Assembly (NCBI RefSeq): GCF_001194135.2
Contig: NC_068986.1
Span: forward strand, 31,439,187 to 31,503,186
Length of the DNA stretch: 64,000 bases
Reading direction: 5' to 3'
From: Octopus bimaculoides
Taxonomy: Eukaryota
Shown: in pieces, positions 1-64,000 of the stretch
How the letters are laid out: each line of letters opens with the position of its first letter
How positions within the stretch are numbered: position 1 is the stretch's first letter
Made by a program: the position numbers and the translations under genes
Notes under the pieces: generated by a model
Databases searched by the model: none
What the model saw: only the letters and a program-made list of their open reading frames with translations
Told to the model about the DNA's origin: nothing

Positions 1-236
1 GGCACATAAAAGACACCATTTCGAGCGTGGCCGTTTTCGTGCGGGTGACACGTAAAAGCACCCACTACACTCTCTGAGTGGTTGGCGTTAGGAAGGGCAT
101 CCAGCTGTAGAAACTCTGCCAAATCAGACTGGAGCCTGGTGTTGCCATCCGGTTTCACCAGTCCTCAGTCAAATCGTCCAACCCATGCTAGCATGGAAAG
201 CGGACGTTAAACGATGATGATGATGATGATGATGAT
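1..236 (+). mobile_element. SINE/LINE-tail family C (GGCGTTAGGAAGGGCATCCAGC core, (GAT)n tail), 3' part
   Basis: The same core recurs at ~27600-27790, 32082-32365, 49170-49320, 54520-54960, 58890-59060, 59205-59460 and 62285-62570. Confidence 0.8.
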
Positions 237-376
237 TGAGGTTATGAGATGTAATGGTGTCAAGAAGACCCAAAGGTGTCGGGTAAGGCTGAGTAAGTGC
301 TATGGACAGACTATAGTTAAGCTCCAGGTTTGGTGATTATGCGAATGAGGAGTCCAATGTAGGTCATATATTAGCA

Positions 377-400
<24 letters not shown>

Positions 401-408
<8 letters not shown>

Positions 409-849
409 GCTAACAGAATGAGATAAAAATCCAAGGCTGTGAAAGATTTCAGAACATTTATAAAGAGGTCTTACAGCTGTTTCCAGGATATTTTATACAT
501 CCCTTCATTGGAGACAGTGCGAGAAAAAGGTTAAGCAATGGTTATTCTAGAGAAGATATGAAATAGAGAGTGAAGTGGAGGAATGAAAACAGGAATCTGC
601 AGTACCATTCTGCTTATATAATGGAACTGCAGATACAATATCCCTGCATATCTTATGCCTGTTTTCATTCCTCCACTTCACTCTCTATTTCATATCTTCT
701 CTAGAATAACAATTGCTTAACTTTTTTCTCACACCGTCTCCAATCAAGGGATGTATAAATTATCCTGGAAACAGCTGTAAGACCTCCTCTTTATAAATGT
801 TTTGAAATCTTTCACAGCCTTAGATTTTTATCTCATTCTGTTAATTTTA

Positions 850-850
<1 letters not shown>
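401..850. repeat. Long inverted repeat / foldback MITE-like element
   Basis: Arms 401-593 and 658-850 are reverse complements with a few substitutions and a 3-bp indel. The spacer contains a second hairpin (ATCTGCAGTACCATT..AATGGAACTGCAGAT). Flanked by (TA)n and (CA)n. Confidence 0.85.
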
Positions 851-980
<130 letters not shown>

Positions 981-1451
981 ATATATACATACATATATGC
1001 ATAATGGAATTTATGTTTATGCATTTGTTTTGCAAGAGTCGGGATGTGAAATCGTGTGTTGAAACAGATATTGTTGTATTTTGGGATGGTCATTTTTTAT
1101 CTATTTTGTCAAATAAGCACATGCACAACATGTTCGTTCTTCACTTGTTTATTATTGTTCTTATTCTATGTCCATTGTGTGGAAATCTTTCATTACACAC
1201 CTGTGACCGCTTCAGCGATTCTCCATCCTGGACTAAACAGAACAAGAGAAGACATATGGTTACAATTTTAAAACTTATATCTGCCATTTAACTGTATACG
1301 TAGACAAGACACATTACTCTGTTTACATTTGTCTGCCTGGGTTACAACAGGTTCCACTTCTATTTAACAGTTGAATAGCTAACAACAGAGAAAGCATCCA
1401 ACTGTAAAAAGATGTTTCCCAGCAATAAATATTTTTTTTCATTTTATACAG

Positions 1452-1564
1452 AAATGGTTGTCAATTCAACAGTTTATGGACCAGAGATAAAGAATGAATA
1501 TGTAAAAATTGACCTAAAATTTTCTCAAGGATATTTCAAGCCTGGTTTCACTTACTATGGGAAG
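1452..1564 (+). CDS. TEP exon (MG3/MG4 boundary)
   Basis: TACAG|..[38 protein letters not shown]|GT; resembles A2M 'FRxGIPFFGQ'; joins the next exon in phase 0. Confidence 0.85.
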
Positions 1565-4500
1565 GTTTGATACTTTTTCTTCACTTCCAGAACAATTCTG
1601 ATGATTAATTTGATTTAAATCTGATTATTTCATTTCCTATTTTATTGTAACTGTTATCACCGAGATGGCAAAGGGTACCTAAATGTTGGTTTCAAATTTT
1701 GGTTCAAGCCCAACAATTTCAGGGAAGGAGTTAAGTTGATTACAATCGACCTCAGTGTTCAACTGGTGCTTATTTTATCAATCCTGAAAGAATGAAAAGC
1801 AAAGTCAACCTCAGCTGAATTTGAACTCAGAACATTAAGATGGATGAAATGCTCCTAAGCATTTTGCCTTGTGTACTAACAACTCTGCCAGTTCACTGCC
1901 CTAAGGAGTACCTAAATATTACACATATTCTTAGTGTTAGCGAGTGAAGGAGTCTTTACATGGTCATTTGGTTTGCTCAAACTCGCAGCCAAATGTTTCT
2001 CAGATCACTACTACACTTTTGAAAAACAAAAAGTGGGAAGGACATATTGGAGAATGTGGTCCTAGATATTCTGATTTCAGAGAAGGTTGAAATGATAACA
2101 TTTGGCACTCCTTTGTTCATAGGCTATCTCAGTGAGAGAAGATCTGAGGATAAAGAGCCCTAACATTCATGTAATGTTAGCATCTTTATTTATATTGATG
2201 TGGGAGCATCAATATAAATATTACTGTTAACTCAATGCAACTTATGCAAGCAAACTGAAAAGAGTAAAATGTTAGCGACAAATAATAATAATTTCAAATT
2301 TTTGCCACAAGGGCAGCTTGGGGAAAGTGGGGGATGAGTTGATTACATTGACCCCAGTGTTCAACTGGTACTTATTTTATCAACCCCGAAAGGATGAAAG
2401 GCAAAGTCAACCTCAGTGGAATTTGAACTCGGAACGTAGCGACAGGCGAAATACCACTAAGCATTGCATCCAGTGCGCTAACGATTCTGCCAGGTTGCCG
2501 CCTTCACAACAAATAATAATGATAATAGAGACAATCATTACCCTCATCATTAATATCAATTTCAAATTTTGGTACAAGGTCAATAATTTCAGGAGATGGG
2601 GTAAGCCAATTACATCAACCCCAAATTATTTGGTAATTATTTATCAACTGGTAATTATTTTAATTATTTTATCGACCCCCCCCAAAAGAATGAAAGGCAA
2701 AGTTGACCTTGGTGGAATTTGAACTCAGAACGCAAAGATGGATGAAATGCTGCTGCACACTTTACCCAGCATACTAATAATTCTACCAGCTTGCCAACTC
2801 AATTTCAGCTAGTCATCTACGGTCACAGCTAGTGACTTAGCGTTACACAGCATTACATTTCTTATACATGTGGGTTGGTTATAAAGCCAAAAACCCTGTG
2901 GAAAAATTAAATAAATAGATAAATAATAATAATGAATAAGAAAACATAGGAGACAGTTTTAAGAGAAATTGTCTCAGAAAGTTGGACAGAACTGCAGTAA
3001 TTCTGAAAGGAAGCCAAAAATGATTGGTAGTTCTATTAGTCATCAAATCTTGCCTTCATATTATCAAAAGGACTAGAGGAAGAAATGATTTTTTTATGAA
3101 CTATGTTAAATGTTACATCCCATTAAACACATGGTCTTATTACAAAACAGTTACATCCATTTTATAGCTTTCTTTAAAATTATACACATTTTATTTTATT
3201 TTCAGGTTTTAGTTTCCAAACCTGACAACAGTATTGCTGCAGGAGAAGTTATAGAAGTCACAGCTGTTGACTTTGTCAATGACATTGAACTTGCTGGTAT
3301 TTTCACTTCCAATGAGAATGGAGAAATAGATTTTACCATTGACCACTTTGATAAATATACTGAAGAATTTGTACTTCAGGTAACAATATTATGTTCTATT
3401 CTTCTTTAATTTTCAAAATGTTTTCTTAAATGTAAGAGTAAACTGCCAATTGGATTAAGCATTCAGACTACATATCTGCTAATTTTGTTTCCATTTTCTA
3501 AGTTTCGCTATATCTTTGGATATGAGACTTAACCCTTTTGTGAACATATTTCAAATGAAATATACTGCTTTTATAATACTGATTATGTGGAGGTGCAATG
3601 GCCCAGTGGTTAGGACAGTGGATTCGCGGTCATAGGATCATAGTTTCGATTCCCAGACTGGACGTTGTGAGTGTTTCTTGAGCAAAAACACCTAAAGCTC
3701 CACGAGGCTCCGGCAGGGGATGGTGGCGAACCCTGCTGTACTCTTTCACCACAACTTTCTCTCACTCTTATTTCCTGTTTCTGTTGTACCTGTATTTCAA
3801 AGGGCCAGCCTTGTCACACTGTGTCACGCTGAATATCCCCGAGAACTACGTTAAGGGTACACATGTCTGTGGAATGCTCAGTCACTTGCACGTTAATTTC
3901 ACGAGCAGGCTGTTCTGTTGATCGGATTAACTGGAACCCTCAACGTCGTAAGCGACGGAGTGCCAACAACAAACAATACTACTTATATAATATTTCTTAT
4001 ATAATACTACTGTATCATAATTAAATTTGAAAATATTCAACAATTTGATGGGATTTAGTAAAATGACTAACTTTGTCATTAGTGTGTTAAGCCCACAGCT
4101 ATGTTCCAAACACCATCATATTAAGCTAGTGTTTAGAACATAAATCTGCCTCAAGCCTATTTGCTCTTGAAGCCCAAACATCTCAGAGGATTTTCAAGGC
4201 ATTTAAGCTGAGACTTCAAGACTGACTTCTGAAAGGGATGCCAGTCCATCACAAGGTTATCCTTCTGGTGCAATGCCAGCAAGTTTAGAGGGAGAGGGTA
4301 AATCAATTACATTGACCTCAGTACTTGACTGGTACTTTTTTTATGAAGCCTGAAAAGGGATGAAAGGCAAAGCTGACCTCACCAGAATTTAAACTCAGTA
4401 TGTAAGGAGTCAGAAGAAATGCCAACTAAGCATTTAATTCGCATGCTAATGATTCAGCCAGCTCACTGTTTTTATTCTTTGATAAAATCAAAATACAGAT

Positions 4501-5161
4501 AAGATATAAATATCAGAATTTGTTGGACCAAGATACACATATTTTAAAATTTTGTTTTGAATGATCCATTTTTTATTTTTTCATAGGTTTGGGAGATGGG
4601 TGTCTTCAAATTTAGATGTTTACATGAAATATTGAAACCTAGTGATCTATTTTTATTTGTTAACCCTATACTTACATGCTTAATATTGGCTTGTTTGGAA
4701 AGTTTGTGCCATAAAATTATTAACCATCTTAATTTCATATTTCATTTAAGCTATGAAGAAAGTAAAAACAGGCTCTAGAGAGCAAATACCAGGCATTTTA
4801 GTTGTTAGTCAGTGAAAGTAATATCTTCTCATACATATGCATGAGCTGATTGTTTCATCTGTTAATACATTATAAATTATTTCAGGCTCGATCCATTAAT
4901 GGGACTTTTGTCAATGAGGACAGCCATCACTATATGTACACACCAATTGATACATTCACTGTGAAACAGTGGTTTTCAAGAATGGGTAAATACCTTCAGA
5001 TTAAACCATTAGAAAAAAATCTCCGGTGCCATTCAAAGCTGAATCTTAATATTTTATACACAGCAACACTCAGGGAAAGAATCAACCTTTATTATTTGGT
5101 GAGTATCTGTAACTTCTTTAATGCAGCCCCAGAGATAATAAACTGCCATTTCAACTGTTCC

Positions 5162-5239
<78 letters not shown>

Positions 5240-5390
5240 GGTTAGTAGAATTGCTTATTATCCAAATCATTACTATAAGATTCATAAAGATGACTTCTGA
5301 AGACATATCATAGTAACATGAATCATTAGCTTCAAACAATAAAATAAAGTAGTAAGCACATTTTTCCTGCTTATGCAATAAAAGTACACA

Positions 5391-5422
<32 letters not shown>

Positions 5423-7398
5423 TACACACACTACACTCACACATACACATAGAGTTTCTCGATAACTGAATTTCTCTCATGATATGTATCATATATTCTC
5501 CATATAAGTATTTTTTTCTAAGTCAGTTTTAATGTCTTAAATTTTAGGTTATCATTTATGTGTAATAAAAAAAATAAATAATTGTTAAAATTTTTAATAA
5601 ACTTGCTAGTCTATATGCAATTATTTATTACAAGATGAAATGTGTTGAGAAAATTTCCAGTTTAAGTATATTTGTTACTCCTTATATTTTCAACTTTTAT
5701 CTGTTTTCCAGGTTATGTCAAAAAGTCAAATAGTTGCCAATGGTCAGATAGCTTTCCGTGCTGATCACCGTTATGTTTATAGAAAAGAACACTTTAACAA
5801 TTCCCTTAAAATTTCTGCTGATCCAGATGATGAAGTTTTATCCATGATGCCATATTCTAACCAAACTCAATCTTCACCCGGTTACCAAAAAGACGCAAAA
5901 CACAAACACATAAATTACAAAAACAAAAAGCATACTAAAAGGGGTATGTCTCTTTTTAAAAATATATTTATATTTACCATTTATAAAATACATGAAATAT
6001 AGAAATGTTTAATCAAATTACTTTCAACAAATTTTATTTTTCTACAGAAAATAATCGAAGATCTGATTCAGCACCCTTTATGGCTAAACTTGAATTTGAT
6101 ATCGACATCATCCCTGAGATGTCTCCACTCAGTTATATTTTGGTCTACTTGGTTGACGATAATGGAGAATTAGTGGATGATTACCAAGAGTTTTCAGTTA
6201 ATTCCTGTTTCAAAAATGAAGTAAGCTCCCTGTATATCTCTTAAATACATAGTAATTAATTCTTTGTGTATATTTGCATACATAAAGGTGAGTTTTGAAA
6301 AGTGTGAGAACATATGAATTGATATTTTCTGCCCCAGCCTTTTTTTTTTTTTTACCTGCTGAGTCTAGTTGGAAAAGTATTATCTATGACTGTTGCAGTC
6401 CCTCCTCCAAGACTGGTGAAATTGTGGCCATTAATTTTCCATTGAAAATGTATTGCAAGTCAATACATACAGAAAAAAACATGAATAGAGAAGAGAATAC
6501 ACAGGGCCAATGTTCTAAGAAGAAAAAAACTATTCATAGTGATTAGGAAAGACATGTATAGATAAGTAATTCCAGAAGACTGACATTCTGAGAAAGAAGT
6601 CCTGGGTATAGTATTTGGTAGGAACACAAGTGTGATGCGATGAGTTGGGTACACATCAGTGGTGATGGCATGAGTCCAGTCAACTTTGAGGAGTGGAGGC
6701 TATTTAGTACTGATATTTACATGTCATACAAAAAAATTATAAATATTTACAGTAATATTAACTTACAAAGATAATGTCATTAACAAAGTTAATTTTTTAT
6801 TAATATTTTTCTTTCCATATCTAGGTAGAATTTGATATTCCAAAAGGACCACTCTACCCGAATGATTATATTACATTTAATCTGAAAACTACTGGGAATT
6901 CAGTATGTGCTATAAACTTGGCAGACCGAAGTACCTTTTCTGGATGGGATAACTGGGTTACAGAACAACAGGTAAGCATGAAACTATTTTTATTATTCAT
7001 TAATTCCAAGTTACTTATGATAGGCACAAGTATGTTCCCTTCACAGACATGTGGTTCCAAAATTTGGTCATACTTTCAGCAAGTGTCTTCTAATGTGGTT
7101 TCCTGAAGCTGGCCAATGCCTTGTGAGGGAAATTTGATTGATGGAAACTGTGTGGAAGCCCATATGTGTATTTGTGTGTGTGCACATGTATGCATTTGCT
7201 TCTGTGTATACCAGTGCATTCAAAAGATAACCGTATCCATCTGATAAATAGAGACCTGTGTTTGATATAATCAAGTAAAATTCTTGAATGCTGTGCCCCA
7301 GCATGGCCATAGTCCAGGGACTGAAACTGATAGAAAAATGAAAAGAGGAATTAGCAACGGTGTTATGAATGAAATTTCAACCTTGTCTCCATAACTTT

Positions 7399-7481
<83 letters not shown>

Positions 7482-10400
7482 CATGGAGCTTCTTACACCA
7501 TTTAAACCATAAAAGTATATGTGAAGAGAAAAAAAAGAGAGAATTACTTTCAGTCAAAGAAAAAAAGTAACAAATATGACTGACTCTCAATATCTTGGAG
7601 TAAACATAATTAAATGACAATTCTATGTAGAAATGTTGGACTATATATATCAATTATACTAAAGTGACAGATTAATATTCTGTAAGATAATTTTCATGAG
7701 TTGCAGTAATATCTTTGTATCTACAACCTCAGCTTTATTTCAATGGTGTGGAAATAGCATAACATTAGCATAGTATTTAAAATATCATATTAGCATATTA
7801 TATACGGTTGTGTGAATAAGAAGTTTGCTTCACAACTATAAGGTTTAAGTATCAGACCCATGACTCAATGCCTTCTATTGTCTTAAACTAACCAAATTTT
7901 TGTGAGTGGATTTGGTTGATAAACTACAGTAAGCGTATCGCGTGTGTAAATGTGCACGAGTGTTGATATTTCCTGTATGTTGCCACGACTAGTAACTTTG
8001 TACATTCAAAGATCTCTGGGAAAAAAACATCCCTCATTTAAAAAACATCTAAAGGTTGGTGACAAAAAGAGTATCCAATCATAAAATCCTGCTTCAAATA
8101 ACTCCCCTTCCAACCCATGCTGACTTCAAAAACTGAATGTCAAACAAACAAATAAACGAATATGATTAAGAAGTGGTTTCCTCAATCATGCTTAATGAAA
8201 ATATACTCTGTATTAATTTTATCTTTATATGTTTTGTTGTTTATTATTTTTTTAAAGTATTTATTTAACTTTCACTCATAAAAAAAAATTAATTATAAGA
8301 TTATATCCCTTTTATTTTGTAGGTTTTCAATAAATTAAAAGAGCATCATTTTCAATTGAGCAGGTTTTATTCTGCTGAAGATAAACATTGCCAGAAGATT
8401 CTAATGGAAACACAACATGGAATTGAAATGAATGGTATGTACAGAAATATTAATTTCTTATAAATATTAATTTCTCTTTTTGTTTTGTCTTTGTTAAACT
8501 CAGGAATTTGTGGTGTTCATATTAGGTAAATAGATAAGGTTAATGCTGTTAATTTTCAGCTTGTAGCTCATACATAATCTTGAATATATAGTGCATATGT
8601 TTATTTGGCAAAAAAAAAATGAATGACCATCCTGAAATATAACAATATTTTACTAAATCTTTCCACATTCTTAATTATTTTCAAAATCAAGTGAAGCACA
8701 TGGACTGTATTTCATAAGAAATATAGCAACAAAGGAGTAAACTTATGTTTTAAATCTTATAAAAATAATCATGATTGTTATAAAGCAACTATGTAGTTAG
8801 GTGCAAGCAAGGCAAAATGCTTTGAGCTTTTATTTCATAAGTTTGAATTTTACTGCCAGCATTACATTGTTCCTTAAGAAAATATTTCATTTTTTTGTGA
8901 CTAAATTCCAGCATTATTAACAAATTTTCTATTTTGTTTATTTGCAATTTTTATTACTCCTTATTATTTATTGTTTATTATTCTTGATTAAATAATGTAT
9001 ATTCCTCTTTCTTTGATACAGAACACAGAAAGAAACGTGTTGCTTCTGTATATTCATCAAGATATGTTGATGCAATGTTTGCTTTTAAGGTAAGACTGAA
9101 GAATTTATTTAATAATTTGTAGCAAGTGCTTTAGATTCCTGGTAAATTTCCAGGAATTTTGATTTCTGATTGGATCCCAGGTTTGACTGAATGCCTAAGA
9201 AATCTGCTTCACAACTATGAAGTCTCACTGCCTGGCACCTTAGATGGGCAAGGGACTTTTACAATTGCCTCAAGTCAGCTCAAGCCATGAGAGTAAAATT
9301 ATATTGATGGTACTTTGTAGAAGTTTGTATTATGGATTTTGCCTGTAAATAAAATGGCCATTCTTATCACAGTCAGTATCATGCTGAGTCTACTTGAGAA
9401 TTATGTTATGGATGTAAGTACCTGTGGAATATTCAATCACCAAGTTTATAATAAAATAAAGCAGTTCTGTTGATTGAACATCTGAAACTTGTATTGTAAA
9501 AACTGAGACACAAGCTCTATCATATTTATATCACTAATGAACTTTAGACAAGAAATCATAAAATTATATATTTTTTTTTGTTTATAAGTCTAATATTTTT
9601 TGCTTATGTTAGGAATAAAATATTTACTTATTGTCAAATAATAACTGATAAATTATGTAATTAATTAGATAATATGCTACATTTTCCTATTATTAATAAT
9701 ATCAGTACTGAATAATTATGTAAAAGCAATTAAAATTACAATTCTGTTTGTAAACATTTGGATATTCTTATACCTGATGCAATATTTACAACATAGTCTT
9801 CGACACTGTGTTTATGAGAAATGAATATATCAATTCTTGTTGTTCAGTTGAATTAGGTCAGTCTAGCTTGGTACTTAGGCATAAGATATTTAGAATTGTA
9901 AACCGTCTGCTGATACTTCTGAACATATCTACATTCATGTATTTTCATGTTCGCAAAATGGTAACTTTCTCATTTACAATGATAACACAACACACAGATA
10001 AGGAATAAGAAACATCTTACAAAGTTGTCTTCTTTTAGATATGTGCTTGTACTTTTTTTTTCTTTTTTAAATATCATAATGATAAAGGATGAAACCTTTC
10101 TAGTGGTGTATGGCTTCTGTTGTGTCATTCAATCTCTAAGGGATGTGAGATTGATAGTCTGCTGTGCAAGTAGGCAAGTAAATTGTTTTAGATATTTAGA
10201 ATTGTATTCTTTATTACTAAAAAAAAAAAAAAATTCTGAAATGCAGTTTCAACAGGTTTCTTTCAAATTCTTGAAAGAGCTTTCTACATTATTTTTTACC
10301 ATAAATTTATGAGACAACTTTTCATTGTCGTGTTGTTTAGCTCGGTGCTATTCCAGATCAAGTAGACCTAAGTTGAAAGAAGCTGCAGTCAGTCTTCTGT

Positions 10401-13140
10401 AGACATAGCATGTGTCTACATATCTCTCTCTCTCTCTCTAGATATATGTGTGTGTGTATGTATGTATGTATGCACATACATATAGATATATATATGTATG
10501 TATGCACATACATATAGATATATATATGTATGTATGCACATACATATAGATATATATATATATGTATGTATGCACATACATATAGATATATATATATGTA
10601 TGTATGCACATACATATAGATATATATATATGTATGTATGCACATACATATAGATATATATATATATGTATGTATGCACATACATATAGATATATATATA
10701 TATATATATGTATGTATGCACATACATATATATATATATATATATGTATGCACATACATATAGATATATATATATATATGTATGTATGCACATACATATA
10801 GATATATATATGTATGTGTGTATGCACATACATATAGATATATATATATATATGTATGCACATAGATATATATATATATGTATGTATGCACATAGATATA
10901 TATATATGTATGTATGCACATAGATATATACATATGTATGTATGCACACATACACACACACACACACACACACTCCTTTCAAAGACAGCATGGTATCATT
11001 TGAGGGAGATTTGGTTACTATTTACAGAAGGTTGCACAACCACATAATCTCCCACACAAGTTTCTCTTTTCCTGTAAAATGTTAAGTGGTGTTAAGCAAA
11101 TTTTGAAACAATTGCAAGGGAATAGACCAAAACAGATCTCAAATAACCATGAAACATAATACTGTACACAACTAGAATTTTTAAATAGTCACCCCTTTTA
11201 GTAGTATTTATTGTATATTGACCATTGTTAGAGTTAAGTTTCTTCTGAAAAGAACCCCTAATAACAACAGAATTATTTTGTGGCTTTTGAATATTTCTTA
11301 TTAACTGTTTTCTGTCTATTTTTATAAACCAAGAGGGATTTTGCAAATTGACTTTTTTTTATAAAGTTAGGAAAATAATAACACACTGGAAGAGTTCTTT
11401 AAGCATTGGATATGATTCCTTACAGCATTTGTTCTGACCTTCTGCTATGGTTAACTTTACCTTACACCCTTTCAGGGTCACTAAAAAGGCATCAATCCAG
11501 TGTGGAGAATTGGTTAAATTGTTAGAGTATAAAACAAGATGCTTTGTTATATCTGTTCCAACCCTGAGTATTTTAATAGCAACACCTGTGATGATACAAG
11601 TGCTAAGTTGTATTGGCACAAAGGCAGTGGCAGTTCCCTTGAATAATATTGGTTGTGTGGACAGAGGCATAGCCAAGTTCTAAAGTTAGGGGGAGCAAGT
11701 ACATAAAAAAAAAGTGCTGAACTCATTTCTCAATAGTTGAAAAGGTGTCAATTTTGAAAAATGAGCTCAGGGGAAGTGGTCGCCTCCCCCCCTGCTCCTC
11801 TATTAGCTATGCCACTGAGTGTGGAGGAGGAGATTTGTAAGCATGAGTTAGTCAGTCTTCCACAAAAAAGCCTTGACCAGGTCTACGCATACAAATACAG
11901 ATAAATGGCCAACCCAGACTAATAGAGGCCCTTATTTAACTTGGTAGTTCTTTTTTTTTTTCTTGCTAACCTAACAACTCAACTATGAGTTAAATTTTTC
12001 AGTTAGCTTGGCAAACTGACTATGGAACAGGTATCTCTGGCTATTTTCTCTTGTCAACCTTTTTAAGTTATGCTACTCTGTAGTTATCAATAGAAATCCT
12101 ATATCAGATCATTTTATGTCCTTTCAGAATATAGTTGAAATATGCTTTGCTGATGAAATCATATAAGACCAAAACATAGCTGGAGTTGTGACTATACTAC
12201 CAAACATTAGACTAATGCCTCACCATAGTCTGTTTCATTAATTTTGATTATTTTAAATTCCAAAGTTATCCCCCTGTCATTCTTAACTAGAATCAGTTTA
12301 AGATGGGGATTATTTTGTCATCATTAGGGCTGTAATTTTAATAAACCAAAATACAGCTATTTTTTAGTATCCACTTTATTCTTAATGTTTCCTGCATCAG
12401 GCATCACAAGTATTTTCTTCCACTCATTTCTCGAGGTAAGCAACGTTGTGTACCTTGCTCAGGGCACAATACTTTGGTAAAGTTTAAATTCTTGGTCAGT
12501 ATTTCAACCATTATATCTCAGATCCTTAAAATATATTGAGGAGTGGATTACAATAGTCAGTTTTAGAAATGGTAAAATTAATCATGAGGAATATTTTTTT
12601 CTTTGTTTCATTAGTTAGTAAACTGATTGATATATTAGGTTGTCTTGGTATGACAGATAGTTTTTGTTAGTTTGGTTACATAATTAGTGCTGAAGATGGT
12701 TGTCATAAAAATATAATAGCTTAAATACAAAAAATAGTTTTGGAAGTAGTTTAAGAAGCTGTTACATCTGTTGGAAACAAAATTTTGTCTTTGTTCATGC
12801 AAAAGACAGACTGTATGAATCATATACAAGAAGTCTGATGATGCATGGTTATAAAATGTAGATATGGTACTGTATGTGTAAGCTCTGTCAAGTATGACTC
12901 ATTTTGTCTTGTATGAAAAATGATAAACAAACAGACTTAAAGACTGGGTGGGCATTAGAGGCTGATGCATTTATTTTATATATTTACTTTATTTACTTTA
13001 TATCACAGTTTATAACCAAGAGCATCATTGGCTTCAGGTTTCCAAAGAGTCAATCTCTGGTTTTGTGTTTCTTTTGGAAAGAGTGACAAGCTAGTGTTTA
13101 CCATGATACAAAGTTTCTTTTTTTTCTCCCCGTTTCTTCA

Positions 13141-13194
<54 letters not shown>

Positions 13195-13195
13195 G

Positions 13196-13279
<84 letters not shown>

Positions 13280-14521
13280 AGGCATGGTGAATAAATTATC
13301 ATCTAAACTATGCAAAAAGGAAAATAATACTGACATCTCATTTTAATGGATATATTTACCAAAATTGTATGAAAATATCTTGAAATACTAAAGAGTAAAT
13401 TTATTCAATAAAATCGCCATTGGCTTCAACCACAGCCTCCAGACAACTTCAGAATCTCCTGCAACTCTTCTGGGTACTTTCCTTGTTTAAGCTGGTGAAT
13501 GCTGCCATAATCCTTGCCTTCAGTTCATCTTTGGTGTTACAAGGAGTTTTGTTGGTTTCTTGCTCAACTGTGCTCCACACATAATAATCAAGGGGGTTGC
13601 AGTCTGGGGAGTTAGGTCGCCAGATGTTAGGTGTGGTGTGGTCGCAGAAATTATCTGATAGCCATGACTGCTTTCTCCTGCTTGTGTGGCACAATGCAGA
13701 GACCTGTTGCCAGACATAATAACTTCCAGCAGCTTCCCCCTTCACCCAGAGCAGCACTACCTCCTTCAGGCACTTGATGTAGGCCTCTATGTTGAGTCTG
13801 TGGACGTGTGGGAAGATGAATGGAAACATAACGTTGCCATCACTAGTTATCACTCTTTGACATTCACTGGATGTTTGATTTTTATCACTCTCAGTACATG
13901 TTTTGGGGACATGGCAAGCCAACGGCTGTTCTGTGTGTTCACCTGTGTGTATATATGTATGTATGCACATGTGCGTTCACCTGGCAGAAATTTTTCTCAT
14001 CTGAGAAAAACCAAATCATTGGTTGGAGGGGATGCTTGAGTTTCTTCAAAAGCTTCATAGCACAGTCTTCTCACTTGTCCTTGATGCCTTGGGATAATAA
14101 TTGGCCCTGTCTCATCTTGTATGAGGAATACCAAATGTCTTCATGCACTACCTGCCTGATGAGAAACTCAGACACTCCCATGTCCCTGGCAATGGACCTG
14201 ATTGACTTGGAGGGATTGTTTTCAATCACGGCCTGGATCTCACCAACAAATTCAAGAGTTCTATTCTTATCGGAATGATCAGAGTGAGTTTTCCAAGCTG
14301 GCGTACTTTCGTAATCCCCTTTAGACTCATCCAACTCTTTCCGAATCCTCTACACTGTCCTCAGATTGACACCCAAACACTTTGAAATGTTTGTATTGGA
14401 GCTTCAAATGCAAATGTCAAACAGCACAGCATATATATATATATATATATGTACATATATATACATACAGATATATATACATATATATATGTATAGATAT
14501 ATATGCATATATACATATATG

Positions 14522-14563
<42 letters not shown>

Positions 14564-14579
14564 TACACACACACAAATA

Positions 14580-14612
<33 letters not shown>

Positions 14613-14622
14613 NNNNNNNNNN

Positions 14623-14708
<86 letters not shown>

Positions 14709-16105
14709 CCTACACTGATATAAATTGGTACACACACATGCATGTATGCAACAGTTTTCCCTATCATTTCTTTCTACCAAAATTTCAAAGGATTAAGTTT
14801 ATACACCCATTATATAGCTTACTTAATGTATGCTAAATAGATGTAAGTGTGGAGACATGTGGTTTAGTGGCTAGGGTATTCATCTCCTGATTGTAAGATC
14901 ATAAGTTCAGATCCTAGTGGCATGTTGTGTCCTTGAGCAAGACACTTTATTTTTCATTGCTCCACTCCACTCAGCTGACAAAAATGAGTTGTACCTATAA
15001 TTCAAAGGGCAAGTCTTAGTGCACTCTGTGTCCTGATGACTTTCCCTGAGAACTATGTTAAAGATATGCATGAATGTGGAGTGCTCAGCTACTTGCATGT
15101 TAATTTCATGAGCAGGCTGTTTGGTTGATTGTATCAACTGGAACGTTTATCATTATAACCAATGGAGAACCAAAGCCATAGATATGTGTTGAAAAGATTG
15201 AAATGCAACTGGTGTACTTGCTGACCTCTGTTGGAACATCTTAATCTCCCTCTCTCTCTCTCTCTCTCTTTCTCTCTCCCTTTCTGATATTTACTGTGAT
15301 TTTAACACAGTTCCATAAGAGATGTTATTGTAGAACAAATACTGTACTAACTGCCTACCCTACCTACAGTGTGTATACATTATGCTACATAGATGGATAT
15401 TTTCATTAAACACAGCCTATACCAGATTTTAAATTCTAATATAAAAATAAAAAGCCGTTTTTTTCTCTGTTTTTCTAAATTGTGTAGTATTTAATTTGAA
15501 ACAGCCTACTTCTGAATAGATTTTATCGACTTTATCCATAAGTTAGAAAATTTGTCCTTATATTTGTCTCAAATAAATCAATAATTTGTAACAAATCAAC
15601 TCTCAAATTTTATATTAAACAGTATGGTATATTTGATTAGTATTGATAAAAATCTCATTAGCAATTTGCAGTACAGAGTTCTTATAGATATAAGAAAGTT
15701 ATTTGTTCATTGATTTTTGCCCTGATCCTATTTTGTATTTCCATACTTTTCAGGGTTCTGGACTAACACTTATCTCTGATATTAACCTGGAAACCCGACC
15801 ATGCACTTGGCTACAAGCCCCAGTTGATCTTCCAAGTGAAGAAGCAACCGATGTGTTGTGTAAGTGATTTGTTTTGTATTTATTTTAGTTTAAGATTCAT
15901 AATGGAAACTTCTCTAAGTAAGAATAACTGTTTCTATTTCATAATCTTTTAGTGTTGTTTTATTTCAGGGGAGCAGTTTTATAATGTTCCTGAAACAACG
16001 ACAGCTGATACAAGTGTTGCAGAAGACGCTTTCATGCCAGAAGAAAGATTTGGAATATTAGATTACTTTTCAGAAACATGGTTATGGAAAGATTTAGAAA
16101 CCAGG

Positions 16106-16140
<35 letters not shown>

Positions 16141-16420
16141 GTTATTATTATTATTATTATTGTTATTGTTATTGTTATTGTTATTGTTGTTGTTATTGTT
16201 GTTATTGTTATTATTGTTATTATTATTATTGTTATTGTTATTGTTGTTGTTATTGTTGTTATTGTTATTATTGTTATTATTATTATTGTTATTATTATTA
16301 TTGTTATTATTATTATTGTTATTATTATTATTGTTATTGTTATTATTGTTATTGTTATTATTGTTATTGTTATTATTGTTATTGTTATTATTGTTATTGT
16401 TATTATTGTTATTGTTATTA

Positions 16421-16451
<31 letters not shown>

Positions 16452-18587
16452 CAAAGCAATGAGCTAGCTGAATGGTTAGCACACCAGACAAAATGCTTAG
16501 TGGCATTTCGTCCATCTTTACATTCTAAGTTCAAATTCTGCCAAGGCTGACTTTGCTTTTCATCCTTTCAGTGTCACTAAAATAATAGATAGGAGCACTC
16601 CGTCGGTTACGACGACGAGGGTCCCAGCTGATACGATCAACGGAACAGCCTGCTCGTGAAATGAACGTGCAAGTGACTGAGCAATCCACAGACACATGTA
16701 CCCTTAACGTAGTTCTCGGGGATATTCAGCGTGACACATAGTGTGACAAGGCTAGCCCTTTGAAATACAGGTACTACTCATTTTTGCCAACTGAGTGAAC
16801 TGGAGCAATGTGAAATAAAGTGTCTTGCTTAAGGACATTACGTGTGTTTGGCATCTGGAATGTTCTGCACACTGTACTCCACCAGCTAGATTACATTTTA
16901 TCAGTGGAAAGTCGGTTCTCAAATTCTGTTGAGGGTCATTGGAGGATATCAGTGATGATGACTGAGAGCAATTTGGGTATCATTGAGGTAGTCTGAGAAA
17001 CATCTTCTGAAGGACTTTCAGGTCAGATACTATATATTCAAATATAGTAGGATCCTACATATATGAAACTCTTTTGCTGAACTGCTGAGTTACATGGATG
17101 TAAACATATCAACATCGGTTGTCAAGCAATCGTGGGGGGACAAACATAGACACAAAGACACACTGATATAAATATACACACACACATATACACATACACA
17201 CATACACATGACAGGCTTCTTTCAGTTTCTGTCTACTCAATCTACAAAATCTACTCACAAGGCTTTGGTTGGCCCAAGGCTATAGTAGAAGACACTTACC
17301 CAAGGTGCTATATACACAGTGGGACTGAACCTGGAACCATTTAGTTGGCAAGCAAGCTTCTTACCGCACACACACACATATATATATTTATTTATATAAA
17401 GGCATTACTATACATAAATGCCTCATGCTAAGAGGGGCTCTAAAGTCAAACTACCATAATAAACACATGCTAACTACTTGATGAATTCTTATAAAGATTT
17501 TATCCTATTCTTGAATTATATATGTATATTGGCAATCAAGTTTTGGTACTTTTCAACATAACACTGCCAATAAAGGACACTTTGCAATGCTATTCTTAGA
17601 AATACATTTATAAAAACGTGTGTATGTGTGTGTGTTTGCTATATTATTTCAGTATGGTTATGCTCCGTGTTCCTGTTTTGTAATATCAACAACAAAATAT
17701 AACCTAAGCTATAAAACATGCTTCAGGTTTGGTCAGCATTATGCAAATCCCATAGAAACTACAAGCAGACTTGCATGTGTCACGAAATGCTGCAACTCCT
17801 TCTCTCCCTCCTTTTCTCCCCCCCTCTCTCTCTCTGTTTCTTTTCTCTTTCTTGTTTTAGTATAAAGAACTTTAGCATAATAACAGTCTGTATTTCTTTT
17901 GCTAGCTTTCAAGAAAAGAAAAATAAAAGTCTAAAAGAGATGCTGGTGACACTGTTATGAAACAATGCATTACATACTTTTCAAATCATATAAGTTTTGT
18001 TTAAGAAGTTTAAATTCCTCTGTGATTTGTAATTGAAATTACATAAAAATGAATGGTAAAGAATTCTTTGCAAGCAAAATATAATCAGTGTTAAGGTTAT
18101 CAAAATATATATTAAACTATCTTTATATGTCAATAAATACATACATAAAAATATAAAATGAGTTATTTTTGAATAAAATGAATTTATAGAAATACTCAAG
18201 GCTGTGCGGGTAAGAAGCTTCCTTTTCAACCATGTGGTTTTGGGTTCAGTCCCACCGTATGGCACCCTGGGCAAAAATTTTCTATTATAGCCCCCTGATC
18301 AACCATTGTCTAATAAATAAATTTGGTAGATGGATGCTGTACGTGTGTATATATGTGTATATATATACATATACCCTTTACTCTCTTTTACTCTTTTACT
18401 TGTTTCAGTCATTTGACTGCAGCCATGCTGGAGCACCGCCTTTAGTTGAGCAAATCGACCCCAGGACTTATTCTTTGTAAGCCTAGTACTTATTCTATCG
18501 GTCTCTTTTGCCAAACCAGTAAGTTACGGGGACGTAAACACACCACCAACGGTTGTCAAGCGATGTTGGGGGACAAAGACAGACACA

Positions 18588-18682
<95 letters not shown>

Positions 18683-20053
18683 GCATATATACGACGGGCT
18701 TCATTCAGTTTCCGTCTACCAAATCCACTCACAAGGCTTTGGTCGGCCCAAGGCTATAGTAGAAGACACTTGCCCAAGGTGCCGCGCAGTGGGAATGACC
18801 CTGCAACCATGTGGTTGGTAAGCAAGCTACTTACCACACAGCCACATACACATAATTTATAAAAAGTAAAAGGAGGTAGTCAAAATTTTGAATAATTAGT
18901 TATTCAGCGCTTTCATCTCGTTTCAGAGATTCATAAGCTGAATCACTGAAATGTGATGAAAGCAGTAAATAAATAATTATGTAAAATTCTGACTACCTCC
19001 TTTTTCTTAATATATAAAATCTGCACACTACTTCAAACAATCTACCCACACACACACACACACACCACTTGACAGCCAGTTCGACAAAAAGTAAATACTG
19101 GGTTTGGTTCGTTCAACCAAACCCTTCAAGATTGTGCCCCAGCATGGCTGCAGTCTTATGACTGAAACCAATAAAAAGTAAAGGACAGTGAGTGTTGTAA
19201 GTATGTCAAATTGTTTTTAACTGTTCTTTAGAATTTTCTTTACATTATTCTAGAAAACATGAAAAATTACTGCTGAAAACCAAAGTACCAAGTCCAGCAA
19301 CAGAATGGATTGGGAATGTGTTCTGTTCCAGTGAAACTGATGGCCTTGGCTTGTTAGCTTTGCCTACCATTTCCGTCTTTCAACCATTTTCCATTTCTTA
19401 TATAATGCCATACACTGGTATTGTTGGGGAAAGGATTCCTATAAGCATAACTATACAATCGAATATCAAGAAATGCCTTACTGTAAGTATCCTTTTTGTT
19501 ATATTTTCTTTCTTTTTATTTTTTTTTTTCTTCTGAAAAATACATTTTGTAGATTTGAAACATTTTTCCTACATTGTCAAGGTTTTGTTATTTCATTTAT
19601 TTTATTTATTTTTAGACTGTTAAGGATTTTGTCATCCCTCTTAAACATCTTAGCATTCATCTTTTTATTAGATATTCAACAAATTCCAGCTCTCCTTGAA
19701 GAGACAATAAAAATAGTTTTTCTTTGTTTTTTTTTTTCTCTTTTACTTTATTGACTAAATAATCCTATCATTGTTCTACTTCATATTCTTTACTCGATAA
19801 GCTGAACAATCTCAGCCCCATGGTTTGCAGTTGTCATTGTTATGGATTTTAGATACTCTTTTACTTGTTTCAGTCATTTGACTGTGGCCATGCTGGAGCA
19901 CTGCCTTTAGTCGAGCAAATCAACCCCAGGACTTGTTCTTTGTAAGCCTAGTACTTATTCTATCGGTCTCTTTTGCCGAACCGCTAAGTTACAGGGGCGC
20001 AAAAAACACCACCATCGGCTGTTAAGCGATGTTAGGGGGGGGGGACAAACACA

Positions 20054-20092
<39 letters not shown>

Positions 20093-23000
20093 CACTAAAT
20101 GAGAATGAAGACCAATGAATTACTCCAAACATTTGGTCAGTTCAGCTACAATTATCTTATAAGTCTGCTCAAGTAGTGTTAATTAGAAATACTCAAAAAT
20201 AATAACCAGCAAACTAAATTTAATTTAAATTTTGTGCTGTAGTTGTATTCTACAGCAAAGCAAAGTCATCCAGGGGCCTTGGTTACTCACTCCAAAATGA
20301 AAATGATCAACCCCAGAATGAAAGGGGATCTGACCTCACAGCAGAACAAAAGGGGATCTGACCTCACAGCAGAACAAAAGGGGATCTGACCTCACAGCAG
20401 AACAAATTCTCATGTGCTTGCATCATGATAAAACACCATGAGCTGTTTAAAATTCTCTTTGGCTTAGGGGTAAAGGTTATGACAGGCATGACACATCACC
20501 TGGTTTATCAAGACCCTCTTGGTCCCTTGCTTTCATTTAGCACCAAAGGATCAAGAGCATCTTGATAAACTGGATCTTTGAGTATTTGCTTGGCTACATT
20601 TTCTTTCAGACATTGACAATTTAAATGTTTAGATTGGACATCAGCCTCATCGATCTCACTCGTCTGGAAAAACCTGCAAAGGCCATGAACACTGCTTTAT
20701 GCACAAACTAAACAAGAAAAAAATTAAGATTGATGACAGCAATACTTCAGACCTGTCCTAAACTTGAATTACTTATGTTTCTCACTTTAGCTATCCATAA
20801 AAAAAACTTTCTCAAAGATCAACAATGTTCCTTTGCTAAATGTTTATGTTCCATTCTGTTTATTCCTTTGATAGATAGGGTTACAAGTGAAGGTGTCAAG
20901 TAACTCGGAAAAGACACCAAAAGAAATCAAAGGGCCGGTGTCTTGTCTCTGTAAAGAAGAATATATTACGACCAACATTTACTTAAATGACCTCCCCATT
21001 GGTGTAATTAATGTTACAGTACAGGTAAGCTTGAGTTTTAATTAATTTTTTAGCGGTGGAGAGGTTTGGTAGATAATTAAAAAAAAATTGGGGTTTTTGC
21101 TTTTTGGAGACTTTTCCAATAGATACAAATGATTGTATGGTATGCATACGAGGAGGTGCAGAAAAGTTCCTAACTTTAAGTGTATTGTGAAAGGCCTGGT
21201 TGAAGGCCAAACCTTCCAAAGTTCTTTTACAGGGCTTAGAAAAACTGAAGGACTACTGCAATAAATGTGTGAATCTGAGAGGGGAATATGTTGAATAAAA
21301 TCTTCCTATATTTTCTGTTACCCAAAGCAAGGAACTTAAAGATTTAATTTGTAATCATATCCTAGCCCACAACTTAGATTAACTCCATTACCTGATCCTT
21401 TGGTGTCTTTAGCAGAATGCACTTTACTGTGAACATTCAAACTTGATCCACAGTTGTTTCTCCATGTCCATGTTTTCCTGCAGGTAATCAGACTAGGAAT
21501 TAGCTGTGTCAAATTCACTACTCTGGGAGGATCTACAAAAGATAATAGGCATTGCCCCTACCTGCTGACTAACTTAGGAAACATTGTTTTTATCTGAGGT
21601 TCCTTATTCAAAAGATATGAATAATGTGATATATTTTTGTCTAAACACTTTGTTTACAGGGTAAATCTATTTTGCCTAATAATAGAAGATGTAGTAAAAA
21701 GACTGTTGATTCTCGTTATATTGGAATGATTGATTCCAGCTCTGCTTTCATCAATATGAGGGTAAGTAGTATCAATTTCTTATAATTTGTTGATTTTTTT
21801 TTTTTTCACCACTCACTTCAAAACCAAAAATCAATTTTTTTTTTTCTATTTTTGTAATTTAAATAGAGGATTACTTACTTATTTTTACTATATATCTGGT
21901 AGCAATTTTGATTGAAGAGAGATTTAAAAAAATTCACCTGAGACAAATGAGATTTATGTACAAAATTGATACATTAAAATTATTTAATATACTTTAATGC
22001 GATTAAAATTAAAGAAAAAAAGGAGAAAAAATGCATTCAGATTTCTTGTTTTCCATAAATTTACATGAAATTTTTTAATCTTATTTTATTTTTCATTTCT
22101 TCAGCCAAAAGGTTTCGTACAAGAAATTACTCACTCCGAATACGTCTGCCCTTCAGGTATGCTTATTCATATAACTCATAAAATATCTACTCTTGGTGGA
22201 GTAACTGATAAATTTGATCCCCAATACTTGACTGGACCTTATTTGATTCTGTAATTCCCAAAAGAATTGGAGAATCAAATAAGGTCTAGACAGGTAATCA
22301 TGGGGGCCTATCTTGGCTCTCTGTGGTCTAGATTCAGTGCTGGATTAACCATTAAACAAAATAAGCATTTGCTTAGAGCATCAAAGAAAAGGGGGCACCC
22401 CAGAAATAGTAAATGGTTTATGGCACAAAGGAAATCACTTCAAACTTGTTAAAATAATATTCAAAGTGGTTTATATGATCAGAAATATAATTTCAAAGTG
22501 TTTATGGTGTCATAGTGAGGATCTAATCCAAGACATTGCATTTAAAAAAGTAGAAAATTTTTCAAATATAAATGAAGTGGAAGTAGGCAAAAAAAAAATA
22601 TTATTTTCCCTCTTACTGTTAGTTTTATTTCATTTTGAAAAATGAAAATTTATTTTATGGTTTATTATTGTTTATATTTTCAATTACATATATACGCGAG
22701 CACCAACATCTTTTAAGTGATTAAAGCCTCAATGGGTCTTAATCCAGCCCAGTTTAGACCAACAAGCTGAACCTACTTCTTATAGACCCTGGCTAGAAGG
22801 ATAAAGAGAGGGTATCAAAAATTAGGCCAAAGAGTGAATTATATTCAGCTAACACACATGCTGTATTTCATTAAGTTGTATGTATTAATTCATTGAAAAA
22901 TCATTAACTGAAACAGATTTTTTGTTTGTTTGAATGTTTGTTCATTTAGCATTCATTGTTCTATGCTAGAATGAATTGGACAGGGATGCATTTGTGGCCA

Positions 23001-23162
23001 GATGCTCTTCCTGTTGCCAACATTACTTGTTTTTCAAGCAAAGGATTTATTTATCCCACAGCTCTTTGAAAGTTCAAAGTAACTAGTTGTAATCATCAAT
23101 GAGGAATGTAAACACCATTCACTGTTTTATTGAAGCAAAACCTCGGGATGTTAACTTTCATT

Positions 23163-23248
<86 letters not shown>

Positions 23249-24386
23249 AGTAGGTTTCAGTAGTCATCAGGATAGAATGCTACTGTTTCGGGACCCTCTT
23301 GATAATTCTACAGTTCACTAGCTCCCTTCACTGGTGTGAGACCCCTACCTACTGGATCGACTGACTAGTATTCAATCTTAATTCCTTCAACCCAGGATCA
23401 TCAACACCATTCCAAATGATCCATCCAACAGTTATGCTTGTTCTAGATATATGTATCATCATCATCATCATCAACATCATCGTCTTTTAACGTCCGCTTT
23501 CCATGCTAGCATGGGTTGGACGATTTGATGTATAAATCTGTAATCTGAACAAGGAGCACATATTTTTCTAAGCATATTTATATTTTTTTTAAAAAAAAAG
23601 GTTGTAAAAGATTTATTTTAATTTGTTAAATTAAAATTTTTTTTATTCTTTTTCCCCCCAATTTCAGAGGATCATGGTGGAAATTATGTTAATGTCCTTT
23701 CAACTGAACTACCAAAAGATACAGTCCCTGGAAGTGTGAAAGCAGAAATCAACATGTTTGGTAATAAATTTGGGTATCTTTATACTTTTTTTTCCTTTTT
23801 CAGTTTGTAATTTTCAGAAATGCTATCCAAATATTAATTTGTTTCAACTACACTTATTTAAAATATTGGTAATTATTAACACTTCACTTTCAGCATTAAA
23901 TTATCTTATTGCCATTCTTTGTTTAAAACTTCACAAATTATTTGGTTCAAACTTCACAAAATTAAACAACTTAACCAACAACTTTAACGACATTTTGACG
24001 TGATTTTGTTATATGATTTAATGGCACCTCATATTTTCTGTGCAATTCTAGGTAATATGTTATGGCCTGGGTTATCATCTCTAGAAAATATAGTGAATGA
24101 TCCTATCACAAATGGAGAGGGAAACATCCTGAGCTTGGCTGCTACCATTTACGTCATGGATTTCTTGAATGCTGTTGGAAAAGTTTCTTATGAAATTGAA
24201 ATGAAAGCAATTGAAATAATGGAAAAATGTATGACCATAATTTAATTTCATTCTTTACATTGTAGTTATGATGACAGTTTGATTGTGTTGATGTTTTAAA
24301 TACACATTTTTAAGCTTTAAAAAATGCCTTAGACAACTGGTAGGAGTCTGATAGGGTAAAACATTCGAACACAAGATTCCCATCTG

Positions 24387-24419
<33 letters not shown>

Positions 24420-27400
24420 NNNNNNNNNNNNNNNNNNNNNNNNNNNNNNNNNNNNNNNNNNNNNNNNNNNNNNNNNNNNNNNNNNNNNNNNNNNNNNNNN
24501 NNNNNNNNNNNNNNNNNNNNNNNNNNNNNNNNNNNNNNNNNNNNNNNNNNNNNNNNNNNNNNNNNNNNNNNNNNNNNNNNNNNNNNNNNNNNNNNNNNNN
24601 NNNNNNNNNNNNNNNNNNNNNNNNNNNNNNNNNNNNNNNNNNNNNNNNNNNNNNNNNNNNNNNNNNNNNNNNNNNNNNNNNNNNNNNNNNNNNNNNNNNN
24701 NNNNNNNNNNNNNNNNNNNGTTATGGGACAAACTAAGAAATAGCATATTTGTTATTGTGACCATTCAAGATCTAAATTGTAAGTTTAAGCAATAATCATT
24801 ACAGGTGTTTGAAAAATAACTTAAGCTTGGTATTTCGCTGATTTTCTTTTGAGAACTATTAGGTCTTAGGAGACACATGACATGTGATCTTCTTCTAGCA
24901 CATTAACAGTCCACCTAGTGGTTGTCGTTATATATAAATATACATTAATCCCTTGAGATCTCAGATATCTTTTCTGAATCTCTCTGATTCTTTCAATGTG
25001 CTGGCTTCCTGGTAATAAATCGATATTAATTAATATCTGATTTTTTACCCTTTGTTTTAATTTAATAAAATTGTAAGCTTCAATAGAATATTTTTTCTAT
25101 ATTTGTTGATAATGATTATTATCTATTCCTAAAGTTTTAAACTAATTATTGAATCATTCATTTATTTATACATTTATTTTCTTCAACAGGTTATCAACAA
25201 CAAATGAATTACATTCATAAAAACGGTTCTTTTAGTATATTTGGTTCACAAGACAAGGAAGGTAGTGAACTATTAACTGCATTTGTCCTCAGAATTCTAG
25301 TGAAAGCTCGTTCATACATTTATATCGATGAGGTGCAACTTCAGAAATCCATATCCTGGCTGAGAGATCAACAGCTCGAAAATGGTTGCTTTTATGATAA
25401 ACTGAATTATTCGTTGACATTTGGACTTTATGAAGATAGGAAGAATATGGAAAGAATTAGTACTGCATTTGTGATTATGGCATTGCTAGAATTTGGCACA
25501 CCACAGCATGTATGTTTTATTTATTTCTCTCCTCATTAATTTATACACAAGATTTCACTCTGTATTTCTTTTATGAAGATCATGTAATCATTTATTTATC
25601 TATTTTTTATATTGGCATTGCTGGTATTGCTTAGCCCAGGGATAGTTTTCATTGAATAGATCTATGTTCGGATACAGAGTGTACTGGGTGTTTGTTTTTT
25701 TTTTTTATATAATGTGACCCCATCATCAGTGCATTTTTACATGGCATCAACACCATGGACACCTTATCTTGTAAAACTCCAGAATTTTTTTTGATGGAAC
25801 CCAATTTGAGAAACATTGTACTTGACCGTTAAACTTGAGTATTTCTTCCATTCACAATTATCCATAATTAGAGCTTTCTAGTGGGCAATACAGTTTCAGA
25901 GACCAGTGGTGATGACTGACTGCAAAAGCATCTAGAATGGCGCCCCAATGACTTGCTGCATTAGTTAAGGAATCTAGATAATGATGAAACTTGTTTAGCA
26001 CCATGATGAAGAAAGACGAATTATATGGATCCAAATGCTCGTCTGTCTTATTAATGAAGTGAGGAGTGAGGACAAATATGTCATATTTTTTATAAGATCT
26101 ACCTAGTGTTTCTGTTTGAGAAGCACTATCCTGGGGGGGTAGATATGGAAATATTTATGGAAAATTCAGTAGTAATATTTAACTCTTTATTAAATTTTAG
26201 GACCTGATCATTGATAAAGGGCTTAACTGTCTCCGATCCCATGATTATGAAGACATATACATGTTATCACTCTATGCCTATGTCTTTACTCTGTATGGCC
26301 ATGCTGAAAGTGATAAGGAGAAATATCAGAATGTCCTGGAGAGGAGATCAAAGGTTTTAGGTAATATTTCCTTTTTTAAAATATTCATTTTATTTATTCA
26401 TGTATTTATTAATATTTCCAAAGATTTTTATCAGCATCATATGAAATGAACTTAGTTACTGTTCAGGTCATTTTCCTGAGTCACCATCTCATCCTTATAT
26501 GCCAGTCCATTGCAAGGTAACCTATTCACGGCTAAGTGAACTGGAGCAACATGAAATCCAGTGTTTTCCTCAAGAACACAATGCACAGCCAGTTTCAGAA
26601 ACCATAATCTCATGATTGTGAGTGCAACACTCTAACCACCAGGCCCACATTTTCTTATGCATATGCACATGTTCTTTATGAATTCTGTTCTCATTCTCTT
26701 ATTAATAAAATGAAACTGATGTCTAATAAACTATTCAATATTCATAATAGTTATTCTGCTGGGATCGAGTTTGCCTTTCATCCTTTCAGGGGTTGATAAA
26801 ATAAGCACCAGTTGCATATTGGGGTTCATGTAATTGATTTACCCCTTCCCCCAAATTTCTGGTCTTGTGCCAAAATTTGAAACCAATATTTATAAAAGCT
26901 CATTTATTTAAAACATTTCCCCAAACAATTTCATTTGCATCATGACATCTAAGTTATTAAACAAAGACTTCATATTTATTTAATCTGATGCAGGTATTAT
27001 TTACACAAATATGACACATCTATTATTACCTCAGCAGAAAACTTGGTTACAAGTCCTATTTACAAAAGTTATTTTGCATTAGACATAGGAATGTGATAAA
27101 GCAGTTTGCTTTGCCACTACATATGGATCCAGATTTGATCTCACTGTGTACCTTTGGAAAATGTCTTCTATCATAGCTTTATCATGTAGAATTCATCCCA
27201 TGAAAGCTGTTTATGCAAAATCCCATCATATATGTAGTTTCATCATTGGTTTTATATCTACTTTTCCATGCTGGCATAGGTTGGATGGATATTTTCGAGG
27301 TAGTTTTTTTTATAACTGGATACTCTCTTTGACACCTATAATTTTAGTTATCTTTGACCCTTTAGCATTTAAACCTGTCATATATAGTCCAAATATTTTA

Positions 27401-27794
27401 CCTGTTTCATGTTCATGCTGGCCAGATCTGGCTTCTTGTACCAACCCTACAGTGTCATTTTAAAAATAAACTATCACATCATTGAAATCTCAAAGCGACA
27501 AAATATTACATGATTAATTCAAAACAATGTGAATAAATAAGCGTTAAATTTGATAGAGTAATCTGAATGCTAAAAGGTTAATGACATGCTGAGATATCAT
27601 CCTCATCCTCATCATCATTTAACGTCCGCTTTCCATGCTAGCATGGGTTGGACAATTTGACTGGGGACTGTTGAAGCGGATGGCAGAGTTTCTACAGCTG
27701 GATGCCCTTCCTAACGCCAACCACCCCGAGAGTGTAGTGGGTGCTTTTTACGTGCCACCAGCATGAGGGCTGTATTCTAAAACTCAGGATACAC

Positions 27795-27885
<91 letters not shown>

Positions 27886-30198
27886 CAGCCAAGGATATAC
27901 ACATTGCAAAGCAAAAACAAAAACCTGGTGCTTTACAAATGAAGTCCCTTGAGTTATTTCTTCTGCATCTAGTTAACCCTCTTGATACCAACCCTGCTGA
28001 CACCACCTCTGGCTCTGAGTACAAATGTCTTGTTTTCATTAAGTTTTGAATTAAAATCTTCCACCAAACGTTTAGTCACAATTTATGTTCCTAACACTAG
28101 CCTAATTATAACTAAATTACTTTACTAAATTCTTTGTTATATTTAAAATTAACCAAAAGAAACACAGAGCATCTCAACCGAAATATGGTAACAAAAGAGT
28201 TAATTACTCTCTTGTCGTTCTTAGCATCAATTATGCAATGAACCAGTAATTGGCCCATTGGAAACTATAATCAATGAAGCTACTGATCACAATAAAATTA
28301 ATTAATCCATCATATTATTCACAGTAAAATATGTTACTGATCTAAAATCAATAGAACGAAATTGAATATCAAATACTGTAATCCATATAAGGGACTCTAA
28401 TACCCTTACAAATTGTTTAACCTGTTCAATAATTTACTGGCAATTAATAAAATTGCATATCCTAAAGCAATCATTCTTCATTCATTATCTTTTACTTGTT
28501 TCAGTCATTGAACTGTGACCTTGCTGGGGTACTGCCTTAAACGGTTTAGTCAGAAAAGTCAACACTCAGTACTTATTTTTATGTTTGGTGCTTAAACTAT
28601 TGGTGTCTGTTTGCCAAACCACTATGTTATGGAGGCGTCAACAAACCAACACCAGTTGTTGAGAAGTGGGATGGAGGGCAAGCATAAACATAAAGATACA
28701 CGCATATATCTACATATATATATATACATATATATATATATGAAAGTGAGAGAGACACATACAACAGGCTTCTACACAGATTTCATCTATCAAAATCACT
28801 CACAAGGCATTAGTCAGAGCAGGACTCTAGTTGAAGTCATTGGCCCAAGGAGCTGTGCAGTAGGACTGAACTCAAAACCACAAAGTTGCAAAACAAGCTT
28901 CTTAACCACACAATTATGCCTGTGCCTATTATTTATTTATTTTATTTATTTTACAGGGGAAGAAACATTTTGGTTGAATTCAGAAGATTCCAATTCTATA
29001 ACCTCAATGGACATTGAAGCAACATCTTATGCTTTGCTCTCTCTTTTGGGAACGGAAGCTACCAGCAAATGGCAAGATTTGAGACCAGTTATCAGGTGGC
29101 TTACCAAACAACGGAAACCCATGGGAGGATTTATGGCTGCAAAGGTTTTTATCATTTTTTTAAACTCCTCAGTTTCTTTTAAGTAATATATATATAAGTT
29201 ATATATATATGTGTGTGTGTGTGTACGTGTGTACATGTGTGTGTTGGACGGTTTGACCAGGGCTGGTAAACTTTCCCTTTTTAACACCAACCACTCTGAG
29301 AGTGTAATGGGTGCTTTTACGTGCCACTGACACATGTGCCATTTGCATGACACCAGTATCTGCCATGACTGCAATTTTGCTCTGATGGGTCTTCTTCTCA
29401 AGCACAACATAATGCCAAAGTTCTCAGCCATTGCCTCCATGTGGCCCAATGCTTGAAAGGAACTAGACCACTTTGCCTCCATATATATATATATATATAT
29501 ANNNNNNNNNNNNNNNNNNNNNNNNNNNNNNNNNNNNNNNNNNNNNNNNNNNNNNNNNNNNNNNNNNNNNNNNNNNNNNNNNNNNNNNNNNNNNNNNNNN
29601 NNNNNNNNNNNNNNNNNNNNNNNNNNNNNNNNNNNNNNNNNNNNNNNNNNNNNNNNNNNNNNNNNNNNNNNNNNNNNNNNNNNNNNNNNNNNNNNNNNNN
29701 NNNNNNNNNNNNNNNNNNNNNNNNNNNNNNNNNNNNNNNNNNNNNNNNNNNNNNNNNNNNNNNNNNNNNNNNNNNNNNNNNNNNNNNNNNNNNNNNNNNN
29801 NNNNNNNNNNNNNNNNNNNNNNNNNNNNNNNNNNNNNNNNNNNNNNNNNNNNNNNNNNNNNNNNNNNNNNNNNNNNNNNNNNNNNNNNNNNNNNNNNNNN
29901 NNNNNNNNNNNNNNNNNNNNNNNNNNNNNNNNNNNNNNNNNNNNNNNNNNNNNNNNNNNNNNNNNNNNNNNNNNNNNNNNNNNNNNNNNNNNNNNNNNNN
30001 NNNNNNNNNNNNNNNNNNNNNNNNNNNNNNNNNNNNNNNNNNNNNNNNNNNNNNNNNNNNNNNNNNNNNNNNNNNNNNNNNNNNNNNNNNNNNNNNNNNN
30101 NNNNNNNNNNNNNNNNNNNNNNNNNNNNNNNNNNNNNNNNNNNNNNNNNNNNNNNNNNNNNNNNNNNNNNNNNNNNNNNNNNNNNNNNNNNNNNNNNN

Positions 30199-30244
<46 letters not shown>

Positions 30245-33200
30245 AATGGTGGTGCCTCAGCATGGCCACAGCTTGTGAAATGAAACTGATTCAATTCATA
30301 TAAATGAATCATCATCATGGCTATTCCAATCTCTGCTGATTTCCCTGACAATGTAATATAGCCTCCACTTGATGTACTGAGTACTGTACTTTAATTGATA
30401 ATCCTTCTGTTTCTAATGGAATTGCCTTCAATCTAAAATCTTTTAATGTTTCAGGATTCAGTTATAGCATTTCAAGCCATTTCCCAGTATGCACTGATGT
30501 GGTCAGAGCGACAGGACCCTGCAGATATAACCATTTATATTGACAATGAATACGACCCAACAGAGACTTTTCAACTCACAAACCAAAACCAGTTTGAATT
30601 GTTCACTTATGCAAAACCACTTAAGAACAAGATTCGGATTGATGCTGAAGGCAGAGGTTGTGGTATCGTTCAGGTAAACCTTTCTTTATTCGTATCCAAA
30701 CAATGAATGTAAATATATAAGCATTTGAAGTATCAATATTTTATACACTATATACATACTTGCATATATAGACACACACACACACACACATACATACGTA
30801 GGTACATAACACTTGCTTACATACATGCTTACATACATTGCTTGCATATATAAACATTTGAAGTATCAATATTTTATGCACTATATACATGCTTGCATAT
30901 ATACACACATACATACATACTTGCATATATACACACATACATACATACTTGCATGCATACATACATACATAATATTGGGTTGTCTGGAAAGTTCGTGCCT
31001 ATTTTTCAAAGAAAGAAAAAGGTCAATAAATACTTGCCATTACATTTTTAATCAACCAAATATGAACCATTTTGTTGCACAATGCGTCTCCATCTTTCCT
31101 TTAACTTGAAAATACCCTCTTCCCAGAACTAAGGTGCTTTCAAGGCAAATAAGTTGAAAGGTAAGCTACTATAAATCGGCACGAACTTTCCGGACAACCC
31201 AATACATGCATGCATACACACAAGATAGATAGCATTTGGGAATAATCACTGTTAATGCTTGTTGAAATTTTACATAATGACCAGTACTAAATTGTACAAT
31301 AAAAAATGTTTAAAAATTTGAAAAATAAAAATCCTCACCAAAATCAAGTTGGTTTAATCATATTAATATTCTCTGTATCTTTTTTTTTTTTTTCTTATAC
31401 ATTTTAAGACTTCCTTGAAATACAATGTTCTTAATCTAAAACAAGAACAGAGCTTCCATTTGCGTGTAGGAGTGGAAAATTCTTACAAAAACTGTGCTGA
31501 AAGGAAGCTGAAAATCTGCAGTCGGTTAGTGTTGGTTTACTAATTTCTTATTTTGTTGATTTTTTTTGTTTTTTTTTGTTTTTTTTTAATATCAGTTTAA
31601 GATTAGTTATATCGTTAGGGTGTTGGAGAAACTGTCTTGCAGTACTTATCATGGCNNNNNNNNNNNNNNNNNNNNNNNNNNNNNNNNNNNNNNNNNNNNN
31701 NNNNNNNNNNNNNNNNNNNNNNNNNNNNNNNNNNNNNNNNNNNNNNNNNCCCCCAAAAGGATGAAAGGCAAAATCGACCTTGGAGGAATTTGAACTCAGA
31801 ATATAATGATGAACAAAATGCTTAGCAGCATTTCACCCAGCATGCTAACGTTTCTGCCAGTTCACCGCCTTTTAGAAAATTCGTTTCTACTCTAAGCACA
31901 AGGCCTGAAATTATGCAACTGGTATTTAATTTATCGACCCCGAAAGGATGAAAGGCAAATCCGACCTTGGGAGAATTTGAACTCAGAACGTAAATACAAG
32001 CATGCTAACATTTCTGCCAGCTCACCACCTTATTAGAAATCCTTATTATAGATTTCCTATATATACTGCTCTCAACTAAATCATCATCATCATCGTTTAA
32101 CGTCCGCTTTCCATGCTAGCATGGGTTGGACGATTTGACTGAGGACTGGTGAACCAGATGGCTACACCAGGCACCAATCTGATTTGGCAGAGTTTCTACA
32201 GCTGGATGCCCTTCCTAATGTCAACCATGGGTGCTTTTACATGCCACCGGCACAAAGGCCAGTCAGGCGGTACTGGCAACGGCCACGCTCAAAATGGTGT
32301 TTTTATGTGCCACCTGCACAGGAGCCAGTCGAGCGGCACTGGCAATGATCTCGCTTGAATGTCTTTTAACTTCACCCACCCCTGCTCGGAAATTGCTGAC
32401 TTTGTATAAAACATTTGAAATCATTATTACCTCTGCCTTAGCAAAGGCGGAGGTATTATATAGTCATGTTTGTTTGTTTGTTTGTCCATGGACAAGATAT
32501 CTCAAGAACCACTGGGTGAATTCGGATGAAACTTTCAGGGATGTTTGGCCTTGTGACTGGCACAAACTGATTAGATTTTCAGATCAATCTGGTACCAGAC
32601 AAGAATTCTGGATTATTTTTCTGGTTTTTTTACTTAATTTTTGAGAGCAGTCAGGTTCATTTTTAGTATTCTTGTTTGTGAGAGCAGTCGAGTTTATTTC
32701 AGATATTCTCATTCTAAAAATCATCTCCAGCTAATCGTTGAGAGGACGTTGGTGTTGCTTTGGCGGAGGTTTGCGCTCTCTGAGTGCTCTTGTTATTATT
32801 GTCTTTACTGCTACTACTATTTTATTAGCCATCAAAAAGCATCAACTACAATAGAATGTTCTGCTTGAAAAGCTAAACTTTTTATCTTCCTCCCAACAAA
32901 CCTATTTATTCCACTTTCGGAATTGTTTATACTCTCTTATTCCTGACACATATTACAAGTTTCCTCATTTGAAGGACTTAATATTTTTGGAAGCAGAATG
33001 AATGCCACACCATTACATTTCCCCCATTATCTGTAATCTTTAATTTTTTAATGCTTAATTATCAAATTGTTGTTTATTTCCAATAGTTACACAGGGAGAA
33101 GTGAAAAGACGAACATTGTTATAATGGAAGTGAAAATGCTAACAGGATGGATCCCACAGCAAATTGTTGATGTGAGTCGCTTTATTATATTTTTGCTTGT

Positions 33201-36200
33201 TTACTGTTTCACTGACTTCAGGTGCTAGACTGTGGCTATGCTGGAGCACCACAAAGTTTTACTTGACCATGTGGTAAGAAGTTTGCTTCCCAACCACATG
33301 GTTCTAGGTTCAGTTCCACTGCATGGCACTTTCGGTGAGTTTCTTAGCCCCAGGCTAACCAAATCCTTGAAAGAAGCCTGTCATATGTATTGGGTCATCC
33401 CATAAATAATGCAGTTTTTTTTAATACTTCTTTTATTTTTCAAAATTAAGATAAACAAAGTTCTTTTTTAATCTAAAATATACTCTCCTTCATTTTCTAC
33501 AATGCTCTTCCATCTTTCTGGTAGACTTGTAAGGCCCTTCTTCCAAAATTCACTTGTCTGTAATGAAAAATACTCCTCCAGTACTGTTCTGACCTCGTCT
33601 ACAGAATTCATGTTTTCTCTGTCCAAACAATTTTGAAGACTGCAGAATAAATGATAATCAGATGAGGCAACGTCCATCTGCATTTTTCTGCTTTTAAAAA
33701 GAAAAAAGGATTTTATCCTTTATATCTATACTGTTCAGTATCTATGCGTTGAATAAAATTTATCTTTCTACTTGTTCTACCATACATTTCAGCGCTTCGA
33801 AAACAAACTTGTTTGTTTACATACGGTGTAAAACAAAATAAATTAATATTTACTGCTTATCTAGTTTTGTGTCTGCTTTAATATTTGTGTTGTTTTAATG
33901 ATCTTTCAGCCAAAACATGCAGAAAGAGTCGGTGTTAAAAAGTATGAAATGACAGAAGACTATGTATATTTATATTTTGATGAGGTAAGTGTAAAACTAC
34001 ACATAGAATTTCTATAATACACATATGTGCTCCACATTATACATAGATTCATTCAACTATATATAGATTTATTCTGCTGCACGTAGTTTTACTACAGTAC
34101 CCATAGATTGACTCTACTTCACATAACCTTAATTGCTCTATCTACCATACTGCAGTCAATTTGAATAGCTGGGCCCTCTTTCTCCCATCCATTCTCCTCA
34201 TCCAGCAACCACTCATAGTAGCACTTCTGTGCCTCTTTCATTCCATAACACACTTCTCTCCACACAGTATCTCAATTCTCTCCAGTACACTGCTTTGCAA
34301 TCCCAGAATGCATCATGCTGTACTCTTTCACCACAACTTTCTCTCACCCTTTCTCCCTGTTTCTGTTGTACCTGTATTTCAAAAGGACCAGCCTTGTCAC
34401 ACTCTGTGTCACGCTGAATCTCCCCGAGAACTACATTAAGGGTACACGTGTCTGTGGAGTGCTCAGCCACTTGCATGTTAATTTCACGAGCAGGCTGTTC
34501 CATTGATCGGATCAACTGGAACCCTCAATGTTGTAACCGACGGAGTGCCAACAATTCACATCCACTTGCCTCCATTCTAGCATCTTCAATATCTTGTTGA
34601 TAGCAGCAGCTCTAAAGTTTTTCTCCAGACAAGAAAAATGAGGATTTTCAGAGATGATGCATTTGATTCTTATTTAACTTCTACATCTGAGAAAAGAAAA
34701 TTTAAAAATTAGAAAGATTGGACAATTGCTTGTTAGCGGTCAGAATGATTTCACACATGATTACACGTTTTCACCAATGGTTGGTATGCTGTTATTTGTC
34801 CACTCACCATGATTCACTACATGCAATTATCATTATTGTTATTACTGCTATCAATAACTTTGAGATGTTTTAGTCTTTGTCACTTAGCATGATAGGTGTT
34901 AGGATTACAAAAAAGAAAAACACACCAGTTACCAAAGGGAAGACTTCATGGTAGTCTTTCTGGAATTGGTGTTGGCTGTGTGCATTAGGAGATAAGCAAC
35001 ACATGCTTTTGGTTTTAGTTTATCATTATAAAAACTGCATGAGAAGTGAATACGTCATAGATATTAATAATATCAATAACAGATAACATATATAATGATT
35101 AATTAAAGCAAACAATATGGTTTCCTTAGCTTGTTTACAGGAAACAAAAAGTATTGAAATGAACAGTGTCTTGGAAAGTCAAGTATATAAAAAGAGGCTG
35201 AATGTAAGGTGGGAACAGAGAGACAGACAAACAGACAACTGGATAGCGAGGCAGGAAGGGAGAGAGATTTACAGCAGTACTGATGTTCTATTTATGCGAT
35301 TGTTACTAATTATTTTGTTTCTTTATTTGTAAAGATGAATAAAACTGCAAAATGTATTGAAATCGAGATTGAACAAGTGTTGGCATTGAGCAGTCTTCCA
35401 GCAGGAGTGGTCGTCTATGATTATTATGATAGAGGTCAGTATCTTTCAGTACGTACATACATACATACATACATATATATATACAATCATAGTGGAGGTG
35501 CAATGGCCCAGTGGTTAGGGCAGCAGACTCACTGCACTTTTGATTATGTACTTGTCTATATGTTTTTTAATCATACCTAATGCGCCTATTATTATAGGGT
35601 TTTATTATTATTATAGGATTGTTTTTTTTTTGTTTTTTGGGGGGATTTTTAAGCCCTAAATCTACTGTTATTTCTTTTATGAAAATCCATTGATTATGTC
35701 CAATAGTCTAAAACAAGAAAAGACACTAATATAACCCATAATTTCTTGTGTACCTGTCATGTGATTCATTTAATTGTCATTTTCCTTTTTCTTTTATCTT
35801 CTAGATGTGATTGGTCATACCTTGTATGGACTGAAAACAACATGTGGAACCAAAGAAGAACTACCAGTAGTTTCTCAAGAGACATATGAAAATTCTATGA
35901 CACAACAAAGACAGCCTATTGGACTACCCCCTGCACTACAAAAGTTGTTAAAGCTAAAATCTAAAAACGTAAACCATATGAATGCTGCAGCAGGTATGTT
36001 CCTAAACTGGAAACCTAACAATTGTAGATCATTTATTGTCACTTAATAGTGGTGTCTTGGAGTAAAGGAAAAGTTTCAAATGAACAGAGTCAGCAATCTG
36101 GTTTTTATTGTCACTTCACTTATTTTTCTATAATCATAAGGGGGGGTGGTATGAATATTACAACTTCTCTTGTCCCCTTCCTTAAAATCTCATATTCCAT

Positions 36201-39200
36201 ATGCATCTAAAAAGAAAACCTTTTGGTTCATAAATACAGTTTTATCTTTTTTTTTTTATATATCGGTGATGTTATTCAGGTTTTGGTCTTACTAAAACCT
36301 CTCATTTCTTCTGAAGTGAGTTTGGACTTTTGGTATGTAGGCTAAATTTATATGTATTTCATGTGAGCACATATTAACATTTGAACTGAAATACATTTAT
36401 ATCACTTGTCTATAGCATAATAGAAACCTGCATGCAATAAGAATACAGGATCCAGCAGAAACTAAACAGTTAAAAATTTCTAAGATGAGGTTAATAGTTC
36501 AAATCTTTCTCTTCCCCCGCATCCCATTAATACAAACTATGGTTTACTTTTTCAGTAAACATTCACCTCTTTTAGCCAAATCCTATTACCACCTCCACCA
36601 CCATTCTTCTTCTCCCTCCCTTTCTTCTTCTTCTCTCTCTCTCTCTTCTTTTTCTTCTTCACTCCTCTTTTTTCCTTTCTTCTATCTCTGTTCTTTTTCT
36701 TCTCGTGTTTTTTTCTTTTGGCATTCTCTCTTTTCCCAGGCTACTATTGAATTAATTGGCTCTGTAAATTTGGAGCAAGTAAATAACTTCTGGCTCCTGG
36801 CAAGTACTCACTAGAACAATCTGAGATTTCTCTAGCTTCCATACATTTGCAATTCTTCAGATACATTTAAGTAGCCTTGTAATCTTGGTCATAGTTTTGT
36901 AGCAAGTTAAATAAAAGTCCCAGTATTACATATTACAATAATGTTTTAACCCTTTAGTACTCAAAGTAGCCATATCTGACCCAAATATTCAACTTGTTTT
37001 ATATTCAAACTGGCAGATCAGGCCTCTCACACCTATCCCACAATGTCATTCTAAAAACAATCACATATAGGCGCAGGAGTGGCTGTATGGTAAGTAGCTT
37101 GCTTACCAACTATATGGTTCCGGGTTCAGTCCCACTGCGTGGCACCTAGGGCAAGTGTCTTCTACTATAACCTCGGGCCGACCAAAGCCTTGCGAGTGGA
37201 TTTGGTAGATGGAAACTGAAAGAAGCCCGTCATATATATGTGTGTGTGTTTGTGTGTCAGTGTTTGTCCCCCTAATATCGCTTGACAACCGATGCTGGTG
37301 TGTTTACGTCCTCGTAACTTAGCAGTTCGGCAAAAAGAAAACGATAGAATAAGTACCAAGCTTACAAAGAATAAGTCCTGGGGTCGATTTGTTCGACTAA
37401 AGGCGGTGCTCCAGCATGGCCGCAGTCAAATGACTACAACACGTAAAAGANNNNNNNNNNATGGCCGCAGTCAAATGACTACAACACGTAAAAGAGTAAA
37501 AGAGTAAAGAGTATATCTGACCCAAATATTCTACTTGTTTTATATTCAAACTGATAGATCAGGCCTCTCTCACCTATCCCACAATGTCATTCTAAAAACA
37601 ATCACATCATTGAAATCTCAAAGCTCCAAGATAATGCATGATAAATTCATATCAATGTGAATAAATAAGCATTACATTTGACAGAATAATCTGAATGCTA
37701 GAGTTAAACTTGACAAAGTAGGCCAATTGTTAGAATGTTGTTGTATTTGTCTTTGCACCATGATCTATATGAAAGGTCCTCTCAAGGCAAACAACACAGC
37801 ATCTAGTGTTCTAACACTACATCCACATTAGCAATTTATATTATGCACACTGTTTACATTAGCCAAACTAGTGTCCTCAACTTGGTTGTTACTTTCACTA
37901 TGTTTTGGTTGTTGTATGCTCCAACCTTCTTCAGGTGCCTTGTGATTCATCTTAGTGCCTTGCCTAGGATTGAACTTAGAACCTCTAGGTGACTGCACTG
38001 CATTAACCAACGCCTTTATCCCCTTTGCTATGCCCGTAGACAGTGACAGTGAATTTTTAAGGCTTACCCATTGATGTCTTATGTCAGGTCTGTACTGATT
38101 ATATTGTACAATTACACAAGGGGGTGTTGAAAAGTTCTCGGCTTTGGGTAAAAGAAAATACTGGAGGATCAGTCCTTTTATTCTTTTACACATTTCAGCT
38201 CTAAGGCTGTGGCCATTCTTGGGCACTTCCAGTATCCAACATATTCTCCTCTCAGATTCACATACTCATTGCAATGTTCCTTCAGTTCTTCTAAGCCCTG
38301 TAAAATAACTTGGATGGTTGGGCCTCCAACCAGACCTTTCAAGATACCCATAAAGCTGGGAACTTTTCAGCACCCTCTCATATATGCTGGAGTGTACAGC
38401 AGCTGAAACATAGAGAAAGCAACAATCAAGATGAGAACACCAATCTGACAAATGTTTTTCATATTTCTCATTAGGTTTTTGTGCCTTATTGTTCCAGAAT
38501 ATAAAAAGAATGAGGATTGGCAGAGTTACTAGAACATTAGACAGAATATTTTTTTAGTATTTCCAGTATTTAGTTTCGCTCTTTCATCCCCATGTTCTGA
38601 GTTCAAATCTTAGTGAGACCAACTTCTGATGTCCGTCCATAAATCCATCCATTTTCTCCATCCACTGTTCCTGGGAGGGTCATGGCAGTTGTGTTGCTGA
38701 CAGGCACTTCCTCCATAGGGTTCTATCAGAAGCAACCATCACTACACTTGCTGGCTGTATCCCCAGGCATGACCAACTGAAAAACTGTGGATGTCATTCA
38801 GCCATCTCGTTCTTTATCAACCTTTACATCTGCTGGTTGGATCAGCTTGAAGAATTCATCTTGCAATTATTTCTTCTGACATTCTAATCATGTCTGTAGT
38901 ACCAGAGTTATGACCTCTCAAGGCAGAGAAGTAGTGGCTTGACCAAGAAAGATTTATTGACCTATAAGTTACACAACCTGTCAAGTAATATTATTCTGGA
39001 GATCCAAGGCAGCAAGCTGGCAGAATCATTAGCACGCTGGGCGAAATGCTTAACGGTATTTTGTCTGTCTTTATGTTCCGAGTTCAAATTCTCCCAAGGT
39101 CAACTTTGCCTTTCATCCTTTCGGGGTCGATAAATTAAGTACCAGTTGCATACTGGGGTCAATCTAAGTGACTGAGCCCCTCCCCAAATATTTCAGGCCT

Positions 39201-42200
39201 TGTGCCTAGAGTAGAAAAGATTATTCTAGAGATCCTTAAAATTAAAATGCTCAGTAATTAGTGTTGTCAGTTTAATTTCTGCAGTGCATCATAACTATAA
39301 ATGGATTAAAATTTGACAAATATTTTCATCTTTGTCATCATCGTTGCTGTCATTATTGATGGTGGCACCAAAGAAAAAAAAAAGTTTAATAGCGTTTCTT
39401 CTGGCCTTACATTCTGAGTTCAAATTCCACTGAGGTTGACTTTGCCTTTCATCCTTTCGGGAGATCAATAAAATGAGCGTCACTTGAGCAATGGATTCAA
39501 TGTAATTGACAAGACTCCTCCCACATATCTTACTAGTACCCTTATGCCTATAGTAGAAAAGTTTATCAATTCCATCTGGTGGATTGGCTGAATAAATGTT
39601 TTTCGGTATTTGTTCCAGCTCTTTACATCCCGAGTTCAATTCCTTAGAAGGCCTATTTTGTTGTTCATCTCTCTGGAGTCAATGAAATAGACTTGTTGTT
39701 GGCACTCCGTTGCTTACAACGTCGAGAGTTCCAGTTGATCCGATCAACGGAACAGCCTGCTCGTGAAATTAACGTGCAAGTGGCTGAGCACTCCACAGAC
39801 ACGTGTACCCTTAACATAGTTCTCGGGGATATTCAGCGTGACACAGTGTGACAAGGCTGACCCATTGAATTACAGGCACAACAGAAACAGGAAGAAAGAG
39901 TGAGAGAAAGTTGGGGCGAAAGAGTACAGCAGGGTTCGCCACCACCCCTGCTGGAGCCTCATGGAGCCTCATGGAGCTTTAGGTGTTTTCGCTCAATAAA
40001 CACTCTCAACGCCCGGTCTGGGAATCAAAACTGTGATCCTATGACCGTGAGTCCGCTGCCCTAACCACTGGGCCATTGCACCTCCTCAATGAAATAGTCA
40101 AGTATTGGGATTGATGATATCAACAAACTCTCTTCTCTCAAAACTACTGACCTTATGTCTAAATTAAAAGCAATTATAATTCCATCTAATATATGTCCCA
40201 GGCTCTTCAAAATCAAATAACTATGAGCAGTACTGGTCAGGTTCTTCATAGTTTCAAGACTATTTTTACCTTTTGTTTGTTTGCTCAAACAAAGACATTT
40301 TACAAAATAAAATCTTACATATAGTAAACTTTAGTTTGAATTTTCAGAAACAGCCAGCTCTATCACAGAAAATCAGCAGAGTGAATCAGCTATTGTACCA
40401 AATGGCACCCAAGTCATTAACACAGCCAATAGTACCTTCAACGCAACTTCTCCACGTAGAAAAACTGTTGCTGAAATAAGTATCACACTGAAAACGACCA
40501 GCGTCAGTTTTCTCACAGAGTATGCTGAGCCAATACCAGTAACTACAGCGTCCAGCACAAATGTAAGCGCTGAAGCAAGCAAAGAACCTATTCTGGTCAA
40601 TTTATCAAGAAATCATAAAAAAAAGGTAAGCTTCAGTGCTTTTCAAATTATATCAAATTATCGTCATCATCATCATCATCATTATATACTAAATGATGAT
40701 GATGATATTGGAGATGATAAAGAGAACTTGTATTAATTGATAGCTATAATACATATCGGAGGCGCAATAGCCCAGTGGTTAGGGCAGCGGACTCACGGTC
40801 ATAGGATCGCGGTTTCAATTCCCAGACCGGGCATTGTGAGTGTTTATTGAGCGAAAACACCTAAAGCTCCACGAGGCTCCGGCAGGGGATGGTGGCAAAC
40901 CCTGCTGTACTCTTCCACCACAACTTTCTCTCACTCTTACTTCCTGTTTCTGTTGTGCCTGCAATTCAAAGGGACCAGCCTTGTCACACTGTGTCATGCT
41001 GAATATCCCCGAGAACTTCGTTAAGGGTACACGTGTCTGTGGAGTGCTCAGCCACTTGCACATTAATTTCACAAGCAGGCTGTTCAACTGAAACCCTCGA
41101 CGTCGTAAGCGACAGAGTGCCAATAATAATAACATAATACATATCACATAATATGCCTGCAAGCCATGTAATGAGCCTCTACACCAGTAATTATTTACCT
41201 GTGCAGTACCATCTCACTGGGTGTATTGTGAGTTCTAAAGTCGATGGATGCTATGGTGGTTCTGTGTGCTTAAAGGGATCATGATGAAATAGTCAACCCT
41301 TTAGCATTCAGATTACTCCATCAAATGTAATGTTTTTTTATTCATTGTTTTGAATTAAGCATGCATTATCTTGTGGCTTCAACATTTTGATGATGTAATT
41401 GTTTATTATTTGACATTGTAGTGTAAATGTGAGAGGTCAGACCTAACTGGTTTGAACATAAAACAAGTAGAATATTTGCACCAGATATGACCTGCTTGAA
41501 TACTGAAATGTTAAACCAGGTACAAGATTTATTTTAAATGGTCCAATATAATTTCCATAAAAAGTTAACCTAAGAGACACTAATCCAATGCAAATATCTA
41601 AAGGGAGGTACATGGGATTCTATGAGAAATAATGGATAAATGACTTTGCTAAATTAGCTTCTGTTTAATTAAAACAATAGGTTTTGTGATTTTCTTATAA
41701 CTCAGTAACCCACTTCCATTTACTGAATGATATTTGCAAGTTGCCATTTGGTGGAAGGGGTTTATTGAGAATCACTGAGCTAGATGGTTGCTCAACCCAT
41801 TATGAATAGATAATGAATTATATTATCAATTATATCCTACCATCATAAAAAGGTAAGACACAATGGATAATGTTGTCCTAGATAATCAGTGCTCTTCCAA
41901 AGGTTGGATGGTCAAAGCTGCAACACTTTTGGTCATAGGTCTGCTCAGTCAGGGCTTACTTAAGGCTAAAGTAATACAGCTATGAATCATGTGACAACAG
42001 AGTGAAACAACTGTATGGTCAACTACATAAATTAAGTAATTCAGATTTATGGAAAAACGAAAGATGAAAGGTATAGGAACAACAACAAGTAAGTGTATTA
42101 GTTTGTTGCTCAGGAAAAAAGGAAAAGTCCTTTACGTTTCAAGCCTATGCTCTTCAACAGAAAGGAATAAGAGGAAATAGAGAGAGAATGAAAAGAAAAT

Positions 42201-45200
42201 GTGTAGAAAAACGCTAAATTAAAACTAATTTTGGTGGCTCTTTATTTGACAGAATTGTCCAGTATGCTGGGATAATGTACCAAAAGATTATCACAAGTTA
42301 TTCTGCAATGCAGTAGAAGGTAAATAAAAATCTTTCATTTTGTATCTATTAAGTTCAATTTTTGACTATAAAACTATTGGGTTGTCCGGAAAGTTTGTGC
42401 AGATTTATAGTAGCTTACCTTTCGACTTATTTTAGAACATGGTTGAATCCATAAAATAGGATTTGACTACACTTCCATTTAGAGCACAGTTTAAGCTATT
42501 TTTTCTTGGAAGAAGGTTTATGTTCCTATAACCTGTGTTAATTCTGTAACCTTTTAAAATGGAAGATAAGAAAGTTCATTTTCGGGACTTGATGCTTTTC
42601 TTTTTTCGTAAAGGGAAAAACGCCTCACAAGCAACCAAAGAAATATGCGCAGTTTACGGTGATGTTTCTTTATCTGAAAGAACTGTATGAAAGTGGTTCA
42701 CAAGGTTCCAAGCTGGAGATTGTAGCCTTATTGATAAAGAGCGATCAAGCAGACCATCCACTACAGATGATGACCAAAAGAAGTCATTAATTAAGAATAA
42801 CCCACATTGCAAAACCCGACAATTGGCAGAAAGTCTCAACCTATCAAAATCCATCGTTCATGAGCACCTGGTAAAGCTTGGGTACACAAATCGCTACAAT
42901 GTTTGGGTATCACATGAGTTGAGTGAGAAGAACCTTTTGGATTGCATTTCCATCTGTGATTCACTTTATAAACAGAATGAAAACGTGCCTTTTTTTTTTT
43001 TTAAAGCAAATTGTGACAGGTGATGAGAAACGGATTATCTACTGAAATGTTCAGAGAAAGCGATCCTGGAGTAAGCGACATGAGCCACTCTTAGCCACCC
43101 CAAAAGCGGGTCTTCACCCTAAAAAAGTTTGCTTTGTGTCTGGTGGGAGTGGAAAGGAATTCTGTACTATGAGCTTCTCCCAAGTAACCAGACAATTAAC
43201 TCTGAGAAATACTGTACACAAAGGCCACCTTTCATTTGTCCACTCGTGTGAGTGTCAGTAGAGGAAAAGTAGTCACATTAGTTATGAACATCAACAATTT
43301 GGCTTTGAAAGCAAATACACCAGGAGAGTGTTCTACAGATTGAAACCTCGTACAGCTTACCAATTTTCAGTCCAACTGTCCAACCCATGCCAGCATGGAA
43401 AACAGACATTAAATGATGATTGATTAATTACTTATAGTTTTACCAGCTGAGGTGAATATGTTTCACTGTGAAGGTCTATTAAAGTCCAAACATCTGTTTT
43501 CACTAACTGGCATTGGCTTAAAGACCAAATCCATGCAAGTCTTCATCGTCTATAGTATTTCTATTTGTTGATCTTGTTAAAGTTATTTTATTTTCTTGCA
43601 GGTTTTAGATTTTAAATACACCTACTAAAGGAGAATTTTTTTCCTCTCTGCTAATAAGAGTTCAACTCCTATTTATGAAAAAAAAAAAAGAAAATTCCAT
43701 TTTATATATTTATAGTTTATAAAATATCTTCTGGAAAGAACAAAGAACATTTAATACGGGTTATGGCAGATCTTCGGCCAGTGAAGAAATTACAAATTAA
43801 AAAATTTGTTGTCCCCAAAATGGACAAATCTTGTGAATGTGCCTGTATAAAGGAAAAAGGTAAGGCTCACAATGTATTGACTTTTATTTCATTAACCTAC
43901 CCCCTACCCAACCAACTTTCAACACTGTAAATAGAAATTAATTCAGTAAGCAAACAAAGGAAAATTAATTTTCCTGTTAGCAAATGAAGAAATGAAGCAC
44001 AGTGGTAGTTCTTGTAGGTATATTTGACTTAATGATGAAACGCATGGCTTAGTGATTAGAATGTTGGACTCCAGGACGTAAGATTCTGGTTTTGATCCCT
44101 GGACCAGGTAACGTTGTGTTCCTCATCAAAATACTTCATTTCATATTGCTCCAGTCCACTCAGCTGCTAAAAAAATTAGCAATCCTGTGTCAGCCCAGGG
44201 TCCCATACATATATATATACATTGGAGAAACTGGGAAACCAACCTTGTGCTCCTTACAAACTAATCATATTTGACTTAATACTTGTAGTGCATTGTTTTC
44301 TTTGAAAGCTTTATTCGGTAACTATGGCTTTTGATGATGTATGCAATGTGAAGTATGAACATTCCTATTTACAATACTAGTATACTTACACTATTTCAGC
44401 ATATTTGTGGGACATTTATTTGAATTTATCTATTCTATTTCTCCCATAAAAATGTGAGCTTTATTTAGAAATACCATAGCATCTCTACCAGTTAAATACC
44501 CCTCAACCAGTTTATTTACATGACTTTCAATAAGCTCACAAATAGTATAGTTAATGTATTTAATTCCATTCTAAGGTTTGAACATCTGACCATGTAGCCA
44601 TTAGTCTAGCAACTAAAGCTTACAGCAGCAACTGTGATAAATAACCCAGTTCATGAGCTTATGGCTTTTGATTTAAAATCAAATAGGTCAGATGATGACA
44701 GGTAAAGACATTCAAGACTTGACTTACCTGTTTTCCTTTTAAATAGTAGCAAATTAGTCTCAAATTGTACCTTGCATTTTGTGATGGATCAAGCAACCAC
44801 AGAAAAGAAAAAAAAAAAAAACCCTCTTTCGTTTAGTTAAGATGCTTGTATTTATTGTAGAGTAATTTAATTATTAAATAGACAAGAGGGGTTTGGGGAA
44901 ACTACTGCTTCCATTAGCAAAAGGATTTCTTTACTCTGAAAATCAGAATGTTGTTGACATATGGCAGTAAAATTTACGTATTAAATTATGCGACTGAATT
45001 GCAAAAGTCTCCATCAACAAGCTTGAAATGTAATGCCTTTGGGACATTCTTCAGACGAGATGGCAAGACAATCACCTGTCTTGACAAATCTCTTACAGAT
45101 AGCCATCTCAATTCTTGATGGCTGTCTATAAAATATCTTTCTATGTGTAAATGTTAACTCCAAGATCTTTTGAAATTTGATAGTCTAAATACATTATTAC

Positions 45201-45438
45201 CATCTCTACTTCTCTTTCCACCCTCACCTCCGTATTTTTAGTGATGTCAAATTAACTCCTCACTTAAAATTGCCTTTTGCGTTTTATTTCAGGACGCCGA
45301 GTCTTAATGCGAATGAAAGCTGGGCCAAAATTCAAAGACATGGGTCCTGTTCGTCTTGACAAACATGTTGTTATATTTCAACTTAAATCTGTTGTAGAAA
45401 GACACATGCGTAGACTGGCAAAGTCTTGCAAGAGATGA
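1452..45438 (+). CDS. Alpha-2-macroglobulin/TEP-family protein lacking the thioester, with C-terminal mucin-like linker and NTR/C345C-like domain (5'-partial, 29 exons in window)
   Basis: Exons: 1452-1564, 3206-3379, 4886-5098, 5712-5943, 6048-6220, 6825-6971, 8323-8434, 9022-9089, 15754-15859, 15969-16104, 19254-19482, 20875-21024, 21660-21761, 22105-22156, 23668-23760, 24052-24228, 25190-25509, 26201-26360, 28957-29144, 30455-30673, 31409-31524, 33087-33171, 33910-33984, 35335-35434, 35805-35993, 40348-40625, 42253-42319, 43716-43859, 45293-45438. All are GT-AG with matching phases and total 4364 nt, open to TGA at 45436-45438. A2M hallmarks appear in the correct order: [72 protein letters not shown]. 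Confidence 0.93.
1685..2800 (-). mobile_element. Three tandem copies of tRNA-headed SINE family D (1685-1905, 2293-2505, 2560-2795)
   Basis: Reverse complement of GAGCTGGCAGAATCGTTAGC...GAGTTCAAATTC...GCCTTTCATCCTTTCGGGGTCGATAAAATAAGTACCAG (A/B boxes plus conserved core). Confidence 0.8.
3206..3379 (+). CDS. TEP exon (MG4)
   Basis: TTCAG|[18 protein letters not shown]...[11 protein letters not shown]...FVLQ|GTAAC. Confidence 0.9.
3588..3976 (+). mobile_element. tRNA-headed SINE family B
   Basis: GGAGGTGCAATGGCCCAGTGGTTAGG...GTTTCGATTCCC head; GGAGTGCCAACAAC tail. Confidence 0.88.
4886..5098 (+). CDS. TEP exon (MG4/MG5)
   Basis: TTCAG|ARSINGTF...[14 protein letters not shown]...NLYYL|GTGAG. 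Confidence 0.9.
5712..5943 (+). CDS. TEP exon (MG5 plus basic insertion)
   Basis: TCCAG|[12 protein letters not shown]...[15 protein letters not shown]|GTATG (phase 1). Confidence 0.88.
6048..6220 (+). CDS. TEP exon (MG5)
   Basis: TACAG|..[36 protein letters not shown]|GTAAG; matches A2M 'P...llvY....GEvvaD...f.V..Cf.N.V'. Confidence 0.93.
6825..6971 (+). CDS. TEP exon (MG6a)
   Basis: CTAG|[36 protein letters not shown]...TEQQ|GTAAG. Confidence 0.9.
8323..8434 (+). CDS. TEP exon (linker)
   Basis: TGTAG|[37 protein letters not shown]|GTATG. Confidence 0.85.
9022..9089 (+). CDS. TEP exon carrying RKKR processing site
   Basis: TACAG|[23 protein letters not shown]|GTAAG. Confidence 0.88.
10455..10950. 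repeat. Higher-order AT-rich satellite, ~15 units of TATGTATGCACATACATATAGA(TA)n
   Basis: Units counted by eye; variable (TA)n spacer. Confidence 0.9.
11662..11817. mobile_element. Small TIR element (MITE)
   Basis: CAGAGGCATAGC ... GCTATGCCACTG (11/12 inverted match). Confidence 0.5.
13330..14430 (-). mobile_element. Tc1/mariner-superfamily DD37D (maT-type) transposon remnant, internally deleted
   Basis: HTH-like [24 protein letters not shown] (14071-14334) and catalytic C-half WQQ(V)[19 protein letters not shown] with 37 residues between the second-D position and the final D. Confidence 0.85.
14845..15170 (+). mobile_element. SINE family B2 (different core, same 3' half as B)
   Basis: tRNA-like head, GTGTCCTTGAGCAAGACACTTTA core, then the B-type tail; an antisense copy lies at ~16595-16850. 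Confidence 0.72.
15754..15859 (+). CDS. TEP exon (start of bait-like region)
   Basis: TTCAG|[35 protein letters not shown]|GTAAG. Confidence 0.88.
15969..16104 (+). CDS. TEP exon (bait-like region to FxETWLW)
   Basis: TTCAG|[46 protein letters not shown]|GTTGTT. Confidence 0.9.
16105..16451. repeat. (ATT/GTT)n trinucleotide microsatellite, ~347 bp
   Basis: Directly visible; begins at a splice donor. Confidence 0.97.
18377..18846 (-). mobile_element. tRNA-headed SINE family A with internal (CA)n
   Basis: Reverse complement of GTGGCTGTGTGGTAAG...GGGTCATTCCCACTGCG...GCGGTGCTCCAGCATGGCTGCAGTCAAATGACTGAAACAAGTAAAAGAG. Confidence 0.88.
19254..19482 (+). CDS. TEP exon (MG6b/MG7)
   Basis: TCTAG|..[25 protein letters not shown]...[19 protein letters not shown]...KKCLT|GTAAG. 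Confidence 0.93.
20321..20404. repeat. Perfect 28-bp x3 minisatellite
   Basis: AAAGGGGATCTGACCTCACAGCAGAACA x3. Confidence 0.95.
20875..21024 (+). CDS. TEP exon (MG7)
   Basis: GATAG|IGLQVKVSS...CLCKEEY...IGVINVTVQ|GTAAG. Confidence 0.87.
21660..21761 (+). CDS. TEP exon (MG7)
   Basis: TACAG|[34 protein letters not shown]|GTAAG. Confidence 0.85.
22105..22156 (+). CDS. TEP exon (CUB start)
   Basis: TTCAG|[17 protein letters not shown]|GTATG (A2M 'PEG...e.t.n...Cp'). Confidence 0.87.
22335..22752. mobile_element. TIR element (MITE)
   Basis: CAGTGCTGGATTAA ... TTAATCCAGCCC ends. Confidence 0.5.
23668..23760 (+). CDS. TEP exon (CUB)
   Basis: TTCAG|[31 protein letters not shown]|GTAAT. Confidence 0.92.
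24052..24228 (+). CDS. TEP exon homologous to the thioester exon (motif degenerate)
   Basis: TCTAG|[39 protein letters not shown]...IMEK|GTATG. Confidence 0.93.
25190..25509 (+). CDS. TEP exon (TED)
   Basis: AACAG|[19 protein letters not shown]...LTAFVLRIL...[12 protein letters not shown]...[17 protein letters not shown]|GTATG. Confidence 0.95.
26201..26360 (+). CDS. TEP exon (TED)
   Basis: TTTAG|[11 protein letters not shown]...[14 protein letters not shown]...RRSKVL|GTAAT. Confidence 0.92.
27354..27581 (+). mobile_element. piggyBac-like non-autonomous element family E
   Basis: Ends (TT)(A/G)ACCCTTTAGCATT ... AATGCTAAA(G/A)GGTTAA; copies at 36946-37707 (interrupted), 41295-41515(-), 47765-47945(-) and 56254-56456. 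Confidence 0.75.
27973..28203. mobile_element. piggyBac-like non-autonomous element family F
   Basis: TTAACCCTCTTGATACCA ... TGGTAACAAAAGAGTTAA (TTAA ends plus imperfect TIR). Confidence 0.65.
28957..29144 (+). CDS. TEP exon (TED)
   Basis: TACAG|GEETFW...[10 protein letters not shown]...[17 protein letters not shown]|GT. Confidence 0.95.
29502..30198. other. Assembly gap (N)
   Basis: Other gaps: 14613-14622, 24420-24719, 31656-31749, 37451-37460, 58293-58471. Four of the six have a (TA)n tract on at least one side. Exon chains stay continuous across all of them. Confidence 0.99.
30455..30673 (+). CDS. TEP exon (TED end/CUB)
   Basis: TTCAG|[13 protein letters not shown]...[10 protein letters not shown]|GTAAA. 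Confidence 0.94.
30973..31204 (-). mobile_element. Mariner-derived MITE (same TIR as 42375 element)
   Basis: TIRs TATTGGGTTGTCTGGAAAGTTCGTGCC / GGCACGAACTTTCCGGACAACCCAATA; the interior encodes [26 protein letters not shown] on -. Confidence 0.9.
31409..31524 (+). CDS. TEP exon (MG8)
   Basis: TTAAG|TSLKYNVL...FHLRVGV...[13 protein letters not shown]|GTTAG. Confidence 0.9.
32082..32365 (-). mobile_element. Family C retroposon copy
   Basis: (ATC)n end, GTTTAACGTCCGCTTTCCATGCTAGCATGGG, tandem internal modules; close to the copies at 59205 and 62285. Confidence 0.8.
32426..32794 (+). mobile_element. Helentron-associated (HINE/DINE-1-like) element
   Basis: 5' ATTACCTCTGCCTTAGCAAAGGCGGAGGT palindrome, (GTTT)n, 3' GGCGGAGGT subTIR and GCGCTC-TCT-GAGTGC hairpin; partial copies at 62783-63058(+) and 47498-47645(-). 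Confidence 0.72.
33087..33171 (+). CDS. TEP exon (MG8)
   Basis: AATAG|[28 protein letters not shown]|GTGAG (A2M 'YTG...SNMAIVDVKMVSGF.P'). Confidence 0.92.
33388..33870 (-). mobile_element. Mariner remnant (C-terminal fragment, different TIR)
   Basis: [10 protein letters not shown] (YSPDLAPSDY-type motif)...[18 protein letters not shown]; TIR-like TATTGGGTCATCCCATAAATAATGC; right boundary approximate. Confidence 0.8.
33910..33984 (+). CDS. TEP exon (MG8)
   Basis: TTCAG|[25 protein letters not shown]|GTAAG. Confidence 0.92.
34305..34553 (+). mobile_element. SINE family B, 5'-truncated
   Basis: Body and tail match 3745-3970. Confidence 0.82.
35335..35434 (+). CDS. TEP exon (MG8 end)
   Basis: TAAAG|[33 protein letters not shown]|GTCAG. 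Confidence 0.92.
35805..35993 (+). CDS. TEP exon (post-MG8 linker)
   Basis: TCTAG|[29 protein letters not shown]...MNAAA|GTATG. Confidence 0.85.
37070..37512 (+). mobile_element. SINE family A, full length, inserted into a TTAA MITE
   Basis: GGCGCAGGAGTGGCTGTATGG A box, GGTTCAGTCCC B box, (AAAGAGT)n tail; other copies at 17069-17370(-), 19854-20090(-), 28488-28915(-), 49955-50305(+), 51338-51715(+), 55432-55647(-) and 61450-61815(+). Confidence 0.9.
38113..38382 (-). mobile_element. Mariner-derived MITE; related copy at 21147-21320 (+)
   Basis: Imperfect TIRs AGGGGGTGTTGAAAAGTTCTCGGCTTT / AAAGCTGGGAACTTTTCAGCACCCTCT; the 21147 copy reads [20 protein letters not shown]. Confidence 0.78.
39005..39228 (+). 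mobile_element. SINE family D, full length
   Basis: A box AGCTGGCAGAATCATTAGC, B box GAGTTCAAATTC, core CTTTCATCCTTTCGGGGTCGATAAA; further copies at 4270-4470, 16460-16590, 26765-26890, 31750-32030 and 39380-39570. Confidence 0.82.
39693..40085 (-). mobile_element. SINE family B, full length with TSD
   Basis: TSD TCAATGAAATAG at 39679-39690 and 40086-40097. Confidence 0.92.
40348..40625 (+). CDS. TEP exon, Ser/Thr-rich mucin-like segment
   Basis: TTCAG|[36 protein letters not shown]...[28 protein letters not shown]|GTAAG; open for 278 nt with phases fitting both neighbours; not in the ORF track. Confidence 0.8.
40758..41133 (+). mobile_element. SINE family B, full length with TSD
   Basis: TSD ATAATACATATC at 40746-40757 and 41134-41145. 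Confidence 0.92.
42253..42319 (+). CDS. TEP exon, NTR/C345C-like domain part 1
   Basis: GACAG|[22 protein letters not shown]|GTAAA. Confidence 0.85.
42375..43222 (+). mobile_element. Mariner transposon remnant (5' TIR plus disrupted N-terminal 2/3 of transposase)
   Basis: TIR TATTGGGTTGTCCGGAAAGT; MEDKKVHFR.., WVSHEL, IVTGDEK, LHPKK.. with stops and frameshifts. Confidence 0.9.
43716..43859 (+). CDS. TEP exon, NTR/C345C-like domain part 2
   Basis: TATAG|[48 protein letters not shown]|GTAAG. Confidence 0.83.
45293..45438 (+). CDS. TEP last coding exon, NTR/C345C-like domain part 3
   Basis: TTCAG|[48 protein letters not shown]. Confidence 0.83.
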
Positions 45439-45971
45439 AGGAAATTTAGTCTCTCTCATTCTCTTCATTCCTTTTTACACAATTATGTGAAAACTATATA
45501 AAAAAAGAAAATTATAAGCAAAAGAAACAAAAATCCAATCCCTCACCACTGCTGCCTCAATTGATTACAATGATTATATGGAAAAAAAAAAACGAGGGGA
45601 AGGTAAGAGGTCGTTAAGCTTTATCGACTTAGGAATAACCAAATGTTTATTACTCCTGATAAACTACAGAATTACTATTAGTAGGTAGGGGAGATAATCC
45701 CTGTTTACAGGCAAGGTTTGACTATCAACGATGTTTGAACACAATATTAATGTGGAAATCATTGAGAGATCTGAAGATTCTCTGGTGCTGCAACCAGCTT
45801 AACTCGTGTAACTAACTTACTGATCAGGTTACCTGAATTCTGTAATCACCTTAAAATAATTGATCACTAAACGGGCTAATATTATTTTAATCGTGGATGT
45901 AATTTTTTTTTTTTCTTTTTTAGTTTGAAATAGCAAACTTAAAACTAAAAACAGATCAAAATTCGATTCAT

Positions 45972-45983
45972 ATTAAAATAAAA
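45972..45983 (+). terminator. Candidate polyadenylation signal of the TEP gene
   Basis: Overlapping ATTAAA/AATAAA about 535 nt after the stop codon, followed by T-rich sequence. Confidence 0.35.
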
Positions 45984-48180
45984 CCTTAATTTTTATGTAA
46001 GACTATTTCAACAAATTTTAATTATTTAGTTCGTTTTATACTCTTCCACCAATTTATTTTTCTCAATTTGAAATTTCAAACTAAAGAAAAAAAAAGAAAA
46101 AAAACATTACCCCTTCCAATTAAGTATTTGTCAACTGGACAGTTATTCTCCCTCCATCATACCCAGTATATCTTTTACTCCCTTTCTTTAAATAGACATT
46201 TGTTTCATATATTCTATTAGGATTGGATTTTGATTTTTTAAAATATCTGCATCTTCTAGTTTTTTTTTTTTTCCTGTTGCACTGTCACATGACTCACTAC
46301 TAATTAAGTAACTATTACACACTAAGAATAATCACCAACTGCTCCATTAATAGGAAACTAAACCTGAAGGTTAGTTTGTAAAAATAATTAAAAAAAGAAA
46401 CTAAATAAAGTATTTGTACTCCTTGATAATTTTGAGTTTTCTTTGTTTTTGTGAGTGAATCCCATCAATTCTTTTATCCCAAGTCAGCCCAGACTGAGGA
46501 GGCTTTATGATCAAAGGAATTCCAACCATGGCAATCCAGTCTTTATAGACAATAGATGACTGACCATATTGTCCAGTGCATCCTCCATTTTAGTATTCAA
46601 ACCAGCTGTGTCAAGGCTTATAAAGATGTGCAATAAATCAATATATTGACTTTACATATAAAAGATGATATTCATAGCTTTAGCATATCACAAAAGTATT
46701 AATAATTGTTAATGAGGCTTGTTCAACTGGGGTGGGGTGGGGGTCAAACCCATTAACTCCTTTCAATTACACACCTACCATCTTCAAAATGAACACAATA
46801 CTAATCCACTTCCCAGATTAACTATACGTAAGGAAAAAGACAAGATGGTCTTAAATGGAATGCTTTTTGTCATTGATCTGCTTCCTGAGAGCCAATTTGG
46901 AAGCTAAAAAACATCATGCTTAAGTCATAATTTTCTTAATTAACATTTTATTTTTAAGTATATGTACAAGTTTTCTAATTTATAACTGATGACTTAAAGT
47001 CTCTGAAATTTTCCCCAATGTCAACAAGCCAAAAACCTAATCAAAGAGCAGATTTCAGCTTTAAATAAGGCAGCCTGAAAATATATAAAGTAAATATTGA
47101 AATAGATTTTTAATTTCAGTTGGAATAATTTCTTGGTTAAAAAGGTAAAATAAGTGGCCCAATGGGTTGGACTAAGGAACAAAAAAAAAAAGTGTTTCCT
47201 CAGACTAAATATAGTTTAGTCAAACAATAGCTAATGACAATCTTAATATAATGGCATTCTCCTCCCCACAAATTATACCTGAAATTCATATTAAACAGGG
47301 GGAAAATTTTACATTTTCCCCAATTCTTAACCATTCAGTATTTAAACCTATTTTTTTATTCAGCCTAAACAGTTTAATTGGCTAAATCCAGCTTCATACC
47401 AACCATACACTGTCTTTCTGAAAGTTGATACCAGTGCCACCTAACTGGCTCCCATGCCAGTGGCACATAAAAAGCACCATTCTCATGTGGTCGATGCCAA
47501 AATCTAATCAGTTTGTGCCAGTTGTGATGCCAAACCTCCCTGAAAGTTTCATCCGAATCCATCCCGCAGTTCTTGAGATTGTTTGTCTGTGGACAAACAA
47601 ATGACTGAAAACAATCCCGCTGCCTTCACTAAGGCAGAGATAATTAATGGTTTCTGATTTAAGGAGAGGGCCAGAAGTTTCAAGAGGAGGGAAGTAATTG
47701 GTAACCATCAACCCCAGTACATGACAGGAAGTATATTTTAACAATCCTATGGGCATGAAAATTAGTTTTAACATTTCAGCATTCAGATTACTTTGAAATA
47801 ATCATGCATTGCCTTGTAGGCTCCAGATTTTGCTCACGTGATTATTGTATGTTTTATGTTCAAACTGCCCAGATCCAGCCTCTTGCTCTTATCCTGCAGT
47901 CATTCTGGAAATATTTAGGCCTTATATGACCGATTTAAAGGCTAAAGTCTTAAGGGATGGGTAAGTGGATATTGCCATCTTTGAGTTTGTTCTAACAATG
48001 TGAAGTGAACTGGTTTTAATTGGGAATTGAAACCACTTTGCTGCTCCAGTTGATCAGCTTTCTACTCTACATCATTAACCACTATTATTTCAGCTCTATT
48101 TTAATTTGCTAAAAATAATAGAAAGCAAAATGGGTAAAAGAGAGGATAAAAGGCAAGAGATTTGGATAAAATGTTAATAA

Positions 48181-48186
48181 TTTATT
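48181..48186 (-). terminator. Candidate polyadenylation signal of PPase gene
   Basis: TTTATT on + (AATAAA on -) about 170 nt downstream of the stop codon. Confidence 0.4.
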
Positions 48187-48354
48187 AAACAAGATTAATT
48201 TTTTTATGGGTGAAAAAGAAAAAAAATGCTGATCTGTATTCTGTTGATTATGTATCAAAACAACCCAAAATGTTGCTGCTCTACATATATGTTTGTATAT
48301 GTACATGTGTGTGCGTGTAGGTGCATATATATATGCATCATCTGTTTAGATCTC

Positions 48355-48383
48355 TTACTTGGTTACATAATGCCATTGATCTA
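48355..48383 (-). CDS. PPA1: PPase last coding exon
   Basis: VDQWHYVTK* (cf. VDKWF/H at the PPA C-terminus). Confidence 0.9.
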
Positions 48384-51300
48384 CTGAAAAGAGAGAGAGA
48401 AAAACAACAGTTAGAATATGGACATCGTGTAATTAGCTTTGAAAACAAAATCTCCAACTTGATATCTTCCGTAACAAAAATAAACTTGCACTGAATGACC
48501 TGCACTGATAATACAAAACCATCATCATTATCATTAATTTGGTTCGATCAATTTTCGATTTTTTTCCCTTCTTCCAAACAATTACAGGTACAACATCAAT
48601 TTCCCCGGAACCTTTGTTCAGAAACTTTTCGTGATTACTTATTTTTTAGAACCAGGAGTGGTCACCTTGGTCGACACTTAATTGAACAAGTATCAAATTT
48701 ACTCAATCCTTTGATAGTAACCCATCCGAAACTGCTCCTAGTGCTGCAATACGTATTCTTTATTTTAACCCATTAATGTATAATGAGAGGTAGGGAGGAA
48801 GAGAGAGCAGGAAGAAGAGAATCTCTAGATGTTTGACATGCTAGAAATAGTAGTCAGATCCTCAATACAAAGCTAATATGAGACCAATGTTCTTGCAACT
48901 GAAAGTTATACATTTTGACCTCATGCCAGTACGGAAGGTGGATGCTAAACGACGATGAAGTAGACGAAGTGGAAGAGAGAAAATAATGAGAAGCTGAAGT
49001 TATTTGAACTATTTCAATGAAAAATACCTACCATCACTTGGTAGATCAGCAGGAGGGCCAGCATCAGGAGCCTGCAAAAGAAATACATGCAAGTGGAATT
49101 AAAGAACCAAGTTGTGTACTTAATACAAGATATTACTGGTATGTATATAGAAACTGCTCATCTCTAAAACACCCCATAAAGTGGTTGGTGTTAGGATGAG
49201 CATTCAGCTGTAGAAACCATATCAAAGAAGACATTGGAGCCTGACACAGCTCTGCAGCTCATCAGACCCTGTCAAACCACTCGACCCATGCCAGCATAGA
49301 AAACAGATGTTAAATAATTAACAGAGTTACTCTTATTTACATTATTTACAATTGACGGATCTTTGTAATCATCCTTGTTGTGGTTAAGAGCACGGGCTAC
49401 TAACCCCAAGATTCCGAGTTTGATTCCAGGCAGTGACCTGGATAATAATAACATCGCAAAAATACCCTAGGAATGAGAACCCAGGTTTGAAATTTCCCCA
49501 AGATACCTGACTAAGGCTGGAGAGTATATCAGCTGAAACATTGTGTTAACAACAAATAAGATGAGGAAAAATATCCGTCAATTGTAAATAATTCCTCATC
49601 TCTTAAATATAGAACAAAATTACTCTTGAATTCTAATGCACATGCCATGATAAAATACACTCAGTACACTTTTGAAAAGCAGTTGGTAAAACAAGTAGAG
49701 ACAATTTAGGGTCACAAAGAGACCTTCAGCTGGCCCAAAGCCTTGACAGTTCTAATGCTGGTACCATGATAAAATGCACTAAATACATTCTAAAGTAGTT
49801 TGTGTTAAGGGCACCCAGCTAAAGGAACTATACAAAAACTGAGAGGACTAAGCATGATATGGTCCTCCAAACCATTCAGGTTGGCACTAACTTCAAATAA
49901 GAACTGACTCAACTAGGGTGACACCCCCTAACTCTAACTTAAGCAAGTATGGAAAACATGGTTCCAGGTTCAGTCCCACTGCATGGAAGCTTGGGCAAGT
50001 GTCTTTGATAGCCTTGTGCCGACCAAAGCCTTGTGAGTGGATTTGGAAGATGGAAATTAAAAGAAGCCTGTCATGTGTGTGTATGTGTGTGTTTCATCCT
50101 ACCATCACTACTTGACAACCAGTGTTGGTGTGTCTACATTCCCGTAACTTAGTGGTTCAGCAAAAGACAGAGTGAGTACTAAGTTTTTTTTTTTTGTTAA
50201 AAAAAGGGCCTGGGGTCAATTTGTTTGACTAAAACCCTTCAAGGTGGTGCTCCAGCATGGCTGCAATCAAATGATTAAAACAAGTAAATGAATAAAAGAA
50301 TAAAACCCATACAAAAAAAAAAATCAAATACACAGCCTGCTTACAATAGATTATTGATAATATCAACAGATTATTGATTAAAGTATTATACTTACATTAT
50401 TGACAACAGCCTGTGCTTCATCCTTTGTTATAGTATAAGGACTATTAGCAACACTTGTATTTTCACTGAAATTACAATATTTCAGAACATTTACCTTGCA
50501 TTGCTTTGCTTTAGACTTAATGCAGTTGTTACAATCAATGTAAGCACCAATTTCTGGCAGGGAAACCAGAGCATGCAATTATAAAAATCAAAACAATACA
50601 GGGTAAAAGATGGCACATATGTATCTTCTTGCAAGCTGTCTCTCATAAAAATGAAATATTTATATCAAAATCTCTCTCACACACACACAAGTTTTCCAGC
50701 ATATAAGATACATTTATTTTTCAAAAATTTACCCACCAAAAGCCCTTCCACACCTTATATGCTTATGGTCAGGCTTTGGGTAGACTCAGTGTTATTAATA
50801 ATGGATAATACAAGTGAAGGTCACTAGTGATATTTGGTGGTGGTAAAGTAAATATTGTAACTTAGCCTGTTATAATAGAATACCAAACAGCATCAGTCTA
50901 AATTTTCATGGTTCCTACACATGAAAATGTGCAAGACATTCAGTGAGAGGATTTTCTCAAATTACCTTCTGGTTGAATATATTTTGAAACAAATGATGAA
51001 AGTTATAAAGAAGCTATTTATCTTTGATTTCTTAAAATCATTGCACAGCAAATACAAAAAAGAGCCATTTGAGGTTTTGGATAGAAAACTCAAAGGCTGC
51101 CTGTGGGGCCTGAAACCTCATCTGTAAATATGACATTCTACCATTGGACCAAAGCATGCTATTTTACATTACTATTTATAACTTTGTCTACCTTTTCAGT
51201 TAGAGAATTTTCACATTTTCTAAATCCTTCTGATAAACAATACACACACAATCAAAAATGATGGACCAGTGATATAAGAAATAATCATTTGAATAAATAA

Positions 51301-52685
51301 TTAGAACTAAATTTAAAAAAAAAAAAAAAATCAATACAGGCGTGACTATGTGATAAACTTGCTATCTAACCACATGGTTCCAGGTTCAGTCTCACTGTGA
51401 CACCTTGAGCGAGTGTCTTCTACTATAGCCTCGTGTCAACCAGAGCCTGGAATGGATTTGGTAGATGGAAACTGAACGAAGTCTGTCTTATATGTATATA
51501 TCTGTCTGTGCGTTTGTTGCCCATCATAGCTTGACAGCTGGTGCTGATAGGTTTACTTTCTCGCAACTTAGTGGTTCAGCAAAAGAGACTGGTAGAATTA
51601 GTACTAGGCTTAAAAATAAATCGAGGATCAATTCCTTCTACTAAAACCCTTCAAGGTGGCACCTCAGCATGGCTACAGTCAAATGACAAACTAGTGAAAG
51701 ATAAGACTATAAAAAGCTTACAAAGAAACATTATCATGAAATGGATAAATGTTCTAAATTCTGTAGAATTTAATAGATTCTCAATAAAACAATAAATGCA
51801 TACCATCGAATTCCCTCAGCATCAGTCATTTTATTCATCAGTTTCTCCCATTGTTCATGAGTCTCAGTAACAATTTTCAGAGCATAAGCCTACAAAAAAA
51901 GACATTGACAAATTGTAACTTTATTTTTTTAACTCTTTAGCATTTAAACCAACCATAACCAGCCAAAACAGGTTAGATGAAACATATTTGAGGCAGGCTT
52001 TCTATGGTCAGCTGCTCTTCTGTTGTCAATTCCCACTTGTTTCTCTACGGTTTCTTTTATTTCATTGCATTAATCTGCACATGTCTGTAGAATTACAAGG
52101 ACATTCATTTATTAGGAAATGTAAACAATATCACTTTTTTTGCTCAGATTGTGAATGGCAATTTCACATGTCCTCATTAACAATAAATATACATATTATT
52201 ATAAATGTCTTCTTGCCTTGATAATATGATACTTGTAAATGAGTGTTGCTCTCATTTCTACAGAAAATGGAAAGCAAATGACACCAATTGTATGAGAGCA
52301 ATGTCTGACCATAGGAAAGAGTACTTTGCCTGAAAACAGGTGGGGGTTGGTAGGAGAAAAGAGCCATAGGAAATCTACCTGCCTCAACAAATTTCATCCA
52401 ACCCACATATGCATGGGAAAGTGAATGTTAAAATCAAAGTGATGATGGTAAAACATACATATATAAAGTACAAATTTACAGAAATCAAAAGACGAAGACG
52501 GATGTAAGAACAACAAACAGGTGTATTAGTTTAACGCTCAGGAAGAATGGAAAAGTCTTTTACATTTTGAGCCTACACTTTTCGACAGACAAGATTAAAA
52601 GGTAAAAAAAAAAAAAGAGAAAATTTTTTTTTAAATGGAGTGAGAAAGAAAAGGTGTAGAGATTAACGGTTCAACATGATGCCTA

Positions 52686-52742
<57 letters not shown>

Positions 52743-55700
52743 ATATGGCTGTGCGATGAAGCTGCTTGCTTTCCAGCCATGTGTGTATATGAAAAAAAGC
52801 ATTCCATTTAATAAAATAATCTGAGTGAGTTATAAAACAGTAACAACTGAAACAAAACATGAAAAAGTGAAGGTCAATGAAGGTTTACCTTGTTTTTAGC
52901 TTCTCCATTGAAAGCAAACTGATTTTCTTGTTTTCCATCAGGCACTTTATAGTAACGGAACCATTCATAGGTTGCCTAAGGAAATATTAAAATATTAAGT
53001 TGTTCAGGTGTCTAACAAAGGTGATGCAAAAGACAAAGATAGTCCTAAAATGTTTATTTTGAAGATTAATGACAATTCAGAAACCTTATTATTATTATTA
53101 ACAACAGATATATAACTTGACTTATTGGAACAACTCTCAATAGCCTCTATTTTAATCCATTTACGCAATGAAGAGCTTCTGATCTAAGAGAGGTAACTCT
53201 ACAATTCAATGTAGCGTTTTCATTAAATTCCTTAGCTACTATAAAAAAGAAATTATTTAAAACTTGAAAAAGCCATGAAAAGGAGAAAATCTTAAGAAAT
53301 TATTTGTTGATGTTTGTTCATGTCTACCAAAACAGATAGTTCATGGAGTGCATGCAGGAGAGCAAGAATCCAAACAATAATGTATCGATTCATTCTTAAA
53401 ACATTCTAACAGACTGATATTAAATATCTGAATATTTACTGCCGTTACAGGATGCATTTTTTTCAACCATAAATGCTTTATTTAGGCTTGTTTGTATTTC
53501 CAATGTGGAATATGTATTCCAAATTACAATCAACCAAAAACACTTTTTCAAATGATTACTACATCATCAATGCTAAAATATATTTACAGAATTAAGTCTC
53601 AACCTACCTTTAAAAATCCAGGCATTGATTTTTCTATGTCTTCAACATCTAAAACACAAAAGAAACAGAGATTAAGAGTAAGAACAAAAATATGAACATA
53701 GCTGAAATAAATAGAGATGCTTTGATCAATTCAGAAACTGCAAAAGCTATTCAGAGGTATTGCAAGCTCCTCTTCTGAATCCATTGCATTGTTGGAAATC
53801 TTTCCATATTATGAACAGGTCATAGGCATAGGAGTGGTTGTGTGGTAAGTAACTTGCTTATGAACCACATAGTTCCGGGTTCAGTTCCACTGCATGGCAC
53901 CTTGGGCGAGTAAATACCAGTTAAATAATAGGGTTATTCCACTTAAGTATTTACCATCTCCTTAAAATAAAGATTATAGGTGTTCTACTACAACAGCAAA
54001 AAAAAAAACAAAAAAAAAAACACCCTTAATTTTATGGGTCATTTTCAATTTTAATGCAGACCTCCATCCAAGTCACCATCACTCTAAAAATAGATATTGT
54101 TATTTATTTTTTATATATGCAAAATATGTGAGAATATTAATATGTTCCAATGATTTATAAAAATTGTTTAAATTTTTACAATCACCCTCTCCAGGCTAGA
54201 AACACATTTATACACACACAAGTATTAAATAGTCTTTAACAGAAAAAAAAAATAATTGGACAGAATACAGTGCCATAAAATCAGCAAAAATAATTCTAAA
54301 ACTTACCATTTAAATCACTGGCTAATGGATCGGTAACATCAATAGCTAGAACTTTCCAATCAGTCTCTCCTGAAATTAAAGAAATAAAAAGGGATCAACT
54401 TACTATAGTTTCCAGTATTAAAAATTTTGTCAGCAACAGAATACCAGATCCTCAACTGTATATGTTGAAACTGTATTATGCACCAATTTACATATCTTAT
54501 GAAATTCTGAACATGGCTGATGCCAGCGCCGCCTTGACTGGCTCCTGTGCCGGTGGCACATAAAAGCACCATTCAAATGTGGTCGATGCCAGCCCCCTCT
54601 GGCTCCAGTGCCAGTGGCACGTAAAAAGCACCCACTACACTTTCGGAGTGGTTGGCATTAGGTGCGCGCGCGCACACACACACACTAAAGAATGACCTCA
54701 GGAAGCTGAATCTTTTGGGCACCTGGCCATACTCAAGAAGACCCCTATTCCGCAGCAGAAATGCTAAGACCAATCCTTCTGTTGGAGTAAAGCACTCATG
54801 ACAATGCCATGTAAAAGCGCCCAGCACACACTGTAAAGCAGTTGGCATTAGGAAGGGCATCCAGCTGTAGAAACTTTACCAAATCAGACTGGAGTCTGGT
54901 GCAACTATGGTCACACCAGCCAACCTATGTCAGTATGGGAAACGGACGTTAAATGATATATATGGCTGAAATCAGTGTGGTAGACAAGTCACCAAAAAAA
55001 CTGAAAATGGTATGGTTTATCATCCACTGCTGCTCACCCAGGACACAATTTCTTATCTCTATTCCAAAATGATATTTTAAATACACCAACTCAATCCATT
55101 GTTTAGATTTTACAATATCTTTCAAAAGTGTTAATCTTCTCCAGCTGTCGGGAATTTCTCTCTTATTCAGCTTTCTCTGTCATATCACATTACAATTCTG
55201 TTTGCTTAATCAATATATTCAATATGTTGGCTGTATAGATCACATCAAAATGTTACATAGCTACATCTATACAATAGGGGGAATTCAAGTAGACCTAAAT
55301 GAAAGTTCACAATTAAGCTTTTGTTTCTCAACTATAAAAAAAAATTTCCCCCTTTACAAGAAGGTCTCTTCACAATGGCTTAACTGCTATAGCTCTAGAG
55401 CTCCAGTTTTTCTTTGTTTATAATCTACAGATTTTTACTCTTTAACTTGTTTCAGTCATTTGACTGCGGCCATGCTGGAGCACCGCCTTTAGTCAAATCA
55501 AATCGACCCCAGGACTTATTCTTTGTAAGCCTAGTACTTATTCTATCGGTCTCTTTTTGCTGAACCACTAAGTTACGGGGACGTAAACACACCAGCATCG
55601 GTTGTCAAGCGAAGTTGGGGGGGGGGGGACAAACACAGACACACACATTATGTCTAATTAAGAAACTGTTATAAATTTTAATTAATTTTGATAAAAACAA

Positions 55701-58244
55701 AACTTCAGACTATTCATTGAACATCAGGAAAACAAATATGGATGCAAGAAAGGAGAGAAACAGTAAAATATAAAATATACCTTCATCAATAAGGCACATC
55801 ACTCCGAGGACTTTCACTTGGATAACAGCACCTCGTTTGTGGATCTGAAGAATAGATTAATTATTGAAAACATGTTAACTCTATAACACCTAAATCATCA
55901 ATATACATTTTAAAAAATTTAGTCTTTTTCTAGTTTTCTGGACATTAAAGAGGATGTATCTCTTACACACACACACACTTCAGAGATTTACTTGTCTGGC
56001 AAGTGATTTAATCTGGGACTGTGTGTTGAAATTCAAATATTAGCCATTCAAAAATACAAAGGCTTAACTTCTCTTTAACATTTACTTCTTAGTGTCAAAA
56101 AAAAATGTCACACCAACTGTAATCTGGTCACTGACAGTTCTATTGCAACTCGGAGTTGCCTTTTTAAGTGATCTTATTCTAGATCACTTTAAAACCGTTG
56201 AGTTGGTATGATTCAACCAAGAGCAGTCACATGCAGTTTAGTATAAAAAAAGATTGACCTTTTAGCAATTAAACCAGCCATATCCAGCTAAACTGGCCAG
56301 ATCCAACCTCTCACACTTACCCTACAATATTATTCTAAAAATAAACAATTATGTCATTGAAATCTAAAAGTTACGAGGTAATATGTGACTAATTCAAATC
56401 AATATGAATAAATAAGCATTACATTTGACACAGAAATTTGAATGCTAAAGGGTTAAAATCAAGTCAAAATTTAATTTTTTTAAAACTTACCTTTGATCCA
56501 ATTTCACAAACATCGATTGGGTCAGAGTCTCCCTTAGTGTTTGTATCTGGGGTTACAAAATTTGGGTCTTCCCAGGTCTGCAAACAAAAGACAAATGGTA
56601 TTTGAACAAAGTTAATAAACAGTCATGTCAGGGGTACAGGTTCGATTCCCGTAGCCACCTGCTGGCAACTTTTGTCTTATAATGGTAAAATACCATCTTT
56701 CTGCCGTTTTCTCAGTTATACTACATTCGAAATTACCTACGTAAAATGTCAAAATATATATTATCTTATAATAATTCTGCTTGTTCTTCCATTACTTAGC
56801 CTGTCTATAATGCTTCCACAGTGATTGGTTGAAAGAAGGAGGGGTATGGAAAGGGAAGGGGCATATGGAGAGGGAGAGCTGGTGGTGAGTGAAATGTGTA
56901 ATTTTTTTTTAACTAAGTTTTTTTTTTTCCTGTTACTTATTCTACTGGTTTTATGTTAAAACTGACCTACCTGACAATGTCATTCAAATCATAAACAATC
57001 ACATCATCGAAATCTCAAAGCTATGATATAATGCATAATTAATTCAAAACAATGTGAATAAACAAGCATTAAATTTGACAGAATCTGAATGCTAAAGGGT
57101 TAATTTTTATTGACTGGACCCAGAAAGATGAAAAGCGAAGTTGACATTAGTGGGATCTGAACCAAGAACTACAAATACCATTAGAGTGTTTTGCCCTACA
57201 CTTTAATTGACCCAGTACTGGCATATACCAAATAATAGCTACGAGTCATAAGTAGGCAAACATCTTAGAGCACTTACTCTTGGCCTCGCATAATATCAAG
57301 GATTCAGCTGAACAGACAGGAGCAGCATGAAATGAAGTGCCTGGCTTTGGACAAAGTCTCTTGGTCCAGGAACTGAACCCACGACCTAAATGATTGTGAG
57401 CCTATCACCTTAATCACTAGTCTATGCATCTTGAAGACAAGCTTATACTAATAAGCTCAATTAATTTAATATTCCTTTGCTGGAAATGATTAGCATTTTT
57501 TTTTTTTAGCATTTTATTTAAAATACCATATCTAAATCACCAAGGTTTATTTATAGCTTTTAATTAAGTCAATAGTAAAGAGAAGAAGCAAGAACATAAG
57601 AGGTAAGAAGACGAGGCAAGAAGCAGTGTTTCAGATCCTGCTACAAGCATTATGTACAGAGCCAAGACACAGAGCCCTCAAAATCTGCAATTACAGAGCT
57701 TTAACAAGTTACCATACATGATCTAATTCACTACTGTCAACAGTAGCAACACTATAGAATTGATGAGTGTGCAAGGTTGAATTCGGTTATTCTTGCAGGA
57801 AAAATTATTTACAAGAATAATTTGGAGAAAAATTTTTTTTTTTAAATAACAAATATATCAGGAATTAAATTCTTCAAATGTTGCTGTATGAACAAAGAAC
57901 TGCCATAATTTCTCAAACTGATGGCATTTACGAGGTCAAAGATAAAATCATAGCACTAAAGACAATGAAAGAACCTCTACAGGATCACTTGAACTGTTAT
58001 AAATAGCAGCCAAATGAACACACAATAACCGAGAGAGAAAAAACTGGGTGTCACAGCTGGGAATTTTTTTTTTCCAGTTCTGCTGTGTAGTTAAAACCAG
58101 GGGTTAAACAAAATTATCTCTACTGTCACCACCATCTAGCTCTACTTGTTTATCCAACTGGATAGTTGGAAACCTGATACAATGATAATACACCAGATGA
58201 CAGCAGTCATGAATTAATAAATACAAGACACACACTATATGTAT

Positions 58245-58292
<48 letters not shown>

Positions 58293-61200
58293 NNNNNNNN
58301 NNNNNNNNNNNNNNNNNNNNNNNNNNNNNNNNNNNNNNNNNNNNNNNNNNNNNNNNNNNNNNNNNNNNNNNNNNNNNNNNNNNNNNNNNNNNNNNNNNNN
58401 NNNNNNNNNNNNNNNNNNNNNNNNNNNNNNNNNNNNNNNNNNNNNNNNNNNNNNNNNNNNNNNNNNNNNNNTATATATATAGACAGATAACAGCATAGAA
58501 ACACAAAAGATCAAATCATTCATTCATAAAATCTCTATATGCAACAACAATGTGACATGGCTGACCATTGTTCATTTAATCAATAACTCACTTTGTTTCA
58601 TTGACAAACCAAAAAAAAAATCCACTAGATTTAATGGAACTGAAGCAAACATTAAACCAAGCTGAATTAATTGTAAACTAAAAATTCAGATATAAATTCA
58701 AAAACCAAGGGATTGAGTCTTGAAGATTGCAGTTTAAGTAGCTTTAATGGGATTGAATGAAAAGACTTAGATAAATTGGAAGAAAGTAAGCAATAGATAA
58801 CACAAATCAAAGGGAGGTGCACAAAAGAGAAAATAGGAAAACTGAATCAGCTTCAGTGAACAACAATCCAAAAGGTTACAGAGCTGTTGATATCATCATC
58901 ATCATTTAACATCCATCTTCTATGCTGGCATGGGCTGGGCAGTTTGACCAGAGCTGGTAAGCAGGGGAGCTGGACCTGGTTCCAGTCTGATTTAGCTGGA
59001 TTTCTACAGCTAGATGCCCTTCCTAATGCCAACTATTTTACAGAGTGTGCTAGGTGCTTTTTATAAAATAATAAAGTCACTCCCATCATTCTGTTTTAAA
59101 ACATTCAATACCAATCCCTGGTTCTATGAAAATGTGATATAAATTAAAACCTTCCTTCATAATTTCTATGTCTGCAAACAGATAACACTTTGTATGACAG
59201 TAACATCATCATCATCATTGTTGTTTAACGTCTGCTTTCCATGCTAGCATGGGTTGGGCGATTTGATTGAAGACTGGTGAACCAGGTGGCTACACCAGGC
59301 TCCAATCTAATTTGGCAGAGTTTCTACAGTTGGATGCCCTTCCTAACGCCAACCACTCAGAGAGTGTAGTGGGTGCTTTTACATGCCACCGGCACGAAGG
59401 CCAGTCAGGCGGTACTGGTAATGGCCATGCTCAAAATGGTGTATTTTACGTGCCATGGACTTCTTTTAGTTTCCATCAAGTGAATCCACTCAAAAGGCTA
59501 TGGTCAACCCAGAGCAACAGCTGCTGACACTTGCCCAAGGTGCCAAGCACTGAGATTGAAAGCAAAAGCACATGGTTGCAAAGCAAACTTCGTAATCACA
59601 CAGCTACACCCGCGTCTGTTATACACACACAAACTTATATAGAGAGGTACATGTGAATATATACACACAAGTGCAAACACTAAGTACATGTTTACACATG
59701 TATGTAAAGAAAAGAAACCTGGAGAAGAGAGACAAAAAAAGAGACAGCCAAACAGACAATTTATAAAAGACGTAACAGCTTTCTTTCTGAATAGAGTTAA
59801 GGACACAAAACTGAACAATCAATCGATAAGGGTTGAGAATAAGGAGAGATGAATCAATGCAATGGAATTAAGTCAGTTTAATCCTTCATCAATCAATATT
59901 TTATGAAAGACTAATGAGGAGATTGCAAGGTGAATAAGAACAGAGTATAAAATAGATGAAAGGGATAAAGCAGATTGAATATGTAAAGACCGCATTATTA
60001 ATAATGAGCTAAAGTTTGTAATAAGTCTTAAATAGCTTATTGATGAATGTCTTATAATAAATCTCTTTGGATCTTCTAATAGCTACTTAACATTTCTTCT
60101 TTAATATAAGTGTACATATGAATTGACTGAGTCACAAGGGCATCAGTTTTCATTCTGGCTTTTTCTATCAAATGCAAATATTGAGAAGGTCAACAATACC
60201 TTTGAGTTTTTAAAAAACAAAGTACCTGTACTGAGATCGATTCATCTGTGTCCCCCACCATCTCTCTCCCTTTAATCTCCCACCATCTCTCTTCCTTTAT
60301 CTCCCCCCACCCCATCTCTCTCTAAAAAATCATTCATAGTCACACTTAAATAGGAATGGGCTTCACCAGGCTTAAAAAACACCCTAGATATGTCATAGGT
60401 TATGATTGCACCATTATAACTTCATCAGGGGTCAAGGATTCATGGCCAGGCAGTGTATTTAAGGCAGAGTGGCCTCATGCAAACAAGCCCTTCTATAGCT
60501 GGTAAAAACTGAACGCAATACAGTTGCTAGACGAAAAAAAATTTTTTACAGAAGGATGGTTATGTTGCATCCTCCAAAACAAAGCCAGATGATGAAACCA
60601 AGACAAATGCTGCCTAGCATTTTGCCCAGCTAATAATTCTGCCAGCTTGTTGCTTTATCTGTACATTATATTGGTATTTACCAAATGAAATCTCAATATT
60701 CATGCAATGAGAAATTACAAGCAGTTTAGTTCAGGTAATTTCAAGCAGATTAATAAACAAAAAATAAAATAAAAGAGGGGGGGGGGGCAGAGTGAGGACA
60801 TTATGCTATTTTAAAACTTAAAATGGTGTAATGAAATAAAAACCTTAGTTTTCTTTTCCATTTACCTGTGGAAATGCTCCATAGTTCCAGATATAACCAT
60901 GGTGAGGGAAAAGGTTCTTCACAAATCTCACTTTGCCATTCTTAACATCTTGTTTGATGGGATTCATCAGATCCTCTTTGCAGATCTATAAAAAAAAAAA
61001 TTAAATAAATTTGTAAACTTTTACGAGAATGTAACAATTTTTTTCCAATCTTCCATGGAAGGATGTCTGGGAAAATATTACTTTGCTTGAAAACAATTCC
61101 AAGTAGACAACAGAAAGAACATACAGCTGTAGAAAAATGGCTTCAATGAATTGTCTGACCTATACAAGCATTGAAAAGCAGATATTTATGCAATATCATT

Positions 61201-62007
61201 ATATACCTGCTTTTATATACTAGCACCAGTTGTACAGGTCTTCAAAATACTAGTTTTTTTTTTTTAGAGTTTTTTTATTTAGAGCTAGCACTCACTTCAA
61301 GGAGTCATGGACATCATCTCATGTTTTCATATTTGGCATCGTTTTTATAACTGGATGCCTTTTCTAACACCAAGAATATTACAGTTTAGATGTACATTCT
61401 ACCATGGCACCAATATGACAATTCAACAAAAATTAACAAACATAAACAGGCATGTGGTTAACAAGCTTTGTAAAGCATGTAATTTCAGGTTCAGTCCCAC
61501 TGCATGGCACCTTGGGTAAGTACATTCTACTACAGTCCCAATATGACTAATACCTTGTGAGTGAATTCGGTAGATGGAAACTGCATGGAAGCCCGTCAAA
61601 TGTGTACATGTGCTTTTGCATTTGTTCCCTCACCATCACTGCTTGACAATCATTGTTGGTTTGTTTATATCCTCATAACTTAGTTCCGTAAAAGCGACCA
61701 ACAAAATAAGTCCCAGACTTGAAAAATACTGGGGTCAATTTATTCAACTAAACTCTTGAAGGTGGTCCCCAAGTACGACTGCAGTCCATTGAGTGAAACA
61801 AGTAAAAGTCAAAAAAAAAAAAGACAAACTGTGATAAATGCCTAAAACAAAATCTAGTTGAAGGGGAAAAAAATTCTATAAATCAACCTACCTCCATCTT
61901 GTGGTTTGTCCATCGTGGAATTTCAACAACCATATTAAACTCAGTCTTGCTTGTATTTGAATATAAAGGAATATCATGGAATGGTGAAATGATGCCATTA
62001 GGACCAC
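48355..62007 (-). CDS. PPA1: Soluble inorganic pyrophosphatase, family I (5'-partial, 11 exons in window)
   Basis: Exons (minus strand): 62007-61892, 60985-60866, 56577-56491, 55844-55781, 54369-54307, 53648-53608, 52975-52889, 51889-51804, 50465-50396, 49071-49032, 48383-48355. All are GT-AG and phase-consistent, 803 nt to TAA. Motifs: [44 protein letters not shown] (PPase signature), [20 protein letters not shown]. Confidence 0.96.
49032..49071 (-). CDS. PPA1: PPase exon
   Basis: [13 protein letters not shown]; TTTTGCAG acceptor, GTAGGT donor. Confidence 0.88.
50396..50465 (-). CDS. PPA1: PPase exon
   Basis: (C)[23 protein letters not shown]. Confidence 0.92.
51804..51889 (-). CDS. PPA1: PPase exon
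   Basis: [28 protein letters not shown](C). Confidence 0.92.
52889..52975 (-). CDS. PPA1: PPase exon
   Basis: [29 protein letters not shown]. Confidence 0.95.
53608..53648 (-). CDS. PPA1: PPase exon
   Basis: [14 protein letters not shown]. Confidence 0.9.
54307..54369 (-). CDS. PPA1: PPase exon
   Basis: [21 protein letters not shown]. Confidence 0.94.
54520..54960 (+). mobile_element. Family C retroposon copy (decayed, multi-module)
   Basis: GTGCCGGTGGCACATAAAAGCACC modules, GGCATTAGGAAGGGCATCCAGC core and GGACGTTAAATGAT tail. Confidence 0.7.
55432..55647 (-). mobile_element. SINE family A, 3' half
   Basis: Near-identical to 18377-18590 and 19854-20060. Confidence 0.85.
55781..55844 (-). 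CDS. PPA1: PPase exon
   Basis: [21 protein letters not shown]. Confidence 0.94.
56254..56456 (+). mobile_element. piggyBac-like element family E
   Basis: Same TIRs and body as 27354-27581. Confidence 0.75.
56491..56577 (-). CDS. PPA1: PPase exon (active-site DxDPxD)
   Basis: [29 protein letters not shown]. Confidence 0.96.
59205..59460 (-). mobile_element. Family C retroposon copy
   Basis: Near-identical to 62285-62570 and 32082-32365. Confidence 0.8.
60866..60985 (-). CDS. PPA1: PPase exon
   Basis: [40 protein letters not shown]. Confidence 0.96.
61892..62007 (-). CDS. PPA1: PPase exon
   Basis: [38 protein letters not shown]. Confidence 0.95.
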
Positions 62008-62284
62008 CTGAAGAATAGACAGAAATTTAAGGCTTTGGATTATTAAGTAAAAAATCTCATATAGAAATCACACAAGGTTCAAGCTCGTATGACTGACACA
62101 ATTTATAGTGTTGTTACCGTTGTTTAGCTTTAAGCCAATCCTGAACAAGCAGACACTCCAGTCATGACCAACATATCTTTTTTATAAGTGTTATGTTGAC
62201 CTAATTCAACACAATGTCATCAAACAATATTCTAAAAATGCACAATCACATCATCAAACCATCAAATCTGATTTTTTTTTTTTC

Positions 62285-62570
62285 GTCGTTTAACGTCTGC
62301 TTTCCATGCTAGCATGGGTTGGGCGATTCGACTGAGGACTGGTGGACCAGGTGGCTACACCAGGCTCCAATCTGAATTGGCAGTTTCTACAGTTGGATGC
62401 CCTTCCTAACTCCAACCACTCCGAGATTGTAGTGGGTGCTTTTATGTGCCACCAGCACGAAGGCTAGTCAGGCGGTACTGGCAAAGGCCATGCTCGAAAT
62501 GGTGTATTTTACGTGCCACCTGCACAGGAGCCAGTCCATCGGCACTGGCAACGATCTCGCTTGAATGTAG
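62285..62570 (-). mobile_element. Family C retroposon copy
   Basis: Near-identical to 59205-59460. Confidence 0.8.
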
Positions 62571-63129
62571 AAATATATTTGATGAATTCAAAACAATGTG
62601 AATAAATAAGATTTACATTTGACAGAATCTGAATGCTAGATTTGATCTATTTCAACAGGCTATAGAGGATGAAAAGATGTAATTCTGAAGTGAACTTGGA
62701 ATTTCAGAATTACTTGAAAATCATGCAAAATTTGGAGAAAAAAAAAAGTGTCATATACTGTAATGTATCACTGGTAACAATTATTACCGCCCCCTTAGCA
62801 AAGGGCAGAAGTGTTGTTTTCAGTCATGTTTGTTCGTTTGTTTGTCCGTGGATAAGATATCTCAAAAACTGCTGGATGGATTCGGATGATGTTTGGCCCC
62901 ATGACTAGCATGAACTGATTAGATTTTGGGATCGATCCAGTACCAGACAAGGATTCTGGATTATTTTTCATGTTTTTTTTTAACTTCATTTTTGAGAGTG
63001 GTCAGGTTCATTCTTAGTATGAATGTTTGTGAGAGCAGTCAAGTTTATTTCAGATATTGCAAACTAGATTCCTCACTGACTTCTTTGCTAATGCTCATCT
63101 TATTTATTGACAGCATCTCTGTACATGGC

Positions 63130-63530
63130 TTATAGAGATCTCAAGCCATTCACCTACAAGTTTCCTCAGCAACCACCAGACTACAGAGCATGTTGCCTAA
63201 CCAAAGTCCTCTCGTAGCTGGTTCTAAGCTAAGAACTTTTGTAGCAATGTCACAGGGAAGAGGCATTAATGGTGCCCTGTTCTAACACAAACTCAAAAAC
63301 TGCACTGCATCAAAGCTAATTTTCTTTGTAATGTCTAACTTATTCTTATACCTTAGATTTGATACCATGGTGTTTGTTAGATCATCTCTTTTGCCACAGT
63401 TGGTGATACTTCTCAAACAATCATTAGGTATGTCGTCTCCCTGTACTATCTGTTTAACTGTCCTAATTCAACCAGATATTTTTAGCATTTTAACAACTAT
63501 CCATCCATGACGATCCAGTTGCTTTCCACA
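63130..63530 (-). mobile_element. Highly decayed RTE-like LINE reverse-transcriptase fragment
   Basis: Frameshifted residues resemble MKxGKAxGxDGI..EMLK and GTTDAIF..RQLQEKFLAKN..L..F motifs. Confidence 0.5.
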
Positions 63531-64000
63531 ACTTCATATTAATTGCCCTTTAGATTGTACAGCTGTCAAAATCAAGAACTGGTCCTTGTGTTAAGTCTAC
63601 TCATGGTAGTCTCTCCCTCCCTCCCTCTAGCAACCTTTCATAAGTAGCATTTAAACTATTTCTTTCAATGTTGATGTCAGCAAATGTACTGTTTTTCTAT
63701 AAACACTTTTCTCAGAAAAATACTTCATGAGATTAGTAATGAATACTAAAATTTTAAAATAACCTCTTAATAAGTAAGGATTAATGTAGGCCTTCTGAAG
63801 AAGATCAATAAGTAGCAAATTTTATTTTTTGGTTCAATATCTGCTTATTTTCTCACATTTTTATAAAGTTCATCTTGAGTCATCATCCAAGATGGCTTGG
63901 ACCAACTGAAAAATTGTCATTATTTAAAGTAATTATCCAAAGTATGACTTCATGTGATTGTATTTATTTTAAGAATTAATAAACTAAGGCAAGGCCAATA

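Follow-up and report, generated by a model that had tools for sequence, protein, structure and literature searches.

The locus examined here raises the question of how an animal protein with the core of an alpha-2-macroglobulin (A2M), no GCGEQ thioester motif and a Cys-patterned C-terminal domain should be classified. A preliminary description of the sequence saw in it a hybrid, possibly a mollusc- or cephalopod-specific class, fitting none of the known types. Based on an independent gene model, an orthologue in Argonauta hians, profile searches and structure prediction, we find that the Octopus bimaculoides gene belongs to the protostome alpha-2-macroglobulin family, and that most of it lies in the window (the whole stretch of 64,000 nucleotides that was analysed). 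The encoded domains run from MG4 to MG8, with CUB and TED, followed by a conserved anchor and linker and then by a basic six-Cys NTR (C345C-like) module.

Gene model and orthologue

Working blind to the earlier exon list, we rebuilt the gene from open frames and splice sites, and recovered the same limits (1452-45438, + strand) and the same 29 exons (Table 1), with a correction to the start of exon 12. All 29 have an AG acceptor and a GT donor with consistent phases, and the spliced frame stays open for 1453 aa up to a TGA at 45436-45438, with poly(A) signals (ATTAAA/AATAAA) 3' of it at 45972, 46387 and 46404. The frame enters mid-codon at 1452, within MG4, and the gene is thus cut by the window, with MG1-MG3 (about 315 aa in the Argonauta orthologue) upstream. 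Five N-gaps occur, all of them intronic: 14613-14622 (intron 8), 24420-24719 (intron 16), 29502-30198 (intron 19), 31656-31749 (intron 21) and 37451-37460 (intron 25). At every gap-flanking junction the protein is unbroken relative to the orthologue (and, for introns 16, 19 and 21, also relative to human A2M), and this continuity shows no hidden exon in any of the five. This is a real octopod gene for an alpha-2-macroglobulin-type protein, with 29 exons in the window.

Table 1. Exons and motifs of the O. bimaculoides gene, numbered from the first letter of the window.
Feature	Position	Strand	Evidence
Exon 1 in window, MG4 start	1452..1564	+	AG/GT sites; Pfam MG4; exon in Argonauta locus L003, dN/dS 0.06
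Exon 2, MG4	3206..3379	+	splice sites, orthologue alignment
Exon 3, MG5	4886..5098	+	splice sites, orthologue alignment
Exon 4, MG5; basic His/Lys-rich insertion vs human A2M	5712..5943	+	
Exon 5, MG5, Pfam A2M_BRD	6048..6220	+	
Exon 6, first half of MG6	6825..6971	+	
Exon 7	8323..8434	+	
Exon 8, bears RKKR furin-type site	9022..9089	+	dN/dS 0.02
RKKR (R-X-K/R-R) site	9027..9038	+	RRKR in Argonauta
Exon 9, GLTL...RPC motif, bait-like stretch begins	15754..15859	+	
Exon 10, remaining acidic bait-like stretch, ETWLW motif	15969..16104	+	
Exon 11, second half of MG6 and MG7, Pfam A2M	19254..19482	+	
Exon 12	20875..21024	+	acceptor set by phase and orthologue 'CLTIELQVKV'
Exon 13	21660..21761	+	
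Exon 14, CUB	22105..22156	+	
Exon 15	23668..23760	+	
Exon 16, TED start, dead thioester site	24052..24228	+	dN/dS 0.01
PITNGEGNI replacing PYGCGEQNM	24102..24128	+	alignment to human A2M
Exon 17, TED	25190..25509	+	
Exon 18, TED	26201..26360	+	
Exon 19, TED	28957..29144	+	weak donor AAG/gttttt, set by unbroken A2M and orthologue match
Exon 20, TED end and CUB	30455..30673	+	
Exon 21	31409..31524	+	
Exon 22, MG8 receptor-binding domain	33087..33171	+	
Exon 23, MG8	33910..33984	+	
Exon 24, MG8	35335..35434	+	
Exon 25, MG8 end	35805..35993	+	strong donor CAG/gtatgt; dN/dS 0.09
Exon 25 anchor, 12 residues	35831-35866	+	
Exon 25 conserved motif, 10 residues	35903-35932	+	
Exon 26, 93-aa Ser/Thr/Asn-rich linker, 5 N-glycosylation sequons	40348..40625	+	dN/dS 0.135
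Linker block, 34 aa	40446..40547	+	identical in Argonauta
Exon 27, NTR-like domain start (CPVC...FC)	42253..42319	+	
Exon 28, NTR-like domain middle (VYK...ADLRP...CEC)	43716..43859	+	dN/dS 0.05
Exon 29, NTR-like domain end, last Cys, stop TGA	45293..45438	+	

The orthologue is GAB1607259.1 of Argonauta hians ('murinoglobulin-1-like isoform X1', 1757 aa), for which we found the database record and no functional study. Its residues 316-1757 align with all 1453 aa of our model at 80.6% identity, without a break at any junction (that Argonauta model may in turn have been predicted from homology); the 274-aa tail alone matches residues 1496-1757 (E=1e-105), and the Argonauta locus has the identical exon order. 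The two proteins share the NGEGN motif, the position of the furin-type site, the anchor, the linker block and the NTR-like domain, and they differ in the linker, shorter by a few residues in Argonauta, and in the last domain, with six Cys in Argonauta and seven in the octopus (CNCTS versus CECAC). Relative to Argonauta (pS about 0.6), the core has a dN/dS of 0.072, exon 25 one of 0.087, exon 26 one of 0.135 and the NTR exons one of 0.093. Strong purifying selection acts on the gene as a whole and on its tail too. Contigs of about 1 kb from other taxa (P0006-P0009; lengths from P0006, P0008 and P0009) each bear one ORF that spans MG8 through the Cys domain. The preliminary description was right to treat the tail as genuine coding sequence belonging to this gene.

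The core and its lost thioester

The assignment of the core to the A2M type, already made in that description, agrees with the Pfam matches (TED at 5e-60, A2M_BRD, A2M_recep, A2M and MG4) and with the phmmer search of the PDB, in which human A2M is the best match (5e-87), ahead of A2ML1 (1e-82), CD109 (2e-69), TEP1 (5e-43) and C3 (2e-33); by sequence similarity, then, the core is A2M-type. The reported lack of GCGEQ was likewise confirmed: Asn stands for Cys and Gly for Gln (PITNGEGN), and since both residues are replaced, the Cys-Gln thioester cannot form. The NGEGN motif is identical in Argonauta hians and in a more distant locus (L001). An anaphylatoxin domain is absent, as had been stated, with no Pfam ANATO match and a single Cys between RKKR and MG6b.

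The RKKR site noted earlier is present in the MG6 linker as the sole R-X-[KR]-R of the 1453 aa, and a furin-type site is kept in both octopods. The bait-like region is also there, as 53 aa spliced from 15805-16072, and it is acidic (pI 4.05, 12 Asp/Glu, 1 Lys/Arg). Its identity to Argonauta (79%) equals the protein average, with dN/dS about 0.04 in exon 9 and pN 0.08 in exon 10. Unlike usual baits this stretch is not hypervariable, and it may be addressed by one conserved protease or may be no bait at all.

The linker and the terminal domain

The lengths given earlier for the linker (155 aa) and the terminal domain (118 aa, seven Cys) both hold. The designation of the linker as a mucin stalk was too strong: with 30% Ser+Thr, 5% Pro, five N-glycosylation sequons and a sequence free of tandem repeats, the stretch is a glycosylated linker and no mucin domain. 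Over the 102 nt of its 34-aa block, all 17 differences from Argonauta are synonymous.

The proposal of an NTR/C345C-like last domain fared well, on the evidence of homologues and of a predicted structure. AlphaFold2 with a 16-sequence alignment gave a model (pLDDT 88.7, pTM 0.82) of a helix, five strands and a helix, and the top 20 Foldseek matches to it were almost entirely NTR-fold, including the C345C domains of C4 and C5 (the best structural matches), the PCOLCE NTR, agrin NtA and TIMPs, with modest figures (best E-value 2e-3, TM 0.47-0.58). Pfam NTR, the sole recurrent family among the relatives' tails, matches six of the 16 homologues and in one case passes the threshold (best score 24.0 bits, cut-off 21.9). 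The octopus tail itself falls below every Pfam and PDB sequence threshold and has no pairwise sequence match to a complement NTR, being far diverged. Taken together, the last 118 aa are best modelled as a divergent NTR module. Six Cys are invariant across the aligned tails; the module is very basic (pI 10, 25% Lys+Arg), a charge that is conserved in the family (14 of the 16 tails in the alignment have a pI >9).

The same tail in other protostomes

Relatives of the tail were found by an exhaustive HMMER scan, with identities taken from cluster names. They have a common order of MG8, a 'CGTKEELP' anchor (shared over 13 residues), a 'QxRQP' motif and a six-Cys basic domain patterned as in the octopus (CPxC...C..VYK...ADLRP...CxC...C), and they share its core of MG, bait, TED and RBD. 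A2M-like carriers with an intact GCGEQ occur in bivalve and gastropod molluscs: the scallop Argopecten irradians (XP_069137675.1), the abalone Haliotis asinina (XP_067665112.1), Batillaria (KAK7480021.1) and Tegillarca granosa (KAJ8304934.1); the tail is also present in the bryozoan Watersipora (XP_067933198.1) and the cricket Gryllus (GLH07010.1), whose records are fragments starting after the thioester site. Core identity to the octopus protein is only 29-31%, most have a shorter spacer ahead of the Cys domain, and none has RKKR at the octopus position (in the scallop, RRRR closely follows the RPC cysteine). This distribution on GCGEQ-intact mollusc proteins and in a bryozoan and a cricket makes the tail a protostome A2M trait. 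The idea of a novel, mollusc- or cephalopod-specific hybrid is therefore not sustained, nor is the statement that the protein fits no known type, given the deposited orthologue and the same architecture in other animals.

Mechanism and alternative explanations

Taken as a whole, the data are best explained, with a probability that we put at roughly 0.6, by a thioester-less protostome A2M that traps proteases sterically and docks through its NTR module. We infer every step of such a mechanism. The protein would be secreted, and a furin-type convertase would cut at RKKR, between the MG6 halves, giving a two-chain molecule as in C3/C4. Once a target protease had cut the acidic bait-like loop, the usual compaction of the A2M family would be triggered; with no thioester, the protease would be held sterically only, for which a dimer or tetramer would be required, as in thioester-less ovostatin. 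The basic NTR module, on its glycosylated tether, could dock the molecule or complex to a partner protein or to polyanionic ligands, candidates being glycosaminoglycans on haemocytes, matrix or microbial surfaces. Other NTR modules have partners of this sort: factor B/C2 and C6/C7 for C345C, and heparin for the NTRs of PCOLCE, sFRP and netrin. The earlier functional guess of a non-covalent trap, opsonin or tethered scaffold seems reasonable.

Two other functional roles can be envisaged. The A2M cage could serve purely as a binding scaffold, carrying cargo such as growth factors, lectins, mucus or egg-coat components and anchored to matrix by its NTR module; the lost thioester, the conserved acidic loop, the strongly conserved linker peptide and the very basic NTR would all suit it, and several thioester-less TEPs, such as MCR, are non-inhibitory (PMC7016707). 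We nevertheless regard this role as unlikely, given that all the trap elements (MG ring, bait-region domain, CUB-TED-MG8) are under purifying selection. Somewhat less likely still is a complement-like factor of C3/C5 type, in which a two-chain scaffold or opsonin would use its NTR to recruit a serine protease or lytic partners and would not inhibit proteases. As in C3/C4/C5, which proprotein convertases process into chains, an NTR follows MG8 and an anchor cysteine; the furin-type site in the MG6 linker holds a place in the chain similar to that of the C3 beta/alpha junction; C5 likewise has no thioester, and a conserved 'bait' would suit one dedicated activating protease. Thioester-mutated, ANA-less snail TEPs with C345C are, moreover, classed as C3-like (PMC7016707). 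However, the protein has no anaphylatoxin domain, its RKKR falls some 40 aa upstream of the C3-equivalent position in the linker, the core is far more similar to A2M, A2ML1 and CD109 than to C3/C4/C5, and all tail-sharing relatives are A2M-like with bait regions, most of them with GCGEQ intact.

Doubts about the gene itself carry much less weight. The A2M gene might end with exon 25, whose frame remains open for 17 codons beyond the donor at 35993 to a stop at 36044-36046, leaving exons 40348-45438 as a separate gene or chance frames, and searches limited to proteins with 5-residue words in common with the query returned no tail relatives. This is very improbable: that donor is strong, the five junctions downstream of it all keep phase, MG8 is joined to the same tail in the orthologue and many relatives, the tail exons have dN/dS of 0.09-0.14 with synonymous sites near saturation, intron 25 offers no candidate for a first exon with a signal peptide, and the 600 nt after the read-through stop lack a poly(A) signal. 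The chance that the locus is a decaying, non-functional A2M copy is slighter again. Loss of the hallmark thioester and the low identity (29-31%) to other molluscan A2M-like proteins would fit such a copy, but the frame is intact across 44 kb and in the orthologue, dN/dS of about 0.07 over 1167 codons contradicts decay, and the dead-site motif is conserved in three lineages.

Relation to known proteins and significance

Ovostatin, a tetrameric thioester-less A2M of birds that inhibits by steric entrapment only, resembles the octopus protein in its A2M-type core, but it comes from vertebrates and has neither an NTR tail nor furin processing. The classical haemolymph alpha-macroglobulin of Octopus vulgaris has the animal group, the family and a large subunit in common with it; a 1992 purification paper reportedly found a reactive thiol ester there, and that protein is therefore probably encoded by another paralogue, one with its thioester intact. 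It is a disulfide-linked dimer, and monomeric A2M-family inhibitors such as A2ML1 require the thioester for inhibition (PMC9156758, our source for trapping and oligomeric state in the family). Judged from their published description, BgC3-1 and BgC3-3 of Biomphalaria glabrata are also alike: their thioester is mutated, they carry C345C and they lack an anaphylatoxin domain; they are placed in the C3-like clade and have no Arg-rich processing site (PMC7016707).

Other A2M-like proteins carry the same NTR tail, and thioester-dead molluscan TEPs with C345C and no ANA domain have already been published (PMC7016707). The O. bimaculoides gene is a thioester-less derivative of the tail-bearing protostome A2M family, and what is specific to octopods is the lost thioester, the furin-type site and the longer glycosylated linker. 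The same replacement at the thioester site is kept in at least three lineages, which makes the loss an old one, after which the protein stayed useful.

Results

The gene model

The DNA of the window is AT-rich (35% G+C), intron-rich and eukaryotic, with six runs of N. Stop-free stretches of the forward strand were joined by splice-site quality and reading phase, blind to the earlier exon list, and the rebuilt gene has 29 exons with AG acceptors and GT donors, encoding an open frame of 1453 aa that is entered in mid-codon and closed by TGA. Both the coordinates and the exon count are identical to those of the intact frame proposed in the preliminary description. Five of the N-gaps lie within the gene span (introns 8, 16, 19, 21 and 25) and the sixth outside it; since the protein is unbroken over all gap-flanking junctions when aligned to its orthologue from the octopod Argonauta hians (and, for introns 16, 19 and 21, also when aligned to human A2M), the gaps conceal no coding sequence. 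The window cuts the gene, as the 315 extra N-terminal residues of the orthologue (MG1-MG3) are unmatched in it; by Pfam, MG2 and MG3 are found in this N-terminal part, beyond the window. The deposited Argonauta model begins 'MKYLVRKILDVQLVLRS' (residues 1-20), unlike a signal peptide, whereas signal peptides are evident in the scallop and abalone relatives, and its first exon may be mispredicted.

Two candidate features were rejected: an exon in 44918-45115, which is out of phase (the direct join of exons 28 and 29 keeps the NTR consensus), and an acceptor at 20887, where there is no AG. No alternative or paralogous bait exons and no second TEP copy were found in the window, and on both strands of 45500-64000 there is no convincing protein-coding gene, only short ORFs and repeat-like sequence.

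The introns carry several repeats and transposon remnants. Intron 27 holds a degenerate transposase remnant of the Mos1 type of mariner (Pfam HTH_48, 2e-20), its frame broken by a stop, with mariner-like ORF pieces extending to ~43258, and intron 8 holds ORFs resembling the C-terminal part of a Tc1/mariner-type transposase, with only a weak Pfam match (HTH_Tnp_1, E=0.008) and the DDE part unmatched. A dispersed repeat family is present in at least five intronic copies with shared translations, and a second short element is also recurrent. A trinucleotide array of ~350 bp (TTA/TTG-type; poly-Leu, poly-Ile or poly-Tyr depending on the frame) abuts the exon 10 donor.

Table. Positions of the features discussed, in window coordinates.
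Feature	Position	Strand	Remarks
A2M-type gene	1452-45438	+	stop codon TGA 45436-45438
MG5 insertion	5880-6090		exons 4/5, model aa 223-250
RKKR site	9027-9038		
Thioester-equivalent site	24102-24128		PITNGEGNI
Exon 25 donor	35993		
Stop reached without this donor	36044-36046		
Exon 26	40348-40625	+	in-phase chain to stop
Exon 27	42253-42319	+	in-phase chain to stop
Exon 28	43716-43859	+	in-phase chain to stop
Exon 29	45293-45438	+	in-phase chain, carries stop
Seventh Cys of the terminal domain	43832-43846		CECAC
Mos1-type mariner remnant	42550-43260	+	intron 27
Tc1/mariner-type ORFs	13452-14349	-	intron 8
Dispersed repeat family	3671-3918, 34249-34503, 40840-41088	+	intronic
Dispersed repeat family	16534-16725, 39668-39832	-	intronic
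Trinucleotide array	16105-16460		
Long (CA)n, (TG)n, (TA)n tracts	near 850-1000, 5140-5240, 7400-7500, 10400-10950, 13180-13260, 14400-14700, 18600-18700, 27800-27900		
Sixth N-gap	58293-58471		outside gene

An A2M-type core without a thioester

The A2M-type core described previously is borne out by the Pfam domain set (MG4, A2M_BRD, A2M, TED_complement at 5e-60 and A2M_recep, in A2M order) and by phmmer against the PDB, where human A2M is the best match (5e-87), followed by A2ML1 (1e-82), CD109 (2e-69), mosquito TEP1 (5e-43) and C3 (2e-33). Judged by these E-values rather than by a tree, the core appears nearer to A2M/PZP/A2ML1 than to C3/C4/C5, CD109 or insect TEPs. At the thioester site, where A2M has PYGCGEQNM, the sequence reads TNGEG in place of GCGEQ; both partner residues are replaced (Cys by Asn, Gln by Gly), as the claimed absence of GCGEQ implied, and no Cys-Gln thioester can form. 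The NGEGN motif is common to Argonauta and to the more distant locus L001 (exons 42-65% identical), and the loss of the thioester is therefore old. L001 (ENA ERZ21867824, contig ctg120398l, 4243-20401), a third lineage with the same dead motif, is either a remoter cephalopod orthologue or a paralogue.

The RKKR site, located in the linker between the two MG6 halves, is the sole R-X-[KR]-R in the 1453 aa and is kept in Argonauta as RRKR. The bait-like region stands only in part: an acidic stretch of 53 aa with one basic residue is found at the expected bait location, but with 79% identity to Argonauta (the protein average) it is conserved like the rest of the protein and is not fast-evolving. 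Such conservation, together with the single basic residue, speaks less for a broad trap than for a dedicated protease or for a role other than inhibition. Relative to human A2M there is also an MG5 insertion of ~45 aa, basic and His/Lys-rich, which is kept in Argonauta; in the scallop and abalone relatives the insertion at this place is longer and either acidic or rich in Pro, and that of abalone contains RRKR.

The C-terminal tail belongs to the gene

After the end of MG8, exon 25 reaches a strong donor, without the use of which the frame would run into a stop, and exons 26-29 follow in phase. Searches limited to proteins sharing 5-residue words returned nothing for the query of MG8 plus tail or for the tail alignment, and a word-indexed search with the TED as query returned three exon-level ORFs only. 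A tail without relatives, a possible misreading of these searches, was overturned by an exhaustive HMMER scan of the tail against 1.84 billion representative proteins, which gave 19 matches. The best is a 1757-aa protein of Argonauta hians (GAB1607259.1, 'murinoglobulin-1-like isoform X1'), whose last 262 residues cover the whole 274-aa tail (E=1e-105, 71% identity). Over residues 316-1757 of this protein the full model is 80.6% identical, with all 28 junctions unbroken, and the genomic locus (L003) has equal exons in equal order. In L003, the first 18 codons of the exon-16 equivalent (70164-70343) recur twice more just upstream of that exon, at 70028-70149 and with a 68-bp period; the window does not have this duplication.

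The Nei-Gojobori dN/dS against Argonauta is 0.072 for the core (1167 codons), 0.087 for exon 25, 0.135 for the aligned part of exon 26 and 0.093 for the three NTR exons, with synonymous sites near saturation (pS ~0.6). Neutral DNA this diverged would not align, and the tail exons are thus coding and under constraint. Contigs of ~1 kb from other taxa (P0006-P0009) carry one ORF that extends from MG8 through the linker to the Cys domain, and these contigs are most simply taken as transcripts; the P0010 contig is 1 kb long only. We consider it highly improbable that the distal exons form a separate gene, as might be asked given the stop that lies beyond the exon 25 donor: the orthologue joins core and tail end to end, there is no poly(A) signal within 600 nt of the read-through stop while three lie beyond exon 29, and intron 25, where an independent downstream gene was sought, has no candidate signal-peptide first exon.

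The linker and the terminal domain

The linker is lengthened by exon 26, whose 93 residues are 30% Ser+Thr and 5% Pro and include five N-glycosylation sequons. The mucin stalk of the preliminary description has to be abandoned since, by its composition, the linker does not qualify as a mucin: Pro is scarce, no tandem repeat was found in the exon (in particular none rich in Pro, Thr and Ser), and a 34-residue block is strictly conserved. As this block has 17 synonymous and no non-synonymous differences to Argonauta, part of the linker is a constrained peptide.

The 118-aa terminal domain has no Pfam match at E<=1 and no PDB sequence match by itself, and phmmer/hmmsearch against the PDB with the tail, the tail profile and the best NTR-scoring relative gave no meaningful match. 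The AlphaFold2 prediction from the single tail sequence was uninformative (pLDDT 39). Nevertheless, 16 homologous tails can be aligned from end to end, with seven invariant columns (C, P, C, C, C, C, C; the six Cys are invariant among the aligned tails) and a near-invariant Y-K pair, and with this alignment AlphaFold2 gave a model of pLDDT 88.7 and pTM 0.82, in which a barrel of five strands lies between one helix at the N-terminus and another at the C-terminus, as in an OB-fold flanked by helices. The top Foldseek matches in the PDB are almost all of the NTR fold (C4/C5 C345C, PCOLCE-1 NTR, agrin NtA, hookworm ES-2, Sizzled, Meteorin-like NTR and TIMP-1/2), with a best E of 2e-3, a probability of 1.0 and TM scores of 0.47-0.58. 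Additionally, Pfam NTR (PF01759), the sole recurrent family among the tails, matches six of the 16, the Tegillarca cluster at 24.0 bits (cut-off 21.9) and the other five at 16-19.5 bits. The predicted fold and the profile matches together make a good but, with modest Foldseek E-values, not decisive case for a divergent NTR (C345C-like) module, in agreement with the assignment made earlier. The domain is strongly basic (pI 10.0, 30 Lys+Arg in 118 residues), a character found in 14 of the 16 aligned tails. It also has a seventh Cys (CECAC; the Argonauta sequence is CNCTS, and CxC is common to all relatives) which, if unpaired, could permit an intermolecular disulfide.

The same tail on other protostome A2Ms

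In the HMMER matches and tail alignments (A1/A2), the window protein shares the anchor 'CGTKEELP', the motif 'QxRQP..LPP' and a C-terminal six-Cys domain (CPxC...C..VYK...CxC...C) with A2M-like proteins from a scallop (Argopecten irradians XP_069137675.1), abalones (Haliotis asinina XP_067665112.1 and H. rubra), other gastropods (Batillaria, Plakobranchus), a blood clam (Tegillarca), a bryozoan (Watersipora) and crickets (Gryllus). GCGEQ is intact in the mollusc relatives' records that span the site (the Watersipora and Gryllus fragments begin after it), and the relatives scanned (the Argonauta and Argopecten proteins, P0004 and P0012, and P0013) have the A2M domain set and no Pfam ANATO. Because the same anchor, motif and six-Cys domain end A2M-like proteins of these other taxa, the NTR-like tail is a trait of protostome A2Ms, mostly missed by standard domain tools, and the suggestion of a hybrid architecture or of a class specific to molluscs or cephalopods is contradicted. 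Identity to the bivalve and gastropod relatives is 29-31% only; judging from the sequences compared, the lost thioester, the RKKR/RRKR site, the longer linker and the strong divergence are what sets the octopod gene apart. At about residue 760 the Argopecten protein, with intact thioester and NTR-like tail, reads 'LETRPCSRRRRLP', a tetra-Arg that corresponds in position to the C3 beta/alpha processing site.

Discussion

The octopod protein lacks the hallmarks of MCR/TEP6, CD109 and CPAMD8. MCR/TEP6 proteins have LDLa in place of the bait and a C-terminal TM helix, whereas here there is no Pfam LDLa and the C-terminus is hydrophilic (...RRLAKSCKR). By composition, this basic end without a hydrophobic tail also differs from the GPI-anchor signal of CD109, and an NTR-like tail without any Kazal match takes the place of the C-terminal Kazal of CPAMD8. 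A survey of Biomphalaria glabrata took C345C as a mark of complement factors and BgA2M, with no extra domain, as the baseline architecture, and described thioester-mutated, C345C-bearing proteins that lack ANA (BgC3-1 and BgC3-3) (PMC7016707). We found no paper describing an NTR on A2M-type proteins in the literature, of which our coverage was incomplete.

The constrained A2M cage, the thioester that cannot form, the conserved dibasic site and the basic terminal NTR frame any mechanism. We propose that the protein would be secreted and cut by a furin-type convertase into two chains, and that cleavage in the acidic bait-like loop would trigger a conformational change. By analogy, the NTR would then serve for docking to polyanionic ligands or to proteins, a function that the NTRs of C345C, PCOLCE, sFRP and netrin have. 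Protease capture would be steric and non-covalent and an oligomer would be needed; ovostatin captures proteases in this way, as an oligomer and without a thioester. In A2ML1, which is monomeric, the thioester is needed for inhibition (PMC9156758).

The weak point of the trap mechanism is the conserved 'bait' with its single basic residue, and this is where a non-inhibitory carrier or matrix protein gains ground, although we hold that role to be rather unlikely. A complement-like scaffold, which the C-terminal position of the NTR-fold domain (shared with the C345C of C3/C4/C5) might recommend, seems distinctly unlikely to us. The anaphylatoxin domain of C3/C4/C5 has no counterpart here (no Pfam ANATO, and one Cys only in the region). 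Their tetrabasic beta/alpha site, which follows the MG6a 'GLTF...C', has an ambiguous counterpart: RKKR is present and conserved, but lies ~40 aa earlier, ahead of the GLTL...RPC segment. A C-terminal NTR does not separate complement from A2M, because the A2M-like relatives share it.

That protostome A2Ms carry a C345C-like NTR points to a module possibly older than the split between A2M and complement. At its widest, this reading makes the C-terminal NTR ancestral to the whole thioester-protein superfamily and not an invention of the complement branch, a proposal to which we give a probability of only about 0.3. Protostome A2Ms (of molluscs, bryozoans and orthopteran insects) and C3/C4/C5 may then have kept the order MG8, anchor Cys, linker and NTR, while vertebrate A2M, CD109 and insect TEPs may have lost the NTR. 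If this is true, the rule that C345C denotes a complement factor (e.g. PMC7016707) would misclassify proteins. A profile built from the tail alignment would reveal the tail and allow the ancestry of the NTR to both TEP branches to be tested.

Taken alone, the octopod gene is a modest result, being a thioester-less variant within a known family that is already in public annotation through its orthologue. Under the ancestral reading, it would amount to a natural experiment, the cage of A2M and the NTR having been kept without the thioester. With the whole trap, the furin-type site and the NTR all strongly constrained in the absence of a thioester, it offers a clean natural case for studying how the cage functions without covalent capture and what the NTR contributes.

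Follow-up and report, generated by a model that had tools for sequence, protein, structure and literature searches.

A probably functional coleoid A2M-type gene with an ancient loss of the thioester and a proposed non-covalent action

Innate immunity in invertebrates relies centrally on thioester-containing proteins. Their thioester, a beta-cysteinyl-gamma-glutamyl bond between the Cys and the Gln of the motif, is usually taken as their defining chemistry. Chicken ovostatin is a thioester-less tetramer with inhibitory activity. An alpha-macroglobulin proteinase inhibitor of Octopus vulgaris (Thogersen et al. 1992, Biochem J 285:521, cited in PMC9839350 and PMC9156758) was reportedly characterised as a thiol-ester protein. 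MCR is defined by an LDLa domain together with a C-terminal transmembrane helix, and the thioester is mutated in 5 of the 11 Biomphalaria TEPs, so that its loss is frequent in molluscs (PMC7016707). Monomeric A2M-family members (rat alpha-1-inhibitor-3, A2ML1) need thioester conjugation for inhibition, and a monomer deprived of it would be a poor protease inhibitor, whereas tetrameric A2M cages the protease and can dispense with the thioester for trapping (PMC9156758). The Octopus alpha-macroglobulin has been described as a dimer (PMC9156758), and cephalopods have been reported to possess C3, TEPs, an A2M and CD109 (PMC4361686). We found no published description of a thioester-less A2M-type gene in cephalopods.

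The stretch of DNA analysed here (64,000 nucleotides, hereafter the window) carries what is very probably a functional coleoid gene of the A2M type that lost its thioester anciently and whose product, we propose, acts non-covalently. Exon borders were obtained by splicing the orthologous protein of the octopod Argonauta hians (GAB1607259.1) exactly onto its own locus (GCA_054771915.1), where 38 coding exons with unique GT-AG junctions were mapped, and by transferring exons 10-38 to the window (Table 1). Each of the 29 transferred exons is bordered by AG/GT where its A. hians homologue is, in the phases seen there, and the lengths match except for differences of +/-1, +4 and +8 codons in three exons. 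The 56 splice signals of the in-window exons are all canonical (AG/GT), and the spliced product is a single open frame of 1453 codons followed by TGA, without stop or frameshift. A self-search of the window gave 29 HSPs for the 29 exons and no duplicate or alternative exon.

Three runs of N fall into introns, one of them (24420-24719, 300 N, an assembly gap) into the intron after the thioester exon and the others at 29502-30198 and 31656-31749. The protein runs on without a break past all three, so that no exon is hidden in the gap next to the thioester exon. The ~315 N-terminal residues are encoded by exons 1-9, upstream of position 1 of the window. The preliminary description of this DNA had called the rest of the gene intact; this holds for the 29 in-window exons, the 3' four-fifths of the gene.

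Table 1. Coordinates of the macroglobulin gene, its exons and the ex-thioester motif, counted from the first nucleotide of the window
Feature	Position	Strand	Splice signals	Remark
Macroglobulin gene, in-window part	1452..45438	+		29 exons; residues 316-1757 of the A. hians orthologue
Exon, MG4 start	1452..1564	+	AG/GT	
Exon, MG4	3206..3379	+	AG/GT	
Exon	4886..5098	+	AG/GT	
Exon	5712..5943	+	AG/GT	
Exon, A2M_BRD	6048..6220	+	AG/GT	1 codon shorter than in A. hians
Exon, A2M_BRD	6825..6971	+	AG/GT	
Exon	8323..8434	+	AG/GT	
Exon with furin-like site	9022..9089	+		RKKR at 9027-9038 (RRKR in A. hians)
Exon, start of bait-type region	15754..15859	+		
Exon, remaining bait-type region	15969..16104	+		Also encodes FSETWLW
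Exon, Pfam A2M domain	19254..19482	+		
Exon	20875..21024	+	AG/GT	
Exon	21660..21761	+	AG/GT	
Exon	22105..22156	+	AG/GT	
Exon preceding the thioester exon	23668..23760	+		Ends AEINMF + G
Thioester exon, TED start	24052..24228	+	AG/GT	Without thioester motif
Codons for PITNGEGNI	24102-24128	+		Canonical P-x-G-C-G-E-Q-N-M; Cys->Asn, Gln->Gly
Exon, TED	25190..25509	+		92% identity to A. hians
Exon, TED	26201..26360	+		
Exon, TED	28957..29144	+		
Exon, TED end	30455..30673	+		
Exon	31409..31524	+	AG/GT	
Exon, A2M_recep / MG8	33087..33171	+		
Exon, A2M_recep / MG8	33910..33984	+		
Exon, A2M_recep / MG8	35335..35434	+		Ends VYDYYDR
Exon, C-terminal extension start	35805..35993	+		4 codons longer than in A. 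hians
Exon, Ser/Thr/Asn-rich linker	40348..40625	+		Fastest-evolving (53% identity, dN/dS 0.31)
Exon, start of Cys-containing C-terminal domain	42253..42319	+		NCPVCWDN
Exon, C-terminal domain	43716..43859	+		
Last exon, C-terminal domain	45293..45438	+		AKSCKR + TGA (45436-45438)

Pfam recognises MG4, A2M_BRD, A2M, TED_complement and A2M_recep in the window protein and, in addition, N-terminal MG2 and MG3 in the A. hians orthologue, and the order of domains (MG, bait-region/LNK, TED, MG8) is the canonical one of the superfamily. In phmmer comparisons with PDB entries the highest scores went to A2M (human, 477 bits, 7e-142) and A2ML1 (473 bits), followed by CD109 (341), mosquito TEP1 (236), C3 (177) and C5 (138). 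Names were looked up for 20 relatives, and all were A2M-type except one CD109-like protein of Saccostrea echinata. LDLa, ANATO, NTR and Kazal gave zero Pfam matches in the window protein and in the full-length orthologue. A regular-expression search of the six frames of the window found no LDLa-like Cys pattern, in line with the missing PF00057 match, and the sequence after RKKR has neither a PF01821 match nor the six-Cys module of an anaphylatoxin.

The bait-type segment comprises 48 residues between ETRPC and FSETWLW (15802-16054), again without a Cys-rich ANATO. It is preceded by the tetrabasic site, which corresponds to the beta/alpha processing site of C3/C4/C5; an RxxR is found there in some, not all, relatives. 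The bait-type region is 84-86% identical to that of A. hians and thus evolves no faster than the remaining gene. Such identity runs counter to what would be expected of a bait in an arms race against proteases.

Past MG8 the protein extends for another 270 residues. They include a C-terminal domain of ~120 residues in which, in common with long protostome relatives, CPxC...C...CxC is invariant and the last Cys near-invariant. When the last 132 residues were modelled with AlphaFold (AF2; pLDDT 81.8), the top-ranking PDB matches were the C345C modules of C4, C3b and C5, the NTR module of PCOLCE, TIMP-1 and agrin NtA. This homogeneous list has weak scores (E no lower than 2.6e-3, TM ~0.5), and Pfam gave no NTR match, so that we regard the domain only tentatively as NTR-like. 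The tail lacks a hydrophobic segment (maximum KD-19 mean 0.67; the protein ends RRLAKSCKR), and thus has neither a transmembrane helix nor a GPI signal.

Sequence and predicted fold place the protein among the long protostome macroglobulins of the A2M type. Other classes were considered and rejected: MCR, of which only the mutated thioester fits, for want of LDLa and of a C-terminal transmembrane helix; C3/C5 for the absence of ANATO, the Pfam domains and the sequence distance; and CD109/iTEP for the lack of a hydrophobic C-terminus, the extension past MG8 and a CD109 match weaker than that to A2M. CD109 carries a GPI-anchor signal, and iTEPs are short forms with a C-terminal Cys signature and no extension. 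Where the A2MF/TEP superfamily is recognised by CGEQ, the window protein reads TNGEG. This does not exclude it from the superfamily, because the accepted members C5 and MCR likewise lack CGEQ.

The thioester exon is number 16 among the 29 in the window. As read from the window, it is bounded by AG at 24050-24051 and GT at 24229-24230, and both flanking introns are phase 1. Its first 2 bases finish a split Gly codon, and its last base forms a Cys codon with GT, the first two bases of the next exon (from 25190); the A. hians protein reads MEKCYQQQ across the equivalent junction. The exon lies in register inside a colinear series of 29 exons that matches the 1757-residue macroglobulin, and it is spanned by the Pfam TED_complement match (E = 4.8e-60). 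For both reasons its homology is not a matter of chance.

Within the TED, GCGEQNM has become TNGEGNI. Asn (AAT, 24111-24113) occupies the position of the Cys and Gly (GGA, 24120-24122) that of the Gln, while G-E-x-N is kept. The comparison set consisted of every retrieved relative of at least 150 residues; in pairwise alignments, ~100 relatives covering the site have xGCGEQN at the aligned columns. Only 5 of the compared relatives deviate from GCGEQN, with GGGEPN, GSGEQN, QGGELN, ETGEEN (the CD109-like protein of S. echinata) and GNGEHN. The last is found in an 'ovostatin-like' protein of the mantis shrimp Oratosquilla oratoria (XP_076066360.1), in which Cys has likewise been replaced by Asn. 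Both the identification of this exon as the thioester exon and the two substitutions with GE.N retained had been put forward earlier from the letters of the window; the splice coordinates, the in-register alignment and the Pfam match now establish the former, and the GCGEQ-bearing relatives bear out the latter. The coordinates given there, 24052-24228, coincide with the exon to the base. Since both residues that form the bond are replaced, a classical thioester is impossible in the cephalopod protein, and with it classical covalent tagging of targets.

The changes are not limited to the motif. In 16 GCGEQ-bearing relatives, 69 TED columns show a conservation of 90% or more, and 25 of these columns are changed in the cephalopod protein. 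Before the motif, GD has become GN and a G has become W; after it, P-N has become A-T, the W of WLTAF has become L, and STQDT has become AAKDS. In thioester proteins the G...GG loop holds the reactivity-defining residue, and in the cephalopod TED this loop is shortened and modelled with low confidence. The Pfam TED score is 204 bits, versus ~305 in relatives. The TED model as a whole (pLDDT 81, pTM 0.84) aligns with the A2ML1, A2M and CD109 TEDs at TM ~0.8 (Foldseek; A2ML1 and A2M rank first), so that the alpha/alpha-toroid fold is kept. Most of the TED changes are common to the octopod and decapod lineages. The thioester apparatus was rebuilt as a whole in a single early episode and has stayed fixed ever since.

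An exhaustive profile search with the 106-residue exon 25192-25509 identified a sole close relative, the 1757-residue A. hians protein already introduced, 92% identical over the query exon and with the same motif as the window. Over the whole window protein, identity to this orthologue is 81.5%. The Nei-Gojobori (NG86) estimate of dN/dS is 0.085 (dN 0.108, dS 1.27), and in the thioester exon it falls to 0.014, the lowest value among exons with a computable ratio; with synonymous divergence this high against A. hians, and saturated against the decapod lineage, the ratios are approximate, and their direction is unambiguous. In the thioester exon 56 of 58 residues are identical, alongside 25 synonymous differences. 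The dS of 1.27 also implies that the window species and A. hians belong to different genera at least. The preliminary description had rightly presumed a cephalopod.

Searches with the exon ORF and contig look-ups provided three more independent copies. The first, in Logan SRR11869385, has 91% nucleotide identity to window positions 24000-24339, intron included, and comes from a close relative of the window's species, an octopod that differs from it by about 9% in nucleotides. The second is in Logan ERR12945500, a short-read set from Acanthosepion esculentum (bioRxiv 10.1101/2025.04.22.649952), a cuttlefish placed in Decapodiformes. The third, on a 250-kb contig (ENA ERZ21867824), is 83% identical in nucleotides to the second; compared with the window, its synonymous sites are saturated (pS 0.74, with pN 0.285).

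An 11-residue stretch around the motif is identical in all five independent datasets (window, A. hians and the three further copies), with synonymous variation at 8 of the 11 codons and amino-acid variation at none, and the splice sites of the thioester exon are conserved among the compared copies. Because octopods and a cuttlefish share the identical motif, the replacement was already present in their common ancestor. It is thus older than the octopus/cuttlefish split and has been strictly constrained since, and the gene, very probably functional, is held by strong purifying selection.

How such a protein might act can be proposed in outline. It would be secreted, its precursor would be cut at RKKR by a putative furin cleavage into two chains, and proteolysis of the bait-type region would, by family precedent, trigger a conformational change, after which the target would be handled without covalent tagging. 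By analogy with tetrameric inhibitors, the most likely mode would be non-covalent steric trapping, for which the protein must be oligomeric. For an oligomer, a non-covalent trap would be the natural reading, because monomers need the thioester and tetramers do not. Granted that the gene is functional, we see a roughly even prospect that the protein is such a trap. Failing this, it could be a non-inhibitory binding or carrier protein. Were it monomeric, a non-inhibitory binding or regulatory role would become more likely, a case to which we attach real but less than even weight. The ordinary conservation of the bait-type region tips the balance slightly away from an arms race and towards a fixed endogenous partner. 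When a spliced transcript was sought over the junction of the thioester exon with the next exon, only genomic ORFs were matched, in an incomplete word index.

The strongest competing reading is likewise a functional thioester-less macroglobulin, now with a non-covalent binding, carrier, opsonin-like or signalling role and no longer a protease inhibitor. What sets it apart from our preferred explanation is the proposed mode of action alone. We consider it possible rather than probable. It is in keeping with a bait-type region no less conserved than the remaining gene, with the 25 changes at otherwise near-invariant TED positions and with the dependence of monomeric family members on the thioester for inhibition (PMC9156758); moreover, C5 and MCR, both thioester-less, are known not to be protease inhibitors (PMC7016707). 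On the other hand, the trap machinery (MG ring, bait-region domain and CUB/TED/MG8) is kept in its entirety under purifying selection, and tetrameric A2M-type inhibitors work without a thioester.

A further reading would make the protein an old neofunctionalised macroglobulin, in existence since the common ancestor of octopus and cuttlefish at the latest, which evolved within the A2M branch, independently of C5, into a C5-like non-covalent effector of a cephalopod complement-like cascade. It combines the two-chain precursor, the absence of the thioester and the NTR/C345C-like C-terminal module, with the invariant ex-thioester loop as a newly acquired, sequence-specific binding site or Asn-Gly reactive centre. 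We think this unlikely.

Direct orthology with a known thioester-less class, MCR/TEP6 or complement C5, is more doubtful still. The mutated thioester, the position of RKKR where C3/C4/C5 are split into beta and alpha chains, and the likeness of the C-terminal model to C345C/NTR modules above all would fit such a relationship. It is contradicted by the lack of LDLa and of a hydrophobic C-terminus, by the lack of ANATO and NTR matches in Pfam, and by scores for A2M/A2ML1 far above those for C3 or C5; besides, RxKR and the C-terminal domain can likewise be found in A2M relatives that have a thioester.

Equally slim is the chance that a new chemistry has taken the place of the old, with the Asn-Gly at the former Cys-Gly as a reactive centre of succinimide or isopeptide type. 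Of all dipeptides, Asn-Gly forms a succinimide most readily, and it is invariant across the Octopodiformes and Decapodiformes sampled; both points are circumstantial. The Gly, however, is simply the retained Gly of CGEQ, the mantis-shrimp ovostatin-like relative also has Asn-Gly in its GNGEHN, and structural constraint at the TED/MG8 interface would account for the conservation, so that no new chemistry need be invoked.

That the gene is a decaying pseudogene whose active site was lost is hardly credible. The catalytic hallmark of the family is gone, and the reduced Pfam TED score might be read as decay, but the frame is open over its whole in-window length, the splice signals are intact, dN/dS is low over the gene and lowest in this very exon, and the motif is invariant between lineages whose synonymous sites are saturated. 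Pseudogenisation had been doubted from the start, and the comparison with the orthologue, which has the same motif and no elevation of dN/dS suggestive of decay, agrees with that view. An assembly or sequencing error in the window, for which only the nearby gap at 24420-24719 could speak, is of negligible probability and can be excluded, because four other independent assemblies or read sets (the A. hians genome, SRR11869385, ERR12945500 and ERZ21867824) encode the same motif.

With a thioester lost before octopods and decapods separated, and purifying selection tightest on the same exon, the gene offers a clean natural experiment and a candidate for asking what the A2M scaffold does without covalent capture. 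The 25 normally invariant positions that changed alongside the motif are candidates for TED residues that serve only the thioester. A caution for annotation also follows: the A. hians copy is deposited under the generic name 'murinoglobulin-1-like isoform X1', and TEP surveys that demand GCGEQ would miss or misclassify the gene. Nothing is overturned, because thioester loss is a known and recurrent event in the family.

Among described systems, the nearest full-length relatives are 'A2M-like' proteins of 1685-2020 residues and 25-30% identity from Haliotis, Argopecten, Bulinus, Tachypleus, Ischnura and Bacillus (for example Haliotis asinina XP_067665112.1, Argopecten irradians XP_069137675.1, Bulinus truncatus KAH9505790.1, Tachypleus tridentatus XP_076347932.1 and Ischnura elegans XP_046398811.1). 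These long protostome A2Ms share the domain order and the C-terminal CPxC...C...CxC...C domain with the cephalopod protein; they differ in that all have GCGEQ, whereas the cephalopod TED has been changed at more than a third of its near-invariant positions (25/69). The O. vulgaris inhibitor is also a cephalopod A2M-family protein, and if it is a thiol-ester protein it would be a paralogue of the window gene; none of the 20 relatives checked by name was a thioester-bearing cephalopod paralogue.

The preliminary description had proposed retained function without covalent binding, as in C5 and MCR. Our data support the proposal itself, with C5 and MCR as analogies and not as relatives. C5 is similar in the absent thioester, the two-chain precursor site and a C-terminal NTR/C345C module (in the cephalopod protein a weak fold match), but it is a member of the C3/C4/C5 branch and possesses an anaphylatoxin domain, and the cephalopod protein scores 138 bits against it versus 477 against A2M. 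MCR/TEP6, including BgMCR1/2 of Biomphalaria (PMC7016707), is likewise a conserved functional TEP with a mutated thioester; its LDLa domain and transmembrane helix are absent from the cephalopod protein. BgC3-1, BgC3-3 and BgTEP3 (PMC7016707) also have a mutated CGEQ but belong to other subfamilies (C3-like, iTEP) and are not known to be ancient or invariant.

A closer analogy than C5 or MCR is provided by the ovostatin-like thioester-less proteins of the A2M type, which combine bait-region architecture with a replaced thioester as the cephalopod protein does, and whose losses are independent of the cephalopod one and occurred in distant lineages. Thioester-less members of the superfamily (C5, MCR, ovostatin-type proteins, mollusc TEPs) are thus known already. 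What the present gene adds is the age of the loss, which extends to both coleoid superorders, the invariance of the motif that replaced the thioester, and the coordinated remodelling of the TED around it.

The final ~120 residues of the macroglobulin protein carry a CPxC...C...CxC...C pattern (alignment A1, which covers the C-terminal domain of this protein and its relatives). No Pfam family was matched by this Cys-containing domain, which is common to long A2M-like proteins with a thioester from gastropods, bivalves, horseshoe crab and insects. The top matches of the domain's AF2 model (pLDDT 81.8) were C345C/NTR modules, namely those of C4, C3, C5, PCOLCE, TIMP-1 and agrin; these matches were weak (E >= 2.6e-3, TM ~0.5). 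If this is an NTR-like module on A2M-type proteins, it would bear on the origin of C345C in C3, C4 and C5.

The Ser/Thr/Asn-rich linker exon is evolving far faster than the remaining gene (53% identity to Argonauta hians, dN/dS 0.31, with an 8-codon length difference). Its several N-x-S/T sequons (NGT, NST, NAT, NVS, NLS) are consistent with a glycosylated stalk ahead of the C-terminal domain.

Features of the macroglobulin gene, its surroundings and the A. hians locus (window positions unless stated)
Feature	Position	Strand	Remarks
Furin-like RKKR	9027-9038	+	directly ahead of bait-type region
Ser/Thr/Asn-rich linker exon	40348-40625	+	
C-terminal domain	42253-45435, three exons	+	residues 1626-1757 of the A. 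hians orthologue (P0011); alignment A1
Decayed Mos1/mariner-type transposase	42550-43258	+	HTH_48 domain, E 3.8e-20
Inorganic pyrophosphatase, several exons	~56467-62026	-	Pfam PF00719, E 6.7e-15
N runs (assembly gaps)	14613-14622, 24420-24719, 29502-30198, 31656-31749, 37451-37460, 58293-58471		
Tandem repeat, 68-bp unit	A. hians locus L004, 69016-69217		3.0 copies, 97% matches

At the A. hians locus, the 68-bp unit takes in the acceptor site together with ~55 bases from the start of the thioester exon; it is triplicated in tandem, and the annotated exon uses the last of the three copies. As 68 is not divisible by 3, splicing to an acceptor further upstream would throw the reading frame off. 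The repeat is absent in the window.

None of the N runs interrupts coding sequence; three lie in introns of the gene's TED/C-terminal portion, including one 190 bases past the thioester exon. G+C content of the window is 34%, and (CA)n/(TA)n microsatellites are abundant. The transposase remnant, its reading frame split across three frames, sits in the macroglobulin intron between exons 42253-42319 and 43716-43859. The downstream neighbour is the pyrophosphatase gene (exon peptides ...FHDIPL...[12 protein letters not shown]..., ...[13 protein letters not shown]..., ...TWEDP...DPIDVCEIG...). A word-index protein search found no spliced transcripts of the macroglobulin gene, a weak negative, since the A. 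hians orthologue was never returned even though it is in the collection and has long exact stretches in common with the queries.

At the place of the RKKR, A. hians has RRKR. Among the relatives, RxxR is absent at this position in Haliotis, Argopecten and Bulinus, and is found at the corresponding place in some others (Ischnura, Bacillus rossius, Solemya). The two-chain cut of C3, C4 and C5 lies at the same position as this furin-like site.

Follow-up and report, generated by a model that had tools for sequence, protein, structure and literature searches.

Three small exons probably encode a divergent, strongly basic NTR-like module at the C-terminal end of an octopus A2M-type macroglobulin

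To which gene do three small exons spread over 42253-45438 of an Octopus bimaculoides contig belong, and what kind of domain is the very basic peptide that they encode? The window is the whole stretch of DNA analysed here, that is 64,000 nucleotides of contig NC_068986.1 (assembly GCF_001194135.2; positions 31,439,187 to 31,503,186), and all octopus coordinates below are counted within it. Very probably, they close the coding part of a large immune gene of the A2M group, within the thioester-protein superfamily, and the module that they encode represents a divergent form of the NTR/TIMP-like OB fold.

The module exons had AG/GT splice borders, with a polypyrimidine tract and AG ahead of each of them and the reading frame kept across the joins. 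The donors were GTAAAT for exon A and GTAAGG for exon B, while exon C ran into a TGA at 45436-45438. The features of this segment are:

42253..42319, + strand: module exon A (gene exon 27), phase 0 to 1, 22 residues, with Cys 1-3 of the NTR-like domain
42550..43260, + strand: Mariner (Mos1-type) transposase remnant in the intron between exons A and B, non-coding and with visible stop codons (Pfam HTH_48, E = 2e-20)
43716..43859, + strand: module exon B (gene exon 28), phase 1 to 1, 48 residues, with the invariant CxC pair and an extra, species-specific Cys
45293..45438, + strand: module exon C (last coding exon, 29), phase 1, 48 residues and TGA, with the last Cys

Once spliced, the three exons measured 357 nt (118 codons and a stop) and encoded a peptide beginning with NCPVCWDNV and ending with KSCKR, with seven cysteines, 30 K+R against 11 D+E, and a pI of 10.04. 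The sequence-only reading had described a very basic peptide with 28 K/R in its last ~96 residues and 7 Cys, and these counts were reproduced exactly. Its proposal that the three exons are coding was borne out by the splice borders, the open frame, the conservation and a profile match. It had also remarked that the exons were missing from the ORF track, which is plausible: the stop-to-stop ORFs of exons B and C reached 55 and 53 aa, respectively, below the usual threshold of 60 aa, and exon A gave none. A profile built from 10 non-octopod relatives aligned with the spliced octopus module from end to end (99 bits) and, run against 2069 six-frame segments of the window, picked only exons A, B and C, in order (E = 7.5e-6, 2e-13 and 8.9e-4, respectively), a match that far exceeds chance. 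Downstream of exon C, polyA-like signals were located at 45972, 46387, 46404 and 46632. A search of the window for additional module copies and for another macroglobulin gene found neither.

The module exons came last (27-29) in a reading frame of 29 exons on the + strand (1452-45438; 1453 aa), in which all exons had AG/GT borders and a single open frame closed at the module stop. This frame was colinear (tblastn) with residues ~315-1757 of the 'murinoglobulin-1-like' protein of Argonauta hians (P0008 = GAB1607259.1, 1757 aa), and its initial splice model had an identity of 81.4% over 1440 aligned positions; the N-terminal ~314 residues are encoded upstream of the window. The exons preceding the module are:

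1452..23760, + strand: upstream body (MG4 to CUB region), 15 exons, colinear with P0008 by tblastn and listed in the next four lines
1452-1564, 3206-3379, 4886-5098, 5712-5943, 6048-6220, + strand: body exons 1-5
6825-6971, 8323-8434, 9022-9089, + strand: body exons 6-8, with RKKR at 9027-9038
15754-15859, 15969-16104, 19254-19482, 20875-21024, + strand: body exons 9-12
21660-21761, 22105-22156, 23668-23760, + strand: body exons 13-15
24052-24228, 25190-25509, 26201-26360, 28957-29144, 30455-30673, 31409-31524, + strand: thioester-domain and first receptor-binding-domain exons
33087-33171, 33910-33984, 35335-35434, + strand: receptor-binding (MG8) domain, three exons, the last ending ..VVVYDYYDR
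35805..35993, + strand: linker exon Y (gene exon 25), 86% identical to P0008 by tblastn
40348..40625, + strand: linker exon X (gene exon 26), whose splice pair ranked best in this interval and whose acceptor is orthologous to that of Argonauta

On the body, Pfam matched MG4, A2M_BRD, A2M, TED and A2M_recep, with TED_complement at E = 4.8e-60 in the thioester-domain exons and A2M_recep at E = 7.4e-16 in the MG8 exons, whereas the search of the whole 1453-aa protein returned no ANATO, LDLa, Kazal or NTR match. The domain order was MG domains, a bait-region domain with the RKKR site, A2M, a thioester-type domain, the receptor-binding/MG8 domain, the linker and the module. An exon hidden in the N gap at 29502-30198 was also considered, and was ruled out by the colinearity with P0008. 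The thioester motif was replaced by NGEGN (24111-24125), so that the thioester cannot form; the same NGEGN was present in Argonauta, and GCGEQ was intact in the Haliotis and Batillaria relatives. Some superfamily members are known to have lost this motif, so that its absence does not exclude membership of the A2M group.

Compared with solved structures, the body scored 359 bits with A2ML1, 351 with A2M, 264 with CD109, 179 with TEP1, 125 with C3 and 76 with C5, and its alignments to all these relatives stopped at the end of MG8. The protein body is thus, as far as sequence similarity tells, of the A2M type and closest to A2ML1/A2M. It shared with A2M, A2ML1, PZP and murinoglobulin the order of MG domains, bait region, A2M, TED and receptor-binding domain, but differed from this group in the ~270 residues, linker and NTR-like module together, that extend beyond the receptor-binding domain, and in the NGEGN of both octopods. 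Two other long proteins of the A2M group carry additional domains, MCR possessing LDLa and a C-terminal transmembrane helix and CPAMD8 a C-terminal Kazal domain (PMC7016707, PMC9363628), whereas the octopus protein had no LDLa or Kazal match and ended in the basic KSCKR, with no hydrophobic stretch.

The linker between MG8 and the module comprised ~150 residues, partly Ser/Thr-rich and with glycosylation sequons. Exon Y contained KTTCGTK (35834-35854), a motif shared across the family that includes one conserved Cys and was also found in P0009-P0012, P0014, P0016 and P0020, and its donor at 35994 agreed with the end of the Argonauta exon. Exon X was Ser/Thr-rich, with N-glycosylation sequons and no Cys, ended with HKKK, and had no Pfam match; a 33-aa block within it (40449-40547) was identical in the Argonauta protein, with 16 of its 99 nt differing, all synonymously. 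A first linker splice model (35805-35968 and 40335-40625) was displaced by the present one, because the donor of the latter scored 9.8 against 2.9 and its sites were orthologous in the Argonauta locus.

The distribution of the module was further inspected across other species. The family was recovered by an exhaustive phmmer search of representative proteins with the module, which returned 14 proteins; the module was at the C-terminal end in 13 of them, and the remaining match (P0019) was an unrelated repeat protein. A word-indexed homologue search found nothing with the 118-aa peptide and only 3 proteins with the family profile. The species represented included gastropods (Haliotis, Batillaria, Plakobranchus), a bivalve (Tegillarca) and a cricket (Gryllus), the bivalve and insect members being known from partial proteins, and NCBI names the orthologues macroglobulin or murinoglobulin. 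The module followed the receptor-binding domain wherever enough upstream sequence existed: it formed the final ~120-130 residues of the full-length relatives P0008 and P0011, and Logan contigs of other species showed an uninterrupted ORF from MG8 through the linker into the module. In the 12 aligned modules, C2, P3, C5, C18, Y24, C62, C64 and the last Cys were invariant, and all 12 were basic (pI 8.8-10.3, net charge +4 to +21). The Argonauta locus possessed module exons of equal length (67, 144 and 146 nt):

Argonauta locus L001, 86204-86270: module exon A
Argonauta locus L001, 86820-86963: module exon B
Argonauta locus L001, 87326-87471: module exon C

Between octopus and Argonauta, the module showed a dN of 0.118, a dS of 1.28 and an omega of 0.09, rates that indicate purifying selection.

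As the octopus peptide has an odd number of cysteines, the sequence-only reading had suggested that one of them may be free for dimerisation or conjugation. The extra residue was C66 (TGT at 43844-43846), at a position where Argonauta has Ser (TCA), and all 11 other aligned family members possessed six Cys; the seventh Cys is therefore most simply a substitution private to the octopus sequence, and not part of the domain design. The cysteine counts would be compatible with a free thiol that serves covalent dimerisation or conjugation in octopus only: 26 in the part of the protein encoded in the window against 25 in the same part of the Argonauta protein, whose complete sequence has an even number (34), so that one octopus Cys could be unpaired. 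Inter-subunit disulfides are, moreover, known in vertebrate A2M. Such a role is nevertheless unlikely, as C66 may reflect neutral change, polymorphism or an erroneous base call (the assembly is a draft with many gaps), and dimerisation through a free thiol would not be a conserved feature, since C66 is private and the closest orthologue has Ser.

Whether the module is an NTR domain was addressed through its cysteines, Pfam and a predicted structure. The signature that had been read from the octopus sequence, CxxC..C..CxC..C, was recovered as six conserved Cys in the order C-x2-C ... C ... C-x-C ... C, invariant across the 12 aligned members, octopus having one more. With PF01759, the outcome was divided: the octopus 118-aa peptide had no match at E<=10 (gathering cut-off 21.9 bits), but three relatives matched, namely P0020 with 24.0 bits (E = 3.5e-5), above the curated cut-off, P0009 with 19.5 and P0014 with 16.6, and PF01759 was the sole Pfam family matched by more than one module-family member. 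Searches of PDB sequences with the module (phmmer) and with the family profile (hmmsearch) gave chance-level matches only (CFTR, Ku) and no solved NTR, and hhalign of the family against the human C3 C345C, taken from a C3 sequence 100% identical to 2a74_C, gave a probability of 0.09.

The AF2 model based on the family alignment (12 sequences) reached a pLDDT of 86.4 and a pTM of 0.79, whereas the single-sequence model was unusable (pLDDT 39). The predicted elements were a short strand, a helix, four strands, the last two of them separated by a short helix, a fifth strand and a long C-terminal helix, which would make a five-stranded barrel flanked by N- and C-terminal helices. Among the top ~30 Foldseek matches of this model in the PDB, nearly all were NTR-superfamily domains, including C5, C4 gamma, C3b, CVF, the PCOLCE1 NTR (1uap), agrin NtA, TIMP-1 and hookworm ES-2. 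Query-normalised TM-scores ranged from 0.36 to 0.58 (about 0.45-0.58 for C345C, PCOLCE and NtA), and the best E-value was 2.2e-3, none going down to 1e-3. An NTR/TIMP-like OB fold is therefore predicted with good confidence from the 12-sequence alignment, in agreement with the fold expected from the cysteine pattern, and by analogy with other NTRs the disulfides would pair C1-C4, C2-C5 and C3-C6, which would correspond to C2-C62, C5-C64 and C18-C115 in residue numbers.

The module resembles several known members of this fold, each in part. With the C345C domains of C3, C4 and C5, its top structural matches, it shared the C-terminal position after MG8 in a thioester-superfamily protein and the predicted OB barrel with flanking helices. 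It was, however, shorter (118 vs ~150 aa), lacked their extra disulfide loop while keeping the full CxxC/CxC six-Cys set, and was carried on a ~150-aa glycosylated linker where C345C has a short anchor, and its host was A2M-type, without an anaphylatoxin domain. The PCOLCE, sFRP and netrin NTRs (PCOLCE1 being fifth in the Foldseek ranking) have the same cysteine spacing, and the module is strongly basic like the heparin-binding NTRs, but upstream of it lies a macroglobulin, without CUB, Frizzled-CRD or laminin-type domains. Of the likeness to SFRP, netrin and PCOLCE proposed earlier, the NTR-like pattern and the predicted fold thus stood, whereas the free-standing context did not. TIMP and agrin NtA are of the same fold class, as far as predicted, and both were among the Foldseek matches. 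In TIMP, the first Cys of the CxC is the mature N-terminus and its free alpha-amino group serves for zinc, whereas the octopus module begins with N-C-P-x-C after about 1630 residues, at the C-terminus of a ~1750-aa protein, and no conserved cleavage site ahead of it was found in the family alignment.

These likenesses bear on what the gene is. If the module were the C345C of a true orthologue of complement C3/C4/C5, the gene would encode a complement component. The C345C domains of C5, C4 and C3 at the head of the Foldseek ranking, the C-terminal position after MG8 as in C3, the absence of the thioester as in C5 and the presence of the basic RKKR site would all agree with this. We nonetheless consider it quite improbable. 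ANATO (PF01821) was not matched, and the flanking exons 15754-15859 and 15969-16104 are separated by only ~110 nt, which hold no six-Cys domain; the body was far closer to A2ML1/A2M than to C3 or C5; sequence similarity to the human C3 C345C was undetectable by hhalign; and the names given to the orthologues by NCBI point to macroglobulins.

A separate small downstream gene, encoding a secreted SFRP/netrin/PCOLCE-like or TIMP-like protein, would account for the cysteine pattern and basic charge, similar to those of sFRP and PCOLCE NTRs, and for several short database matches (150-270 aa), but it is contradicted by the finding that these short matches are fragments starting inside the receptor-binding domain (Pfam A2M_recep), by P0008 and P0011, which are full-length with the module last, by the exon phases, which tie the module to the macroglobulin exons with no stop, by the lack of a start codon with signal peptide, or of a Frizzled CRD, CUB or laminin exon, ahead of it, and, for the TIMP type, by the requirement for a free N-terminal Cys in a domain that is internal in octopus. 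Equally remote is a tail of pseudo-exons (decayed or chance frames) behind a functional protein ending at the receptor-binding domain: vertebrate A2M, CD109 and insect TEP1 do end shortly after MG8, and the first module intron harbours a transposon remnant, but this is contradicted by conservation, namely the low omega at that dS with equal exon lengths in Argonauta, the six Cys invariant across molluscs and an insect, the phase 1 end and good donor of exon 35335-35434, where read-through enters a microsatellite, and the continuous ORF in the Logan contigs.

Taken as the C-terminal part of an A2M-group protein, the module would have consequences for the classification of thioester proteins. 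The complement group is defined by anaphylatoxin and C345C/NTR domains, and the A2M group by having neither (PMC7016707; bioRxiv 10.1101/2025.10.23.684198). The octopus protein agrees with this definition of the A2M group in lacking ANATO, but departs from it in its NTR-like domain. In the literature searched, no description of an NTR domain in A2M-group proteins was found, which is absence of evidence only. It is conceivable, and proposed here tentatively, that a protostome clade of A2M-group proteins has, beyond the receptor-binding domain, a glycosylated tether bearing a hidden NTR of strongly cationic character; such a clade would span the gastropod relatives with intact GCGEQ, a bivalve and an insect, the latter two known from partial proteins.

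If so, the NTR/C345C module would not be an innovation confined to complement C3/C4/C5: it would either have been present in the common ancestor of A2M and C3 and lost in vertebrate A2M, CD109 and insect TEPs, or have been acquired twice. The domain-based definition of both TEP groups would change, the module would bear on which came first, the C-terminal NTR or the divergence of C3 and A2M, and the origin of C3 could be approached in a new way. The iTEPs and CD109 are 200-350 aa shorter than BgA2M, in which no additional domain was found (PMC7016707), and the module would explain this extra length of mollusc A2M, to which no domain has been assigned (PMC7016707).

The function of the module may be considered by analogy with its structural relatives. 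The C345C domain mediates partner binding in C3b/C5b, and the NTRs of PCOLCE and sFRP bind heparin. By the same analogy, the octopus module may bind heparin, and a cationic NTR-like domain on a flexible glycosylated tether might act as a non-covalent docking module, with polyanionic surfaces (sulfated glycans, matrix, microbial envelopes) or a partner protein as candidate targets. Such docking may matter more in the octopus macroglobulin, because this protein cannot attach covalently, and would suggest surface targeting of a thioester-less macroglobulin without covalent attachment.

Concerning annotation, standard domain models such as those of Pfam mostly miss the module, and gene models of this kind readily lose their final three to five small exons.

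The three exons of the basic C-terminal module were confirmed at the coordinates proposed by the sequence-only reading, together with their splice borders, in-frame join and terminal TGA:

42253-42319, forward strand: module exon A, preceded by ...ctctttatttgacag and followed directly by gtaaat
43716-43859, forward strand: module exon B, preceded by ...tttatatatttatag and followed directly by gtaagg
45293-45438, forward strand: module exon C, preceded by ...tgcgttttatttcag and closed by the terminal TGA

Spliced together, they comprised 357 nt and encoded, in frame, 118 residues plus stop. The very basic, seven-cysteine character of the peptide was reproduced, with 30 K+R versus 11 D+E overall, K or R at 28 of the final 96 positions, and a pI of 10.04 compared to 5.7 for the rest of the window protein. 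A profile built from ten non-octopod modules gave the spliced peptide an end-to-end score of 99 bits and, of the window's 2069 six-frame segments, matched the three module exons only. Exon lengths (67, 144 and 146 nt) were the same in Argonauta, and the comparison with its module gave dN = 0.118, dS = 1.28 and omega = 0.09 (Nei-Gojobori). The three exons are genuine and evolve under strong purifying selection.

A free-standing SFRP/netrin-type context is wrong, as the module forms the last exons of a macroglobulin gene. Macroglobulin-type exons (e.g. one encoding ..VVVYDYYDR) were present on the module strand all the way upstream, based on the ORF listing and six-frame reading, and residues 314-1757 of the Argonauta hians protein GAB1607259.1 (P0008) were colinear with the window (tblastn). 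With splice sites placed by hand, 29 exons (1452-45438) formed a single open frame with AG/GT borders throughout and a product of 1453 aa, the ~314 N-terminal residues of the host protein being encoded upstream of the window. The initial splice model shared 81.4% identity with P0008 over 1440 aligned positions. The module exons are thus exons 27-29 of the gene. Two exons of the linker between MG8 (the receptor-binding domain) and the module were also delimited:

35805-35993, forward strand: linker exon, splice sites orthologous to the Argonauta locus (L001)
40348-40625, forward strand: linker exon, splice sites orthologous to the Argonauta locus (L001)

The remaining window exons had counterparts in L001 in the same order, with 73-91% nucleotide identity. 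The window DNA was eukaryotic (~34% G+C, introns, microsatellites, SINE-like repeats and assembly gaps). Its six N runs (14613-14622, 24420-24719, 29502-30198, 31656-31749, 37451-37460 and 58293-58471), which indicate a draft assembly, avoid all 29 exons, the first five being intronic and 58293-58471 lying downstream of the gene. Given the colinearity with the Argonauta protein, none of them conceals an exon. A trinucleotide repeat of ~350 nt (16105-16450) begins directly at the donor of exon 15969-16104.

The 1453-aa product possessed the Pfam domains MG4, A2M_BRD, A2M, TED_complement and A2M_recep, with no Pfam match to ANATO, LDLa, Kazal or NTR. Among solved structures, human A2ML1 (359 bits) and A2M (351 bits) resembled its body most, followed by CD109 (264), mosquito TEP1 (179), C3 (125) and C5 (76), all alignments stopping where MG8 ends, near residue 1180-1187. 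At the position of the C3 anaphylatoxin, the flanking exons are separated by ~110 nt that contain no cysteine-rich insert. The GCGEQ thioester motif, intact in the Haliotis and Batillaria relatives, is replaced by NGEGN at 24111-24125 (exon 24052-24228), as in Argonauta; the octopod paralog can therefore form no thioester and bind no target covalently. A 68-nt exon (9022-9089) encodes a furin-type RKKR at 9027-9038 (RRKR in Argonauta), and the equivalent position in Haliotis has no basic site. Two-chain processing may be a trait of the octopod lineage alone.

The 118-aa peptide alone had no match in Pfam, PDB sequences or a word-indexed protein search, and an exhaustive HMMER search against 1.84 billion representatives returned 14 matches at E<=1e-3. 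The best was P0008 (cluster name 'murinoglobulin-1-like isoform X1 [Argonauta hians]'), whose last 118 of 1757 residues were 77% identical to the full peptide. Twelve others also carried the module at the C-terminal end, after the receptor-binding domain wherever the protein had enough upstream sequence. These carriers were A2M-like proteins of Haliotis (1745 aa), Batillaria, Plakobranchus and Tegillarca, 'Murinoglobulin-1' from Gryllus crickets, and unnamed fragments. One further match (P0019) was excluded as an unrelated repeat protein. The thioester-domain exons as query retrieved only distant relatives (~30% identity), namely CD109-like and C3 proteins with Pfam TED and receptor-binding domains. 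Two Logan contigs from other species, L002 (SRR27896756, 1699 nt) and L003 (ERR6349741, 1066 nt), contained an uninterrupted ORF that connects the end of the receptor-binding domain, via the linker, to the module, a stretch that spans six exons in octopods. They are probably transcript-derived and, if so, provide indirect RNA support for the architecture.

Eight positions (C2, P3, C5, C18, Y24, C62, C64 and the last Cys) were invariant in 12 aligned family members, the cysteines forming the canonical CxxC..C..CxC..C pattern, and all 12 modules were basic (pI 8.8-10.3). When modules were scanned singly, PF01759 (NTR) was the only Pfam family matched by more than one member, with 24.0 bits for the Tegillarca-type module (curated cut-off 21.9; E = 3.5e-5), 19.5 for Batillaria and 16.6 for a JGI fragment. 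AlphaFold2 reached a pLDDT of 39 without alignment and of 86.4 (pTM 0.79) with the 12-sequence alignment. The predicted fold opens with a short strand and a helix, continues with four strands, the third and fourth of which are separated by a short helix, and closes with a fifth strand and a long C-terminal helix. In Foldseek searches against PDB, almost all of the first ~30 places were NTR-superfamily domains, including C5 (6rqj_A; E = 2.2e-3, TMq 0.54), C4 gamma chain, C3b, cobra venom factor, the isolated PCOLCE1 NTR (1uap), agrin NtA, TIMP-1 and hookworm ES-2. As E-values never reached 1e-3 and query-normalised TM-scores ranged from 0.36 (TIMP-1) to 0.58, the match is one of fold, to a divergent member; comparisons with solved NTRs by sequence were negative. 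The NTR-like reading thus held for fold and family, but the window module itself, like that of Argonauta, had no PF01759 score. On the cysteine pattern, the Pfam matches in relatives and the fold search taken together, the module is accepted as a predicted divergent NTR-superfamily domain.

The seventh cysteine, previously proposed as free for dimerisation or conjugation, is indeed present (C66, within CECAC; TGT at 43844-43846), but Argonauta has CNCTS with the serine codon TCA and all other aligned family members have six cysteines each, which weakens this idea. The window-encoded part contains 26 cysteines and the same part of P0008 25 (34 in whole P0008), so one unpaired cysteine is possible in the window species. 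C66 is a private change, not a feature of the domain, and could also reflect polymorphism or an erroneous base call in the gapped draft assembly.

Directly after MG8, the linker carries KTTCGTK(E/A)E(L/I)P with a single cysteine (35834-35854), conserved across octopods, gastropods and bivalves and weaker in the cricket. In A2M, a C-terminal cysteine closes the receptor-binding domain, and by analogy the cysteine of this motif is probably its equivalent, closing the same disulfide. The following ~130 residues, up to the module, are Ser/Thr-rich with N-glycosylation sequons and poorly conserved, except for a 33-residue block (40449-40547, exon 40348-40625) with 100% protein identity to Argonauta and 16 of 99 nt different, all synonymous, which looks like a constrained peptide.

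The domain set of the host protein is that of secreted macroglobulins, its N-terminus, with any signal peptide, lying outside the window. A long, probably glycosylated tether carries its conserved cationic domain of predicted NTR fold, and the module may dock the macroglobulin non-covalently to polyanionic surfaces or a partner protein. Analogues would be the C345C domains, whose partners are factor B (for C3b) and C6/C7 (for C5b), and the NTRs of sFRPs, which bind heparin. The PCOLCE NTR, a further analogue, is also heparin-binding (PMC2871463). A TIMP-like protease-inhibitor role is unlikely because the module has no free N-terminal cysteine.

Anaphylatoxin and C345C/netrin domains set the complement group apart from the A2M group (PMC7016707; bioRxiv 10.1101/2025.10.23.684198), whereas the window protein combines an A2M-type body with an NTR-fold end. 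Snail iTEPs and CD109 are 200-350 aa shorter than BgA2M, with no extra domain explaining the difference (PMC7016707). A literature search of partial coverage turned up no report of A2M-group proteins with an NTR domain. Public databases already hold the family proteins as automatic predictions; the possible novelty lies in the recognition of the domain as NTR-like and in its misfit with the standard two-group scheme.

Downstream of the gene, polyA-like signals at 45972, 46387, 46404 and 46632 could mark the transcript end, and 46000-64000 showed only repeats and SINE-like elements, with no gene-like sequence seen on either strand. The minus strand has further mariner/Tc1-like remnants, not confirmed by Pfam, at 33471-33719 and 13452-14349, and the intron between exons A and B contains a Mos1/mariner transposase remnant with stop codons (42550-43260, forward strand; Pfam HTH_48, E = 2e-20).
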